A program made the position numbers and the translations under genes. A stretch of DNA of 43,772 nt from Gemmatimonadota bacterium (lineage in GTDB: Bacteria; Gemmatimonadota; Gemmatimonadetes; Gemmatimonadales; GWC2-71-9). This document shows, piece by piece, positions 1 through 43,772 of this stretch. The notes beneath the pieces are model-generated. The model was given only the letters and a program-made list of their open reading frames with translations. It made no database searches and was not told the DNA's origin. The stretch covers positions 1 to 43,772 of the forward strand of contig JANMWE010000272.1 in assembly GCA_031393795.1 (NCBI GenBank), read 5' to 3'. Numbering within the stretch: the first letter of the stretch is position 1; every line of letters starts with the position of its first letter.

Positions 1-293
1 CGGCGGACCATTCGGCGGTCGGCAATCGAGACGCCCGCTTCGTGCTCAACCTGGCCGGCTCGTGGGAGCGGGGGGAGGAGGACGGCGCGAACATCGCCTG
101 GGCCCGCGACGCGTGGAACGACCTGAAGTCGTTCTCCACCGGCGGCACCTACATCAATTTCCTGACCGCGGACGAGGGCCCGGAGCGGACCGAGGCCGCC
201 CTCGGCAAGGGGCTCGCGCGGCTGGCGAAGATCAAGGCCCAGTGGGATCCGCAGAACAGCTTCCGTACCAACCGGAACATCACGCCGGGGTGA
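1..293 (+). CDS. FAD-linked oxidase, C-terminal berberine-bridge-enzyme-like (BBE) domain; 5' end lies outside the window
   Basis: The frame is open from base 3 with no stop. The tail ...GGTYINFLTADEG...KIKAQWDPQNSFRTNRNI is the typical BBE-type C-terminus. Stop TGA at 291-293. Confidence 0.7.
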   Translation, partial: ADHSAVGNRDARFVLNLAGSWERGEEDGANIAWARDAWNDLKSFSTGGTYINFLTADEGPERTEAALGKGLARLAKIKAQWDPQNSFRTNRNITPG

Positions 294-808
294 GTGAGCG
301 CTCAACGATCGTGATCGTCACCGGCGCCTCGGGTGCCGGCAAGACCACGCTGGTGCGCGCGCTCGAGGCGCGCGCACTCCCGGGGGTGCGGTGCCACTAC
401 TTCGACTCGCTCGGGGTCCCCTCGGGCGAGGCGATGATCGCGGAATACGGCTCCACCGCCGCGTGGCAGGAGGCGATGACTCGGCGCTGGATCACCCGGC
501 TGCAGAAGGAAGCTGCGCCCATCGCGGTGCTCGACGGACAGGTCGACATCGCGATGGCGCGCGACTGTCTTGCCGACGCGGGTGGACCCCCCAGCAGGAT
601 CATCCTGATCGATTGCGCCAACGCCGTGCGGGCGACCCGATTGCGAGAGCTCAGGGGGCAACCCGAACTGGCCAGCCGCGACATGGCGGTGTGGGCCACC
701 TTCCTTCGCTGGCAGGCAGGCACACAGGGCTCCCCGGTCATCGACACTTCCACTTCTTCCGTCGAGACGAGCGCGGATGCGCTCGCCCGATCGGTCCTCG
801 CTTCATGA
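290..808 (+). CDS. P-loop NTPase / small-molecule kinase-like protein
   Basis: GTG at 290 overlaps the upstream stop (GTGA). Walker A motif VTGASGAGKTT lies near the N-terminus. Size is about 172 aa. The track ORF start at 62 is an out-of-frame over-extension across the previous gene. Confidence 0.6.
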   Translation: MSERSTIVIVTGASGAGKTTLVRALEARALPGVRCHYFDSLGVPSGEAMIAEYGSTAAWQEAMTRRWITRLQKEAAPIAVLDGQVDIAMARDCLADAGGPPSRIILIDCANAVRATRLRELRGQPELASRDMAVWATFLRWQAGTQGSPVIDTSTSSVETSADALARSVLAS

Positions 809-2289
809 CGCGCGCATCGCTCATCGTCGCCGCCCTCGCGGCGGCCGCGTTCCCTGCGATGGCCGGCGCTCAGTCCTGCGGCACCCGCTGTGGCGCAGAA
901 CGGTGGGCGGTGAAGAGCTTCACGGACGGGGACACCGGTCGCGTCGACCTCACGCCGCGGGATGCCTCCGTGCTCGATCTGCGGGCGTTGCCCCGGCCGC
1001 CCCGGGTGGTCGCTGATCGCCGGAGCGAGGTCGAACGCCGTACCTATCGCGTGCGGGCCCTCCTGATCGGGTGGAAACACGAGCACGACGAAGACCTCCA
1101 CCTCGTCATCGCCGACTCGACCGACCCCGGGTCCACGATGATCGTCGAGATCCCGAGCGCCCGCTGCTCCCGTGTCTGCAGCTCCCCTCTCGTCGGGAAG
1201 ATGACCGACGCCCGCACGGCGACGATCTCGGAGTTGGGTCCCCCCTCCAATGCGTATCACCAGCTGCATCCGGCCCTTATGGTGACGATCATCGGGATCG
1301 GGTTCTTCGACTTCCTCCACGGCCAGACCGGGGTCGCACCCAACGGGATCGAATTGCATCCGGTCATCGACATCCAGTTCGGCGCTCCAGACGTCCCCGA
1401 CACCGTCGCGATCCGGTCTCTCGCCACCGACCTCGCCGCTGACTCAATGCGAGGACGCGGCCCCTGGACCCCCGAGGCCGCGGCCGCCGCCCGACGCCTC
1501 GCGGCCGAGCTCACCCGGCTCGGCGCCCAGCCGCTGCAAGGGACTTCGCTCCTGGTCCCCTTCGTCACCGCACCACGGCCCGGTGATACGGTATTCAACG
1601 TCATAGGGGTATTCCCCGCCCGCTCCGGCGCCGTCACCGACCAGCTCGTCGGGATCACCGCCCACCTCGACCACCTCGGCGTCGGTCCCCCCGACGCCAC
1701 CGGCGACTCGATCTACAACGGTTTCCTCGATGATGCCGTGGGGATGGCGATGGTGCTCGATGTCGCTCGACGCTTCGCCGAACACCCCGGCGATCGGTCG
1801 CTGGTGGTGTTGTTCTTCAACCTCGAGGAAAAGGGTCTCCTCGGGTCCCGCGCCTGGGCCGGCGCGCCGGGGACCCCTGCGCTGATGCACCGCTTCCAGC
1901 TGGTGCTCGGCGTCGACGCCGGCGCACCCGCTGGCGAGGCGCTGAATTGGGAACTGATGGGCGCACTCCCCGACCACCCCGGTGCGCGCCTCGCCGATTC
2001 ACTGGCGCGGAGCCGAGGGTGGGTGACGCGCCCGACTCCCGCCCGGGGGATCTCTGACGCGTACATTTTCGCGCTCGCAGGTCTCCCCATCCTCTTCCCC
2101 ATCCCCGGCGACCAGTGGCGCGGCTACACCCCGGAGCAGCGCGCCGCCGCGATGACCCGCTTCGACCACTATCACCAGCAGGCCGACCAGCCCGACAACG
2201 CCTTTCCCCTGGTCGGGACCCTTAAGTTCGCCGACTGGCTCTGGCAGATCGTGCGTGAGGCCACCAGCGCCTCGGCCACGCCACGCTGA
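805..2289 (+). CDS. Secreted fusion protein: Cys-rich N-terminal domain (ERWAVK...HLVI...ELHPV motifs) plus M28-family metallopeptidase domain
   Basis: ATG at 805 overlaps the upstream stop (ATGA). Signal-peptide-like MTRASLIVAALAAAAFPAMAGAQ. M28 motifs ITAHLDHLG, NGFLDDAVGMA, FFNLEEKGLLGS and FDHYHQQAD are present. The track start at 391 is an over-extension. Confidence 0.75.
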   Translation: MTRASLIVAALAAAAFPAMAGAQSCGTRCGAERWAVKSFTDGDTGRVDLTPRDASVLDLRALPRPPRVVADRRSEVERRTYRVRALLIGWKHEHDEDLHLVIADSTDPGSTMIVEIPSARCSRVCSSPLVGKMTDARTATISELGPPSNAYHQLHPALMVTIIGIGFFDFLHGQTGVAPNGIELHPVIDIQFGAPDVPDTVAIRSLATDLAADSMRGRGPWTPEAAAAARRLAAELTRLGAQPLQGTSLLVPFVTAPRPGDTVFNVIGVFPARSGAVTDQLVGITAHLDHLGVGPPDATGDSIYNGFLDDAVGMAMVLDVARRFAEHPGDRSLVVLFFNLEEKGLLGSRAWAGAPGTPALMHRFQLVLGVDAGAPAGEALNWELMGALPDHPGARLADSLARSRGWVTRPTPARGISDAYIFALAGLPILFPIPGDQWRGYTPEQRAAAMTRFDHYHQQADQPDNAFPLVGTLKFADWLWQIVREATSASATPR

Positions 2290-2328
2290 ACTCCCGGGGT
2301 CAGCCAGATCCCCCGGCCCCGATAGCGA

Positions 2329-2358
2329 GCGGCGGGCCCCCCTGTGGGAGCCCGCCGT
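2329..2358. terminator. GC hairpin between convergent genes (GGCGGGC-N12-GCCCGCC)
   Basis: 7-bp stem at 2331-2337 / 2350-2356, between the stop at 2289 (+) and the stop at 2418 (-). No clear U tract. Confidence 0.35.
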
Positions 2359-2417
2359 TGCCCTGCTATGTGCTGTCAGTGCGCCATGCGCTACCGAGTG
2401 GTCCGCGTGCTACTGAT

Positions 2418-2588
2418 TCACGCCGCTTCCTGCTCGAACTCGCCTTGCAGCCCCAGGGAGGATGGTTTGACGTCGGGGGTCGTCGACATCGACGGCTGGG
2501 GCGGTGCAGTGGACGTCGGCGCAGTCAACTCGTACTTGGCCGGCGCAAAGCCGGGCAGGGTGGAGAACGACTGAGCTTGGGAGTTCAT
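2418..2588 (-). CDS. Small hypothetical protein (56 aa, Ser/Thr/Pro-rich, acidic C-terminus)
   Basis: The ATG at 2588 is preceded by GCGGAGG with a 6-nt spacer. By hand count about 46 of 56 codons end in G or C, matching the coding bias of neighbouring genes. Sequence: MNSQAQSFSTLPGFAPAKYELTAPTSTAPPQPSMSTTPDVKPSSLGLQGEFEQEAA. I recognise no family. Confidence 0.45.
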   Translation of the reverse strand: MNSQAQSFSTLPGFAPAKYELTAPTSTAPPQPSMSTTPDVKPSSLGLQGEFEQEAA

Positions 2589-2786
2589 TGTGGGCCTCCG
2601 CAACGACGACTTCGATCGACGACGACCACCTGACATTCCTCACCGGCAAGTATGTCGAATCCGCACCCCCGCGACCATCGCTCGTTGGGGTGAAAGAAGA
2701 GGTACACCCAGGCAGGGGAGGCCGGTGCCGACGAGTCACCCGAAAGGACCACCCGCCCGGCGCAGCGCGCGGATGCCGATCGGCCC

Positions 2787-2806
2787 CGTCAGGCAAAACC
2801 CTGACG
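2787..2806 (-). terminator. Short hairpin downstream of the GH130 gene (CGTCAGG-N6-CCTGACG)
   Basis: 7-bp perfect stem about 30 nt after the GH130 stop (2838) on the minus strand. Confidence 0.3.
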
Positions 2807-2837
2807 AGGCCGAAGGTGCTGCACTGGGGGATGTCCG

Positions 2838-3824
2838 CTATTTGGTCTGGAGCGCCGGCTCGAGGACACCCACGACGCTGCCGTGCTTGTCCAGCCAAGT
2901 GAGGATCTGCTTGATGCTCCCGGTGGCGAGAGCGATGCTGGTATCCGCCGCCCCGTAATACATGTTGATCGTGTCTCCATCGGCCCCGAGGGTGTAACCA
3001 CAGGGGAAGGCCACGTTCCCCACATCCCCCAGGCATTCGTACGGCGCCTCGGGCCCGAACACCCACATATCCCCCCGCCGCAGGCAGTGCTCGGGTCGCT
3101 CGAGGTCCAGGAGCGCCAGACCAAGCCGGTACAGCGCCCCCGACGCGGTCCGCCGCACCCCGTGGTAGATCATCAGCCACCCGCGCGAGGTCTCGATCAG
3201 CGGCGGCGAGAGCCCCACCTTGTTCGCGTCCCACCAGGCGCCCCGCCGGGCCTGCAGCACCAGCTTGTGCCCGCCCCAGTTGGTCAGGTCGGGCGAATAC
3301 GAGATCCAGATGTGCGCCCCCGAATCGGCGATCGGCCGGTGGAGCAGCGCATAGTTCCCGTCGATCTTCCTCGGCAACAGCGCCGCATCCTTGTCGTCCG
3401 GCTGCATCACCAGCCCCAGCCGCTCGAAGTTCCGGAAGTCCTTCGTCAGCGCCAGCGCCACGCCCGGGCCCCCTCGGCTGAAGGCCGTGTAGGCGACGGC
3501 GTACTTCCCCAGGTCCTCCATGTACGTGATCCGCGGGTCCTCGATCCCCCAGAGCTCCTCCGGATACTTGTCCGGCTCGGCTCGGAAGGTCGGCGTCTTG
3601 TCGATCACCCACCCGTCGACGCCGTTCTTCGAGCGCGCCGCGCAGAGGTGCGAATGCCCGCGGCGATCCTCCACCCGGCAGAGCAGCAAGGTGGTCCCGT
3701 CATCCAGCAGCGTGGCACCGGCATTGAACACCGTGTGGGCCGGGTAGGGCCAGTCGGCCGCGGTCAGGATCGGGTTGGCAGGGTGCCGCTCGAACAGGAC
3801 TTCGTAGTGCTGTCGTGGGGTCAT
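2838..3824 (-). CDS. GH130-family glycoside phosphorylase/hydrolase (beta-mannoside phosphorylase-like, DUF377 type)
   Basis: 328 aa. Typical GH130 blocks are NPILT...VFNAGA, WGIEDPRIT, LLPRKI, LLHRP, IWISYSPDL, WWDANKVGLSPP and MIYHGV. The ATG overlaps the upstream GT4 stop (ATGA at 3821-3824). Confidence 0.85.
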   Translation of the reverse strand: MTPRQHYEVLFERHPANPILTAADWPYPAHTVFNAGATLLDDGTTLLLCRVEDRRGHSHLCAARSKNGVDGWVIDKTPTFRAEPDKYPEELWGIEDPRITYMEDLGKYAVAYTAFSRGGPGVALALTKDFRNFERLGLVMQPDDKDAALLPRKIDGNYALLHRPIADSGAHIWISYSPDLTNWGGHKLVLQARRGAWWDANKVGLSPPLIETSRGWLMIYHGVRRTASGALYRLGLALLDLERPEHCLRRGDMWVFGPEAPYECLGDVGNVAFPCGYTLGADGDTINMYYGAADTSIALATGSIKQILTWLDKHGSVVGVLEPALQTK

Positions 3825-6256
3825 CGATTCCCCGAGCGCATGTCGCGCAGGGCCAGGAGGAAGGAAATGGTCGATTCGGCGCCTTGGTTCTCATTCACCC
3901 GGTCGGCGTGCAATCCATCGCGGCACCCGCCGGTCGAGGCGTCGTACAGTGGCCGGTGAAGGTCGTTCTGCCCCAGGAACCAGCCGAACGCTGCGCTGGC
4001 GTAGGTGGACCACCGCCCCGCACCGGTGATCCGGTGCGCGTCGAGGCAGGCCGAGACCATCCCGCACGCCTCCACCGGCTGCTGGTCGTATCGCGCGGGG
4101 CTCGAACCCCGCCGGAAGAATCCGTTCGAACCGATGGGCGCGAAGTATCCCCCCGGCGACCGCTGCACCTCGGCCAGCCACTCGAGCGATTCGAGCCCGA
4201 CGTGCAGGATGTCGTCCCGTGCCATCGCCGCCCCTGACAGGATCAACGCCTGCGGGAGACGGGAGTTGCCGTAGGTGACGTGGTCCTCGAACCAGGGCCA
4301 CCCCTCCCCGCGCGCGCGGGAGTGGAGGTCCACCAGCCGCCCCACGAGCAGGCTCCGCATCCCCTGCACGTTGGTGTCCCCGCCGAAGGCCCGCAGGTAC
4401 TCGTCGATGCCCAGGAGGGCGTAGGCCCACGCCCGCGGGCTCGAGAAGTGCGCCAACACCGGAAGTGCGGCGTGGAAAAGGTCACCGCTCAGGCTCTGCC
4501 GCCCCGGATCGCGTGCGTGCCCCATCACGGTGCCGAGCGCCCAGATGGCCCGGCCGTGACTGTCCTCGGAGCCTTGCGCCTCCCCCCACGTCCGCCCGTA
4601 GGTCAGGAAATTCCGGAACCGCCCCGAGTCGGGATGGAAGGCGTGGCTCACGAAGGCGAGATAGCTCGTCGCGATCCCCCGCACCGCCCGTCGTTCCACG
4701 ATGCCGCTCTCCTCAAGGAGGACGAGGAGCATCAGGGCCCGCGCGTTGTCATCCAGACAGTACCCTTCCTCGTAGCGTGGCACCACGAACGACGCGTGCT
4801 GCAGGATGCCGGTATCGTCGGTCAGGCATCGGAGATGGTCGAGGTTCACCTCGGGCAGCCCTGCCGGCCGCTCGGCCAACGTGCGAGCGCGGAACGCGCT
4901 GCGCCGGCGCTCGGCGCGCGAGACCACGGCCCGTTCCAGGCTCGCCACGTGCCCCCGCGCCACCGATCGCCATGCCATCCCGCGCCCGTACTCTCCCGCC
5001 CGCTGGCGCATCCCGGCACAGCGCTCGGGATCGTTCAGGAGCCCGATCACTTCGTGCGCGATGGCCCCGGCGTCCCGCGCGGGGACCAGGATCCCGCGCC
5101 CGTCGGCCAGCAGCTCCTTCGCGTAGCGGTAGGGGGTCGAGATGACCGCCTTCCCCGCGCCCACCGCGTACGCGAGGGTGCCCGAGGTGATCTGTTCCGG
5201 GTTGAGATAGGGCGTGACATAGATGTCGGCCGAGGAGAGGAATTCCCCCAGTTCGGCTTGGCTCACGAAGCGGTCATGGAAGATGATGCTGCCGTCCACA
5301 CCGAGCCGCTGAGCCCGGGCCTCGAGCATCAGCCGGTAGGTCTCCCCCGACTGTTCCAGGACGTGCGGATGGGTGGCGCCGAGGATGATATAGACCGTCT
5401 CGGGGTGCACGGCCAGGATCGAGGGCAGGGCGTCGATCACGTACTCGATCCCCTTGTCCGGCGAGAGGAGGCCGAAGGTCAGGATCACCGACTTCCCCGC
5501 CACGCCGAGCCGGTCCTTGTCCCCCGGGGCGAACATGACCTCGGGGATGCCGTGGGGGATGAGGTCGATCTTCTCCGCGGCGACGCCGTGCACCTGCTGC
5601 AACAACGCGGAGCCGTGCGCGCTCATCACCACCAAGCGCTCCGACAAGCGGACGATCTCGTCCATCACCCGCCGCTGGATCGGATCGGGGGCGGCCAGGA
5701 TGGTGTGCAGCGTCGTCACGATCGGCATCCGGAGCTCGGCCAGGAGCGAGAGGATGAGGGTCCCGGACTTCGCGCCGAAGATGCCGTACTCGTGCTGGAG
5801 CGAGACGGCATCGACGTTGGAGACGTTGAGGAAGTCCACGGCTCGCCGGTACGAGGCGACGTCGTTCTCCTCGATCTCGAACCGGACCATCGGCGGGTAG
5901 ATGTGATGTCGCCCGGCATCGTTCATCGCCAACACGAAGCAGCCGAGCTCAGGGTACTCCTCCACGATCGCGGCGCCGAGGTCGGTGGTGAACGTGGCGA
6001 TGCCGCACTGCCGCGGCAGATGATTGCCGAGGAGCGCGACGGCCTGGAGCGTCGAGCGGATGGGTGCAAGGGCGCCCCGTTCGCCATTCGTCGCTACGCG
6101 AGGCGCCGGAACGGGGAGGGGCGGAGCTGAGAGGGCCAACGGACCGTCTGACTGGCACTGCAAGGGAAAGGACCGACGTTCATCATCGACAGGGATCGGT
6201 CGGTGCCGACGATCGGTCCTCGGGGATGGCGCACAAGTATACCCCATTCCGCCCAC
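3821..6256 (-). CDS. Family-4-like glycosyltransferase with a long (~400 aa) non-GT C-terminal domain
   Basis: The N-terminal half has a GT-B/GT4 layout (LPRQCGIATFTTDL..., LQHEYGIFG, EPFGLL-like LLSPDKGIEY, TPYLNPEQITSGTLAYAVGAGKAVISTPY). The C-terminal half (from LDHLRCLTDDTGILQHA...) is helical-repeat-like. The start is uncertain: GTG at 6256 or ATG at 6247. Confidence 0.8.
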   Translation of the reverse strand: MGGMGYTCAPSPRTDRRHRPIPVDDERRSFPLQCQSDGPLALSAPPLPVPAPRVATNGERGALAPIRSTLQAVALLGNHLPRQCGIATFTTDLGAAIVEEYPELGCFVLAMNDAGRHHIYPPMVRFEIEENDVASYRRAVDFLNVSNVDAVSLQHEYGIFGAKSGTLILSLLAELRMPIVTTLHTILAAPDPIQRRVMDEIVRLSERLVVMSAHGSALLQQVHGVAAEKIDLIPHGIPEVMFAPGDKDRLGVAGKSVILTFGLLSPDKGIEYVIDALPSILAVHPETVYIILGATHPHVLEQSGETYRLMLEARAQRLGVDGSIIFHDRFVSQAELGEFLSSADIYVTPYLNPEQITSGTLAYAVGAGKAVISTPYRYAKELLADGRGILVPARDAGAIAHEVIGLLNDPERCAGMRQRAGEYGRGMAWRSVARGHVASLERAVVSRAERRRSAFRARTLAERPAGLPEVNLDHLRCLTDDTGILQHASFVVPRYEEGYCLDDNARALMLLVLLEESGIVERRAVRGIATSYLAFVSHAFHPDSGRFRNFLTYGRTWGEAQGSEDSHGRAIWALGTVMGHARDPGRQSLSGDLFHAALPVLAHFSSPRAWAYALLGIDEYLRAFGGDTNVQGMRSLLVGRLVDLHSRARGEGWPWFEDHVTYGNSRLPQALILSGAAMARDDILHVGLESLEWLAEVQRSPGGYFAPIGSNGFFRRGSSPARYDQQPVEACGMVSACLDAHRITGAGRWSTYASAAFGWFLGQNDLHRPLYDASTGGCRDGLHADRVNENQGAESTISFLLALRDMRSGNR

Positions 6257-6540
6257 CCCATCGGGGTGAAATATCTTCGGTGTTCGTTCGGTCAGCCGAA
6301 GGAATGAGAAGCCCGGACCCCCCCGACTGGCGCCGGGGGGGTCGATGGCCTATCTTCATTGCGGCTGGTCGTGCGAGTGTACGACCTAACTTCCAGTGAA
6401 CGATCAGGGGCTGGCCTGGCGCCGGCCCCTTCCTCGTAAGCAGAAGGGCTGCCTCTCGTGAGGGCTCCAAATCACGAACAACCACGTAGTCGAGAGGTAC
6501 GGCTTGACCGGACTCCGATTACACACACAAGGAGCAGGTC

Positions 6541-6756
6541 ATGGCACGTACTACCGGCACGGTCAAGTGGTTCAACGACGCGAAGGGCTTCGGCTTCATC
6601 ACCCCGGACGGCGGCGCGAAGGATTGCTTCGTGCACCACTCGGCGATCCAGTCCGAGGGCTTCAAGTCCCTCGCCGAAGGTGAGAAGGTCGAGTTCGACA
6701 TGGTGCAGGGCCAGAAGGGCCCCGCGGCCGAGAAGGTCGTCAAGCTCGGCGCCTGA
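6541..6756 (+). CDS. cspA: Cold-shock protein (CspA family)
   Basis: 71 aa. Contains [15 protein letters not shown] (RNP1) and DCFVHHSAI (RNP2). SD AAGGAG lies 6 nt upstream. Confidence 0.95.
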
Positions 6757-6773
6757 ACGACTTCACGGTCGTC

Positions 6774-6814
6774 CGAAGCCGGTCTGCCCTCGGGCAGGCC
6801 GGCTTCGTCTTTAT
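6774..6814 (+). terminator. Intrinsic terminator of cspA
   Basis: CGAAGCCGGTCTGCC-CTCG-GGCAGGCCGGCTTCG: 15-bp stem with one G-U pair, followed by TCTTTAT. Confidence 0.7.
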
Positions 6815-6817
6815 ATT
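6812..6817 (+). promoter_or_regulatory. -10-like TATATT box 6 nt upstream of the kynA ATG (candidate leaderless promoter)
   Basis: Reads TATATTCCCCCCATG with no SD. The same arrangement occurs at lepA and, on the minus strand, at the DUF58 gene. Confidence 0.3.
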
Positions 6818-6823
6818 CCCCCC

Positions 6824-7603
6824 ATGCCCACCTACTCCGAATACCTGAAGATCGACGAGCTCCTCACGCTCCAGCGCCCCCTCTCGGACGGGCCGGAGCA
6901 TGACGAGATGCTCTTCATCGTCATCCACCAGGTCTACGAGCTCTGGTTCAAGCAGGTGATCCACGAGCTGGACCACCTCGAGCAGCTCCTCGGCCGGAAC
7001 GACGGGCGCCACGCCCGCCACACCCTCAAGCGCGTCCTCACCATCCTCAAGGTGATGGTCGGCCAGCTCGACATCCTCGAGACGATGACCCCGCTCGAGT
7101 TCCTCTCCTTTCGCGACCGCCTCGAATCGGGCTCCGGGTTCCAGTCCCACCAGTTCCGCGAGCTCGAGTTCTTCCTGGGCGTCAAGTCGCCCAAGGCCCT
7201 CGATCGCTACCCTGCGGACAGCGATGCCCGGAAGCGCCTGGTCGGTCGTCTCCACGCGCCGACCCTCTGGGATGCCTTCCTCCGGCACCTCGCCGCCAAC
7301 GGCGTCGCCGTCCCTGCCGCGGATCTCGCGCGCGACGTGACCCAACGGGTGCAGCCTTCTCCCGCCCTCCGCCCCGCCCTCATCGACGTCTATCGGACGA
7401 AGCCCGATCTCGCCGACCTCTGCGAGCGGCTGGTCGATCTGGACGAAGGGCTGATGGAGTGGCGCTACCGGCACGTGAAGATGGTCCAGCGCACCATCGG
7501 CACGAAGATGGGCACCGGCGGGAGCTCCGGCGCCGAATACCTCAAGACCACCCTCGACCAGCCCCTCTTCCCCGATCTCTGGACCATCCGGGCCGAGCTC
7601 TGA
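6824..7603 (+). CDS. kynA: Tryptophan 2,3-dioxygenase
   Basis: 259 aa. Begins YSEYLKIDELLTLQ...HDEMLFIVIHQVYELWFKQ; also FLSFRDRL..SGFQS.QFRELEF and WRYRHVKMVQRTIG.K.GTGGSSG.EYL. The track start at 6458 runs through cspA in another frame and is rejected. Confidence 0.9.
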   Translation: MPTYSEYLKIDELLTLQRPLSDGPEHDEMLFIVIHQVYELWFKQVIHELDHLEQLLGRNDGRHARHTLKRVLTILKVMVGQLDILETMTPLEFLSFRDRLESGSGFQSHQFRELEFFLGVKSPKALDRYPADSDARKRLVGRLHAPTLWDAFLRHLAANGVAVPAADLARDVTQRVQPSPALRPALIDVYRTKPDLADLCERLVDLDEGLMEWRYRHVKMVQRTIGTKMGTGGSSGAEYLKTTLDQPLFPDLWTIRAEL

Positions 7604-8790
7604 TGGATCCCACGTCCCTCTACGGCACCCCGAACGCGCTGGCGCGGCACTACGCGCGCTTCCGGGTCTCGGAGCGGCTCCTGCTCTCGGGCCATTCGCA
7701 TCAGGCGTGGCCCGACGTCGGATTCACGGCGCAGTCCGATGCCTGGCTGGATGCGGCGGAGCTGGTCGACGACAAGTGGGGCAAGGCGTTTGACAAGGCG
7801 GAGTTGGTCAAGGCGGGATTCGCCCGATCGCTGGGCGATGCCGGCGGCGGCATCGCACTCGGCGCGAACACGCACGAACTCCTTGTCCGTCTCCTCTCTG
7901 GTCTCCCCCTCAGGTCTCGTCCTCGGCTGGTCACCACGGACGGGGAATTCCACACCATCCGCCGCCAGCTCGATCGGCTGACCGAGGAAGGGGTGGAGGT
8001 CGTGAAGGTGCCCGAGGCGCCAGTGGAGAGCCTCGCTGAGCGGATGGCGACGGCGGTGGATGATCGCACCGCGCTGGTGCTCGTCTCGGCGGTCTTCTTC
8101 GATACCGGTCGGATCGCACGGAGGCTGCGCTTCGTGGCGGAACGGTGCCGGGCGAAGGGCGCCGCCCTGCTCGTCGACACCTACCACGCCCTGAACGTCC
8201 TTCCCTTCTCCCTGGCCGAGGAGGGATTGCTCGACGCCTACGTCATCGGCGGCGGCTACAAGTACTGCCAGCTCGGCGAGGGGAACTGTTTCCTCAGGAT
8301 CCCTGCGACCTGCGACCTGCGACCGGTGATCACGGGGTGGTACAGCGAATTCACCGCGTTGGCCGACAAGGCCCGGCCAGGCCAGGTGGCATACGGCGAA
8401 GGGGGGGAGCGCTTTGCGGGCGCCACCTACGATCCGACCAGCCACTACCGGGCCGCGGCCGTGTTCGACTTCTTCCAGCGGCAACAGCTCACCCCGGCGT
8501 TCCTCCGCGAGGTGAGCCAGCACCAGATCGGCGTCCTGGCGCGCGCTTTCGACGCGCTCGACCTCGATCCCGGGGTCGTGACACGGGACCAGAGCGTCCC
8601 ACTCGGCGAGATCGGCGGATTCCTCGCGCTGCGGTCCCCCGTCGCGATGGCATTGACGGACAAGCTGCACGCCCGCGGTCTGTTCACCGACGCGCGTGGG
8701 GATGTGCTGCGGTTCGGCCCGGCGCCCTATCTGAGCGACCAGCAGCTCCGGGACGCAATGGGGATCCTCGGCGAAGTGGCGAAGCTGTAG
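7603..8790 (+). CDS. kynU: Kynureninase-family PLP-dependent enzyme
   Basis: The ATG at 7603 overlaps the kynA stop (TGATG). GGGYKYCQLGEGNCFL aligns with the kynureninase PLP-lysine block (YKYLNGGPG), and PVITGWYSEF aligns with the GWFGH block. It sits directly after kynA. Confidence 0.75.
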   Translation: MDPTSLYGTPNALARHYARFRVSERLLLSGHSHQAWPDVGFTAQSDAWLDAAELVDDKWGKAFDKAELVKAGFARSLGDAGGGIALGANTHELLVRLLSGLPLRSRPRLVTTDGEFHTIRRQLDRLTEEGVEVVKVPEAPVESLAERMATAVDDRTALVLVSAVFFDTGRIARRLRFVAERCRAKGAALLVDTYHALNVLPFSLAEEGLLDAYVIGGGYKYCQLGEGNCFLRIPATCDLRPVITGWYSEFTALADKARPGQVAYGEGGERFAGATYDPTSHYRAAAVFDFFQRQQLTPAFLREVSQHQIGVLARAFDALDLDPGVVTRDQSVPLGEIGGFLALRSPVAMALTDKLHARGLFTDARGDVLRFGPAPYLSDQQLRDAMGILGEVAKL

Positions 8791-8919
8791 TCAAGGACTG
8801 AGGTCTCACCCAAACAAGGAGCCGTCCCGAACGGAGTGAGGGACCTAGCCAGAGCGAGCCAGGGCCCTCGTTTCACCAGGGAAGGTCCCGGCGCCACGCT
8901 GAAATGCGATCGAGCCTAC

Positions 8920-10839
8920 TCAGCCCAGCGCGGTCCACTCCTCCATCGCCCGGTCCAGCTGGGCCTTCCTGGCGCGCAGCTCTCCATCCAGTTTCTTCGC
9001 TTCCTTCGCGCCGTTCGGCTGCTGGTAGAGCGCCGGATCGGCGAGCTTCGCCTCCAGCCCCTTGATCTCCCCTTCCAGCGTGTGCACCCGCTGTTCCGCC
9101 GCCTCCCGCTTCCGGACGGCGTTCCGCTCGTCCGCCTGCTTCGTCCGACGTGCCTCGTCCGGCTTCTGGTCGATCTTCGGCCGCTTCGCTTCCGCCTTCT
9201 TCTCTTCGGCCGCCGTCACCCGGGCCTGCTTCTCCCGCGAGGTCTTGAACGCCTCCCACTCCTCGAACGTCCCCTCGACATCCTCGATCCGCCCCTGGTC
9301 GAGGGACCAGACCCGGGTCACGAGGTTCCGGAGCAAGGCCCGGTCGTGACTCACGAGGATGATGGTCCCATCGTACTCCGCGAGGCTCTCTTCCAGCGAT
9401 TCGATCGACTCGACGTCCAGGTGGTTGGTCGGCTCGTCGAAGATCAGCAGGTTCGCCTCGATCAGCGCCATCATCGCGAGCCCCACGCGCGCCCGCTCGC
9501 CGCCGGAGAGCGACCCGGTCTCCCGCTGCACGGTCTCTCCCGAGAAGCCGAAGACCCCCAGGTGATTCTGCACCGCACCGCGGGTCCACTTGGGGCGGAG
9601 GTCGGCGATGATGTCGAAGATGGTCTTGTCCGACGGGACCTGACCGAGGTCCTGCTGGTAGTAGCCCACCATCGTGCCGTCGCCGATCTTCACCGTCCCC
9701 CCTTCGGCCGGACGCTCCCCCAGCAGCGTCTTGAGCAGCGTCGACTTCCCCGCCCCGTTCGATCCGACGAACCCGATCACATCGCCCCGCTTGATCCGAC
9801 TGGTGAAGCGGTCGAGCAGGACCCGGTCGCCGATCGCCACCTTCACGTTCTCGGCCACCAGCACCTGGTCGCCACCGCGGCTCCCCGCATTCAGGGTGAA
9901 GGCGCTCACCCCCGCCTCTCCCCTCGGGGCCGAAAGGCGCGGAATGTTGTCGAGCCGGCGCTTGCGGCCGCGGGCGTTGGTCGCGTTGAACCCGGCGGCG
10001 TTCCGCCGGATGTAGTCCTCTTCCCGGGCGATGGCCGAGGACTGCTTCTCGAAGGCGCGGGTCGCCGCCAGCCGCCGCTCGACCCGGACCTGCACGAAGG
10101 TGCTGTACTTGCCGGGGTAGGGCGTGGCCGAGCCGCTTTCGACGTGCAGAATGTGGTCGACCACCCGCTCGAGGAAGTCGCGATCGTGGGTCACGACGAT
10201 CACGGTCTCGGAGAGCCCCTTGAGGTATCCCTCGAGCCAGGTGGTGGTCTCGAGGTCGAGGTGGTTGGTCGGCTCATCGAGCAGGAGCATGTCGCACGGT
10301 TCGACCAGCTGACGCACCAGGCCGAGGCGCCCCCGCTCGCCGCCGCTGAGGACGTGGACCGGGGTGACCTTGGCGATCGTGGGGTCGAACCCGAGTCCTT
10401 GGAGCACCGCATCCACGCGGGCGTGCGCCTGGTAGCCCCCTTCGTGCTCGAAGCGCTCGAGGTCGTCGGCGTAGCGCTGCAGGATCTCCGGGGTACAGGC
10501 GTCGCCGAGCTCGGCCAGCCGGTGCCCCTGGGCCTCGATATCCCGCTCGAGTTGAAAGAGCTCGGCGTACGCCAGCGCGGCCGCGTCCCAGACGCTCCGG
10601 GCCCCGGCGAAGTCGCGGTGCTGGTCGAGCAGGGCGATGCGGAGCCCCGCCTGACGGGAGACCGACCCGACCGTCGGCTTCAGGTCACCGGTGATGAGGT
10701 TGAAGATCGTGGTCTTCCCGCTGCCATTGCGCCCGACGACCCCCCACTTCTCCCCCGCCTCGACGGTGAAGGTCACGTCCTTGAGCAGGTCGGTGGAGCC
10801 ATAGCTCACCCCGACCCCGCCGATCGACAGCTGTGCCAC
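8920..10839 (-). CDS. ABC-F family ATPase (two ABC domains plus C-terminal coiled coil; Uup/YheS-like)
   Basis: Two Walker A motifs (GRNGSGKTT, GSNGAGKST), two LSGGE signatures and two Walker B motifs (LLLDEPTNHLD, LIFDEPTNHLD), plus a Lys/Glu-rich coiled-coil tail. Start set at GTG 10839 (GAAGGGG SD 5 nt upstream). TTG at 10887 is the alternative. Confidence 0.9.
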   Translation of the reverse strand: MAQLSIGGVGVSYGSTDLLKDVTFTVEAGEKWGVVGRNGSGKTTIFNLITGDLKPTVGSVSRQAGLRIALLDQHRDFAGARSVWDAAALAYAELFQLERDIEAQGHRLAELGDACTPEILQRYADDLERFEHEGGYQAHARVDAVLQGLGFDPTIAKVTPVHVLSGGERGRLGLVRQLVEPCDMLLLDEPTNHLDLETTTWLEGYLKGLSETVIVVTHDRDFLERVVDHILHVESGSATPYPGKYSTFVQVRVERRLAATRAFEKQSSAIAREEDYIRRNAAGFNATNARGRKRRLDNIPRLSAPRGEAGVSAFTLNAGSRGGDQVLVAENVKVAIGDRVLLDRFTSRIKRGDVIGFVGSNGAGKSTLLKTLLGERPAEGGTVKIGDGTMVGYYQQDLGQVPSDKTIFDIIADLRPKWTRGAVQNHLGVFGFSGETVQRETGSLSGGERARVGLAMMALIEANLLIFDEPTNHLDVESIESLEESLAEYDGTIILVSHDRALLRNLVTRVWSLDQGRIEDVEGTFEEWEAFKTSREKQARVTAAEEKKAEAKRPKIDQKPDEARRTKQADERNAVRKREAAEQRVHTLEGEIKGLEAKLADPALYQQPNGAKEAKKLDGELRARKAQLDRAMEEWTALG

Positions 10840-10963
10840 ATCCACCCCTTCGAAAAGAGCTCCGGAGACCTGCCGCTGCGGCCGCAAGAATAACGCAGTG
10901 GAGGTGCGGGTGGCAGGCGTGGTCCATCACCCGGGCCGATCGGGAGGGGCCACGAGCGGACGA

Positions 10964-10995
10964 GAACGGGGGAGCGCAGCGGCGCTCCCCCGTTC
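10964..10995 (-). terminator. Perfect 14-bp hairpin after lipoprotein paralogue 1
   Basis: GAACGGGGGAGCGC-AGCG-GCGCTCCCCCGTTC, 23 nt past the stop at 11018. A diverged copy follows paralogue 2. Confidence 0.5.
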
Positions 10996-11017
10996 CCTGC
11001 CCTTCGCCCGCCACAGA

Positions 11018-11773
11018 TCAGGGCGCGTTGTCGTCGTGCCCGTCGTGATTGTCGTCCTCGAACGCCTTGAACGAGTTCTTGATGTTCTCGTGGACCAGCG
11101 ATTCGTTCACCCCGCTGGCGCCGGCCGTCGCTGGATCGACCAGCGTTGCGCCGTTCTTGAACCAGGTCGCGAGGTCGACGAAGAGCGTGAAGGTGGTCGC
11201 GCCGTCCGTCACCGCGATCGGCGTGGCGAACTCGATCTCCTGCTCGACGTCGAGCCCGGTGGTATAGGTGAACGGCGTCCCGTTGAACTGACCCACCACC
11301 CGAATGCTCACGCCGCTGTATCCAGGATGCGCCGCGAGGAAGGCCGCGTCACCCGATTCGGCCTGGTGGATCTCGAACTGCACCTTCGAGTACGTGCCGG
11401 TATCGATCGCGACCGTGAACTGGCGCTCGGCACCCGCGGTGCCTAGCGGAAGATCGATGAGGAACGGCCCGAGCTTCAACTCCTCACAGCCATCTTCGCT
11501 GGTGGAGAGGGAATCGCAGGCAATGGCCACGGTCCGCTTCAACTCGAGCTTCCGGACCACGACGAAGACCGAGTCCAGCGAGAGGGTGTCACCGCTGGTA
11601 TCGGTGTAGACCTCGGACATGAACGGAGCGGCAGTGCCGAGCCCCGGCGCGGCCACGGGGGTCGCGCGGGTGGACAGTGCGAATCCTACGCGTGGCGTCG
11701 TATCAGGACCGCCACTGCAGGCAGCGATCGCGAACACCCCCGCAACGCCCGCAAGTGTGAATCGACGGATCAT
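11018..11773 (-). CDS. Putative lipoprotein, paralogue 1 (beta-rich, possibly DUF4382-like; His/Asp-rich C-terminal tail)
   Basis: The ATG at 11773 is preceded by AAGGAGG. Lipobox AIAAC|SG. About half the residues are identical by eye to the next gene. The tail reads FEDDNHDGHDDNAP. Confidence 0.75.
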   Translation of the reverse strand: MIRRFTLAGVAGVFAIAACSGGPDTTPRVGFALSTRATPVAAPGLGTAAPFMSEVYTDTSGDTLSLDSVFVVVRKLELKRTVAIACDSLSTSEDGCEELKLGPFLIDLPLGTAGAERQFTVAIDTGTYSKVQFEIHQAESGDAAFLAAHPGYSGVSIRVVGQFNGTPFTYTTGLDVEQEIEFATPIAVTDGATTFTLFVDLATWFKNGATLVDPATAGASGVNESLVHENIKNSFKAFEDDNHDGHDDNAP

Positions 11774-11897
11774 TTGACCTCCTTGACCTGGGTTATGCGC
11801 GCCTCGGGGAGGGCGCTGTAAGAAGAGTACAGCCGGACGGACCGAAGTATCTGTGAGGACGATCACTTCATGTGTGAATCTTGAAGTGCTGACGGGA

Positions 11898-11929
11898 GAA
11901 CGGGGGAGTGTACCGGCGCTCCCCCATTC
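11898..11929 (-). terminator. Diverged copy of the 10964 hairpin, after lipoprotein paralogue 2
   Basis: GAACGGGGGAGTG-TACCG-GCGCTCCCCCATTC. The flanks also align with the 10961-11017 region, so the duplication included the terminator. Confidence 0.4.
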
Positions 11930-11952
11930 CTTGCCCCTCGGACCGCGATGCT

Positions 11953-12783
11953 TCAGGTCCCTTCGTGATCGTCGTGACCGTCGTGGTCACCATCCTCAAA
12001 TGCGTGGAACGAACGGACGATGTTCTGGTGGACCACGGTGGCATTCGCTCCCCCGTCCCCTGCGGTCGCAGGATCGATGAGCGAGCCGTCCACGGCCCGG
12101 AACCACCCCGACAGGTCGACGAAGAGCGTGAAGCTCGTCGGTGCATCACCCACGACCAGCGGCGGGTTGAAGCGCACTTCTTGCACGTCCGTCACCCCGG
12201 TCGTGAAGATGAAGGGCGTGCCATTCCAGCGGCCCGCCACCCGGATGCTCACACCGGCGTACTCCGGATGCGCCGCAAGGAAAGCGGCGTCGTTGGCCCC
12301 TTCGGGCTTGTGGATCTGGAACTTCACCCGGGAGTAGGTCCCCGTGTCGACGGTCACGCTGAACTGCTGAAGCGCACCGCTCGAATCCAGCGGCAGGGCG
12401 ATCAGGAAGGGCCCGAGTTTGAGCTCGTTGCAGTCGTCGTCCGCGCTCTCGGACTCCGCCGTGTCCGATGAGGCCAAGCCCGAGTCGGGCGCATCGCCGC
12501 CGAGCGAGTCATGATCCATTTCGCCGCTCTGTGCGCAGGCGGAATTGGCGGGTCCGCCCTCGAGCTTGAGCTTCCGCACCACCACGAACACCGAGTCGAC
12601 CACGAGCGAGTCACCGCTCGGATCGGAGAAGATCTGCGCCGCCATGAGGGACGAAGTGACCGAGGGTGCGGCCGCCTTCGTCGCCAGGGCGAATCCTACC
12701 TGGGAAGTGCCACTCGGTCCGGAATCACCGCAGGCCGCGAGCACGACAACACCGGCCGCCGCGGCGATGGATAGATATCGCAT
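11953..12783 (-). CDS. Putative lipoprotein, paralogue 2 (carries an extra acidic Ser/Asp insert; His/Asp-rich tail)
   Basis: ATG at 12783. Lipobox VLAAC|GD. Blocks shared with paralogue 1: DSVFVVVRKL.L, ELKLGPFLI.LPL, VDTGTYS.V.F.IH, AAFLAAHP, GVSIRV.G..NGTPF, TLFVDL..WF. The tail reads FEDGDHDGHDDHEGT. Confidence 0.75.
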   Translation of the reverse strand: MRYLSIAAAAGVVVLAACGDSGPSGTSQVGFALATKAAAPSVTSSLMAAQIFSDPSGDSLVVDSVFVVVRKLKLEGGPANSACAQSGEMDHDSLGGDAPDSGLASSDTAESESADDDCNELKLGPFLIALPLDSSGALQQFSVTVDTGTYSRVKFQIHKPEGANDAAFLAAHPEYAGVSIRVAGRWNGTPFIFTTGVTDVQEVRFNPPLVVGDAPTSFTLFVDLSGWFRAVDGSLIDPATAGDGGANATVVHQNIVRSFHAFEDGDHDGHDDHEGT

Positions 12784-12953
12784 GAAGGTTTCCTTTGACT
12801 TGAGTCGAACTGCCCCCGACCCGTGGGGAGCGTGCAGTGTAACCTGGGGCTGTCTCCCCGCCTGTGACGAACAACCCATACCGTATGATACCGGAGGCTT
12901 GGCCCTAGATTGCGGTACTTAACGCCCGCAAGCCCCGCGCAACGCGGGGAGAG

Positions 12954-12959
12954 TATTTT
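12954..12959 (+). promoter_or_regulatory. -10-like TATTTT box 5 nt upstream of the sufE ATG
   Basis: Reads GAGTATTTTGGGGTATG with no SD. The palindrome CCCCGCG-CAA-CGCGGGG (12933-12949) lies immediately upstream. Confidence 0.25.
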
Positions 12960-12964
12960 GGGGT

Positions 12965-13381
12965 ATGCCCGACTTCGATAAACTGATCTCCCGCTACAAG
13001 GGGCTCGACCGGAACACCCGCCTCGAGGCCCTCTTGGACTGGTCGAAGAAGCTCCCCGACCTCCCGGTCGAGCTTCTCCCCCTCAAGGAGCAAGGGGTGG
13101 GATTGGTGCACGAATGCCAGACCCCCGTCTTCCTCTATGTCGAGGTGCCGGACGGCAAGGTGGCGATCCACGCCGATGTGCCGCGCGAATCTCCGACCGT
13201 GCGCGGATTCCTGGCGCTCCTCATCACCCAGCTCAACGGCGCCACCCCCACGGAAGTGGCGGCGACGCCGAACGATCTCCTCGAACAGCTCGGTCTGTCA
13301 CAGGACCTGGGGATGACCCGGACGCAGGGGCTGACAGCCATCCTTGGCAGGATCAAGGCGGCCGTGCGGTCGAAGAGTTAG
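12965..13381 (+). CDS. sufE: SufE-family sulfur acceptor protein
   Basis: 138 aa. Contains the SufE/CsdE layout with the conserved Cys block (LVHECQTPVFLYV) and C-terminal LTAILGRIK. Confidence 0.85.
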   Translation: MPDFDKLISRYKGLDRNTRLEALLDWSKKLPDLPVELLPLKEQGVGLVHECQTPVFLYVEVPDGKVAIHADVPRESPTVRGFLALLITQLNGATPTEVAATPNDLLEQLGLSQDLGMTRTQGLTAILGRIKAAVRSKS

Positions 13382-13453
13382 GAGTTGGGAGTTGGGAGGG
13401 GTGCCGCAAGGAGTTCAGTGCAGCATCCCTTCAAACTCCTGACTCCCAGCTCC
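13381..13453 (+). repeat. HP1: heptad-built hairpin (GGAGTTG units) filling the sufE/rhodanese intergenic gap
   Basis: The left arm GGAGTTGGGAGTTGGGAG (13381-13398) pairs with CTCCTGACTCCCAGCTCC (13436-13453). That is 15 Watson-Crick pairs plus 3 G-U pairs on the + strand RNA; the same 3 positions would be A-C mismatches on the - strand RNA. It abuts both stop codons. Confidence 0.7.
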
Positions 13454-14338
13454 TCACCGCTCGATCGGCACTCCCACGCTGTTTCCCCACTCCGTCCAGC
13501 TCCCATCGTAGTTCCGCACCTTGCCATACCCTAGCAGGTAGGTGAGCGCGAACCAGCTGTGGCTCGAGCGCTCGCCGATGCGGCAGTAGACCACCACGTC
13601 GTCGCCGGCGCGGAGACCTTGCTCCTGCTCATAGAGTGTCTTGAGCTCCGCGGCGGAACGGTAGGTGTGGGTCGCGGGATCGACCGCCTTGGCCCAGGGG
13701 ATGCTCCTGGCGCCGGGGATATGGCCGCCCCGCACCGCCCCTTCGTTGGGGTAGTCGGGCATGTGGAGCCGCTCGCCGCGATACTCCTCGTGGCTCCGCA
13801 CGTCCACCAGCTTCCCCTTCCCCCGCACGTGGGCCTCGACCTCGCTTCGCAGCGCCCGGACCCGCGGATCATTCCGCGGACCGACGGTCACGGTGCCGCT
13901 CCGGGGACCCGTCTTCTCCGTCACCATGGGCCGACCCTCTTCCACCCAGCGCAGCCGCCCCCCGTCGAGCACTTTCACGTTGGGGAGCGCAAAGAGCTGG
14001 AAGACCCAGAAGGCGTACGTGGCCCACCAGTTGTTCTTGTCGCCGTAGAGCACGATGGTGGTGTCAGGGTCCACGCCGGCCGTGCGGAGGAACTGCTGCA
14101 GCGCCTCTCGGCCGACGAAATCCCGCACCACCGGATCGTTCAGGTCATTGAGCCAGTCGATCTTGATCGCGCCTGGGATGTGTCCCGTCTCGTAGAGGAG
14201 GAGGTCTTCGTTGGCCTCGAAGAGCCGGACCTTGGGATCGTTCAGGTGCGCCGCGACCCAGGCGGTGTCGACCAGCACGTCGGGGTGGGCATACCCGCGC
14301 TGCGCGATGGGAGTGACGGGGGGAAGAGTGGCGGACAT
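13454..14338 (-). CDS. Thiosulfate/3-mercaptopyruvate sulfurtransferase (tandem rhodanese domains)
   Basis: 294 aa with two rhodanese domains. Active-site loop is CRIGERSS, with GHIPGA motifs in both halves. SD GAGGAG lies 5 nt upstream of the ATG at 14338. Confidence 0.9.
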
Positions 14339-14353
14339 CCTTGCTCCTCTGGC

Positions 14354-14423
14354 GGCTGGGCGTTGGGTGCTGGGTGCTGGGTGCTGGGTGCTGGGTGCTG
14401 GGTGCTGGATGCTGGGTGCTGGG
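14354..14423. repeat. TR2: about 10 tandem copies of the heptamer TGCTGGG (no inverted partner found)
   Basis: The units run GGCTGGG CGTTGGG TGCTGGG x5 TGCTGGA TGCTGGG x2. The array sits between the divergent rhodanese (start 14338) and PAP2 (start 14485) genes. The G3-N4 periodicity gives a textbook G-quadruplex motif on the + strand. Confidence 0.9.
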
Positions 14424-14484
14424 ATTGAATTACGAGTAAACTAGTCGGATTGTCAACCCGAAGAGGGAGCTATTTTATGGCTTG

Positions 14485-15429
14485 ATGACGGCCCCCTTCT
14501 CCCTGCGCCGCGCACGCTTTTCGTTGTCGCGGGACGCCACCTCGTTGTCGCCCCTCGACCGGCTTACCCTGGTCTATGTGGCGTTCACCACCGGGGTGGT
14601 CATCGCGCATCTCCTGGGCTGGCGGCACGGGGGGCTGCCGCGGCAGCTCGGCGGGACGATGCTCCTCGCCAACGGATTGCTCCTGGTCGCCGCCGCGGTG
14701 GCGCCGCGGGCGCGGTGCGCCAGGTCGCGGGGGTTCATCGCCGAGTGGTACGCGGCGATCGTGCTGATCGGGCTCTATGCCGTGGTGGGACTTCTCAATG
14801 ATCCGACCTCGGGACCGGCGCCTTCGTTCGACCTGGTGGTCCAGGGGTGGGACCTCCGGCTCTTCGGGGAGCAGATCGCCTACACCTGGCCGCGCGCCTG
14901 GCCGAATCACTGGGTGGCCGAGTTCCTTTCGCTCTGCTACCTCTCGTTCTACGCGGTAGGCATCGCCTGTCCGGCGGTCCTCTGGTCCATCGGCCGGAAG
15001 GCGGAGGCGCGCCAGGCGATCTTCGCGCTGCTCCTCACCATGTTCAGCTGCTACGCGATCTTCCTCCTCTTCCCGGTGGCCGGGCCGCCGTACTTCTGGC
15101 CCTGGGCGGAAGGACCGGCCTGGACCGGTCCGTTCGTCCAGGCCGCGCGTCACGTCATCAACCGGGGCGATTCCTGGGGCTCCGCCTTCCCTTCCAGCCA
15201 CGTGGCGGGGGCGGTGGTGGCCTTGGTCTTCGCGTTCAAGGGGTGGCGTCCACTCGGCTGGATCCTGCTGGTCCCCGTGGTGGGGATCCTCGTCGCCGTC
15301 GTGTATCTCCAGATCCACTACGGCATCGACGCGCTGGCGGGGCTCGGGATGGCGGCGCTCGTTGCGGTCATCGCGCCGCGGTTCTGCCCTCTGAACCTGG
15401 CGACGGAGCAGGAGCAGCCGCCGGCATAA
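14485..15429 (+). CDS. PAP2-superfamily integral membrane phosphatase/phosphotransferase
   Basis: Multiple TM segments. PAP2 motifs are SFPSSHVAGA and IHYGIDAL. TATTTT lies 8 nt upstream of the ATG at 14485, with TTGTCA 15 nt further up. Confidence 0.8.
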   Translation: MTAPFSLRRARFSLSRDATSLSPLDRLTLVYVAFTTGVVIAHLLGWRHGGLPRQLGGTMLLANGLLLVAAAVAPRARCARSRGFIAEWYAAIVLIGLYAVVGLLNDPTSGPAPSFDLVVQGWDLRLFGEQIAYTWPRAWPNHWVAEFLSLCYLSFYAVGIACPAVLWSIGRKAEARQAIFALLLTMFSCYAIFLLFPVAGPPYFWPWAEGPAWTGPFVQAARHVINRGDSWGSAFPSSHVAGAVVALVFAFKGWRPLGWILLVPVVGILVAVVYLQIHYGIDALAGLGMAALVAVIAPRFCPLNLATEQEQPPA

Positions 15430-15453
15430 ATCGTTCGGCCACATTAAATGACG

Positions 15454-15487
15454 AAAGGCCCCCGCCAGCCGATGCGGGGGGGCCTTC
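15454..15487. terminator. Hairpin between PAP2 (+) and tRNA-Ile (-)
   Basis: AAAGGCCCCCGC-CAGCCGAT-GCGGGGGGGCCTT, flanked by A/T runs on both sides, so it is compatible with bidirectional termination. Confidence 0.6.
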
Positions 15488-15513
15488 GCTCGACTGTTGG
15501 CTGCCGGCTTCCA

Positions 15514-15587
<74 letters not shown>

Positions 15588-15663
15588 TGCAAGCTCCAGG
15601 GACCGTCCCCGGAGCGGAGGGCAAGAATAAGCCCGCGAGGGCCCTATTTCAACCGGCGGGCCT

Positions 15664-15690
15664 GTAGGGCGGGACGCCCCCGCCCCGCCG
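15664..15690. repeat. REP-like GC palindrome, same family as 43361-43491
   Basis: TAGGGCGGGACGCCCCCGCCCCGCC compares with TAGGGCGGGGCGCCTCGCCCCGCC at 43364. Confidence 0.4.
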
Positions 15691-15704
15691 TGCCAGCCCT
15701 ACTG

Positions 15705-15737
15705 GAGTAGGCCCGCGCCTGCGGCGCAGGCCTACTC
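15705..15737 (-). terminator. Hairpin overlapping the stop of the acidic small ORF
   Basis: GAGTAGGCC(C)GCGCC-TGC-GGCGC(A)GGCCTACTC. The right arm includes the stop codon at 15732-15734. Confidence 0.5.
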
Positions 15738-15944
15738 CTCGTCCTCGCCGAGCGCGACGTCGTCGAGGTCATCCTCGTCGTCATCGTCGTCGTCGTCCTC
15801 GTCCTCATCGTCGTCGTCGAAGAGATCGTCCTCGTCCTCATCCTCGTCGAAATCGTACTCGCCATCTTCGAACTCGTTGCCGTCGTCGTCCAGCGGACGG
15901 CGCCGCAGTTCGATGGTCCCGAGCGACTCCTCCCAGGCGAACAT
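15732..15944 (-). CDS. Highly acidic small protein (about 70 aa, C-terminal two thirds almost entirely Asp/Glu)
   Basis: Lies immediately downstream of typA. The ATG at 15944 is preceded by GGAGGG with a 7-nt spacer; ATG at 15959 is the alternative. Sequence: MFAWEESLGTIELRRRPLDDDGNEFEDGEYDFDEDEDEDDLFDDDDEDEDDDDDDDEDDLDDVALGEDEE. The low-complexity sequence leaves other frames open, so coding is not certain. Confidence 0.5.
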   Translation of the reverse strand: MFAWEESLGTIELRRRPLDDDGNEFEDGEYDFDEDEDEDDLFDDDDEDEDDDDDDDEDDLDDVALGEDEE

Positions 15945-15964
15945 CGTCGCACCCTCCATGGTGG

Positions 15965-17812
15965 TCAAGCGCTCTCCGCGCGTGCCGCCGCCCGGGCGGC
16001 CTTCTTGCGGTCCGTGGCCTGCAGCATCCGCTTGCGCAGCCGGATGACCGCCGGAGTGATCTCGATCAACTCGTCCTCCTCGATGTACTCCAGCGCGTAC
16101 TCCAGCGTGATCTGGCGCGGCGGCTCCAGGATCACGTTGTCATCCGACGCGGTGGTCCGCATGTTGGTGAGCTTCTTCTCCTTGGTGACGTTCACGTCCA
16201 TGTCCCCCGGACGCGAGTTCTCCCCCGCCACCAATCCTTCGTACACTTCGTCGCCCGGCTTGACGAACATCTGGGCCCGCTCCTGCAGTCCGCCCAGGGC
16301 GAACGCCACCACCTGCCCCTCGCGGTCGGCCACGAGCACCCCGCGCTTCCGCCCCGCGAGCGGTCCGGCCCATCCGCCGTACTCCAGGAACCGGTGGTGC
16401 ATGATCCCGGTGCCCCGGGTATCGGTCAGGAACTCCGACCGGTAACCGAAGAGCCCGCGCGCCGGGATCCGGAACGACAGCCGCACGGTCCCGTGCCCCG
16501 CATTCCTCATCTCCATCATCTCGGCGCGGCGCGGCCCCATCTTCTCCATCACGACGCCCATGAACTCTTCGGGCACGTCGATCATCAGCTCCTCGTACGG
16601 CTCCAGCCGCTCACCGTTGGGGCCTTCCTTGGTGATGACCCGCGGCCGCGACACCTGGAACTCGAACCCCTCGCGCCGCATCGTCTCCATCAGGATGCCG
16701 AGGTGCAGCTCCCCCCGGCCGCTCACGGTGTGGGTGTCGGGGCTGTCGGTCTCCTGGACCTTGAGCGCCACGTTCCGCTCCAGCTCCCGGAAGAGCCGGT
16801 CCCGCACCTGGCGGCTGGTGACGAACTTGCCGTCCTGGCCCGCGAAGGGCGAGTTGTTCACCACGAAGTCCACCGAGATGGTCGGCTCCTCGACCGCGAT
16901 GCCGGCCATCCGCTCCGGAAAGTCGATCGCCGTGAGCGTCTTGCCGATCTCGATCCCGTCGAACCCCGCCATCACAACGATGTCCCCCGCCGAGGCTTCC
17001 TGCACCTCGATCTTGGTCAGGCCATCGAAGGTCATCAGCTTGGTGATGCGGCTCCGGGTCACCTCACCCTCGGCCACCATCCCCGGCTCGCCCAGCGGCA
17101 GCAGCCCGACGGCATCGCCGACCTTGACCGTCCCCCGCTCGATCCGCCCGATCCCCATCCGCCCCACGAAGTTCGAGAAGTCGAGGGTCGAGATGAGCAT
17201 CTGGAACGGCCCGTTCGCGTCGCTCTTCGGCGGCGGGACGTAGTCCAGGATCGTCTGGAACAGCGGCGCCAGGTCGGGCCCCGGCTGGTCCAGCTCCATC
17301 GTGGCGGTCCCGTGACGGCTGGACGTATAGAGGAACGGTGCGTCGAGCTGCTCGGGCGTGGCGTCGAGATCGATGAACAGCCCCAGGACCTCATCGTGCA
17401 CCCGGAGCGGTTCGGCGTCGGACCGGTCGATCTTGTTGATCGCGACGATCGGCCGGAGCCCCAGAGCCAGCGCCTTCCGGGTCACGAACCGCGTCTGCGG
17501 CATCGGCCCTTCGGCGGCGTCCACCAGGATCAGTACCCCGTCGACCATCCGGAGGATCCGCTCCACCTCACCACCGAAGTCGGCGTGCCCGGGAGTGTCG
17601 ACGATGTTGATCTTGACCCCGTGCCAGGTCACGGCGGTGTTCTTGGCCAGGATGGTGATCCCCCGCTCCTTCTCGAGCGGGTTGGAATCCATGACGCGCT
17701 CGTCGACATGCTGGTTGGCCCGGAACGCCCCCGCCTGCCGGAGCATCTGGTCCACCAATGTGGTCTTGCCGTGGTCGACGTGCGCGATGATCGCGATGTT
17801 CCTGATTTCCAC
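15965..17812 (-). CDS. typA: Translational GTPase TypA/BipA
   Basis: 615 aa with a GTG start. Contains IRNIAIIAHVDHGKTTLVD, DTPGHADFGGEVER and NKID, with full-length BipA architecture. Confidence 0.95.
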   Translation of the reverse strand: MEIRNIAIIAHVDHGKTTLVDQMLRQAGAFRANQHVDERVMDSNPLEKERGITILAKNTAVTWHGVKINIVDTPGHADFGGEVERILRMVDGVLILVDAAEGPMPQTRFVTRKALALGLRPIVAINKIDRSDAEPLRVHDEVLGLFIDLDATPEQLDAPFLYTSSRHGTATMELDQPGPDLAPLFQTILDYVPPPKSDANGPFQMLISTLDFSNFVGRMGIGRIERGTVKVGDAVGLLPLGEPGMVAEGEVTRSRITKLMTFDGLTKIEVQEASAGDIVVMAGFDGIEIGKTLTAIDFPERMAGIAVEEPTISVDFVVNNSPFAGQDGKFVTSRQVRDRLFRELERNVALKVQETDSPDTHTVSGRGELHLGILMETMRREGFEFQVSRPRVITKEGPNGERLEPYEELMIDVPEEFMGVVMEKMGPRRAEMMEMRNAGHGTVRLSFRIPARGLFGYRSEFLTDTRGTGIMHHRFLEYGGWAGPLAGRKRGVLVADREGQVVAFALGGLQERAQMFVKPGDEVYEGLVAGENSRPGDMDVNVTKEKKLTNMRTTASDDNVILEPPRQITLEYALEYIEEDELIEITPAVIRLRKRMLQATDRKKAARAAARAESA

Positions 17813-17986
17813 CTAAACCTTGCCTTCTCAACGTCTTGCGCCGACCTGGGCCGCGCGACTCGCGACCCCCGGAGGGCGTGCTGGCGGCATATATAGACGC
17901 CCCCCGCCCCTACCGCAACCCGAGCGGCCGGCCCCGGAGCGGGATCTTCCCGTCGGTGACCGAAAAAGCGCACCCGTCCGGGTCGA

Positions 17987-19273
17987 TCATTCCTGCCGCA
18001 GCCGCACCCGGACTGCCTCCGCGTGCCCCGCCAATCCCTCCGCCTCGGCGAAGGCGACAATGGCGGGGCCGTCGCGTTCGAGGGCCGCCCGGGAGTAGCG
18101 GATGATGCTGGTCCGCTTGATGAAGTCGTGCACGCCGAGGGCGGAGGCGAACCGCGCTGTCCCGGCGGTCGGGAGGACGTGACTCGGTCCCGCGTAGTAG
18201 TCTCCCACCGGCTCGGGGGTCGAATCCCCCACGTAGATCGCGCCGGCGTTCCGGATCCGGTCCGCCCACTTCTCGGCGTCGGCCACGAGGAGCTCAAGGT
18301 GCTCCGGCGCGCGCAGGTCGGAGACCCGGCAGGCCGTTTCCAGGTCGGGGACCACCACCAACAGACCCTGACGCTGGAGGGCCGCCCGCGCGATCGCCGC
18401 ACGGGGGGTCTTCGCGAGGGCCACCTCCAGCGCCGCGGGCAGGGCGTCGGCCAGCCCCGGGCTCGAGGTGACGCACCAGGCCGTGGCCGATTCGTCATGT
18501 TCCGCCTGGGCCACGAGGTCGGCAGCCACGTGTGCGGGGCGCGCGGTGTGGTCGGCGATGATCAGCACCTCGGTCGGCCCTGACACCATGTCGATCCCGA
18601 CCAATCCCGTGAGCTGCCGCTTCGCCTCCGCCACCCACCGGCTCCCGGTCCCCACGATCTTGTCGACCCGCGGGATCGTCGCGGTGCCGAAGGTCAATGC
18701 GGCGATCGCCGGCGTCCCGCCCACCCGGTAAAGCCGGTCGACACCGGCCAGGAGACAGGCCGCCAACACCGAGTCGGTCACCCCACCCGGCGGCGTCACC
18801 GCCACGACCTCCCGCACTCCGGCGACCTTCGCCGGGATGGCATTCATGATGACGCTCGAGGGGAATGACGTGGAGCCTCCCGGGATGTAGAGCCCCACCC
18901 GCTCGATCGGAGACACCCGCATCCCGAGCTGGGTCCCGTCGAGCAGGGTGTAACGGTACCCCTCATCACGATGGCGGTCGTGGTAGTCCTTCACCCGGCG
19001 CGTGGCCTCGGCCAGCGCCCCCTGCAGCAGGGGCGGGAGCCGCTCGAAGGCGTCGGCCCATCCCTCCCGCGGCACCTCCCACTCGGCGGGGGTGAGGGTC
19101 ACGTGGTCGAGCCGCGAGGCGTGCTCCACCAAGGCGGCATCACCCCGTGCGGCGACGTCGGCGATGATCTGTTCGACCTCGCGTCGGACCTCCACGGCCG
19201 CGACCGCGCGGGCCGGGAGATGGGGAGTCAGGAGGTCGAACGGCGGGGCGGAGAGTCGGCGCAGCATGTGCAC
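17987..19273 (-). CDS. hisD: Histidinol dehydrogenase
   Basis: 428 aa. HisD blocks present: YIPGG...FPSSVIMNAIPAKVAGV, IDMVSGPTEVLIIAD, AQAEHD and GDYYAGPSHVLPT. Confidence 0.95.
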   Translation of the reverse strand: MHMLRRLSAPPFDLLTPHLPARAVAAVEVRREVEQIIADVAARGDAALVEHASRLDHVTLTPAEWEVPREGWADAFERLPPLLQGALAEATRRVKDYHDRHRDEGYRYTLLDGTQLGMRVSPIERVGLYIPGGSTSFPSSVIMNAIPAKVAGVREVVAVTPPGGVTDSVLAACLLAGVDRLYRVGGTPAIAALTFGTATIPRVDKIVGTGSRWVAEAKRQLTGLVGIDMVSGPTEVLIIADHTARPAHVAADLVAQAEHDESATAWCVTSSPGLADALPAALEVALAKTPRAAIARAALQRQGLLVVVPDLETACRVSDLRAPEHLELLVADAEKWADRIRNAGAIYVGDSTPEPVGDYYAGPSHVLPTAGTARFASALGVHDFIKRTSIIRYSRAALERDGPAIVAFAEAEGLAGHAEAVRVRLRQE

Positions 19274-19310
19274 CCCATTCGGTGGGCGGAACGGTTAATT
19301 TCTCGGCATC

Positions 19311-20642
19311 ATGGAACCCTCAAGCACGGCCACTACGGGCTCGGTCGGACTCGGACTCCTCTCTGTCGTAGTGCTCGTGGTGGCGAACGCCTTCTTCGTC
19401 GCCGCCGAGTTCGCACTGGTCGGGTCCCGGCGGTCGCGGCTGGAGGAGCTGATCCAGCAGGGCGAACGCAAAGCTATCCTCGCGCGCCGGGCGGTTCAAT
19501 CGCTCGGCCGCTACATCTCTGCCACCCAGCTCGGGATCACCCTGACCTCGCTCGGCCTCGGCTGGAAGGGGGAGCCGGCCCTGGCCAGGGTGGTGAGCGG
19601 GGCGTTCGACTATCTCCCCGAGCTGGTGCGTCCCTGGGCGACACATTTCACGGCCGGGCTGCTCGCGTTCTCGGCGATCTCCCTCCTTCATATCATCCTC
19701 GGCGAGCTCGTCCCCAAGGCGGTCGCGATCATCTATCCCGAGACCGTCGCGATCTGGGCCATCTATCCCCTCACGGGGTTCGTCTGGGTGATGACGGTCC
19801 CCGTGATGTTCCTGAACCGGACCTCGAACGCACTGCTCAACGTGCTCGGCATCAATCCTCCGGGCGAGAGCGAGCGGCTCCACTCTCCCGACGAACTCCG
19901 GATGCTGGTGGGGCAGAGCCAGGAAGGGGGCTCGCTGGACGAGCAGGACGCGCGGCTGCTGGAGGGGGTGTTCGAGTTCGGCGAGAAGACCGCGCAGGAC
20001 GTGATGACGCCGCGCACCCGGATGATCGCGCTCGAGGCCGACTCGAGCGTCCAGCGCGCGGCGGCGGTGATCGCGACCGCGGGGCGGTCACGCTATCCCG
20101 TGTATGCCGACACCCTCGACGACATCGTCGGGGTGGTGCACGCAAAGGCCATCCTCGTGGCCCTGCGCGAGGACCCCACCCGCCTCCTGAAGGATGCGGT
20201 CCGTCCGCCGCTGTTCGTGCCGGGCACGCGCAAGATCGAGGACGTGCTCGCCGACATGAAGCGGCAGCGGACCCACCTCGCGGTGGTCCTCGACGAGTAT
20301 GGCGGCACCGCCGGCCTGGTGACCATGGAGGATCTCCTCGAGGAGATCGTCGGGGACATCGAGGACGAATACGACCGCGCCGACCGCCCCGCGCCCCAGC
20401 CGGATGGTGCGGCCATCCTCGACGGCGGGCTCCCGCTCACCGACCTTCCCGACAAGGCGGGGATCGAGATCGAGGACGAGAACTACACCACCCTCGGCGG
20501 CTACCTCTTCGGGCGGCTCGGACGGCTTCCCAAGCCGGGCGATCAGGTCCTGGTGGCCGACCGGACCTTCGAGATCACCGAGATGGACGGGCGGCGGGTG
20601 AAGAGCGTGCGGTTGCTCCCCCCTGGAGCGAAACACAAGTAA
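19311..20642 (+). CDS. CNNM/CorC-family membrane protein (DUF21 + CBS pair + CorC_HlyC domain)
   Basis: 443 aa. The DUF21 N-terminus has FFVAAEFALV and ATQLGIT. A CBS pair region and a C-terminal transporter-associated domain follow. Confidence 0.9.
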   Translation: MEPSSTATTGSVGLGLLSVVVLVVANAFFVAAEFALVGSRRSRLEELIQQGERKAILARRAVQSLGRYISATQLGITLTSLGLGWKGEPALARVVSGAFDYLPELVRPWATHFTAGLLAFSAISLLHIILGELVPKAVAIIYPETVAIWAIYPLTGFVWVMTVPVMFLNRTSNALLNVLGINPPGESERLHSPDELRMLVGQSQEGGSLDEQDARLLEGVFEFGEKTAQDVMTPRTRMIALEADSSVQRAAAVIATAGRSRYPVYADTLDDIVGVVHAKAILVALREDPTRLLKDAVRPPLFVPGTRKIEDVLADMKRQRTHLAVVLDEYGGTAGLVTMEDLLEEIVGDIEDEYDRADRPAPQPDGAAILDGGLPLTDLPDKAGIEIEDENYTTLGGYLFGRLGRLPKPGDQVLVADRTFEITEMDGRRVKSVRLLPPGAKHK

Positions 20643-20752
20643 CGAGGGGTGAGTGCAAGGGGCGAGTTGGCACGGAAGCGATGAGCGCGAAAGGGATGGA
20701 CCCATTCGCGCTTGTCGCTTTCCACCCGCTCGCGACTTGCACTCGCACCTCG
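20643..20752. repeat. PAL-A1: 110-bp imperfect palindrome filling the convergent corC/pdxA gap; homologous to PAL-A2
   Basis: The left arm CGAGGGGTGAGTGCAAGGGGCGAGTTGGCACGGAAGCGATGAGCGCGAA pairs with the reverse complement of the right arm, CGAGGTGCGAGTGCAAGTCGCGAGCGGGTGGAAAGCGACAAGCGCGAA. The apex is ATGGACCCAT. It abuts both stop codons. Confidence 0.7.
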
Positions 20753-21661
20753 CTACTGCTTCCGCGCCAGCGCGACCGCCAACTCGAGTGCTTTTCGCAT
20801 GCTGCGCGCGCTGGCGACACCCGTCCCCGCGATATCGAACGCCGTCCCGTGATCGGGGCTCGTCCGCACGAACGGGAGCCCGAGCGTCACGTTCACCGCC
20901 TCACCGAAGCTCGCCACCTTGATGGCGGTCATCCCGATGTCGTGATAGGGGGCGAGCACCACGTCGAATTCTCCGGCCATCGCGCGCACGAACACGGTGT
21001 CGGCGGGCAGCGGGCCCGCCGCGCCGAGCAGGGCCGCCGCGGGGCGGAGGATCCGCGCCTCCTCGTCGCCGAAGAGCCCGCCCTCGCCCGCGTGCGGATT
21101 GAGGGCGCAGAGCGCGAGGCGCGGCGCGGCGATGCCGAACCGGTCGCGGAGCGCCGCCGCGGTGATCTTCCCGGTCCGGACGATCTTGTCGGTCGTGAGC
21201 AGGATCGGTACATCGCGGAGCGGCACGTGGGTGGTGACCAGCACCACCCGGAGCCGGTCGGACGCGAGCATCATGACGGTCTCGGCGCCGCCGGCTAGGG
21301 CGCCGAGCCATTCGGTGTGGCCCGGGTAGGTAAAGCCGGCGAGGTGACAGGCCCGCTTCTCGATGGGGGCGGTGACCACTCCGTCCACTGCGCCCTCCCG
21401 CGCGAGCCGGGCCGCCGCCTCGATCGCGTGGCCGGCGAGCTTCCCCGCCTTCATCGTGCGGGCGCGGTCCTCCGGACGCTCCCCGACCCCGCCCTCCCAA
21501 CGACCGACGCCGACCTTCCGGGTGACCGGGAGGTCGGCGATCAGGTCTTCGGGGCCCACGACGGTGATCTCCGCGTCGAGCGGCGCGGCCAAGGCCGCGC
21601 GGACGATCTCTGGGCCGATGCCGCGCGGGTCGCCAAGCGTCACCGCGAGGCGCGGCGTCAC
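20753..21661 (-). CDS. pdxA: 4-hydroxythreonine-4-phosphate dehydrogenase
   Basis: GTG at 21661 overlaps the surA-like stop (GTGA). Begins LAVTLGDPRGIGPEI. Also has HTEWL, NPHAGE and GLPFVRTSPDHGTAFDIAG. The track start at 21844 is an over-extension. Confidence 0.9.
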   Translation of the reverse strand: MTPRLAVTLGDPRGIGPEIVRAALAAPLDAEITVVGPEDLIADLPVTRKVGVGRWEGGVGERPEDRARTMKAGKLAGHAIEAAARLAREGAVDGVVTAPIEKRACHLAGFTYPGHTEWLGALAGGAETVMMLASDRLRVVLVTTHVPLRDVPILLTTDKIVRTGKITAAALRDRFGIAAPRLALCALNPHAGEGGLFGDEEARILRPAAALLGAAGPLPADTVFVRAMAGEFDVVLAPYHDIGMTAIKVASFGEAVNVTLGLPFVRTSPDHGTAFDIAGTGVASARSMRKALELAVALARKQ

Positions 21662-22992
21662 GGCCGGTGGAGCTCCGCGTTGGTGGCCGTCGCCCGGATG
21701 TCGATATAGGCCAGCCGGCGGAGCCGCACCATGTACTGCTTGAGCGCCAGGTCCTGTCCCACCCGGATCCGGAGCTGGTCGCGCACATCTTCGAACCGGA
21801 GCGGTCCGGCCGCCCGCTTCTGGGTCACCACGGCGAACGCCCACTTGCTGCGGAGCGTGTCGGGCGCCGCCAGCCGGAAGACCGGCGTGAGCGCCCCCGA
21901 ATCGGCCGCCACCACCGGCGCGTACGACGGCGGGAGCTGGTCGACCGGGAAGAGGTCGAAGGTCCGCTCCTCATCGGGATCAGAATAGGCCCGCTGCAGC
22001 GAATCCATCGGGGCCCCCGCCGCCACCGCCGCGCGGAGTCGTTCCGTCAACGCCCGCGCGCTGTCGGCCTCGGCCTGGCTGATGACCGGCATGATGAGGA
22101 TGTGGCGGGCGTTGACCTCGGTCGGCTGCACCCGCATCACCTGGATGATATGGTAGCCGAACGGCGACTCGACCGGGTCGGAAATGGTCCCCGGCTTGAG
22201 CACGAATGCCACCGCGTCGAACGCGCGCACCATCTGGCCGCGCCGGAACCATCCCAGGTCCCCGCCCTGCGCGGCGGAGCCGGAGTCCATCGAGAAACGG
22301 TGCGCGGCGACCGCGAAGTCGCCCCCGGCCCGCAGCGCCTGGGCGATCGAGTCGGCCAGCGCACGAGCGGCCGCCTTGGCCGCGGCCGATGGATGGGGCG
22401 CGATGACCAGCTGGCGGAACGCCACCGCGGCCGGGCTCTGTCCCCGGTCCGCGGCGCGGTCGAAGTAGTCGCGGAGCTCGCGCTCCGTCGGCACCACCGG
22501 CTTCAGCGCCCCCTTGGACTTGGCGTGCTCGAAGTACTTGCTCTGCAGGATGCGGCGCCGCTGCTGGTCCGACAGCCAGCGGCGGTATTCCTCCGGCGTG
22601 CCGAACCCCGCCTGCTGGAGTTCTTTCCGGAAGTCGATCTCGGTGGTGAAGCCCCGCCGCACCTCGCGGTAGCGATTCTCCACGGCGTCGGCCACTTCGT
22701 TGTCGGTCACGACGATGGTGGTGTCGCGCGCGGCCAACTGGACCACCACTTCCTGGTCGATCAGGTCGTTCAGGACCTGCGCGCGGTACGCGGCCGTGTC
22801 GCGCGGGATCGCCTGGCCACCCTGTTGGCGGCCGAAGATCTCTTCTTGCAGCTGCGACTCGAGGATCGGGGCGTTCCCCACGACCGCGACCACACGGTCG
22901 ACGGCGTCCCCCTGCGCGGCCACCGGTGCCGCGCCCGCGATGAGCGCGGCCGCGAAGGCCACGCCCGCCAGGAAGCGACGGCCTGGCCGCAT
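21658..22992 (-). CDS. surA: SurA-like periplasmic chaperone / parvulin-type PPIase
   Basis: Signal peptide, then a SurA_N-like region (VDRVVAVVGN.PILES.L). The parvulin domain has GGDLGWF..GQMV..FD and GYHIIQV. Gene order surA-pdxA matches enterobacteria. Confidence 0.8.
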   Translation of the reverse strand: MRPGRRFLAGVAFAAALIAGAAPVAAQGDAVDRVVAVVGNAPILESQLQEEIFGRQQGGQAIPRDTAAYRAQVLNDLIDQEVVVQLAARDTTIVVTDNEVADAVENRYREVRRGFTTEIDFRKELQQAGFGTPEEYRRWLSDQQRRRILQSKYFEHAKSKGALKPVVPTERELRDYFDRAADRGQSPAAVAFRQLVIAPHPSAAAKAAARALADSIAQALRAGGDFAVAAHRFSMDSGSAAQGGDLGWFRRGQMVRAFDAVAFVLKPGTISDPVESPFGYHIIQVMRVQPTEVNARHILIMPVISQAEADSARALTERLRAAVAAGAPMDSLQRAYSDPDEERTFDLFPVDQLPPSYAPVVAADSGALTPVFRLAAPDTLRSKWAFAVVTQKRAAGPLRFEDVRDQLRIRVGQDLALKQYMVRLRRLAYIDIRATATNAELHRP

Positions 22993-24437
22993 CAGCGGCC
23001 CCCGCCCTGCGGCGGCGTGACCTGCGGCAGGGCCGACGGCGGACCGGGCATCGCCCGCGGTTGTGGCCCGGCCTGGGTGCTGTCCCGCCGCGCCAGCGCC
23101 AGCTCCGCCGCCCGCGCGATGCCGGCGGTGTTCAGCCGGTACGGGAGCCGGTCGCGCAGGTACCAGGTCATCGGACCCGGGATGGCCCGCGCCGGGGCCT
23201 CGCGCCGGAGCAGCCGGGCGATGTAGCTCGAGACCTGGAGCTGGGCCGCCTTCTCGCGGTCCGCGAGGCTCGCCGTGCTGTCGGCCACGTCGGCCGTGAC
23301 GCCGATGGTGTAGCGCAGGGTGTCGAGCGTGGCCAGGAAATTGGCTCGGAGGAAGGCGTTCTCTTCGGGCGCCAGCTTCGCGCCGTTGGCCTTCGCGTCG
23401 TCGATGAGGAGGATGTTCTGCGTCAACGCCCGGACGAACCCGGTCATCTGGGTGTCCGTCGCGCTCTTCAGCTGCGCCACCATCTGCGGCGGCATCGATC
23501 CGGTCCAGCGGAGCATCTCTCGCACGGTGAGTGCGCCGCCGTCGTAGGTGGCCAGTGACTTCGTGGACCGGCGTCCCCCTTCCGGGTCATCCAGCGCGCT
23601 CCGGAGGGTGGCCGGGGCCCCCGACTTCACCTTGAGGTGACGCGACGTGCCGAGGCTGTCCATATAGAGCGAGTCGAGCCGACGCCCCGCGCTGTACTCC
23701 AGGTATTCCTGGAGCTGGGCGCGCACCTCCGCCAACGGGGGACGACGGATCACGTGGAAGCCGAACGGAGAGTTCACCACGCCGGAGATCTCACCGGGGC
23801 GGAGCGTCCAAGCGGCGCTGTCGAACGGCGTCACGTACGCGCCCCGCGGGGCCGCGTGCATCAGGCCGCCGGTCTGCTTGCTCGCGTTATCGTCGGTGTA
23901 CTGACGTGCCAGGGCGCCGAAGTCGGCACCGGCACGGGCGCGGGCCAGGATCCCGGCCACCTTCCGCTGCGCGATGGCCCGGTCGGCGGGGGTCGCCTGC
24001 GGGGCCACCTTCACCAGGATGTGCTGCATCACCCGCACGGCCTGCGAATCGGACGCCCCGTACAGGCTGTCGATCGCCGCTGGCGAGAACGCGGTCCGCC
24101 GGGCCATCAGGGTGTCGTGCCAACGAGTCCCGATCGCCTCCGTGATCTCGGGCCACATCACTTCGGCCACGGCGGTGGAGTCGGTCTTGAGGACCCCCGT
24201 CACGACCGCATTGCCGAACAGCTGGTAGTCCACCCAGACGTTGGCGATGAATTCCGCCGTCTCGGGGGTGAGCCGGGCGCCCTTGGCCTCGAGCATCAGG
24301 CTCGCGAGCGAATCGGCGGTGAGCGTGTGCCCGGCGGCCTCGGCGGCGACGTTGGCGTGGGCGCTGAAGAGATCCTTCATCCCCGAGCACCCCGTGAGGG
24401 CGAGGACGAGCGTCAGGCACGGCAGAATGCGGCGCAT
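22992..24437 (-). CDS. Lipoprotein with a parvulin-type PPIase domain (PpiD/PrsA/SurA-like)
   Basis: Lipobox LALTGC|SG. The parvulin block is DFGALARQYTDD...GGLM...FD.AAW.L.PGEISGVV.SPFGFHVI. Its stop overlaps the surA start (TGATG). Confidence 0.8.
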   Translation of the reverse strand: MRRILPCLTLVLALTGCSGMKDLFSAHANVAAEAAGHTLTADSLASLMLEAKGARLTPETAEFIANVWVDYQLFGNAVVTGVLKTDSTAVAEVMWPEITEAIGTRWHDTLMARRTAFSPAAIDSLYGASDSQAVRVMQHILVKVAPQATPADRAIAQRKVAGILARARAGADFGALARQYTDDNASKQTGGLMHAAPRGAYVTPFDSAAWTLRPGEISGVVNSPFGFHVIRRPPLAEVRAQLQEYLEYSAGRRLDSLYMDSLGTSRHLKVKSGAPATLRSALDDPEGGRRSTKSLATYDGGALTVREMLRWTGSMPPQMVAQLKSATDTQMTGFVRALTQNILLIDDAKANGAKLAPEENAFLRANFLATLDTLRYTIGVTADVADSTASLADREKAAQLQVSSYIARLLRREAPARAIPGPMTWYLRDRLPYRLNTAGIARAAELALARRDSTQAGPQPRAMPGPPSALPQVTPPQGGGR

Positions 24438-27400
24438 CTATTCTCCGGAAGTGGTCGTGGTCGCGGCCAGGCCGCGCAGCGCCCGCACCAACGCGGGCAC
24501 CAGTGGTTCACCGCCATCGCGCGTGAGGCGGAGGGCGAGGGGTTGGGTCCGGCGGACCTCCGCCTGCAGCTGGACATCGTCCAGCGCGCGGGTCAGGCCG
24601 GTCAGTCGGGGAGCCGCTCCCACCCGGAACGTCAGGCGGGCCTCGTCCCCCTGGATGAGCACGTGCTGCATCGCGAGCGCCGCACCCGTCACCCGGAGGC
24701 GCGCCACATCCAGCAGCGTCGCCGCGGGGGGCGGGAGGGGTCCGAAACGGTCCCGGAGCTCCGCCGCCAAGGCATCAATATCATCGGAAGCCCCGGCCCG
24801 GGCCAGTCGGCGATAGAGGTCGAGCTTGGCGTCGTCGTCGGGGACGTACCCGTCCGGGAGGTGGCTCGGCAGGTCCACCACGACCTCGGGCGGCTGCGGC
24901 AGGTCCTTGCCGTTCCGCCCTTGGAGCCCCTTCACCGTCTCTTCGAGCCACCGCAGGTAAAGATCGAACCCCACCATATGCGCGTGTCCCGACTGCTCGG
25001 CGCCGAGCAGGTTGCCCGCACCGCGGATCTCGAGGTCCTTGAGAGCGATCCGGTATCCCGCGCCGAGCTCGGTATGGTGCTCCAGCACCTTGAGCCGTTC
25101 CTGCGCCGCCGGCTCGAGGTCGTCCGGGGCCAGGAGGTAGCAGTACGCCCGGCGGTGGCTCCGGCCGACGCGTCCGCGCAGCTGGTACAGCTGCGCCAGC
25201 CCGAACCGGTGGGCATCGTGCACCACCATCGTGTTGGCGTTCGGCACGTCCAGCCCCGACTCGACGATCATCGTCGTCACCAGGATGTCGATCTCGCCGG
25301 TGACGAACCGCTCCATCACCCCTTCGAGCTCCTCCGAGCCCATCTGGCCATGCGCCACCCCCACCCGCGCGCGGGGCGCCAGGGAGCGCACGCGCGCCGC
25401 GATCGTCTCGATGGTCTCGATCCGGTTGTGCACCACGAACACCTGGCCGCCGCGGTCGAGCTCGCGCGCGAAGGCCTCCTCGAGGAGCCCGTCGTCCCAC
25501 GGCTCCACGAAGGTGAGCACCGGCGACCGGTCGCGCGGGGCGGTCTCGATGAGCGAGAGGTCGCGGAGCCCCGCCATCGACATGTGCAGCGTGCGCGGGA
25601 TCGGGGTCGCGGTCATCGTGAGCACGTCGACGGCGAGCTTGAGCGCCTTGATCCGCTCTTTGTGCTTCACGCCGAAGCGGTGCTCTTCATCCACCACCAG
25701 CAGGCCGATGTCCTTGAAGTTGACGTCCGGCGAGAGCAGGCGATGGGTCGCGATCACGATGTCGGTATCGCCACTCTCCAGCTTGGCCAGCGCCGCCTTC
25801 TGCTCCTTGGCCGTCCGGAAGCGCGACAGGACCTCGACCTTCACCGGAAAATCCGCCAGCCGCTCCTGGAACGTGCGGCCGTGCTGCTCCGCCAGGATCG
25901 TCGTCGGCACCAGCACCGCCACCTGCTTGCCGCCCTGCACCGCCTTGAACGCGGCCCGTACCGCCACCTCGGTCTTGCCATAGCCGACGTCGCCCACCAG
26001 GAGCCGGTCCATCGGCCGCGGCAGCTCCATGTCCCGTTTCACGTCGTCGGTGGCCTTCCGCTGGTCGGGCGTATCCTCGTAGAGGAAGCTCGACTCCAGC
26101 TCGCGCTGCCACCGGCCGTCGGGCGGGAAGGGGTACCCCGCCGCCACCTTCCGCCGAGCGTACAGGTCCACCAGTTCGGCCGCCATCTTCTTGATCGCCG
26201 TGCGGGTCGCATCGCGCTGCTTCTTCCAGACCGCCCCACCGATGGTATGGAGCTTCGGCGGCGGCCGGTCGCCGTCGTCCCCTGAGGCGCGATACAACTC
26301 CAGCAGGTCGAGACGGTAGAGCGGCACCTGCACCTTGGTGCCGCCGGCGTACTCCACCATCGCCACCTCGAGCGTCCCCTGCCCGATGGTGATGGTCTCG
26401 ATCCCGCGGTAGATGCCGATGCCGTGGTCGAGGTGGACGACGTAGTCGCCGGAGACGAGGGTGCCGGTGGCGGCGGTGGGTGCGGCGGTGCGATAACGGC
26501 GGGGACGGCGGAGACGGCGGGCGCGGCGGAAGATCTCGTGGTCGGTGAGGACCCGGAGCGACGCCATCACGAAGCCGCCGTCCAGGGCCCCCACCTTGAG
26601 CGCGGCCCCCACCGGCCGCGATCCTTCGCTCAGCAGGTCGTCGAGCCGCTCGCGCTGGCCTTCGTTGTCGCAGAGGATGACGGTCGGCTGGGATCCCGAG
26701 AGCACCGCGCGGAGCTTGCCGAGATCGCGGTCGATCCGCTCCGGCGGGAGGAACCCGAGCATCAGTTCGGCCGGATCGTCGCGCAGGGTCAGGCGCGCGA
26801 ACTTCCCCAACCGCGCCTGCCACGACTCCGGCGACTCGAGGATCGCATCGCGTCCCGGCACCCCCTCGCCCATCCGCCGCGCCACTTCAAGATGATGCTC
26901 GGCCTCCTGCCAGGCCCGCGCCACCTCCTCCGCGTCGGACGGTTCCTTCTCCTGCAGGATCAACGTGTCGGGGGGGAGGAGCTCGAGAAGGGACTGCCGA
27001 GCGGCGTTGACCTTGCTGCTGCCCTTGCCGCGCGGTTCGGGGCGATGCCCGCGTACCGGGAGGACGACGACGTCCGGCAGGCTCGCCCCCGATCGCTGGG
27101 TGGTCAGGTCGAACACCCGGAGTCCGATCAGGTCATCGCCCCACCATTCGGCCCGCGCGGGCTGCGCCATCCCGAACCCGTAGATGTCCACGATGCCGCC
27201 GCGCACGGAATACTCCGCCACTTGCGTCACCTGGGGCACCCGGAGGTATCCCATGTTCTCCAGCAGGTCGGCCACCTCGCTGAGCGAAGGCCCGGCCGCC
27301 ATCCCCTTGCCATCCTCCGGCGCGTGGAGCACCAGGCGGGCCTCACCGAGCGCGAGCGGGACGCTGGTCCGCTCCGCGGTGGCGCGCGCGGTGGTGACCA

Positions 27401-27752
27401 GCAGGCGGAGCCGTCCGCTCAGCAGGTCATCGAGGGTCTCGACCCGCTCGCCCGCGATCTCGAGATGCGGTTCATCCTCGCCGAGCGACTCGCGCTGCGG
27501 GTAGTACGCCAGCGGGAGGTCGGTGAGGTGACGCAGGTCGGCCAGCCACCGCTCGGCCTCGGCCGGCCCGGGGGCCACGATCACCACCGGGCGCTCGGGC
27601 ATCGAACGCGCCAGCGCTGCCGCCACCACTCCCGCGCTCGATCCGGGCAGACCTCCCAGACGCAACCGTTCGCCCCGCCCCGGCAGTTTGGCGCGGAGCT
27701 GGCGAGAGGCGGCTGTCTTGTCGAACGCGTCGAGGATCAGGTCAAGCGGCAA
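24438..27752 (-). CDS. mfd: Transcription-repair coupling factor
   Basis: 1104 aa. Contains the CarD-like region, DEAD/DEAH helicase motifs (GDVGYGKTEVA, VVDEEHRFG), helicase C and a TRCF C-terminal domain. TTG start at 27752. Its stop abuts the next ATG (TAGATG). Confidence 0.95.
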   Translation of the reverse strand: MPLDLILDAFDKTAASRQLRAKLPGRGERLRLGGLPGSSAGVVAAALARSMPERPVVIVAPGPAEAERWLADLRHLTDLPLAYYPQRESLGEDEPHLEIAGERVETLDDLLSGRLRLLVTTARATAERTSVPLALGEARLVLHAPEDGKGMAAGPSLSEVADLLENMGYLRVPQVTQVAEYSVRGGIVDIYGFGMAQPARAEWWGDDLIGLRVFDLTTQRSGASLPDVVVLPVRGHRPEPRGKGSSKVNAARQSLLELLPPDTLILQEKEPSDAEEVARAWQEAEHHLEVARRMGEGVPGRDAILESPESWQARLGKFARLTLRDDPAELMLGFLPPERIDRDLGKLRAVLSGSQPTVILCDNEGQRERLDDLLSEGSRPVGAALKVGALDGGFVMASLRVLTDHEIFRRARRLRRPRRYRTAAPTAATGTLVSGDYVVHLDHGIGIYRGIETITIGQGTLEVAMVEYAGGTKVQVPLYRLDLLELYRASGDDGDRPPPKLHTIGGAVWKKQRDATRTAIKKMAAELVDLYARRKVAAGYPFPPDGRWQRELESSFLYEDTPDQRKATDDVKRDMELPRPMDRLLVGDVGYGKTEVAVRAAFKAVQGGKQVAVLVPTTILAEQHGRTFQERLADFPVKVEVLSRFRTAKEQKAALAKLESGDTDIVIATHRLLSPDVNFKDIGLLVVDEEHRFGVKHKERIKALKLAVDVLTMTATPIPRTLHMSMAGLRDLSLIETAPRDRSPVLTFVEPWDDGLLEEAFARELDRGGQVFVVHNRIETIETIAARVRSLAPRARVGVAHGQMGSEELEGVMERFVTGEIDILVTTMIVESGLDVPNANTMVVHDAHRFGLAQLYQLRGRVGRSHRRAYCYLLAPDDLEPAAQERLKVLEHHTELGAGYRIALKDLEIRGAGNLLGAEQSGHAHMVGFDLYLRWLEETVKGLQGRNGKDLPQPPEVVVDLPSHLPDGYVPDDDAKLDLYRRLARAGASDDIDALAAELRDRFGPLPPPAATLLDVARLRVTGAALAMQHVLIQGDEARLTFRVGAAPRLTGLTRALDDVQLQAEVRRTQPLALRLTRDGGEPLVPALVRALRGLAATTTTSGE

Positions 27753-27921
27753 ATTCGGCTACAGCGTGACACGTGAACGGCACGGCGTGACGCAGGGTGC
27801 GTGACGCGGGAATGAGATCGTGGATTTGCCCGGCACAAGCGTGTTGCGCGACAAGCCGGTGACCGGCCTATCGCGTGGAGGAGCGTGGAAGGAAAGAGGT
27901 CAGGGCGGTAATAGCAAGTTC

Positions 27922-29724
27922 CTACGCCGAGCGCCTGCCCGGACCGGACTCCCGCCCTCCCCAACTCGCCAGGATCAGTTCCGCCACCCCGCAGACCAGC
28001 GCCAGCCAGAGCAGGACTCCGCGGAGGTCGGCCCGCGCCGCAAGTGCGAAGGCCGCCGCGCCCGGCGCGTCCCCCGTCACCACGCGCGCGTGCCAGAGCC
28101 GCTCGACGGTCCCACGGGTGGCCGGTGTCAGGAGCGACTCCCGAGGATCCGCCCCGGCACCGAGCGCACCGACGGTGTCGTTCCCCGCGACCAACCAGTA
28201 GACACCGGCCGTCGGGGGCCGGAATCCGGCGCCCCCTTCCACTATCCACCGTTCGCCGCCGCGCCGCACCTCGGTCACCGCGTCAGGCAACAGGGTCGGC
28301 TCTCCCACGGCGGCGTCCGACGTCGCCACCTCCCCCCGCGCCACCCGATTGACCAGGGCATCGACGAAGGGCAGGAAGGCGGCGCTGTAGGGCAGGTCGG
28401 TCCACTCCGGTTCCAATCGGCTGCCGAGCAGGACGACGGTCCCCGAACGGACCAGCCACGGCTCACCGCCGACGGTCGCAAGCACTCCCACCTGCCCGCT
28501 CCCGCTCGGCACCAGCCGGTACCGCCGCGTCACGCCGTGCCGTCCGAGCCAGGTATTGCTGTCGGTGGTGGCGCCCTGTTCCACGATCGGTCCAAAGCGC
28601 CACGGGACGCCGCGCTGTTCCAGCGCGCGGTTGACTGCGCCCAGCCGTGCCGGCTCTGCCGATGGGAGGACGATCGATGCGCCCGACGCGAGCGCCCCGA
28701 CCGAGACCTCGTTGCCTTCGCGCACTCGGCCGTTGTCGCGAAGGGTCTCGAGTGCCGCCCCGACGAACCGCCCGGCCTCGCTCCACCGGGCCGCCGCTAC
28801 CGCCGCCACCCGCACGCCGCCCATGCGGATGTCGTCTGCGCGCAGTTCGTCGGCGTCGAGCTCGGCCTTCACTTCGTACCAGCCGGGACGCCCCGCTCTG
28901 AGGACCACCGTGGCCGGCGTTCCCGCCGAGACCAGGGCCTGTCGCGCCGGACGATCACCGAGCTGCACCCGCACCGGCACCCGCAGGCTCGAGTCGCCGG
29001 TCACCCCGACCGTGATCCGCGCGCCGTCGAGCCCCCAGGGCTGGGCGCCGAGTCCGAGGGTCGCGAGGCCCACGTTCGCCACCGTCGGTTCGGTCACCGC
29101 GACCACCACGACCGGGACCGTCACCTCCGCCGGGGTCACCGCGGTCGCCTGCAGGTCGGTCACTACCGCGACGCCCCCCGGTCGCTCGTCCCCCCGCACC
29201 ACCTCCCCGGCCATGCCGAGCGCTTCGCCCAGGTCGAGCCGGCGCGCCACCGGACCGAGAGTGTCGATCAGCGCGCGCAATTGCTCGGGCGATCCTCGGC
29301 GGGGGATCCCGTCGGCGTCGATCAGCCAGAGCGCGTCCGACGGGGTGGCCCGCGCCAGGATGTCGCGCGCCGCGCGCTTGAGGACCTCGAGCCGCGCGGT
29401 GCCACCGGCCACGACCCCGCTCGAAAGCGAGTTGTCGAACACGACTGCCAGTGCCGTCGGCGGGTGAACGGCCATCCCGCGCACCGGGGCCGACGGACCG
29501 GCCGCGGCCAGCATCAATGAGACGACGAGGAGCGTCCGGAGCAGCAGCAGGAGCCAATGCCGCAGGCGGAGACGCTTCTCGTGGTCACGGGTGGCGTCGA
29601 GCAGGTAACGCACCGCCGGGAACGCGACCGTCGGCGGTTCGCGGTGCTGCCGAAGATGGAGGAGAATGGGGACGCTGGCGGCGACGAGGCCGACCAGCAT
29701 CCACGGATGCAGGAAGGCGATCAC
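27922..29724 (-). CDS. BatA-like protein: N-terminal double-TM aerotolerance domain plus vWA-like domain
   Basis: GTG at 29724 overlaps the DUF58 stop (GTGA). The N-terminus is FLHPWMLVGLVAASVPILLHL. A DxSxS-like FDNSLSS is present, and there is a C-terminal TM segment. Confidence 0.75.
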   Translation of the reverse strand: MIAFLHPWMLVGLVAASVPILLHLRQHREPPTVAFPAVRYLLDATRDHEKRLRLRHWLLLLLRTLLVVSLMLAAAGPSAPVRGMAVHPPTALAVVFDNSLSSGVVAGGTARLEVLKRAARDILARATPSDALWLIDADGIPRRGSPEQLRALIDTLGPVARRLDLGEALGMAGEVVRGDERPGGVAVVTDLQATAVTPAEVTVPVVVVAVTEPTVANVGLATLGLGAQPWGLDGARITVGVTGDSSLRVPVRVQLGDRPARQALVSAGTPATVVLRAGRPGWYEVKAELDADELRADDIRMGGVRVAAVAAARWSEAGRFVGAALETLRDNGRVREGNEVSVGALASGASIVLPSAEPARLGAVNRALEQRGVPWRFGPIVEQGATTDSNTWLGRHGVTRRYRLVPSGSGQVGVLATVGGEPWLVRSGTVVLLGSRLEPEWTDLPYSAAFLPFVDALVNRVARGEVATSDAAVGEPTLLPDAVTEVRRGGERWIVEGGAGFRPPTAGVYWLVAGNDTVGALGAGADPRESLLTPATRGTVERLWHARVVTGDAPGAAAFALAARADLRGVLLWLALVCGVAELILASWGGRESGPGRRSA

Positions 29725-30626
29725 GCGAGGCGGGCGCCCTGCACCAGCGCCCCCCGGAGCGCCATGCCGAAGGGAGTGTCGGTCGTGATGCGCGCATAGC
29801 CGATGCCGCGCCTGCGGCATTCGCGACGCCAGGCGCTGACGACCCCGGTCACGGTGGCGCGATAGGCGTCGGCCCAGTCGCGGGGGCGGAGCACCACCGC
29901 CTCACGCGTCTCCGGATCCTCGAAGCGTGCCTCGGCCGGCCCGGCCAGCTCCACTTCGGCCGGATCCATCAGGTGCAGCACGAGCACCTGGTGTCCCCGG
30001 TGCCGCAGGAAGCGGAGCGCTTTCAGCGTCAGGTCGCGGTCGAGCAGGAGGTCGGAAACGAACACCACGAGCCCCCGCCGTCGGAGAAGGCCGAGCACCC
30101 GGCGGAGGGCCGGTTCCGCCGCCGTCCCGCGCCCGGGGACGAGCCCATCCAGCCCGAGGGCCAGCTGCCGCCATTGATCGCTCCGCGCCCGCGCCGGGAT
30201 CGCGGCGCGCACGACCTCGTCGAACGCGATCAGGCCCGTTGCGTCACGCTGCCGGAGCAGCACCATCGCGAGCGCGGCCACGAGCCTTCGGGAATACTCG
30301 AGCTTGGAGAGCACTTCAGGGCCGCCACTCCACGCCATCGAGGCGCTCACGTCGCAGACCAGCATCGCGCGAAGGTTCGTCTCTTCCTCATACTGCTTGA
30401 CGTAGAGCCGGTCATTCCGACCCAGGAGCTTCCAGTCGATGTAGCGAAGCTCGTCGCCCGGCTGGTACATCCGGTGTTCGGCGAACTCGACCGAGAAGCC
30501 GCGCCGCGGTGAGCGATGCAATCCGGCGAGAAAACCCTCCACGACCCCCTCGGTCACCACCTCCAGGCCGCCCAGGCGGGCGACCTCAGCGGGGTCGAGC
30601 AGATCGAGTCGGTCGCGTGGGGCCAT
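29721..30626 (-). CDS. DUF58 family protein (vWA-like, usually the partner of the MoxR ATPase)
   Basis: Contains GLHRSPRRGFSVEFAEHRMYQPGDELRYIDWK and LVCDVSASM. ATG at 30626. The track start at 30764 simply translates the heptad array and is rejected. Confidence 0.85.
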   Translation of the reverse strand: MAPRDRLDLLDPAEVARLGGLEVVTEGVVEGFLAGLHRSPRRGFSVEFAEHRMYQPGDELRYIDWKLLGRNDRLYVKQYEEETNLRAMLVCDVSASMAWSGGPEVLSKLEYSRRLVAALAMVLLRQRDATGLIAFDEVVRAAIPARARSDQWRQLALGLDGLVPGRGTAAEPALRRVLGLLRRRGLVVFVSDLLLDRDLTLKALRFLRHRGHQVLVLHLMDPAEVELAGPAEARFEDPETREAVVLRPRDWADAYRATVTGVVSAWRRECRRRGIGYARITTDTPFGMALRGALVQGARLA

Positions 30627-30632
30627 TGGGGG

Positions 30633-30638
30633 AATGTA
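30633..30638 (-). promoter_or_regulatory. -10-like TACATT box 5 nt upstream of the DUF58 ATG (minus strand reads TACATTCCCCCATG)
   Basis: Same TAYATT-CCCCC-ATG arrangement as kynA and lepA, with no SD. The heptad array starts about 7 nt further upstream. Confidence 0.3.
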
Positions 30639-30644
30639 GAAGGT

Positions 30645-30846
30645 GAGGAGTTGAGAGCTAAGAGCCGAGAGCCAGGAGCCGAGAGCCGAGAGCCAAGAGC
30701 CAAGAGCGAAGAGCGAAGAGCGAAGAGCTAAGAGCTTGGGGTTCGCGTAGTTACGAGTGTACACCCCACTGGACAGCGGATGGCGACGGCATCCGCTGGT
30801 AAGGCTAAATCCTTTGGCTCTAAGCTCTTAGCTCTTGGCTCTCAAC
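30645..30846. repeat. HP4: 12-13 tandem NRRGAGC heptads (30645-30735) plus a distal inverted arm of about 4.5 units (30815-30845)
   Basis: The units run TGAGAGC TAAGAGC CGAGAGC CAGGAGC CGAGAGC x2 CAAGAGC x2 GAAGAGC x3 TAAGAGC. The partner arm is GGCTCTAAGCTCTTAGCTCTTGGCTCTC. The ~75-nt spacer holds its own 9-bp hairpin (CAGCGGATG...CATCCGCTG, about 30773-30797). Confidence 0.9.
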
Positions 30847-30905
30847 TGGCACGGTGGCTGCACTAGTTCCGGGGGTCTCAACCCGTTGTCTCCACGGAGG
30901 ACACC

Positions 30906-32273
30906 ATGTTCGTCACCCTCGGCTTGATCGCCAGCCTCGGTCTTGGGCTTCCCCCCCGGCCGGTGGACCATCTCCGCCTCTACAGCGACTTGGGCTCTTC
31001 GGGCGGACGTATCTCGATCTGGCTTGATCGGAGCAATCCCTATGCACGCGGGGATCGCGCCCGGGTCTACGTCTCGGCCGACCGCGATTCCTATCTCACC
31101 GTGCTCCGCATCGACACCGACGGCCGGGTACGGGTGCTCTTTCCGCAGGACCCCTGGGACGACAACTATGTGACGGGCGGGCGCACCTTCGAGGTCGAGG
31201 ACCGCGGTGGTGACCGGGCCTTCCGCGTGGATGACGCGCCCGGCGCCGGGTACGTCTTCGCGATCGTGTCGGACGTGAAGTTCGACTACAGCTCGATCCT
31301 GACCCAGCGCGACAACTGGGACTACCGCACCATCGCGGACGGGCAGGTCCGCGGCGACCCGTACGTTGCGGTCACCGACCTGGCGCAGCGCATCGTACCG
31401 ACCGGGGAGTTCGACTATGACCTGGCGCAGTACGACGTGCAGCAGCACTATGACTACCCGCGCTTCGTCTGCTACGATTGTCATGCCTACGCACCCTACT
31501 ACACCTGGAACCCCTACGCGCATTCGTGCGTGCGGTTCCGCGTGGTGATCTACGACGATCCGTACTATTACCCCTACCGCTACTACGGTGGTCGCGGGGT
31601 GGTGGTGGTCCGGCCTCGCCGGCCGCAGCCCCGCTACGTCTTCGTCGACAACAGCGGTGGCAACGACTACGTGACCCGCATCCCCACCCGCCCACGCCGT
31701 GAGGACCAGGGTGGCACCACTGGCGGCGGCACGGGTGGCGGCACCGGTGGCGACCAGATGCGTCCGCGCCGCGGGGAGGATGTCGGGGGCCGTGGCACCA
31801 TCCCGATCCCGGGAGACACCCGACGTCGGATCATAGGCCAGCCCGAGCAGCGGGCCACCGATCCAGGTCAGCAGCCGCCGGAACGTCGGCGGATCGAGCG
31901 GCAGGGCGACAAGCCCGCGATCGGTGAGCCAGGGCGCCGAGACCGCCCGGAGACCCAGCCCAATCCGCCCGGGCTCGAGCCCCAACCGCAGATGAAGCCA
32001 GACCGGCCTCGCCGCGAAGAGCCGTCACGGCAGGACCCGCAGTCTCGACCGGAGCCCCAGCGTCCCCCCGAGCAGCGGCGGGAGGAGCCGAGGCGCCAGG
32101 AGCCGGAATCACGGCCGGAACCGCAGCGCCCGCCGGAACCGCGTGCGGAGCCGCGGGCCGAGCCCCGTGCCGAGCCCCGTGCCGAGCCGAGGCACGAGGA
32201 ACCGCGGCGGCAACCGCCGAGCGGTGGGGGGGGAAGGTCGGGGAGCCCGGAGCTGCGCAGGCGGAGGGGTTGA
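30906..32273 (+). CDS. DUF4384-domain protein with a Tyr-rich middle region and a long Pro/Arg/Glu-rich disordered tail
   Basis: SD GGAGGA lies 5 nt upstream. The DUF4384-like core is RVYVSADRDSYLTVLRIDTDGRVRVLFPQ. The tail has repeats SRPEPQRPPE x2 and (AEPR)4, the latter encoded by 12-bp tandem units at 32145-32192. Confidence 0.75.
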   Translation: MFVTLGLIASLGLGLPPRPVDHLRLYSDLGSSGGRISIWLDRSNPYARGDRARVYVSADRDSYLTVLRIDTDGRVRVLFPQDPWDDNYVTGGRTFEVEDRGGDRAFRVDDAPGAGYVFAIVSDVKFDYSSILTQRDNWDYRTIADGQVRGDPYVAVTDLAQRIVPTGEFDYDLAQYDVQQHYDYPRFVCYDCHAYAPYYTWNPYAHSCVRFRVVIYDDPYYYPYRYYGGRGVVVVRPRRPQPRYVFVDNSGGNDYVTRIPTRPRREDQGGTTGGGTGGGTGGDQMRPRRGEDVGGRGTIPIPGDTRRRIIGQPEQRATDPGQQPPERRRIERQGDKPAIGEPGRRDRPETQPNPPGLEPQPQMKPDRPRREEPSRQDPQSRPEPQRPPEQRREEPRRQEPESRPEPQRPPEPRAEPRAEPRAEPRAEPRHEEPRRQPPSGGGGRSGSPELRRRRG

Positions 32274-32344
32274 GACAAGAGGAGACGGGAGGAGACGGGA
32301 GTGGTCCCCGCCTCCTCTCGTCTCTTTTCGTCTCCTCTCGTCTC
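32272..32344 (+). repeat. HP5: heptad-built hairpin (GGAGACG units) directly after the DUF4384 gene stop
   Basis: The left arm is GAGACAAGAGGAGACGGGAGGAGACGGGAG and the right arm is CCTCCTCTCGTCTCTTTTCGTCTCCTCTCGTCTC. Of the arm mismatches, 4 become G-U and 1 is A-C on the + strand RNA. Confidence 0.7.
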
Positions 32345-32454
32345 ATCCTGTTTCGGCTGCTGAAACATCGTACCGGGGCCCCCCGTACCGTTCACCGGTC
32401 GGGGGGTGTTTACTTGCATCCCCTTCGCTCGTTCACCTAGCCGGGAGTTCTCGC

Positions 32455-34005
32455 GTGAAGAAGTCGGTCGCCCTTCTGCTCCTCATCGCGTCGCCGCTGG
32501 CGGCGCAGCAGGAACCCAAGCCTGTCCGCGACGCCGCCGCGACCATCACGGCCGCCGACGTCGAGCGCCGCCTCTGGATCATCGCCAACGACTCGATGGG
32601 GGGCCGCGACACCCCGAGCGACGGACTCAACAAGACCGCCCAGTACGTCGCCGATGAGTTCCGGCGCTTTGGCCTGAGGCCGGGCGGCGAGAACGGGACC
32701 TATTTCCAGCGCTACACCATCGAGCGTCGCAAGTTCGACGCGACGGCGAGCCAGCTGACCATCCGGGGGGCCACGTCCAGCGTGTCCGCCGACTTCCAGC
32801 ACAACACGATGTTCGTCTACGGTGCGGTCCCGGCCGCGACGGTCGAAGGCGACGTGGTCGCGATCGGGACGGGGCTCACGCCGGACCAGCTCGAGCGGTC
32901 GGCCGTGCGGGGGAAGGTGGTGCTCCTCGTGGCCGACTATACACGGGCCCAGCCGGCGACGACGCGCGCCCTGATCGGCGTCCTGAGCGATGCGGGAGCG
33001 GTCGGGGTCATCCGGGTCTCCAACAGGGATTCCGGCCAGTTCCAGATGATGGCCACGCGGGCCGCCAACAATCCTCGCCTCGCGGTCGGGGGTCAGACCG
33101 TCTTCGCGCCGATCCTCGAAGTGCGTGACGGGCTGGTGGCGGGGCTCGGCCTCGACCTGGCCGCGATGCGGAACGGCGCCCCCCAGCTGCGCGCGGTGGC
33201 CGGCGCGCACATCGTGCTCGCGCTGAAGGAACAGGTCCTCGAGTCGACCACCGCGCCGAACACGATCGGGATCCTCGACGGGAGCGATCCGAGGCTCAAG
33301 AGCGAGTACATGATCTTCTCGGCCCACATGGACCACATCGGCACCGCCGGCCGCGGCTCGATGCAGTGCCAGGCGATCGGCGCCGACTCGATCTGCAATG
33401 GCGCCGATGACGACGGTTCCGGGACCACCGGCGTGCTCGAAGTGGCGGAGGCCTTCAGCCAGCGGGGCGTACGGCCGAAGCGCTCGATCATCTTCATGAC
33501 CGTGAGCGGCGAGGAGAAGGGGCTGTGGGGGAGCGCATACTGGGCCGAACATCCGACGGTGCCGGTGCAGGACGTCGTGGCCGACTTCAACGTCGACATG
33601 ATCGGGCGGAACTGGGAGGACACCGTCGTCGCCATCGGGCGCCAGCACTCCAACCTGGGCCAGGTCCTGGATGCCACCGCCGCACGGCACCCGGAGCTGG
33701 ACATGGTGCCGATCGACGACCGGTGGCCGAATGAGAACTTCTACAGCCGTTCGGACCACTTTAACTTCGCCCGGAAGGGGATCCCCGTCCTCTTCTTCTT
33801 CACCGGCGTGCACGATGACTATCACCGCGCCGGTGACGAGGTCCAGAAGATCGGGTTCGCCAAGGAGGCGCGGATCCTCCAGCTTCTCTTCTACACGAGC
33901 TACGCGGTGGCGCAGGATCCGGCCCGTCCGCAGTGGACCCCTGAGAGCTGGGACCGCATCGTGGAACCGGCGGCCAAGGCGCTCCGGACGGCCGCGGGTC
34001 GATAG
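32455..34005 (+). CDS. M28-family aminopeptidase with PA (protease-associated) insert, secreted
   Basis: The GTG at 32455 is preceded by GGGAG. Signal peptide KKSVALLLLIASPLAAQQ. M28 motifs present: FSAHMDHIG, NGADDDGSGT, SGEEKGLWGS and SDHFNFARKGIPVLFF. Confidence 0.85.
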   Translation: MKKSVALLLLIASPLAAQQEPKPVRDAAATITAADVERRLWIIANDSMGGRDTPSDGLNKTAQYVADEFRRFGLRPGGENGTYFQRYTIERRKFDATASQLTIRGATSSVSADFQHNTMFVYGAVPAATVEGDVVAIGTGLTPDQLERSAVRGKVVLLVADYTRAQPATTRALIGVLSDAGAVGVIRVSNRDSGQFQMMATRAANNPRLAVGGQTVFAPILEVRDGLVAGLGLDLAAMRNGAPQLRAVAGAHIVLALKEQVLESTTAPNTIGILDGSDPRLKSEYMIFSAHMDHIGTAGRGSMQCQAIGADSICNGADDDGSGTTGVLEVAEAFSQRGVRPKRSIIFMTVSGEEKGLWGSAYWAEHPTVPVQDVVADFNVDMIGRNWEDTVVAIGRQHSNLGQVLDATAARHPELDMVPIDDRWPNENFYSRSDHFNFARKGIPVLFFFTGVHDDYHRAGDEVQKIGFAKEARILQLLFYTSYAVAQDPARPQWTPESWDRIVEPAAKALRTAAGR

Positions 34006-34063
34006 TTGGGGGTCGGGCAGGCGCGCCCCGGCCCTTCGTCATTTCCCCGACCGCGGAGTCGTC

Positions 34064-35602
34064 ATGCGCAACCCTTCCCTCCTCCTGGTCGCCCTGCTCG
34101 GCGCGTGCGGCGGTGGATCGACGTCGATGGCGCCGACACCGGTCGCGCCGGGCGGGGCGACTTCGATCACTGCGACCGATGTGGCGCGCCGCATCGGGAT
34201 CATCGCCGACGACTCGATGCTCGGCCGCGCCACCCCCTCCCACGGGCTCGAGATGACGGCGGGATATGCCGCGGCCGAGTTCCGGCGCCTGGGGCTCCGT
34301 CCTGCCGGTGAGGGCGGGAGCTATCTCCAGCGCTATCCGCTGATCATTTCCCGGTTCGACCCGGCGAAGAGCTGGGTGCGCGCGACCGGCCGCGCGGCGG
34401 CGCAGTGGCAGGTGGGACCTGACCTCCCGCTTATGCAGGGGGAGCCGAGCGGCGACGTGACGGGAGCGGGCCTCGTCCTCTTGGTGGGGGACAGCTCCCA
34501 AGGCGTCATGATCCCTCCGGGAGCCGTGACCGGGAAGATCGTGGTCGTCGTCTTCGGCCCGGCGGTCGACGGGATCGCGGGTGCGCTGGTCCAGCAGAAG
34601 CCCGCGGGGGTGTTCCTCGTCGCTGCGATGCCGGATGGGATGTGGTCGAAGATGCCGGGGAAGACAGCGTCGATCCGGGTGGTGAACCCCGCCGAAGGAG
34701 GGCTGGCCATCCCGCCGGTGTTCGCCGTCCGGCGCGGGGCGTTCACGCCCTGGCTGGCGAGGGCGGGGGTGGATACCACGATGCTGGACGCCCACGGACC
34801 GATGCACATCGTCCCGGCGCCGGGCGTGGCCGTCGACTTCCACGTCGATCAGCAGCGCGTGTCGGACGAGTCGGCGCCGAACGTGATGGGGGTGCTCGAA
34901 GGGAGCGACCCGACCCTCAAGAACGAGTACGTCCTCTTCTCAGGGCACATGGATCACATCGGCACCCCCGGTTCGGGCGAGGGGTGCAGCGCCCTCGGCG
35001 GCGACTCCATCTGCAACGGTGCCGACGACGACGGCTCCGGGAGCGTCACCGTGCTCGAGTTGGCCGAGGCGTTCGCGACGGCGCCGGTCCGGCCGAAGCG
35101 GTCGGTGGCGTTCCTGCTGGTGAGCGGCGAGGAGCGCGGTCTCTGGGGGAGCGGGTACTGGGCGGGGCACCCGACGCTGCCGATCGCGAACGTCGTGGCC
35201 GACCTCAACATCGACATGGTGGGGCGGAACGCCCCGGACACCCTCTCCGTGATCGGCCGGGAGCATTCCGATCTCTCGGCCACGCTCGACCAGGTGGCGG
35301 CCCGGCACCCGGAGCTCGGGTTGCACGCGATGGGGGACCTCTGGCCGAGCGAGGGGCTCTATTTCCGGAGCGACCACTTCAACTTCGCGCGGAAGGGGAT
35401 CCCGATCCTTTTCTTCACCACCGGACTCCACCCGCAGTATCACGCCGTGACCGACGAGCCGTCGCTGATCGACAACGACAAGGCGGCGCGGATCGGGCGG
35501 CTGATCTATTACCTGGGCGAAACGATCGCGAACACGCCGGCGCGGCCGGCGTGGGACCCGGCGAGTCGGACGCGCATCGTCGAGTCCGCCCCGGCGCCGT
35601 AG
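34064..35602 (+). CDS. M28-family aminopeptidase with PA insert, lipoprotein (paralogue of 32455-34005)
   Basis: ATG at 34064. Lipobox LLGAC|GG. The M28 motifs are the same as in the paralogue (FSGHMDHIG, NGADDDGSGS, SGEERGLWGS, SDHFNFARKGIPILFF). Confidence 0.85.
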   Translation: MRNPSLLLVALLGACGGGSTSMAPTPVAPGGATSITATDVARRIGIIADDSMLGRATPSHGLEMTAGYAAAEFRRLGLRPAGEGGSYLQRYPLIISRFDPAKSWVRATGRAAAQWQVGPDLPLMQGEPSGDVTGAGLVLLVGDSSQGVMIPPGAVTGKIVVVVFGPAVDGIAGALVQQKPAGVFLVAAMPDGMWSKMPGKTASIRVVNPAEGGLAIPPVFAVRRGAFTPWLARAGVDTTMLDAHGPMHIVPAPGVAVDFHVDQQRVSDESAPNVMGVLEGSDPTLKNEYVLFSGHMDHIGTPGSGEGCSALGGDSICNGADDDGSGSVTVLELAEAFATAPVRPKRSVAFLLVSGEERGLWGSGYWAGHPTLPIANVVADLNIDMVGRNAPDTLSVIGREHSDLSATLDQVAARHPELGLHAMGDLWPSEGLYFRSDHFNFARKGIPILFFTTGLHPQYHAVTDEPSLIDNDKAARIGRLIYYLGETIANTPARPAWDPASRTRIVESAPAP

Positions 35603-35608
35603 ACGAAT

Positions 35609-35714
35609 GTGCGAAGTCCGAAGTCCGAAGTGCGAGGTGCGGGGTTATTGTTGGGGAGTTTCTCCCACACCCCGGACTTCGCACCTCGCACCTCGCACCT
35701 CGCACCTCGCACCC
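35609..35714 (+). repeat. HP6: heptad-built hairpin (GTSCGAR units) between the M28 and CMD genes; same family as HP10
   Basis: The left arm is GTGCGAA GTCCGAA GTCCGAA GTGCGAG GTGCGGG. The right arm is CCCCGGAC TTCGCAC CTCGCAC x4. The loop holds a small GGGGAG/CTCCC hairpin. Confidence 0.75.
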
Positions 35715-35723
35715 TGAAGGACC

Positions 35724-36077
35724 ATGACCCAGACCATCGACGAATGGAACGCCTTCCGCGCGAAGATGAACGACCGGATCTTCGCCGCCGGGAACCTGCC
35801 GATCAATCGCTTTTTCCGGCTCGACGGCCAGGCGTACGAGGCCGGGGCGCTCGGCGAGAAGACCAAGGAACTGATGGGACTCGTCGCATCGCTGGTGCTG
35901 CGGTGTGACGACTGCGTGACCTATCACATCCTCGAGGCCATCAAGCAGGAGGCGACCGACGAGGAGCTGCTCGAGACCTTCGCCATCGGGCTGATCGTCG
36001 GGGGGAGCATCGTGATCCCGCATCTCCGGCGGGCGATGGAGCGGGTGGACGAGGCGCGGGGGCGGGCTGGCGTGTAG
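35724..36077 (+). CDS. Carboxymuconolactone decarboxylase (AhpD-like) family protein
   Basis: 117 aa. AhpD-like helical fold signature with CxxC (LRCDDCVTYH). SD GAAGGA is present. Confidence 0.8.
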   Translation: MTQTIDEWNAFRAKMNDRIFAAGNLPINRFFRLDGQAYEAGALGEKTKELMGLVASLVLRCDDCVTYHILEAIKQEATDEELLETFAIGLIVGGSIVIPHLRRAMERVDEARGRAGV

Positions 36078-36078
36078 C

Positions 36079-36196
36079 TGCAGGGGCGCAGGGGCGCGCA
36101 GGCGCACTGGCGGCTGGGTCGGAGCGAAGACGGGACCGTCCCGAGTGACGCGAGGGACGGTCCCCCGCTGTTCCTGCGCCCACGCGCCTCTGCGCC
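36079..36196 (+). repeat. HP7: nested hairpin built from 8-nt units (GCAGGGGC / NNTGCGCC) around an inner GGGACCGTCCC/GGGACGGTCCC stem
   Basis: The outer arms are TGCAGGGGCGCAGGGGCGCGCAGGCGCA (36079-36106) and TGCGCCCACGCGCCTCTGCGCC (36175-36196). The inner stem is 36132-36142 / 36154-36164. Confidence 0.6.
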
Positions 36197-36204
36197 TATC
36201 CGCC

Positions 36205-36210
36205 TATATT
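36205..36210 (+). promoter_or_regulatory. -10-like TATATT box 7 nt upstream of the lepA ATG (candidate leaderless promoter)
   Basis: Reads TATATTTGCCCCCATG with no SD. Confidence 0.3.
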
Positions 36211-36217
36211 TGCCCCC

Positions 36218-38020
36218 ATGCGTCAGTCCCGTATCCGTAATTTCTGCATCGTTGCGCACATCGACCACGGCAAGTCCACGCTCGCCGACCGGCTCATCGA
36301 GATGACCGGCACGGTCGAGAAGCGCATCATGCGCGAGCAGATGCTCGACACGATGGACCTCGAGCGCGAGCGCGGGATCACCATCAAGCTCAATGCTGTC
36401 CGCATGCTCTACAAGGCGCTGGACGGCCACCAGTATGAGCTGAACCTGATCGACACCCCCGGCCACGTCGACTTCACCTACGAAGTGAGCCGCTCCCTTG
36501 CCGCGTGCGAAGGGGCGATCCTGGTGGTCGACGCCACCCAGGGGATCCAGGCCCAGACGCTCTCGAACCTCTTCCTGGCGATGGACGCGGGGCTCGAGAT
36601 CATCCCGGTGCTCAACAAGATCGACCTCCCCGGCGCCGAGCCGGAGAAGCGGGCCCTGGAGATCATCGACCTGATCGGCTCCACCCGCGCCGAGATCCTG
36701 TCGGTGAGCGCCAAGGAGGGGACCGGCGTCCCCGCGCTGCTCGAGGAGATCGTCAAGCGCGTCCCCACCCCGCGCGGCAGCCACGACGCGCCGCTCCGCG
36801 CCCTCATCTTCGACTCCTATTTCGACCGGTACCGGGGGGCGATCCCGAGCATTCGGGTGGTCGACGGTGTGCTCAAGCCGAAGATGAAGATCGCCTTCGG
36901 GGCCCACCCGGAGGACATCTACACCGTCGAGGAGGTCGGCTACCTCTCGATGGGGCAGAAACCCGCGACGAAGCTCGAGGCGGGCGAAGTGGGCTATGTC
37001 GTGGCCAACTGCCGGGGCGTGGGCGACACCCGGGCGGGCGATACGATCTTCGACGCCGACCACCGTGCCACGGAACTGCTGCCGGGCTACCGGAACGTCA
37101 TGCCCATGGTGTTCGCGGGGCTCTATCCCACGGACGCGGCCCAGTACGAACAGCTCCGGGATGCCCTGGAGAAACTCAAGCTCAATGACGCATCGCTCCA
37201 ATACGAGGCCGAGACCTCGACCGCCCTCGGCTTCGGCTTCCGGGCGGGGTTCCTTGGGCTGCTGCATATGGAGATCATCGTCGAGAGGCTGGAACGGGAG
37301 TTCGACCTCGACCTGATCGCGACGGTCCCGACGGTGGAGTACCATGTCTTCACCACCGCCGGAACGATGGAAAAGGTGGAGAACCCGTCACACCTCCCGG
37401 ACCCGGGCCACATCGAGCGGATCGACGAACCCTACGTCAAGAGCCGGATCATGGCGCCCGCGGAGTACATCGGGCCGATCATGAAGCTCGGCGGCGACCG
37501 CCGCGGCATCTACAACGGCATGAAGTACCTCGACACCGTACGGGTGGAGTTCGACTGGGAGTTCCCGCTGGGCGAGATCGTGCTCGACTTCTACGACAAG
37601 CTCAAGTCGGCCACGCGCGGCTATGCGTCGTTCGACTATGAGCATGCCGGGTATCGCACCAGCGACCTGGTGAAGCTCGACATGCTGATCAACAACGAGG
37701 CGCTCGACGCCTTCAGCGTGATCATCCACAAGGACAAGGCGTACGAGTACGGCCGGAAGGTGGCCGAGAAGTTGAAGGAGCTGATCCCGCGCCAGCTCTT
37801 CGTGGTGGCGATCCAGGCCGCCATCGGCCAGAAGGTCATCGCCCGCGAGACGATCAGCGCGCTCCGGAAGGACGTGCTCGCCAAGTGTTACGGCGGCGAC
37901 GTGAGCCGGAAGCGGAAGCTCCTGGAGAAGCAGAAGGAAGGAAAGAAGCGGATGAAGCAGATCGGGAGCGTGGAGATCCCGCAGGAGGCGTTCCTGGCGG
38001 TGCTGCAGGTGGACGACTGA
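36218..38020 (+). CDS. lepA: Elongation factor 4 (LepA)
   Basis: 600 aa. Contains [28 protein letters not shown] and NKIDLP, plus the LepA-specific C-terminal domain ([34 protein letters not shown]). Confidence 0.97.
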
Positions 38021-38028
38021 AAGCGAAC

Positions 38029-38099
38029 AGGCGCTCGAGGCGCTCAAGGCGCTCGGGTGCTGCGACACTACTTGAGCGTCTTGAGCGTCTGGAGCGCCT
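38029..38099 (+). repeat. HP8: hairpin built from 9-nt units (AGGCGCTCR x3 / CTTGAGCGT-type x3) between lepA and the heptosyltransferase gene
   Basis: 29-nt arms give 24 Watson-Crick pairs, 4 G-U pairs and 1 mismatch on the + strand RNA. The 4 G-U positions would be C-A on the - strand RNA. The right arm contains the GGAG 5 nt upstream of the TTG start at 38100. Confidence 0.75.
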
Positions 38100-39110
38100 T
38101 TGAACTCCACACTCGTGATCCAGACCGCCTTCCTCGGCGACGTGGTCCTCACGATCCCGTTGCTGCAGGCCCTGGCCGAACGCCACGGCCCGGTGGACGT
38201 CGTCACCACTCCGGCGGCAGCGAGCCTGATCGAGACCCACCCCGCGGTGCGGCGGGTGGTGCAGTGGGATAAGAACGGAACGAACGGGCCTGGGGCCTGG
38301 GGCCTGGGGAGGCAGCTCAGGTCTCAGGGGTACACCCGCGTATACCTGCCTCACCGATCGTTCCGGTCGGCGCTGATCGCCAGGCTCACCGGCGCGCCGG
38401 AGCGGGTCGGCTTCGCCGACGCCCCCCTCCCCGCCCGCTTCCTCTATACCCGCACCCACCCGCGCCGAACCGACCAGCACGAGAGTGTCCGGCTCCTGGC
38501 CCTCCTCGGCGATACGGTGGCGGGCGGCGATTGGCGGATGGTCACCACGCCCGAGGACGACGCGAAGGCCACGAGCTGGCTCCGCGAGCGGGGTGTGGCC
38601 GACGGCTTCGTGGCCCTCGCGCCAGGGTCGATCTGGGGCACGAAGAAGTGGCCATACTACTCGGAGCTCTCGGCCCGGCTCGGTCGTCAGGTCGTGGTGA
38701 TCGGCGGGAAGGAAGACGCGACCCTCGGCGATGCGATCGTGGCCGCGGCCCCGGACCAGGCGAAGAGCGCGGTGGGTCAACTGACGCTCCGAGAGAGCGC
38801 GGCACTCCTCAAGCACGCCGCGCTCCTCGTGACCAACGACTCGGCCCCGCTCCACCTCGCCACTGCCGTGGGGACGCCGATCCTGGCGATCTTCGGGCCG
38901 ACGGTCCCGGCGTTCGGTTATGGCCCAATCCGCCCCGGTGATCGGGTGGCCGAGATCGTGCTCGATTGCCGCCCCTGCTCTTCCCACGGTCCACAGGTCT
39001 GTCCGCTCGGTCATCATCGGTGCATGAAGGCCCAGTCGGCCGATGACGTGGCGAAGGTCGCGGCCTCGATGCTGGATCGGGATACTCCACGGAGGGACGG
39101 AGGGGACTGA
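38100..39110 (+). CDS. GT9-family ADP-heptose:LPS heptosyltransferase (WaaF/WaaC-like)
   Basis: 336 aa. The N-terminus is LVIQTAFLGDVVLTIPLL. Also has GSIWGTKKWP and NDSAPLHLATAVGTPILAIFGPT. The TTG start is tentative. Confidence 0.85.
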   Translation: MNSTLVIQTAFLGDVVLTIPLLQALAERHGPVDVVTTPAAASLIETHPAVRRVVQWDKNGTNGPGAWGLGRQLRSQGYTRVYLPHRSFRSALIARLTGAPERVGFADAPLPARFLYTRTHPRRTDQHESVRLLALLGDTVAGGDWRMVTTPEDDAKATSWLRERGVADGFVALAPGSIWGTKKWPYYSELSARLGRQVVVIGGKEDATLGDAIVAAAPDQAKSAVGQLTLRESAALLKHAALLVTNDSAPLHLATAVGTPILAIFGPTVPAFGYGPIRPGDRVAEIVLDCRPCSSHGPQVCPLGHHRCMKAQSADDVAKVAASMLDRDTPRRDGGD

Positions 39111-39168
39111 GGTACGGAGAAAGCCGTTATGTTTGTTCGGTCACTCAGTTCCCTCCGTCCCTCAGTGG
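39087..39168 (+). repeat. HP9: hairpin (GGAGGGAC-type units) overlapping the 3' end of the heptosyltransferase gene
   Basis: The 20-bp stem pairs GAGGGACGGAGGGGACTGAG (39092-39111) with CTCAGTTCCCTCCGTCCCTC (39144-39163). The single mismatch is a G-U pair on the + strand RNA. An outer CCAC/GTGG extension is present. Confidence 0.75.
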
Positions 39169-39213
39169 CGATCCCCGATCTCCCCGCACGCGCGACCTGA
39201 CGAGGCCATTGCG

Positions 39214-40197
39214 TTGAACCACATCGTTGGCATCGACCTGGGCGGGACCAACATCGCCGTGGGCTGCGTCTCGGAGGACGGGACCAAGGTCCGCGGCCTG
39301 GTGAGCGAGCCCACGCGCTCCGACCTGGGCCCCGACGGCGTGGTGCAGCGGATGGTGCAGACGGCGGAACGGTCGATGCAGATGCTGCAGGCCGAGGAGA
39401 AGGGCGCCCAGGTGGTCGGCGTCGGCATCGGCGCGCCCGGCCCGCTCGATTTCCATCGCGGTGTCGTCCTGCTCGCGCCGAACCTGGGGTGGACGGACAT
39501 GCCGCTCCGCGACCGGATCTCCGCGGGGCTCAAGCGGCCTGCCGCGCTCGACAACGACGCCAACTGCGCCGCCCTCGGCGAATGGTGGCAGGGCGCCGCG
39601 AAGGGGACCTCGCACGCGCTCGCCGTCACCATCGGGACGGGGATCGGTGGCGGAGTGATCCTCAACGGCAAGATCTACCACGGCGCCTCCGACTGCGCGG
39701 GCGAGCTGGGACACACCACCATCGACATGGATGGTCGGCGCTGCGCCTGCGGCAACTACGGCTGCCTCGAGGCGTACGCGTCGGGGCCCGCCATCGCCCT
39801 CCGGGCCGCGGAGGCGCTGAGCTCGGGGTATGAGTCATCACTCCGCACCCGGGTGAAGGGCGATCTCTCGAAGATCACCGCGCAGACCGTGTACGACGCG
39901 GCGGCCGAGGGGGACGAGCTCGCGCTCGAGGTCGTGCGCGACACTGCGAGCTACCTCGGCGCCGGGATCGCGAACTTCCTGAACATCTTCAATCCCGAGG
40001 TCGTGGTCGTCTGCGGTGGGGTGACCGCCGCGGGCGAGCGGCTCTTCGGCCCGATGCAGCGCGAGGTGGCGCGGCGGGCGTTCAAGCCGGCGGTGGCGGC
40101 ATGCCGGATCGTGCCGGGGATGTTGCCGGGCACCGCCGGTGTGATCGGGGCGGCGCGGACCTACCTCGACCAGAAGGCGGAGGGGCTCGTTGCCTAA
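39214..40197 (+). CDS. glk: ROK-family glucokinase
   Basis: The N-terminus is GIDLGGTNIAVG. The ROK zinc motif CACGNYGCLEAYASG is present. The TTG start at 39214 is tentative. The track start at 39043 overlaps the previous gene and is rejected. Confidence 0.85.
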   Translation: MNHIVGIDLGGTNIAVGCVSEDGTKVRGLVSEPTRSDLGPDGVVQRMVQTAERSMQMLQAEEKGAQVVGVGIGAPGPLDFHRGVVLLAPNLGWTDMPLRDRISAGLKRPAALDNDANCAALGEWWQGAAKGTSHALAVTIGTGIGGGVILNGKIYHGASDCAGELGHTTIDMDGRRCACGNYGCLEAYASGPAIALRAAEALSSGYESSLRTRVKGDLSKITAQTVYDAAAEGDELALEVVRDTASYLGAGIANFLNIFNPEVVVVCGGVTAAGERLFGPMQREVARRAFKPAVAACRIVPGMLPGTAGVIGAARTYLDQKAEGLVA

Positions 40198-41191
40198 GAT
40201 CGGCGTCCTCGGCGCCCTCGTGTGGGACGTGATCCACGGCCGCGACCCGGCGCAGGGGGTCGTGGAGGAGTGGGGCGGGATCGCCTACTCGCTCGCGGCG
40301 ATGGACGCGGCGCTGCCCGAGGATTGGGAGATCGTCCCCCTCATCAAGGTGGGACACGACCGGGCGCGGCAGGCGGCGGAGTTCGCGTGCACGCTCGATC
40401 ACTTCCCGGCCCACGCCCGCTTCATCGAAGTGCCGGTGGCCAACAACATGGTGGAGCTCCGCTACCAGTCGGCCGAGCGGCGCTGCGAGCGGATGGCGGG
40501 GGGGGTGCCAGGGTGGAACTGGGCCGAGCTCGGGCCGATGGTGCAGGACCTCGACGCGCTGTACGTGAACTTCATCAGCGGGTTCGAGATGTGCCGCTGG
40601 ACCGCGAAGAACCTGCGCCAGGGGTTCCACGGCCCGATCTATGCCGACCTCCATTCCCTCTTCCTCGGGATGCGGGGCGACGGCGTGCGCACGCTGCAGC
40701 CCCTCGCTGACATCGGCGAGTGGTTCTCCTGCTTCGATACGGTGCAGCTCAACGAAGAAGAGATGCGGACCCTGGGCGATGACCCGATGGCGCTCTCGGC
40801 CGAGATGTTGCGCGCCGGGGTCACCCTGCTCAACGTCACGCTCGGTGCCAAGGGGGTGGCCTACATCCACGCTCCCGGCAATGAGGTCCGAAGTCCGAGG
40901 TCCAAGGTCCGAGGTGCAGAGACGCAGGCACCCGGGCGACCCGCACTTCGCACTTCGGACTTCGGACATTCCACGATCCGAAGCGCACGCATCGCCCCGC
41001 CTCCCGTCGAGGCCACCGACACCACCGGCTGCGGCGACGTCTTCGGCGCCACTTGTGCGGCGCGGCTCGCGGCCGGGGACAGCGTGGAGGAGGCGCTCCA
41101 ACGCGCCAACCAGGCCGCGGCGCGGAGTGCGACCCATCGCGGGGCCACCAGCCTGGCCGCGTATCTCAAAGGTGGATTGGTGACGGCGTGA
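40190..41191 (+). CDS. PfkB-family carbohydrate kinase carrying an in-frame repeat-derived insertion
   Basis: The TTG at 40190 is preceded by GGCGGAGGGG and overlaps the glk stop. The PfkB signature DTTGCGDVFGA lies near the C-terminus. About 35 residues (NEVRSPRSKVRGAETQAPGRPALRTSDFGHSTIRSA) between TLGAKGVAYIHAPG and RIAPPPVEATDTTG are encoded by HP10. Confidence 0.8.
   Translation: MPKIGVLGALVWDVIHGRDPAQGVVEEWGGIAYSLAAMDAALPEDWEIVPLIKVGHDRARQAAEFACTLDHFPAHARFIEVPVANNMVELRYQSAERRCERMAGGVPGWNWAELGPMVQDLDALYVNFISGFEMCRWTAKNLRQGFHGPIYADLHSLFLGMRGDGVRTLQPLADIGEWFSCFDTVQLNEEEMRTLGDDPMALSAEMLRAGVTLLNVTLGAKGVAYIHAPGNEVRSPRSKVRGAETQAPGRPALRTSDFGHSTIRSARIAPPPVEATDTTGCGDVFGATCAARLAAGDSVEEALQRANQAAARSATHRGATSLAAYLKGGLVTA
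40883..40967. repeat. HP10: heptad-built hairpin (GAGGTCC/GAAGTCC units and complement) inside the PfkB CDS
   Basis: The left arm is GAGGTCC GAAGTCC GAGGTCC AAGGTCC GAGGTGC. The right arm is GCACTTC GCACTTC GGACTTC GGAC. The reverse complement of 40939-40967 matches 35616-35644 of HP6 at 27 of 29 positions. Confidence 0.8.
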
Positions 41192-42111
41192 CGCGGGTCG
41201 TGGAGGTCCCGGCCAGCTTCGACGACCGCACGTTCGAGCAGTTCGCGGCGTCGGTCGCCGCGGGGCCGCTCACCGACAAGATGCTCTTCGACGCGCGGGG
41301 GGCGCAGTGGGCCTCGCCCTACGCCTTCGTCTCGATGCTGGCCGTGGCGCAGGCGATCCTCGACGCCAAGGGACCCAAGCCCCTCTTCACCGCCCCGGAA
41401 GACGCCAACGTGGCGAGTTACTGGGCCAAGGCGGGCTTCTTCGCGCAGGCGGTGGACCTCTTCGAGATCCACGGCAAGGTGCCGAAGCGGAAGGCCGAGG
41501 AGGAGAGCCATATGCTCCTCCCGGTGACCGCGATCCGCGCGTCGGAGGATGTGCACGAAGTGGTGGACCGCATCCACCAGAAGGCGGCGGTGCTCCTCAC
41601 GAAAGAGCTCGGACTGGAAGCTCGCGCCACCATGGGGTTCGCGACCGCGCTCTCCGAGGCGTGCCAGAACGTGGTCGAGCACGCTGGTGCGGTGGGCTGG
41701 GTGGGCGTCCACGCCTACAGTTATCGGAAGCGGCTCGGCAAGCGGGTAGTGGTGATCGCGGTCGGGGACGGCGGAGTGGGGTTCCGGCGCTCCCTGGAGC
41801 CGACGCAGGCCAAGCGGATCGGCGACCGGTGGGGCGATGGCGCGGCACTCGAGTGTGCCCTCATCCAGGGGATCAGCCGGTTCCGCGATCCGGGACGAGG
41901 ACAAGGTCTGCAGGGCATAAAGCGTTATCTTGCGCGCTGGGATGGGAAGATCTCCATCCGGAGCGGCGGCGCGAAGCTGGCCATCGTGCCGTCGTGGGAC
42001 GACGAAGCACCCCTGCAGGAACGCCTCCCCGTATTCCCCGGAGCCCAGGTGCAGATCACGATCCCAGCGCAGGCGGACGGGCGGGCAGGTGGACAGGCGG
42101 ACAAAGCCTGA
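41188..42111 (+). CDS. GHKL-type (histidine-kinase-like / anti-sigma-factor-like) ATPase with an uncharacterised N-terminal domain
   Basis: GTG at 41188 overlaps the PfkB stop (GTGA). N box is EACQNVVEHAG, G1 is VGDGGVGF and G2 is GRGQGLQGI. No DHp/HisKA region is seen. Confidence 0.7.
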   Translation: MTRVVEVPASFDDRTFEQFAASVAAGPLTDKMLFDARGAQWASPYAFVSMLAVAQAILDAKGPKPLFTAPEDANVASYWAKAGFFAQAVDLFEIHGKVPKRKAEEESHMLLPVTAIRASEDVHEVVDRIHQKAAVLLTKELGLEARATMGFATALSEACQNVVEHAGAVGWVGVHAYSYRKRLGKRVVVIAVGDGGVGFRRSLEPTQAKRIGDRWGDGAALECALIQGISRFRDPGRGQGLQGIKRYLARWDGKISIRSGGAKLAIVPSWDDEAPLQERLPVFPGAQVQITIPAQADGRAGGQADKA

Positions 42112-42662
42112 TGGTCACGACGATCGCCCTGGGTGAGCTGGTGGCCGAGGCAGTGCCGGGGCGGAGTGTGCGCTCACTCGTCACTCGCCCGACCGGGCAG
42201 GCGGTGCGGCTCCGGATCGAGGCGGCACTCGCGGGGTCGGGGGCGACGGTGGCGTTCCTCGACTTCTCGGCCCTCGACCTGATCGACTTCTCCTGCGCCG
42301 ACGAGGTGGTGGCCAAGCTCCTGATCCATACCGGCCCCACCCCCGAGCGGTACCTCGTTCTCGTCGGCCTGCACGACCACCAGGACGAAGAGATCGACCA
42401 CGTCCTCACCCGGCGGAACCTCGCGGTCCTCGCCTTCAAGGACAGCGCCTCCCGTCCGCGTCTCCTCGGCAACGTGCGGGCCGAGCATCGGCTGGTCTTC
42501 GATGCCCTGGTCGATCACGGCGGCCCCGGCGATGCGCAGACCCTCGCCATCCGGCTCGGCCGTTCGGTGGACCTGGTGGCCGACGCGCTGCAGGCGCTGG
42601 CGCTGCACGGCGTGGTGTGGGCGACGGCGGGGACGTACCAGCCGCTGGTATACACCGCGTAG
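42111..42662 (+). CDS. STAS-like (DUF4325-like) protein with a C-terminal winged-helix-like region
   Basis: ATG at 42111 overlaps the upstream stop (TGATG). The block RPTGQAVR..IE.....G..V.LDFS.L.LIDFSCADEVV.KLL resembles the DUF4325/SpoIIAA-like pattern. The track start at 41307 is an over-extension. Confidence 0.6.
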   Translation: MVTTIALGELVAEAVPGRSVRSLVTRPTGQAVRLRIEAALAGSGATVAFLDFSALDLIDFSCADEVVAKLLIHTGPTPERYLVLVGLHDHQDEEIDHVLTRRNLAVLAFKDSASRPRLLGNVRAEHRLVFDALVDHGGPGDAQTLAIRLGRSVDLVADALQALALHGVVWATAGTYQPLVYTA

Positions 42663-42774
42663 AGGGTCGAGTGCCAGCATCGAGTGGGCGAGAAAGCGGG
42701 TGAGCGCGAAAGCTGCTGATCCGCCTTTGTGCTTTCTCGCTCGCTCGCCAGCTCGCCCCTTGCACTCCACCCTC
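42663..42774. repeat. PAL-A2: 112-bp imperfect palindrome, homologue of PAL-A1
   Basis: The left arm is GAGGGTCGAGTGCCAGCATCGAGTGGGCGAGAAAGCGGGTGAGCGCGAAAGC. The reverse complement of the right arm is GAGGGTGGAGTGCAAGGGGCGAGCTGGCGAGCGAGCGAGAAAGC. It shares GAGTGCAAGGGGCGAG and TGAGCGCGAAAG with PAL-A1. It starts right after the stop at 42662. Confidence 0.7.
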
Positions 42775-42788
42775 TCCCCTCGGCTCCC

Positions 42789-43346
42789 ATGTCCGGAATC
42801 ACCCCGCAGGAACTGGCCAAGCGCGTCCTCCGCACCGAATGGGAACACCTGAGCGCTCGGGAGCGACGGGTGATGGACGCGGTGCTGGATCGGGCGATGA
42901 TCTCGCGGAACCCCGACGCGGAGGCCACGACGGAGGTCCGCTCATTCGGCGAGGTCCTGGCCGATAAGATCGCGATGTTCGGCGGGTCGTGGACCTTCAT
43001 CCTGAGCTTCCTCGCGGTGCTCGCGGGATGGGTGGTCCTGAACACGATCATCGTGGCGAAGCGGGGCTCGACCTTCGACCCCTATCCCTACATCCTGCTC
43101 AATCTCTTCCTCTCGATGCTGGCCTCGCTCCAGGCCCCGGTGATCATGATGAGCCAGAACCGGCAGGCGCTGAAGGATCGGTCGGACGCGGCCCACGACT
43201 ATGAGGTGAACCTTAAGGCCGAGATCGAGATCCGGCAGCTGCACGAGAAGCTCGACGACATCCGGGAAAAGCGGTGGGAGGACCTGGTGCAGATGCAGAA
43301 GGAACAGATCGAGTACTTGAAGGCGATGGTCCCGAAGCAAGCCTGA
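42789..43346 (+). CDS. DUF1003-family membrane protein
   Basis: 185 aa. Contains FGGSWTFI, FDPYPYILLNLFLSMLASLQAPVIMMSQNRQ and DYEVNLKAEIEI. The track start at 42729 translates PAL-A2 and is rejected. Confidence 0.85.
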   Translation: MSGITPQELAKRVLRTEWEHLSARERRVMDAVLDRAMISRNPDAEATTEVRSFGEVLADKIAMFGGSWTFILSFLAVLAGWVVLNTIIVAKRGSTFDPYPYILLNLFLSMLASLQAPVIMMSQNRQALKDRSDAAHDYEVNLKAEIEIRQLHEKLDDIREKRWEDLVQMQKEQIEYLKAMVPKQA

Positions 43347-43360
43347 TCTCTGCGGCAGGA

Positions 43361-43491
43361 CCAATAGGGCGGGGCGCCTCGCCCCGCCATTGGAATAGAA
43401 AGCGATTTATAGGGCGGGGCCCCCGGCCCCGCCATCACCCGGTGCAAGCATCCGGGCAATGGCGGCGCGAGGGCGCGCCGCCCTATTGGCC
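43361..43491. repeat. Cluster of three REP-like GC palindromes (two in one orientation, the third inverted)
   Basis: CCAATAGGGCGGGGCGCCTCGCCCCGCCATTGG (43361-43393); TATAGGGCGGGGCCCCCGGCCCCGCCATC (about 43409-43437); CAATGGCGGCGCGAGGGCGCGCCGCCCTATTGG (about 43457-43489). Confidence 0.65.
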
Positions 43492-43561
43492 CGTTGTTGA
43501 GATTCCGCCGCTCCGCGGGAACTCTCCCCTGGCCTCCCACCCTACCCGACCTAGATTGAGA

Positions 43562-43772
43562 CTACCCATCGACACCTAGGGCAACATGCGCCTGTTCCGC
43601 CGCCAAGGCGCGCTTGGTGACAGTGCTGGGACCAGTTGTGACCGTCACGCCGTATTTTCCGATGGTCACATCGGACAGGGGCTTCTCGGGGTCGTTGATG
43701 ACCTCCTGCGACCGCTTGTCGTCGGTTCCCATGATCGTTGTAATCCGCATCGTGTCGTAGACACTCGGGATC
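43562..43772 (-). pseudogene. Phage portal-protein-like fragment (open to the right window edge, ends prematurely)
   Basis: The frame is open from the edge. ...RITTIMGTDDKRSQEVINDPEKPLSDVTIGKYGVTVTTGPSTVTKRALAAEQ resembles the conserved portal block (V.I.G.DG....V.IN...........G.YDV.V.TGPS..T.R.EA). Portals normally continue well beyond this, but here a stop follows 15 codons later. Confidence 0.4.

Follow-up and report, generated by a model that had tools for sequence, protein, structure and literature searches.

Hairpins built from convergent tandem arrays of short, changing units at gene boundaries in a Gemmatimonadales genome

REP, BIME and REPIN elements, which are extragenic palindromes of gene ends and operons, are abundant, specific to the species and able to stabilise the upstream mRNA.

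Two other repeat systems are built from tandem arrays. [quoted passage not shown] 2015, PMC4692102). These arrays are 89-93% intergenic, have a mean distance of 28 nt to the ORF upstream and vary extensively in length among close species at the same gene pairs. No function was found for them; formation of G-quadruplexes by GGGAATC was shown in vitro (PMC4692102).

The sequence examined here, referred to as the window, is the 43,772-nt stretch at positions 1-43,772 of contig JANMWE010000272.1 (GCA_031393795.1) of a Gemmatimonadales genome with 69% G+C. In its elements, which lie at gene boundaries, two tandem arrays of a 7-10-nt unit converge on a unique core. The original prediction had listed ten such loci as a design shared without shared sequence, and knew of no described class with this property. 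All ten loci are present, and the constancy of the architecture while the sequence changes was borne out both in the window and in related genomes. The claim of novelty does not stand, since the STRR hairpins (PMC2670836) and the convergent GGGAATC arrays of Xanthomonas (PMC4692102) share the design.

Elements of the window and their placement

Tandem Repeats Finder returned arrays at each of the ten loci, and these are given in the list below with the folding z scores. No strand is assigned to any of the features.

HP1, 13375-13453: hairpin, 5' arm GAGTTAG/GAGTTGG x3, 3' arm AACTCC/GACTCCC; array 13375-13398, period 7; fold -50.3 kcal/mol, z -7.6
TR2, 14354-14423: lone (TGCTGGG) x10, G-rich on the + strand; array 14355-14423, period 7, 9.9 copies
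Unnumbered hairpin, 20638-20757: nested, weakly periodic, G-first; fold -83.3 kcal/mol, z -9.7
HP4, 30645-30847: hairpin, 5' arm of about 12 units RAGAGCN, 3' arm of 4 units AGCTCTN; arrays 30654-30735 (period 7, 11.7 copies) and 30817-30842; z -6.3
HP5, 32268-32348: hairpin, period-10 arms GAGGAGACGG / CTCCTCTCGT; z -7.3
HP6, 35604-35714: hairpin, 5' arm GTSCGAR x5, 3' arm CYTCGCA x6; arrays 35604-35641 and 35668-35713, period 7; z -6.6
HP7, 36079-36207: imperfect 8-mer arms GCAGGGGC / CTGCGCCN around an inner hairpin; arrays 36080-36097 and 36175-36207, period 8; z -6.4
HP8, 38029-38100: hairpin, 9-mer arms AGGCGCTCR x3 / CTTGAGCGT x3; arrays 38029-38055 and 38071-38100, period 9; z -9.0
HP9, 39075-39180: hairpin, 8-9-mer arms ACGGAGGG / CCCTCCGT, 44-nt arms; array 39089-39119, period 8-9; z -7.9
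HP10, 40883-40967: hairpin, arms GTCCGAR x4 / CTTCGSA x4; arrays 40883-40915 and 40942-40967, period 7; z -5.6
Lone G-rich 8-mer array, 42070-42103: CAGGCGGA x4
Unnumbered hairpin, 42663-42774: G-first, partly periodic arms; fold -69.1 kcal/mol, z -6.75

Nine window hairpins fold with z scores of -5.6 to -9.7 relative to dinucleotide shuffles, and stem stability reaches -100 kcal/mol. An inverted-repeat search paired the arms of HP4, 5, 6, 8, 9 and 10 over 26-44 nt with 80-88% complementarity. This one 43-kb window has at least seven unrelated units, whose periods are 7, 8, 9 and 10. TR2 had been described as tandem only, and a complementary arm is indeed absent. HP5 had been assigned the 7-mer GGAGACG; the period given by Tandem Repeats Finder is 10, with the unit GAGGAGACGG. 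Both unnumbered hairpins and the coding array at 42070-42103 were missing from the original list, although 42774, where the second hairpin ends, is the end coordinate of the range given there. A separate REP-like conserved hairpin, beginning GAGAACGGGGGAG, lies in the window at 10962 and 11896.

The elements had been said to begin typically within 0-8 nt of a stop codon. This holds for 6 of the 10 loci, which begin there or include the stop, as HP1, HP5 and HP9 do within the first arm. It fails for HP4 and TR2, which lie between divergent starts, and for HP10, which lies inside an ORF. HP1 fills the convergent SufE / rhodanese spacer, with the SufE stop TAG (13379-13381) inside its first unit, and the hairpin at 20638-20757 fills the convergent CNNM / PdxA spacer. 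TR2 is situated 16 nt from the rhodanese start codon. HP4, whose unique core of 80 nt has a small hairpin of its own, separates DUF58 (-) from the DUF4384 gene (+). The TGA of the upstream gene falls in HP5, and the GT9 stop TGA (39108-39110) in the 5' arm of HP9, where other strains have an earlier in-frame TGA owing to a point change. HP6 runs from 2 nt past the stop of the M28 peptidase gene to 10 nt ahead of the CMD gene start, HP8 fills the lepA / GT9 spacer, and the hairpin at 42663-42774 begins 1 nt past a stop codon, upstream of the DUF1003 gene. HP10 is read through in frame in a PfkB-family kinase ORF (40190-41191), where it encodes a loop insertion immediately ahead of the DTTGCGD motif. 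The array at 42070-42103 encodes the C-terminal tail of a HATPase_c ORF, directly ahead of its stop and a TGATG overlap.

In relatives, many elements lie 0-10 nt from both neighbouring genes, and the distribution of spacer types occupied by elements equals the background in the related genomes. The lepA / GT9 spacer is missing from five genomes, which have an ATGA overlap instead (L034, L048, L075, L078 and L080), and in others it is translated as an N-terminal extension of GT9. A protein alignment showed that the PfkB insertion at the HP10 position ranges from 0 to about 70 aa across genomes and is made of differing units. The elements persist where they are harmless: at intergenic junctions, in N- and C-terminal tails and, in frame, in a protein surface loop; tolerance at gene boundaries is the most likely reading of their placement.

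Slippage, turnover and the sharing of units

Replication slippage had been offered as one possible origin, with a comparison of orthologous spacers as the check. Among strain contigs whose lepA genes are 99.7-99.9% identical, unit-number variation was found at HP4 (spacers of 278/299/306/313/320 nt), at HP6 (120/127/134/141 nt, the two arms varying independently) and at TR2 (114 vs 121 nt, strain contig L411 being one unit shorter), these counts coming from metagenome assemblies that sometimes break at the arrays (N gaps). All of these differences are exact multiples of 7 nt, a direct demonstration of slippage. Only long arrays vary; arrays of three units or fewer (HP1, HP5, HP9) are constant, HP1 being unchanged across 7 strain-level contigs. 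Slippage adds whole units to the arrays, or removes them, within the time that separates strains. Changes of other kinds were seen at HP7, which differs from 10 strain contigs by a 39-nt loop indel, and at HP8, where the spacer and the adjoining GT9 start differ in sequence in 8 of 10 strains and appear to have been swapped by recombinational replacement.

The units themselves also change. HP4 has GAGAGCC/GGCTCT in the window and GAGAGTY/AACTCT in the related L001, with a 3' arm that is orthologous unit by unit. In strains L406 and L410 the units of HP10 have become homogenised. Homogenisation of unit variants acts both inside an arm and across the two arms, so that the arms change together. 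The HP5 site exists in three different states among genomes about 88-91% identical, with a different unit, GGTAGGAAG, in L002 and only a remnant in L001. A given site is occupied in some genomes only, 4-16 of 37. For the site of HP7, upstream of lepA, the figure is 16 of the 37, with 14 distinct units of periods 7, 8 and 9, and a homologous core there carries different arm units in different genomes, which indicates that the arms turn over around a fixed centre.

Around lepA, 80 related Gemmatimonadales genomes yielded 104 elements of the same architecture, and 68 further elements came from unrelated loci; the architecture is present as well in Acidobacteriota, Nitrospirota, Xanthomonadales and cyanobacteria. 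A search of 1.34 Mb of related DNA found a reverse-complement partner within 250 nt of 78/173 period-7 and 85/166 period-8 arrays, as against only 1/118 period-6 and 2/53 period-12 arrays. Periods 7 and 8 predominate in relatives, and the 8-mers are confined to one clade.

The possibility was considered that the elements are non-autonomous and of REP/REPIN or MITE type, copied for example by a REP-associated Y1 transposase, with each unit family forming one mobile lineage. Sharing of units would fit: at the sampled loci, 21.5% of same-genome pairs of different sites have a unit in common, compared with 4.0% between genomes, and (GCGGGGCA)x3 is present in several copies per genome, almost exclusively in Gemmatimonadales. 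HP10 and HP6, 5 kb apart, have the same unit, and HP10 sits in frame within a gene as Rickettsia palindromic elements do. However, copies with the same unit have unrelated loops and flanks and no conserved internal sequence in common, and visual inspection of a set of flanks showed neither terminal inverted repeats nor target-site duplications. The arms are non-palindromic arrays, unlike REPs, and no conserved imperfect-palindromic sequence is common to all copies. The exchange of arms around the lepA-upstream core and the spread of the architecture over many phyla also speak against mobility. A single Y1-transposase-like ORF was recovered, with an approximate query, from 4.4 Mb of sampled DNA (Gemmatimonadales locus L113, 5188-5664), and its flanks are free of arrays. 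Mobility is a very unlikely explanation.

A role at the level of DNA was also weighed, in which the elements would be protein-binding arrays (for a nucleoid protein, gyrase or a regulator) or formers of cruciforms or G-quadruplexes, arranged symmetrically about promoters and the ends of genes. Dimeric DNA binders would go well with an inverted symmetry and with a 7-nt unit (three units make two helical turns), and TGCTGGG, GCGGGGCA and GGGAATC can form G-quadruplexes. However, most units lack G runs: by the criterion of Rehm et al., regular G3 tracts are present only in TR2, as (GGGTGCT)n, and there are none in GAGAGCC, GTCCGAA or AGGCGCTCG. Copy number is unconstrained and unequal between arms, and with so many units that turn over rapidly between close relatives, many co-evolving binders would be required. 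Such a role is highly improbable, even though wobble pairs free of a general strand bias, described below, would fit it.

Polarity, wobble pairs and the terminator question

The original prediction had made no mention of polarity. In about 95% of Gemmatimonadales elements the purine- or G-rich arm is 5' (98/104 in the lepA region, 64/68 at unrelated loci), which amounts to G-rich sequence after stops and C-rich sequence before starts. In a set that includes Xanthomonadales and cyanobacterial loci, 54 of 71 were purine/G-first and 5 pyrimidine-first, and purine-first inverted arrays were observed at Moorena, Microcoleus and Nostoc loci. Non-periodic intergenic inverted repeats, examined for comparison, were only 43 G-first vs 23 C-first.

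Selection on an RNA structure had been proposed because 12 of 14 arm mismatches in HP1, HP5, HP8 and HP9 were G-U pairs on the strand of the upstream gene. The direction of this excess was reproduced in the window, at a G-U:A-C ratio of 17:4 for the same four hairpins and 36:19 over all window elements with an unbiased arm alignment, but it is not general. The ratio was 130:126 in 61 co-oriented elements of related genomes and 92:107, relative to the sense strand, in 43 unrelated elements, so that the excess is not supported as a signature of sense-RNA selection. Within the window the bias tracks the + strand, and does so in divergent and convergent spacers too; local mutational skew fits it as well as selection does. 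The sense strand folds better in 59 of 97 elements (38 the other way; p = 0.04), with a mean difference of about 1 kcal/mol, and for HP6 the minus strand gives the more stable fold. This slight advantage leaves room for some RNA-level selection.

The elements had further been suggested to be terminators without a U tract. In a fuller form, they would be functional U-tract-independent bidirectional terminators, attenuators or mRNA 3'-end protectors, which is unlikely. The mechanism envisaged, a long slippable stem that folds in any register while the purine 5' arm strips the weak pyrimidine 3' arm RNA from the template, is just as doubtful. The very stable stems and the six loci at stop codons are in its favour. 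The purine-first polarity is equal on both strands and mirrors the A-tract...U-tract arrangement of bidirectional intrinsic terminators, the 3' arm units of the lower-GC relatives L232 and L228 carry T5 runs, and the -10-like box of lepA (TATATT-N7-ATG) stands directly 3' of HP7.

However, the absence of U tracts was confirmed: between 28 and 43.8 kb there are three hairpin-plus-T-run sites (4.0 expected), all within genes and none at the loci. Elements also occur between divergent starts and in frame in ORFs, as HP10 and the GT9 extensions do, and they fill the lepA / GT9 junction, which elsewhere is a translationally coupled overlap with no room for a new promoter. One element carries a canonical hairpin+T6 terminator in its own loop. 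Furthermore, site occupancy is patchy, spacer types match the background, and the two arms often differ greatly in unit number, as in HP4 with 12 vs 4. Nothing seen here marks the elements as RNA-selected terminators.

Probable origin and comparison with known systems

The elements are probably slippage-driven hairpin-forming microsatellites, that is, palindromic simple-sequence repeats, and kin of the STRR hairpins and GGGAATC pairs. Templated correction from arm to arm of the quasi-palindrome would chiefly maintain the complementarity, helped by weak selection for stem stability, while ectopic conversion between arrays may spread unit types from locus to locus. The spacers would exist largely because the elements grew in place. 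The purine-first polarity may come from a filter at the level of RNA or transcription, possibly because the RNA:DNA hybrid of a pyrimidine-rich 3' arm is weak and open to hairpin invasion. Any effect on transcript ends or stability would then be a by-product or secondary use rather than the cause of the elements. Slippage and arm correction alone do not explain the polarity, the 7-8-nt period or the restriction of 8-mers to one clade, and function is an alternative reading of the finding that the same spacers are occupied again and again across many genomes.

Convergent purine-first arrays were seen in Gemmatimonadota, Acidobacteriota, Nitrospirota, Xanthomonadales and cyanobacteria. It is distinctly unlikely that they express a cross-phylum rule for arrays flanking ORFs that points to one unrecognised general mechanism. 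If they did, the elements might be U-tract-independent bidirectional transcription insulators acting by hairpin invasion of the weak pyrimidine-RNA:DNA hybrid, or repeat building might be directed by ORF boundaries, a lineage-specific enzyme determining whether the period is 7 or 8 nt.

Among known systems, the 'I-shaped' U-tract-less terminators of high-G+C bacteria likewise have GC-rich stems after stops, whereas the elements described here have periodic arms, far longer stems and non-terminator contexts. REPs resemble the elements as palindromic repeats at gene ends and within operons, but are conserved imperfect palindromes of 20-40 nt that are moved by RAYT transposases; here copies have only the unit in common, and the 4.4 Mb of sampled DNA revealed no association with a RAYT. 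HP10 is like an RPE or MITE in being a palindromic insert that a conserved enzyme carries, in frame, in one of its surface loops. RPEs, however, are conserved in sequence, while the PfkB insert varies in unit, length and presence between genomes and behaves as an array expanding in situ.

The Xanthomonas system has a single dominant unit and was read as a G-quadruplex former, in contrast to most Gemmatimonadales units. Its description gave no hairpin class, polarity statistics or strain-level unit polymorphism for the pairs (PMC4692102); the convergent architecture was confirmed here at Xanthomonadales loci.

STRRs of cyanobacteria comprise a few genome-wide heptamers, unlike the many units and periods of this G+C-rich window and the 8-mers that dominate one Gemmatimonadales clade. 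The copies in RNase P RNA are reportedly located in a helix. No STRR report was found of in-frame copies in protein genes or of positional conservation with unit turnover, both of which are seen here. The likeness to STRRs nevertheless extends to head-to-tail units of about 7 nt, mostly intergenic and near ORF ends. With STRRs and the Xanthomonas arrays alike, the window elements share convergent, G-rich-inward arrays that form a stem-loop and a length that varies at the same gene pair, here in the 7-nt steps of HP4, HP6 and TR2.

Gene map and periodic hairpins of the window

The genes of the window, which has a G+C content of about 69%, were mapped using GC3-based ORF choice together with Pfam and the gene calls of strain-level contigs.

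Genes placed in the window
12965-13381, + strand, SufE
13454-14338, - strand, rhodanese
14482-15429, + strand, PAP2
29721-30626, - strand, DUF58
about 30918-32273, + strand, DUF4384 gene
32455-34005, + strand, M28 peptidase 1
34064-35602, + strand, M28 peptidase 2
35724-36077, + strand, CMD
36218-38020, + strand, lepA
38100-39110, + strand, GT9 heptosyltransferase
about 39216-40197, + strand, ROK
40190-41191, + strand, PfkB kinase

Periodic hairpins, in which two opposed tandem arrays of a 7-10-nt unit form the arms around a loop or core, were found in about 10 of the approximately 24 spacers of at least 40 nt. The arrays claimed in the original prediction were all recovered by TRF, and an inverted-repeat search paired the arms. 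Compared with dinucleotide shuffles, the nine hairpins gave folding z-scores between -5.6 and -9.7. The reported lack of a U tract was borne out by a terminator scan, in which a hairpin followed by a T run was absent from all nine, and a scan for canonical terminators and promoters gave no match at the elements. The hairpin HP5 had been assigned a period of 7, but its period is actually 10. The elements had also been said typically to begin near stop codons, which does not apply to HP4 and the lone array TR2, both located between divergent gene starts, or to HP10, which lies in frame within PfkB. At HP1, HP5 and HP9, the stop codon forms part of the first arm. Three loci were added to those listed originally: 20638-20757, 42070-42103 (a lone coding array) and 42663-42774.

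Other window spacers of at least 40 nt contain ordinary hairpins, including a REP-like conserved one (10962, 11896). This hairpin, GAGAACGGGGGAG...CTCCCCCRTTCC, occurs in two adjacent spacers (10953-11006 and 11890-11925; 3 matches vs. 0.24 expected) and is a REP-like family of conserved sequence, separate from the periodic hairpins. An Rfam scan of the window returned only a tRNA gene (15514-15587, - strand, 74 bits) within the long PAP2-BipA spacer; it is adjoined by a CGT/TCCTCG repeat run (15758-15848) inside a small acidic ORF. Upstream of M28 peptidase 1, the region 32375-32455 is conserved among the window and the related loci L001 and L002. It contains a small C-first hairpin, CCCCCGTACCGTTCACCGGTCGGGGGG, as well as TTTACTTGCATCCCC, and could act as a promoter or in the 5' leader.

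Distribution, turnover and slippage

The neighbourhood of lepA was surveyed in the best 80 loci, all Gemmatimonadales (1.34 Mb from 80 relatives), a partner being defined as a reverse complement array within 250 nt. The window itself derives from a member of this order, its LepA protein sharing 94-96% identity with the LepA of two Gemmatimonadales MAGs. The partnered share of arrays was strongly dependent on the period, and the partnered arrays merged into 104 elements.

Arrays with a partner in the lepA neighbourhoods
Period 6: 1 of 118
Period 7: 78 of 173
Period 8: 85 of 166
Period 9: 21 of 148
Period 12: 2 of 53

When 185,579 species genomes were scanned for (GCGGGGCA)x3, at least 120 stretches were obtained, with several per genome and some 90% of them in Gemmatimonadales; 68 further paired elements were identified at these loci, which are unrelated to lepA. 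The BipA neighbourhood, tried as a second orthologous set, showed no synteny for HP1 or TR2; it was used as a cross-phylum control. In other phyla it yielded 15 elements in 0.98 Mb, mostly from Acidobacteriota and also from Thermoanaerobaculia and Nitrospirota. Matches to (GGGAATC)x3 came from Xanthomonadales, filamentous cyanobacteria and Gemmatimonadaceae, among others, and 71 paired elements were counted at these loci. Periodic hairpins are a general feature that extends beyond the genome of the window.

The taxon ranges of the two units differed, identical (GGGAATC)x3 arrays occurring in very distant groups whereas (GCGGGGCA)x3 was nearly confined to Gemmatimonadales. The (GGGAATC)x3 loci L281-L360 also included Acidobacteriota, Planctomycetota, Vibrio and one Thermoplasmata archaeon MAG.

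The same spacers are occupied across many genomes, with units and even periods that differ. The site upstream of lepA was occupied in 16 of 37 genomes by 14 distinct units with periods of 7, 8 and 9. At the HP5 site, GGAGACG-type arms in the window correspond to GGTAGGAAG arms in L002 and to a remnant in L001. The arms of HP4 are GAGAGCC/GGCTCT in the window vs. GAGAGTY/AACTCT in L001, and the four units of the 3' arm correspond one to one, indicating that one substitution spread to all units of both arms. Units were shared by 21.5% of pairs from different sites of the same genome, compared with 4.0% of pairs from different genomes; the loops and flanks of elements sharing a unit within a genome are unrelated. 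Units of 8 nt were restricted to one lepA clade, while 7-mers were found in the others.

A conserved core, GCGCTAAAGAGTAATCAC, is present in the loop upstream of lepA (L033 ~9915-9935; also L036, L039, L054 and L041) between arms whose units differ. The centre therefore stays fixed while the arms around it are exchanged, a pattern that speaks against whole mobile elements having been inserted. Downstream of lepA, a MITE-like palindrome, GTCATCCCGAGCAGAGCGAGGGATC ... GATCCCTCGCTCCGCTCGGGATGAC (L001 ~11865-11990; also L003 and L004), replaces the expected 3' arm of the HP8-site hairpin, leaving a lone array, (GAGGCGCGT) x6.

Strains were compared using contigs from other metagenomes with an identical CMD or SufE protein and a lepA 99.7-99.9% identical to that of the window. 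The spacer lengths directly demonstrate replication slippage.

Element spacers among strains
HP4: 278, 299, 306, 313 and 320 nt; all differences within the long 5' arm
HP6: 120, 127, 134 and 141 nt; each arm varies on its own
TR2: 114 and 121 nt
HP1, HP5, HP9 and HP10: constant length

Short arrays showed only point changes among strains, which rendered adjacent units more similar. In HP9 (window 39099-39110), comparison with L401-L404 shows a G-to-T change that equalises two adjacent units and also creates an earlier in-frame TGA, so that the array sets the GT9 stop position differently by strain. In the loop of HP7, the element just upstream of lepA, the window (36140-36165) lacks 39 nt present in all ten contigs L401-L410; the missing segment is an inner hairpin, GGGACCTGC...GCAGGTCCC, deleted between GGGAC direct repeats.

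The possible origin of the elements as assembly artefacts was rejected because they are present in dozens of independent assemblies, some of whose contigs measure 1-3 Mb, and vary among strains in exact unit steps. Arrays do break short-read assemblies. Runs of N fall exactly on the HP4, HP6 and HP8 arrays in scaffolds L401, L408 and L409, and contig L416 terminates inside TR2.

At the lepA|GT9 junction, which holds HP8 in the window, the two genes overlap by ATGA in L034 and L048, and the spacer is absent from L075, L078 and L080. Reading frames indicate that in L018, L022 and L041 the G-rich array is an in-frame N-terminal extension of GT9. The spacer is entirely different in 8 of 10 near-identical strains, as is the adjoining GT9 start. 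These differences point to allelic replacement through recombination, with a breakpoint likely at or beside the HP8-site hairpin. Over window positions 38021-38160, the differing strains include L401-L404, L406, L407 and L410, with lepA 99.7-99.9% identical. The PfkB ORF runs in frame through HP10, and across genomes this loop insertion ranges from 0 to about 70 residues with differing units.

In the window (36205-36220) and in L001-L004, L033, L036 and L054 (~9985-10003), the lepA ATG lies 5-7 nt downstream of a conserved box, TATATT or TATCTT. It looks like the -10 box of a leaderless or near-leaderless transcript; the corresponding -35 position lies within the 3' arm of the hairpin.

RNA selection, termination and polarity

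An excess of G-U over A-C mismatches had been taken as a sign of selection on RNA. The excess was present over all elements of the window (36:19, p = 0.03) but not in 61 co-oriented elements of relatives (130:126) or, relative to the sense strand, in 43 elements at unrelated loci (92:107), and the asymmetry was rejected as proof of RNA selection once it was counted more widely. The window bias stays with the + strand even where spacers are divergent or convergent. In 59 of 97 elements the sense strand gave the better fold, with a mean gain of about 1 kcal/mol. This is at most a weak effect, which a coding-strand C-to-T mutation bias could also produce.

Given where the elements lie, including the lepA|GT9 and HP10 cases above, termination is unlikely to be a mandatory function. 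Elements occupied co-oriented, convergent and divergent spacers in a ratio of 43/14/8, compared with 40.5/12.4/12.1 expected from the background (p = 0.41). A GCGGGGCA-armed element of L138 (~3060-3125) has a canonical minus-strand terminator in its loop, made up of GGGCCGAAAC...GTTCCGGCCC and then TTTTTT, so that terminators with a U tract are present in Gemmatimonadales.

The 5' arm of the elements is purine/G-rich and the 3' arm pyrimidine/C-rich. The purine/G-first order was found in 98 of 104 elements around lepA (6 C-first), in 64 of 68 at the (GCGGGGCA)x3 loci (2 C-first, 2 neutral) and in 54 of 71 at the (GGGAATC)x3 loci (5 pyrimidine-first, 12 neutral). Because it is identical on either strand, the polarity is a property of the element itself. 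A weaker bias was seen among intergenic inverted repeats lacking periodicity, 43 of which were G-first and 23 C-first; a split of inverted repeats into coding and intergenic is unreliable since the crude GC3-based gene calls run across elements. The rule can be restated from the viewpoint of the gene as a sense strand that is G-rich past stop codons and C-rich ahead of start codons. Among arrays directly after stops with no detected partner, the sense strand was G-rich in 61 and C-rich in 18. Rehm et al. report this preference in Xanthomonas and Nostoc too (PMC4692102).

Several explanations were considered. An anti-Rho account of the polarity loses weight, since cyanobacterial loci show the polarity as well and a passage of PMC12642595 describes Rho as missing from cyanobacteria. 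A G-quadruplex account was rejected as a general one, most units being without G runs, and the literature on intrastrand triplexes (BoxC/PIT) was judged irrelevant. Telomerase-like addition at two 3' ends, as a cause of the polarity, was unsupported and fits poorly with loops conserved at orthologous sites. A plausible, though hypothetical, reason for the polarity is that the pyrimidine-rich 3' arm would form an RNA:DNA hybrid that is weak, as expected from hybrid stability in general, and open to invasion by the hairpin. If this hybrid-invasion idea is true, the elements would be mild insulators in both directions. The near-universal purine-first polarity across phyla is a concrete, testable constraint on every explanation.

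Overall reading and known systems

The best reading of the elements is as palindromic microsatellites, which slippage and arm-to-arm correction lengthen, shorten and homogenise, and which are tolerated at gene boundaries and permissive coding sites. A search of 4.4 Mb by tblastn with an approximate IS200 transposase query found a single Y1-like ORF, at 5188-5664 of the Gemmatimonadales locus L113 and not flanked by arrays; this Y1 (HUH) transposase-like protein has DHIHLYL and YIRNQ motifs and 27% identity to IS200 TnpA.

Gemmatimonadales offer a rich natural experiment, with many unit families and periods per genome, different units in shared spacers, strain polymorphism of unit number and in-frame translated copies. 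In practical terms, metagenome assemblies break at the arrays, ORF callers are misled by them at high G+C, and proteins acquire tails and loops that vary.

Heptamer tandem repeats have been known from cyanobacteria for decades and from Xanthomonas since 2015, and we know of no agreed function or origin for them. The elements do not class as REP/REPIN sequences or MITEs, since they have no conserved sequence beyond the unit. The 7-bp STRR repeats with hairpin potential are 'not unusual in filamentous cyanobacteria', for example in the hupS-hupL spacer, and roles in transcript stability or translational coupling were proposed for them (PMC2670836). Xanthomonas genomes each contain 183-186 GGGAATC arrays, with 70-75 cases of convergent pairs; their distance to the upstream ORF is about 28 nt, their length varies between species, and no function was found for them (PMC4692102). 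Given these STRR and GGGAATC precedents, the design is already known, though little studied.

Follow-up and report, generated by a model that had tools for sequence, protein, structure and literature searches.

Knowledge of in-frame palindromic inserts dates back to the Rickettsia palindromic elements (RPEs), and the usual reading is that they are selfish DNA residing in tolerant loops. In filamentous cyanobacteria, the units of the short tandemly repeated repetitive (STRR) heptamers (e.g., CCCCAGT) comprise a few fixed sequences per genome. We are not aware of any report of an STRR hairpin as a conserved in-frame insert of an enzyme. RPEs (Ogata et al. 2000) are described in PMC10969869 as sequence families of ~100-150 bp with a conserved encoded peptide, which occur in dozens of unrelated genes. 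STRR heptamers form intergenic hairpins, for instance between hupS and hupL, and roles in stabilising transcripts and in coupling translation have been suggested for them (PMC2670836). REP sequences, which are extragenic and associated with RAYTs (Y1 transposases), are defined in PMC3733652 as imperfect palindromes of 20-40 bp with a conserved GTAG or CGTC head.

The window presented here, i.e., the whole stretch of 43,772 nt of Gemmatimonadales DNA that was analysed, carries a heptad hairpin in frame within a PfkB ORF, at the place where the original prediction had put it. The features of the gene are as follows.

40190..41191, + strand: PfkB-family (ribokinase-fold) kinase gene, 333 codons, TTG start, uninterrupted ORF
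40856..40870, + strand: codons of the predicted beta-strand 223-227 (AlphaFold2 model, DSSP E223-227), directly before the insert
40886..40972, + strand: in-frame insert, 87 nt, aa 233-261 (VRSPRSKVRGAETQAPGRPALRTSDFGHS), missing from 304-aa alleles in protein and DNA alignments
40886..40913, + strand: arm 1, four heptads GTCCGAA GTCCGAG GTCCAAG GTCCGAG
40914..40939, + strand: centre or hairpin apex, 26 nt, non-repeated (GTGCAGAGACGCAGGCACCCGGGCGA)
40940..40967, + strand: arm 2, four heptads CCCGCAC TTCGCAC TTCGGAC TTCGGAC, complementary to arm 1
40979..40993, + strand: codons of the predicted beta-strand 264-268 (AlphaFold2 model, E264-268), directly after the insert
41018..41038, + strand: PfkB signature DTTGCGD, intact, aa 277-283

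Judged by its sequence, the host gene is that of a PfkB or ribokinase-like kinase, as Pfam, the predicted fold, the DTxGxGD motif with the catalytic Asp and the GG motif all agree. Pfam PF00294 was matched with 52.3 bits (gathering cut-off, 25.8) at residues 268-321, i.e., in the C-terminal part alone, which is true of the whole subfamily. The AlphaFold2 model of the protein (overall pLDDT 80.5, pTM 0.84) had ribokinase 1vm7 as its best Foldseek match (E = 7.8e-16), and aligned with the ribokinases 1vm7, 1rka and 5byd at E values of ~1e-15 and TM scores of 0.63-0.70. Residues D277, T279, G280, C281, G282 and D283 of the signature, as well as the N-terminal GG motif (W28-G29-G30), were invariant among 36 homologues. 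The gene shares 8 nt with the ROK gene before it and 4 nt with the HATPase_c gene after it, and the ROK-PfkB-HATPase_c gene order is also present in relatives. The insert sits just upstream of the DTTGCGD motif, and is predicted to replace the turn of a beta-hairpin with a disordered surface loop of 29 residues, the pLDDT being below 50 at residues 232-253. The kinase had been supposed to tolerate or use a new surface loop, and tolerance is in line with the model, in which a low-confidence loop connects the two strands of the beta-hairpin, and with the purifying selection on the gene described below. The size of the addition needs correction: not ~35 but 29 residues are added relative to the insert-free alleles.

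Arms 1 and 2 can pair at 24 of 28 positions in the window. TRF detected period-7 arrays at 40883-40915 and 40942-40967, and an inverted-repeat search recovered 26-nt arms with 81% complementarity. As RNA, a 93-nt stretch at the insert folded with -46.3 kcal/mol, as compared to -30.7 +/- 3.3 for dinucleotide shuffles (z = -4.74), none of 200 of which was equally good; the DNA fold gave z = -4.08. When two or fewer mismatches were allowed, GTCCGAAGTCCGA occurred nine times in the window, confined to the insert and the intergenic element at 35604-35713 (mean in shuffles, 2.7; 0 of 100 reached nine). With a period of 7, which is not a multiple of 3, the insert is repetitive as DNA, not as a peptide. 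The ORF is indeed free of stops and frameshifts across the insert, albeit the absence of stops is uninformative, because no frame of tandem GTCCGAA, GTGCGAA, TTCGGAC or TTCGCAC contains a stop. Rfam searches of the whole window at the gathering threshold gave a tRNA at 15514-15587 as the sole match and no family at the hairpins, and no RNA family appeared at the insert when E values up to 1 were accepted in the region 40700-41150. Neither intrinsic terminators nor sigma-70 promoters were found at the hairpins, the counts being at or below those in shuffles, and no terminator-like T run was detected there.

Uninterrupted alleles do exist among the relatives. Approximately 30 close homologues are 304 aa long and have no insert, and at the nucleotide level these alleles lack exactly 87 nt at the insertion point, where the site reads APKG[DEG]AVRT. 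Filled and empty alleles occur as sisters (bootstrap 87-98) that are up to 97.6% identical outside the loop. The allele flanks are unlike each other (APGNG..STIRT in filled and APKGDAVRT in empty alleles), even between sisters with 97.6% identity, and the remaining differences between filled and empty sisters concentrate near the loop. We considered a simple deletion and a simple insertion between the alleles, and neither is clean, as the flanking codons differ between the allele classes. In the empty alleles, the codons for V-R-T beside the site form an 8-bp palindrome (GTGCGCAC). Filled alleles are apart from each other by dS of ~0.36-0.56. Being common to lineages with dS of ~0.5 and having a neutrally diverged centre, the insert is not a recent transposition. 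It is old, and recombination seems to have reshuffled its presence/absence. An approximate direct repeat of 12-14 nt (ACGACGTGCGAC / ACGACCGTGCGCAC) was seen at the insert in a single locus, L171. No clear target-site duplication, conserved termini or associated transposase was found for the elements in the window and the fragments of metagenome-assembled genomes covered; we infer their movement from their distribution only.

A scan of JGI metagenomes recovered mostly orthologues at 55-65% identity. The alignment of seven insert-bearing loop segments, used as a protein query, retrieved just 14 short PfkB fragments and no other gene.

Besides the insert in the PfkB gene, the window contains the following hairpins of the same class.

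30654..30842, unstranded: AGAGCCA-heptad hairpin in a divergent intergenic region
32268..32354, unstranded: hairpin of GAGGAGACGG 10-mers, which starts at the stop of the upstream gene (ORF end 32273)
35604..35713, + strand: intergenic sister element of the insert, with GTSCGAA / CTCGCAC units
38029..38100, unstranded: hairpin of AGGCGCTCG 9-mers, which fills the spacer between LepA and glycosyltransferase-9
39075..39180, unstranded: hairpin of ACGGAGGG 8-mers between glycosyltransferase-9 and ROK

The previously noticed match between the insert and the element at 35604-35713 (27 of 29 positions in inverted orientation) is exact, and 25 of 29 positions match in direct orientation besides; the arms are alike and the centres unrelated. 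The sister element fills the spacer from the stop of a peptidase M28 gene (35602) to the start of a CMD-domain gene (35724). Elements in the window abut the stop codons at 32273, 35602, 38020 and 39110, and the first arm of the hairpin at 39075..39180 extends over the final 12 codons of the preceding ORF (end 39110). The spacer at 38029..38100 is occupied by an unrelated hairpin in a 99.3%-identical genome, and the orthologues of the spacer between glycosyltransferase-9 and ROK carry other hairpin units in each relative.

A strict TRF-based census of hairpin-of-tandem-repeat elements in 1.70 Mb of Gemmatimonadales DNA (176 loci) yielded 125 elements, 65 with period 7 and 51 with period 8, which fall into 75 unit classes of 6-10 nt. 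By crude GC3-based coding calls, ~95 of the 125 elements are intergenic and 24 are in the PfkB loop, the sole plausible copy in another CDS being L037:1037-1082 (i.e., the PfkB loop accounts for 24 of ~25 coding copies); every locus was chosen for carrying the PfkB gene, and this gene-to-gene comparison is fair for syntenic neighbours only. The repeat family exists both between and within genes, as anticipated, the same unit being present in the spacer at 35604-35713, and the class is overwhelmingly intergenic; the copies inside coding sequences cluster in one PfkB loop instead of being spread over many genes. The 24 strict elements of the loop represent at least 13 unit types, and in ~13 other loci the same loop is occupied by a second, sequence-conserved palindrome family of 70 nt. 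In the position histogram, 20 elements fell in the 500-nt bin at the loop and none elsewhere from -1.75 to +2.75 kb, the further peaks corresponding to spacers at +3.0, +4.5 and +5.5 kb. The density at the PfkB slot was 3.3 per 10 kb, as compared to 2.7-5.3 at intergenic slots. The PfkB beta-turn is the only recurrent coding site in the census, and tolerance alone does not explain why the elements are so strongly concentrated in one gene.

Pairs of elements with the same unit were found within single genomes, namely in the window (35604 and 40883), L067 (10700 and 15257), L082 and L078, and L015 carries two whole copies of an element, centre included. These pairs and copies are in line with the original prediction that the elements move or are copied. 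Comparison of the window with L001 revealed a deletion by slippage between GGGAC repeats within a hairpin. The unit at the PfkB slot co-varies with that at the intergenic slot ~4.5 kb downstream in L067, L078 and L082; the co-variation fails in L025, and was therefore dropped as a general rule. A search of a literature library found no relevant description of a hairpin or heptamer repeat in Gemmatimonadota.

Amongst the described systems, STRR is the closest match in anatomy: both comprise hairpin-forming, inverted arrays of tandem 7-bp units, and both are located in spacers of co-directional genes, near the 3' end of the upstream gene. The agreement holds at the level of the class, with its 65 period-7 and 51 period-8 elements and largely intergenic distribution, whereas the PfkB copy itself is intragenic. 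The unit GTSCGAA and 74 other unit classes, the Gemmatimonadales host and the GC content of 69% distinguish our elements from STRR. The parallel drawn originally with RPEs stands as an analogy, since hairpin-capable short repeats occur both intergenically and in frame in housekeeping genes, and the peptide appears, in the model, to be added at a permissive surface position without inactivating the protein. It does not extend to a conserved element sequence: the Gemmatimonadales copies share the 7-nt unit only, their centres are unrelated and the encoded peptide is unconstrained (dN/dS ~0.5-1.2). Further differences are that the coding copies reside in one loop of one gene, whereas those of RPEs are in many unrelated genes, and that the phylum is Gemmatimonadota. 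As in REP, BIME and MITE systems (REP, ERIC, BOX, Correia and Nezha), we are dealing with small dispersed extragenic palindromes or inverted-repeat elements in intercistronic spacers, which are occasionally intragenic, can nest and show presence/absence polymorphism between strains. Inverted arms are present in the PfkB insert. No family-wide consensus or conserved terminal tetranucleotide was found here, nor any clear target-site duplication or linked transposase in the window and the genome fragments covered. The stems are built of tandem units (28-nt arms of tandem heptads in the insert), unlike REPs or typical MITE terminal repeats, and no GTAG or CGTC tag is present at the ends of 40886-40967 or 35604-35713.

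The peptide encoded by the insert evolves almost neutrally, whereas purifying selection acts on the remainder of the gene (dN/dS about 0.5-1.2 inside and 0.1-0.25 outside the insert). Among seven orthologous copies, nucleotide pi was 0.154 in the arms, 0.359 at four-fold sites of the PfkB gene and 0.444 in the centre, arm 1 (0.124, with 68% of the sites invariant) and arm 2 (0.184) taken separately. Arm pi was alike at third (0.172) and first/second (0.145) codon positions, and the slower evolution of the arms was significant (bootstrap P < 1e-5). An octad-bearing clade showed the same pattern, with 0.647 at four-fold sites, 0.597 in the centre and 0.23-0.29 in the arms. The arms are conserved at the nucleotide level whatever the codon position, and the centre drifts neutrally. 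In orthologous copies, the arms evolve 2-3 times slower than neutral sites; this rate is too slow for a passive passenger, and a functional element fits at least as well. With the arms constrained at the nucleotide level, 'tolerated' may thus be an incomplete account. Covariation between the arms of the 28-bp stem was not significant in eight orthologous copies (84% of cells pair; 95 of 500 shuffles match), so that conservation of the stem is not attributable to base-pairing selection on these data.

The core of the original prediction, a hairpin repeat that elsewhere lies between genes and here is placed in frame in a tolerant surface loop of an apparently functioning PfkB kinase, withstood each of the checks suggested with it. 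Altogether, we consider it fairly probable that the insert represents an ancient copy, in frame, of a hairpin class found throughout the lineage, which is tolerated as a loop of PfkB and kept by a nucleic-acid-level process and recombination. The class comprises the Gemmatimonadales hairpins with arms made of inverted arrays of an element-specific unit of 7-8 nt, and its members normally fill short spacers, beginning at or a few bases from the upstream stop codon. In the tightly packed ROK-PfkB-HATPase_c operon, which is spacer-free, the element is instead located in the beta-hairpin turn of PfkB, where it is translated as a 29-residue surface loop, predicted to be disordered, that the enzyme appears to tolerate. 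The insert was most likely copied from an element with the same unit, such as that at 35604-35713, possibly when recombination took place, or the template was switched, at a site prone to hairpins. As in the spacers, occupancy of the PfkB site persists across the order with turnover of the occupant, and a site once occupied may keep attracting or retaining elements. The arms are kept intact by a nucleic-acid-level process rather than selection on the peptide, candidates being gene conversion between same-unit elements, arm-to-arm correction and selection on the stem. The presence or absence of the insert may have been passed between related lineages by homologous recombination.

It is also possible, albeit unlikely, that the hairpin is a selected, functional unit in the polycistronic ROK-PfkB-HATPase_c transcript or DNA, with the protein loop as a by-product. 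Such a unit could serve for RNase processing, hinder 3'-5' decay and so determine how stable the upstream and downstream cistrons are relative to each other, or make translation pause, and in an operon without spacers it would be confined to a permissive codon stretch. Consistent with this idea, (i) the arms are 2-3 times more conserved than four-fold sites in any codon phase and in two independent clades, (ii) across the order, elements occur in the PfkB slot about as densely as in the intergenic slots, (iii) the genes of the operon overlap, and (iv) transcript stabilisation or translational coupling has been suggested for cyanobacterial hairpins of 7-bp repeats (PMC2670836). Nevertheless, many lineages, including the 97.6%-identical sisters, share the operon layout and are free of the insert; the hairpin is thus dispensable. 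The stem also tolerates mismatches at heptad position 3 and shows no significant compensatory change, and the lack of a terminator-like T run and of an Rfam family likewise gives no support to such a role.

A third scenario, which we regard as improbable, is that the array originated locally from GTGCGCAC, the native palindrome of the V-R-T codons, the tandem heptads being due to replication slippage and the inverted arm to fold-back template switching; the intergenic element at 35604 would then be a secondary copy or a coincidence. The palindrome in the empty alleles combines the 5 initial nt of the arm-1 unit GTGCGAA with the 5 terminal nt of the arm-2 unit TTCGCAC, and in several octad-bearing orthologues the last unit runs into the (P)TVRTAL codons (L126, PTVRPSDRPTVRTAL; L119, LPVRPSSLPVRPSSLPVRTAL). 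Nearly every element having its own unit (75 classes for 125 elements) and the GGGAC slippage deletion inside a hairpin also speak for it. This scenario does not fit the same-unit elements placed kilobases apart in one genome or the whole copies that include the centre. Other units in the loop, e.g., GGCGGGGA, are unrelated to the local codons, and the sequence-conserved 70-nt palindrome family that occupies the same loop in ~13 other loci cannot be home-grown.

We find it very improbable that the insert is merely an ordinary, low-complexity variable loop of the protein, in which peptide repeats or GC-rich composition gave rise to the repeats and hairpin. Indeed, 122 orthologues have anything from 24 to 87 residues in the loop that separates GVAY from TGCGD, and mid-length loops (33-41 aa) show neither periodicity nor excess folding, but a period that is not a multiple of 3, folding well beyond dinucleotide shuffles, conservation independent of codon position and the same unit in an intergenic hairpin all argue against such an origin. 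An inactivated pseudogene or a chimeric assembly is hardly credible, given that the same insert was recovered in independent assemblies from at least four samples of the same species and in six further lineages, and that the ORF is intact with dN/dS of 0.1-0.25 outside the insert, DTTGCGD and the other invariant motifs are kept, and the model is confident outside the loop.

It is attractive, though only tentatively so, to speculate that Gemmatimonadales harbour an undescribed class of hairpins with idiosyncratic units of 7-8 nt, which occupy fixed syntenic slots and undergo nucleotide-level upkeep despite sequence turnover. One of the slots would be coding because the operon is spacer-free, the PfkB beta-turn would be a nucleic-acid element that a gene has hosted over order-level timescales, with the loop of the protein as a by-product, and the filled and empty alleles would represent an ancient dimorphism kept by recombination.

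The present finding adds a soil phylum that has been little studied to the known cases of in-frame palindromic insertion, and with it an element of another kind, namely a hairpin whose units are tandem heptads or octads. What is new is that one codon-level site has been occupied repeatedly, by at least 13 unit types and a second palindrome family, that conservation of the insert is at the level of DNA or RNA and not of peptide, and that the presence/absence of the insert behaves as an old dimorphism. In practical terms, gene calls in metagenome-assembled genomes of Gemmatimonadota are distorted by such elements, through N-terminal extensions that run through hairpins and C-termini encoded by hairpin arms. 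The PfkB loop and its relatives in the spacers provide a system for asking whether the hairpins are purely parasitic or active in the RNA metabolism of operons, how palindromic elements choose their targets (e.g., existing hairpins), and how new surface loops are recruited into enzymes.

The original prediction placed a heptad hairpin at 40880-40987 within the open reading frame (ORF) of the PfkB kinase gene, and the element is present there as described. Tandem Repeats Finder detected period-7 arrays on either side of a centre in this region, giving the anatomy below.

Components of the intragenic element
40886-40913: arm 1, four heptads, GTCCGAA GTCCGAG GTCCAAG GTCCGAG
Between the arms: centre, 26 nt, non-repeated
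40940-40967: arm 2, four complementary heptads, CCCGCAC TTCGCAC TTCGGAC TTCGGAC

An inverted-repeat search returned 26-nt arms with 81% complementarity. The RNA fold has an energy of -46.3 kcal/mol (z = -4.74), equalled by none of 200 dinucleotide shuffles, and the DNA fold of the element gave z = -4.08. The inverted match noted earlier to the spacer element at 35604-35713 is exact (27/29), and is accompanied by a direct match of 25/29. With up to two mismatches, the 13-mer GTCCGAAGTCCGA occurs nine times in the window, all within these two elements, compared with a mean of 2.7 in shuffles (nine reached in 0/100). The heptad units are GC-rich and lack stop codons in all three frames, so that the stop-free reading frames noted earlier are uninformative.

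The PfkB gene appears to be a working gene rather than a pseudogene, judging from its sequence. The ORF at 40190-41191 is intact (333 codons, TTG start), matches Pfam PfkB above threshold, and retains every invariant motif including DTTGCGD (277-283); dN/dS between insert-bearing orthologues is 0.1-0.25 outside the insert. Its AlphaFold2 model is a ribokinase fold (pTM 0.84) with ribokinases as the closest PDB matches (E ~1e-15), and its homologues are annotated as PfkB kinases of Gemmatimonadales or Gemmatimonadota. The gene shares 8 nt with the ROK kinase gene lying upstream and 4 nt with the HATPase_c gene lying downstream, an order also found in relatives.

Of the closest homologues, which are 74-99% identical, those of seven lineages carry the segment (331-334 aa), and ~30 proteins, the uninterrupted alleles sought by the original prediction, are exactly 304 aa without it, their site reading APKG[DEG]AVRT. 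DNA alignment of filled and empty alleles (with and without the insert) delimits an additional 87 nt at 40886-40972 (aa 233-261); the addition is thus in frame, albeit of 29 residues and not ~35. Locus L174 (protein P0018) retains arm 2 alone, and the L175/P0027 group has a decayed CCAGCAC array at the site. Strands 223-227 and 264-268 flank the insert, and residues 232-253 have pLDDT <50, so the model predicts a disordered loop in place of a beta-hairpin turn. Since dN/dS within the insert is ~0.5-1.2, the encoded peptide is essentially unconstrained, in agreement with the proposal that the kinase tolerates a surface loop.

The arms evolve differently from the rest of the insert, as seen among seven orthologous copies (dS of host genes 0.36-0.56).

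Nucleotide diversity (pi) among the seven orthologous copies
Four-fold sites of the gene: 0.359
Centre of the insert: 0.444
Arms: 0.154, with 62% of positions invariant

Arm diversity is similar across codon phases (0.172 at third and 0.145 at first or second positions; bootstrap P <1e-5), and the pattern recurs in an octad clade (L078, L082, L152, L067 and L146), with pi of 0.647 at four-fold sites, 0.597 in the centre and 0.23-0.29 in the arms. Being low and alike at all codon positions, this diversity shows that the arms are maintained by a force acting on the nucleic acid and not on the peptide. This force could be selection acting on the motif or the stem, gene conversion between copies that share a unit, or correction of one arm by the other. 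Arm 1 has GT.CG as its invariant core and arm 2 has CG.AC, and at heptad position 3 each arm alternates between C and G independently of the other; 84% of stem positions consequently pair, and covariation among the orthologous copies was not significant. An Rfam search found no matching family, and no terminator-like T runs occur at elements within the window. The main rival reading, that the hairpin itself is selected, for instance as an intra-operon RNA element, seems to us rather unlikely. We favour, with some confidence, the view that the insert belongs to a class of hairpins dwelling in spacers, is tolerated in frame, and is kept by a DNA- or RNA-level process.

Members of this class, each with a separate unit, fill the spacers along a run of genes that share one direction in the window.

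Spacer hairpins with inverted short-unit arms
30654-30842: unit AGAGCCA
32268-32354: unit GAGGAGACGG
35604-35713: unit GTSCGAA
38029-38100: unit AGGCGCTCG
39075-39180: unit ACGGAGGG

For three of the upstream genes (stop codons at 32273, 35602 and 38020) the hairpin begins at the stop codon or no more than 9 nt from it, and the stop codon at 39110 is overlapped by a hairpin. The arms at 39075-39180 distort flanking ORFs: the glycosyltransferase-9 ORF takes its last 12 codons, up to its end at 39110, from the first arm (39075-39110), and in the stretch 39043-39213 the longest ROK ORF (384 aa) runs through the hairpin, relatives' calls beginning near 39214. Other repeats in the window are ten tandem GCTGGGT copies without an inverted partner array (14355-14423), between two minus-strand ORFs and near a minus-strand tRNA gene (15514-15587), and complex nested hairpins at 20638-20757 and 43358-43492 (-83 and -102 kcal/mol), which are not simple tandem-unit arrays.

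We surveyed 176 loci (1.70 Mb; handles L001 and so on) around PfkB orthologues from GTDB genomes and metagenomes, requiring two TRF arrays of equal period, at most 150 nt apart, with reverse-complementary consensus units. This strict detector returned 125 elements in 75 unit classes, mostly of period 7 (65) or 8 (51). Between most copies similarity is limited to the arms. Units recur within one genome in the window (35604 and 40883, so that the GTSCGAA family exists both between genes and inside a gene, as proposed), L034 (three copies) and L067 (10700 and 15257); an origin of the PfkB insert in place from the native GTGCGCAC palindrome is improbable. In one clade, the octad GGGGAAGC is present in both the PfkB-loop element and an intergenic element ~4.5 kb downstream (L067:10700/15257, L082:10697/15245/16523, L078:2763/7220); the corresponding sites of L025 carry different units. 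The AACGGTG-unit copies L015:4657-4739 and L015:5093-5167, 436 nt apart, have identical centres and represent duplication of a whole element, beyond unit sharing. The elements can therefore be copied, as the original prediction held, but the PfkB copy is ancient, not freshly moved.

Sites of these hairpins persist while their occupants change. The window and L001/L002 share 99.3% identity over 13 kb, yet three hairpin sites differ. The LepA to glycosyltransferase-9 spacer contains unrelated hairpins (9-mer repeats at 38020-38107; a 136-nt nested hairpin at L001:7781-7918). In the spacer separating the CMD-domain gene (35724-36077) from LepA, a 39-nt segment with GGGAC direct repeats at its ends distinguishes the two versions of the hairpin (36130-36165 versus L001:5855-5925); the difference resembles a slippage deletion within a longer hairpin, leaving a shorter, still perfect one. 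The alignment ends at 43373, within the hairpin at 43358-43492. The glycosyltransferase-9 to ROK spacer carries a repeat hairpin in every examined relative, with differing units.

When 47 close homologues were placed in a neighbour-joining tree with the loop left out, filled alleles came out scattered, each with a well-supported empty sister.

Filled alleles and their empty sisters
P0005: P0039, bootstrap 95
P0004: P0028, bootstrap 98
P0006: P0020/P0032, bootstrap 90
P0018 (partial, arm 2 only): P0031, bootstrap 87

With the loop excluded, identity is 97.6% within each of the pairs P0005/P0039 and P0004/P0028; filled alleles share only 81-92% identity among themselves. Insert-flanking codons differ by allele class (APGNG...STIRT in filled, APKDGAVRT in empty), and the few remaining sister differences gather near the loop (binomial P 0.039 and 0.004, for a comparison window picked post hoc). 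A fresh insertion or a simple deletion would not account for this pattern, and the likeliest reading of these sequences is that homologous recombination brought in the other allele.

The original prediction called for counting copies inside coding sequences. Across the 176 loci, ~95 of the 125 strict elements are intergenic and 24, of at least 13 unit classes, lie in the PfkB loop; the sole plausible copy in another coding region is L037:1037-1082 (heptads GCGAACA/TTCGCCG in a coding-like 2130-nt ORF, GC3 0.91-0.96 on both sides). A hairpin at L001:15965-16047 stands at the very start of a called Peptidase_M23 gene (15958-17199), whose start is probably mis-called; it could alternatively be a further partly coding copy. 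In a positional histogram, the 500-nt bin containing the loop has 20 elements (3.3 per 10 kb). The remainder of the interval from -1.75 to +2.75 kb, which corresponds to the operon without spacers, has none; beyond it, the nearest peaks coincide with spacers at +3.0, +4.5 and +5.5 kb. In 122 distinct orthologues the GVAY-to-TGCGD stretch varies from 24 to 87 residues, and loops of at least 43 aa usually combine excess folding with DNA repeats of period 7 or 8.

A second, near-perfect and sequence-conserved palindrome family of ~70 nt (GAGTCACCCTGAGCG...CGCTCAGGGTGACTC, also given as GAGTCACCCTGAGCGGAGCGAAGGGGCC...GGCCCCTTCGCTCCGCTCAGGGTGACTC; peptide GVTLSGA...SLRSAQGDS) lies in frame in the PfkB loop of ~13 other loci (L032:10721-10786; also L130, L135, L114, L163, L103, L106, L109, L140-L142, L038 and L042), and occurs ~10 times outside the gene (e.g., L052:7185-7250 and L059:15304-15369). 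In L153 and L155 it has an additional nested insert.

We found no description of such elements in Gemmatimonadota in the literature searched. The nearest likeness in anatomy is the cyanobacterial STRR hairpin of 7-bp repeats (PMC2670836), and in behaviour the palindromic elements of Rickettsia (RPEs; PMC10969869). The original interpretation is supported with four amendments, one being the ancient age of the PfkB copy. The parallel to RPEs drawn earlier is functional and not one of class membership. Conservation of the inserted DNA is at the nucleic-acid level, and the PfkB site is a recurrent slot, not one among many genes hit: hosting heptad and octad elements as well as the second palindrome, the loop behaves as an intergenic spacer does, as a slot for palindromic elements in general.
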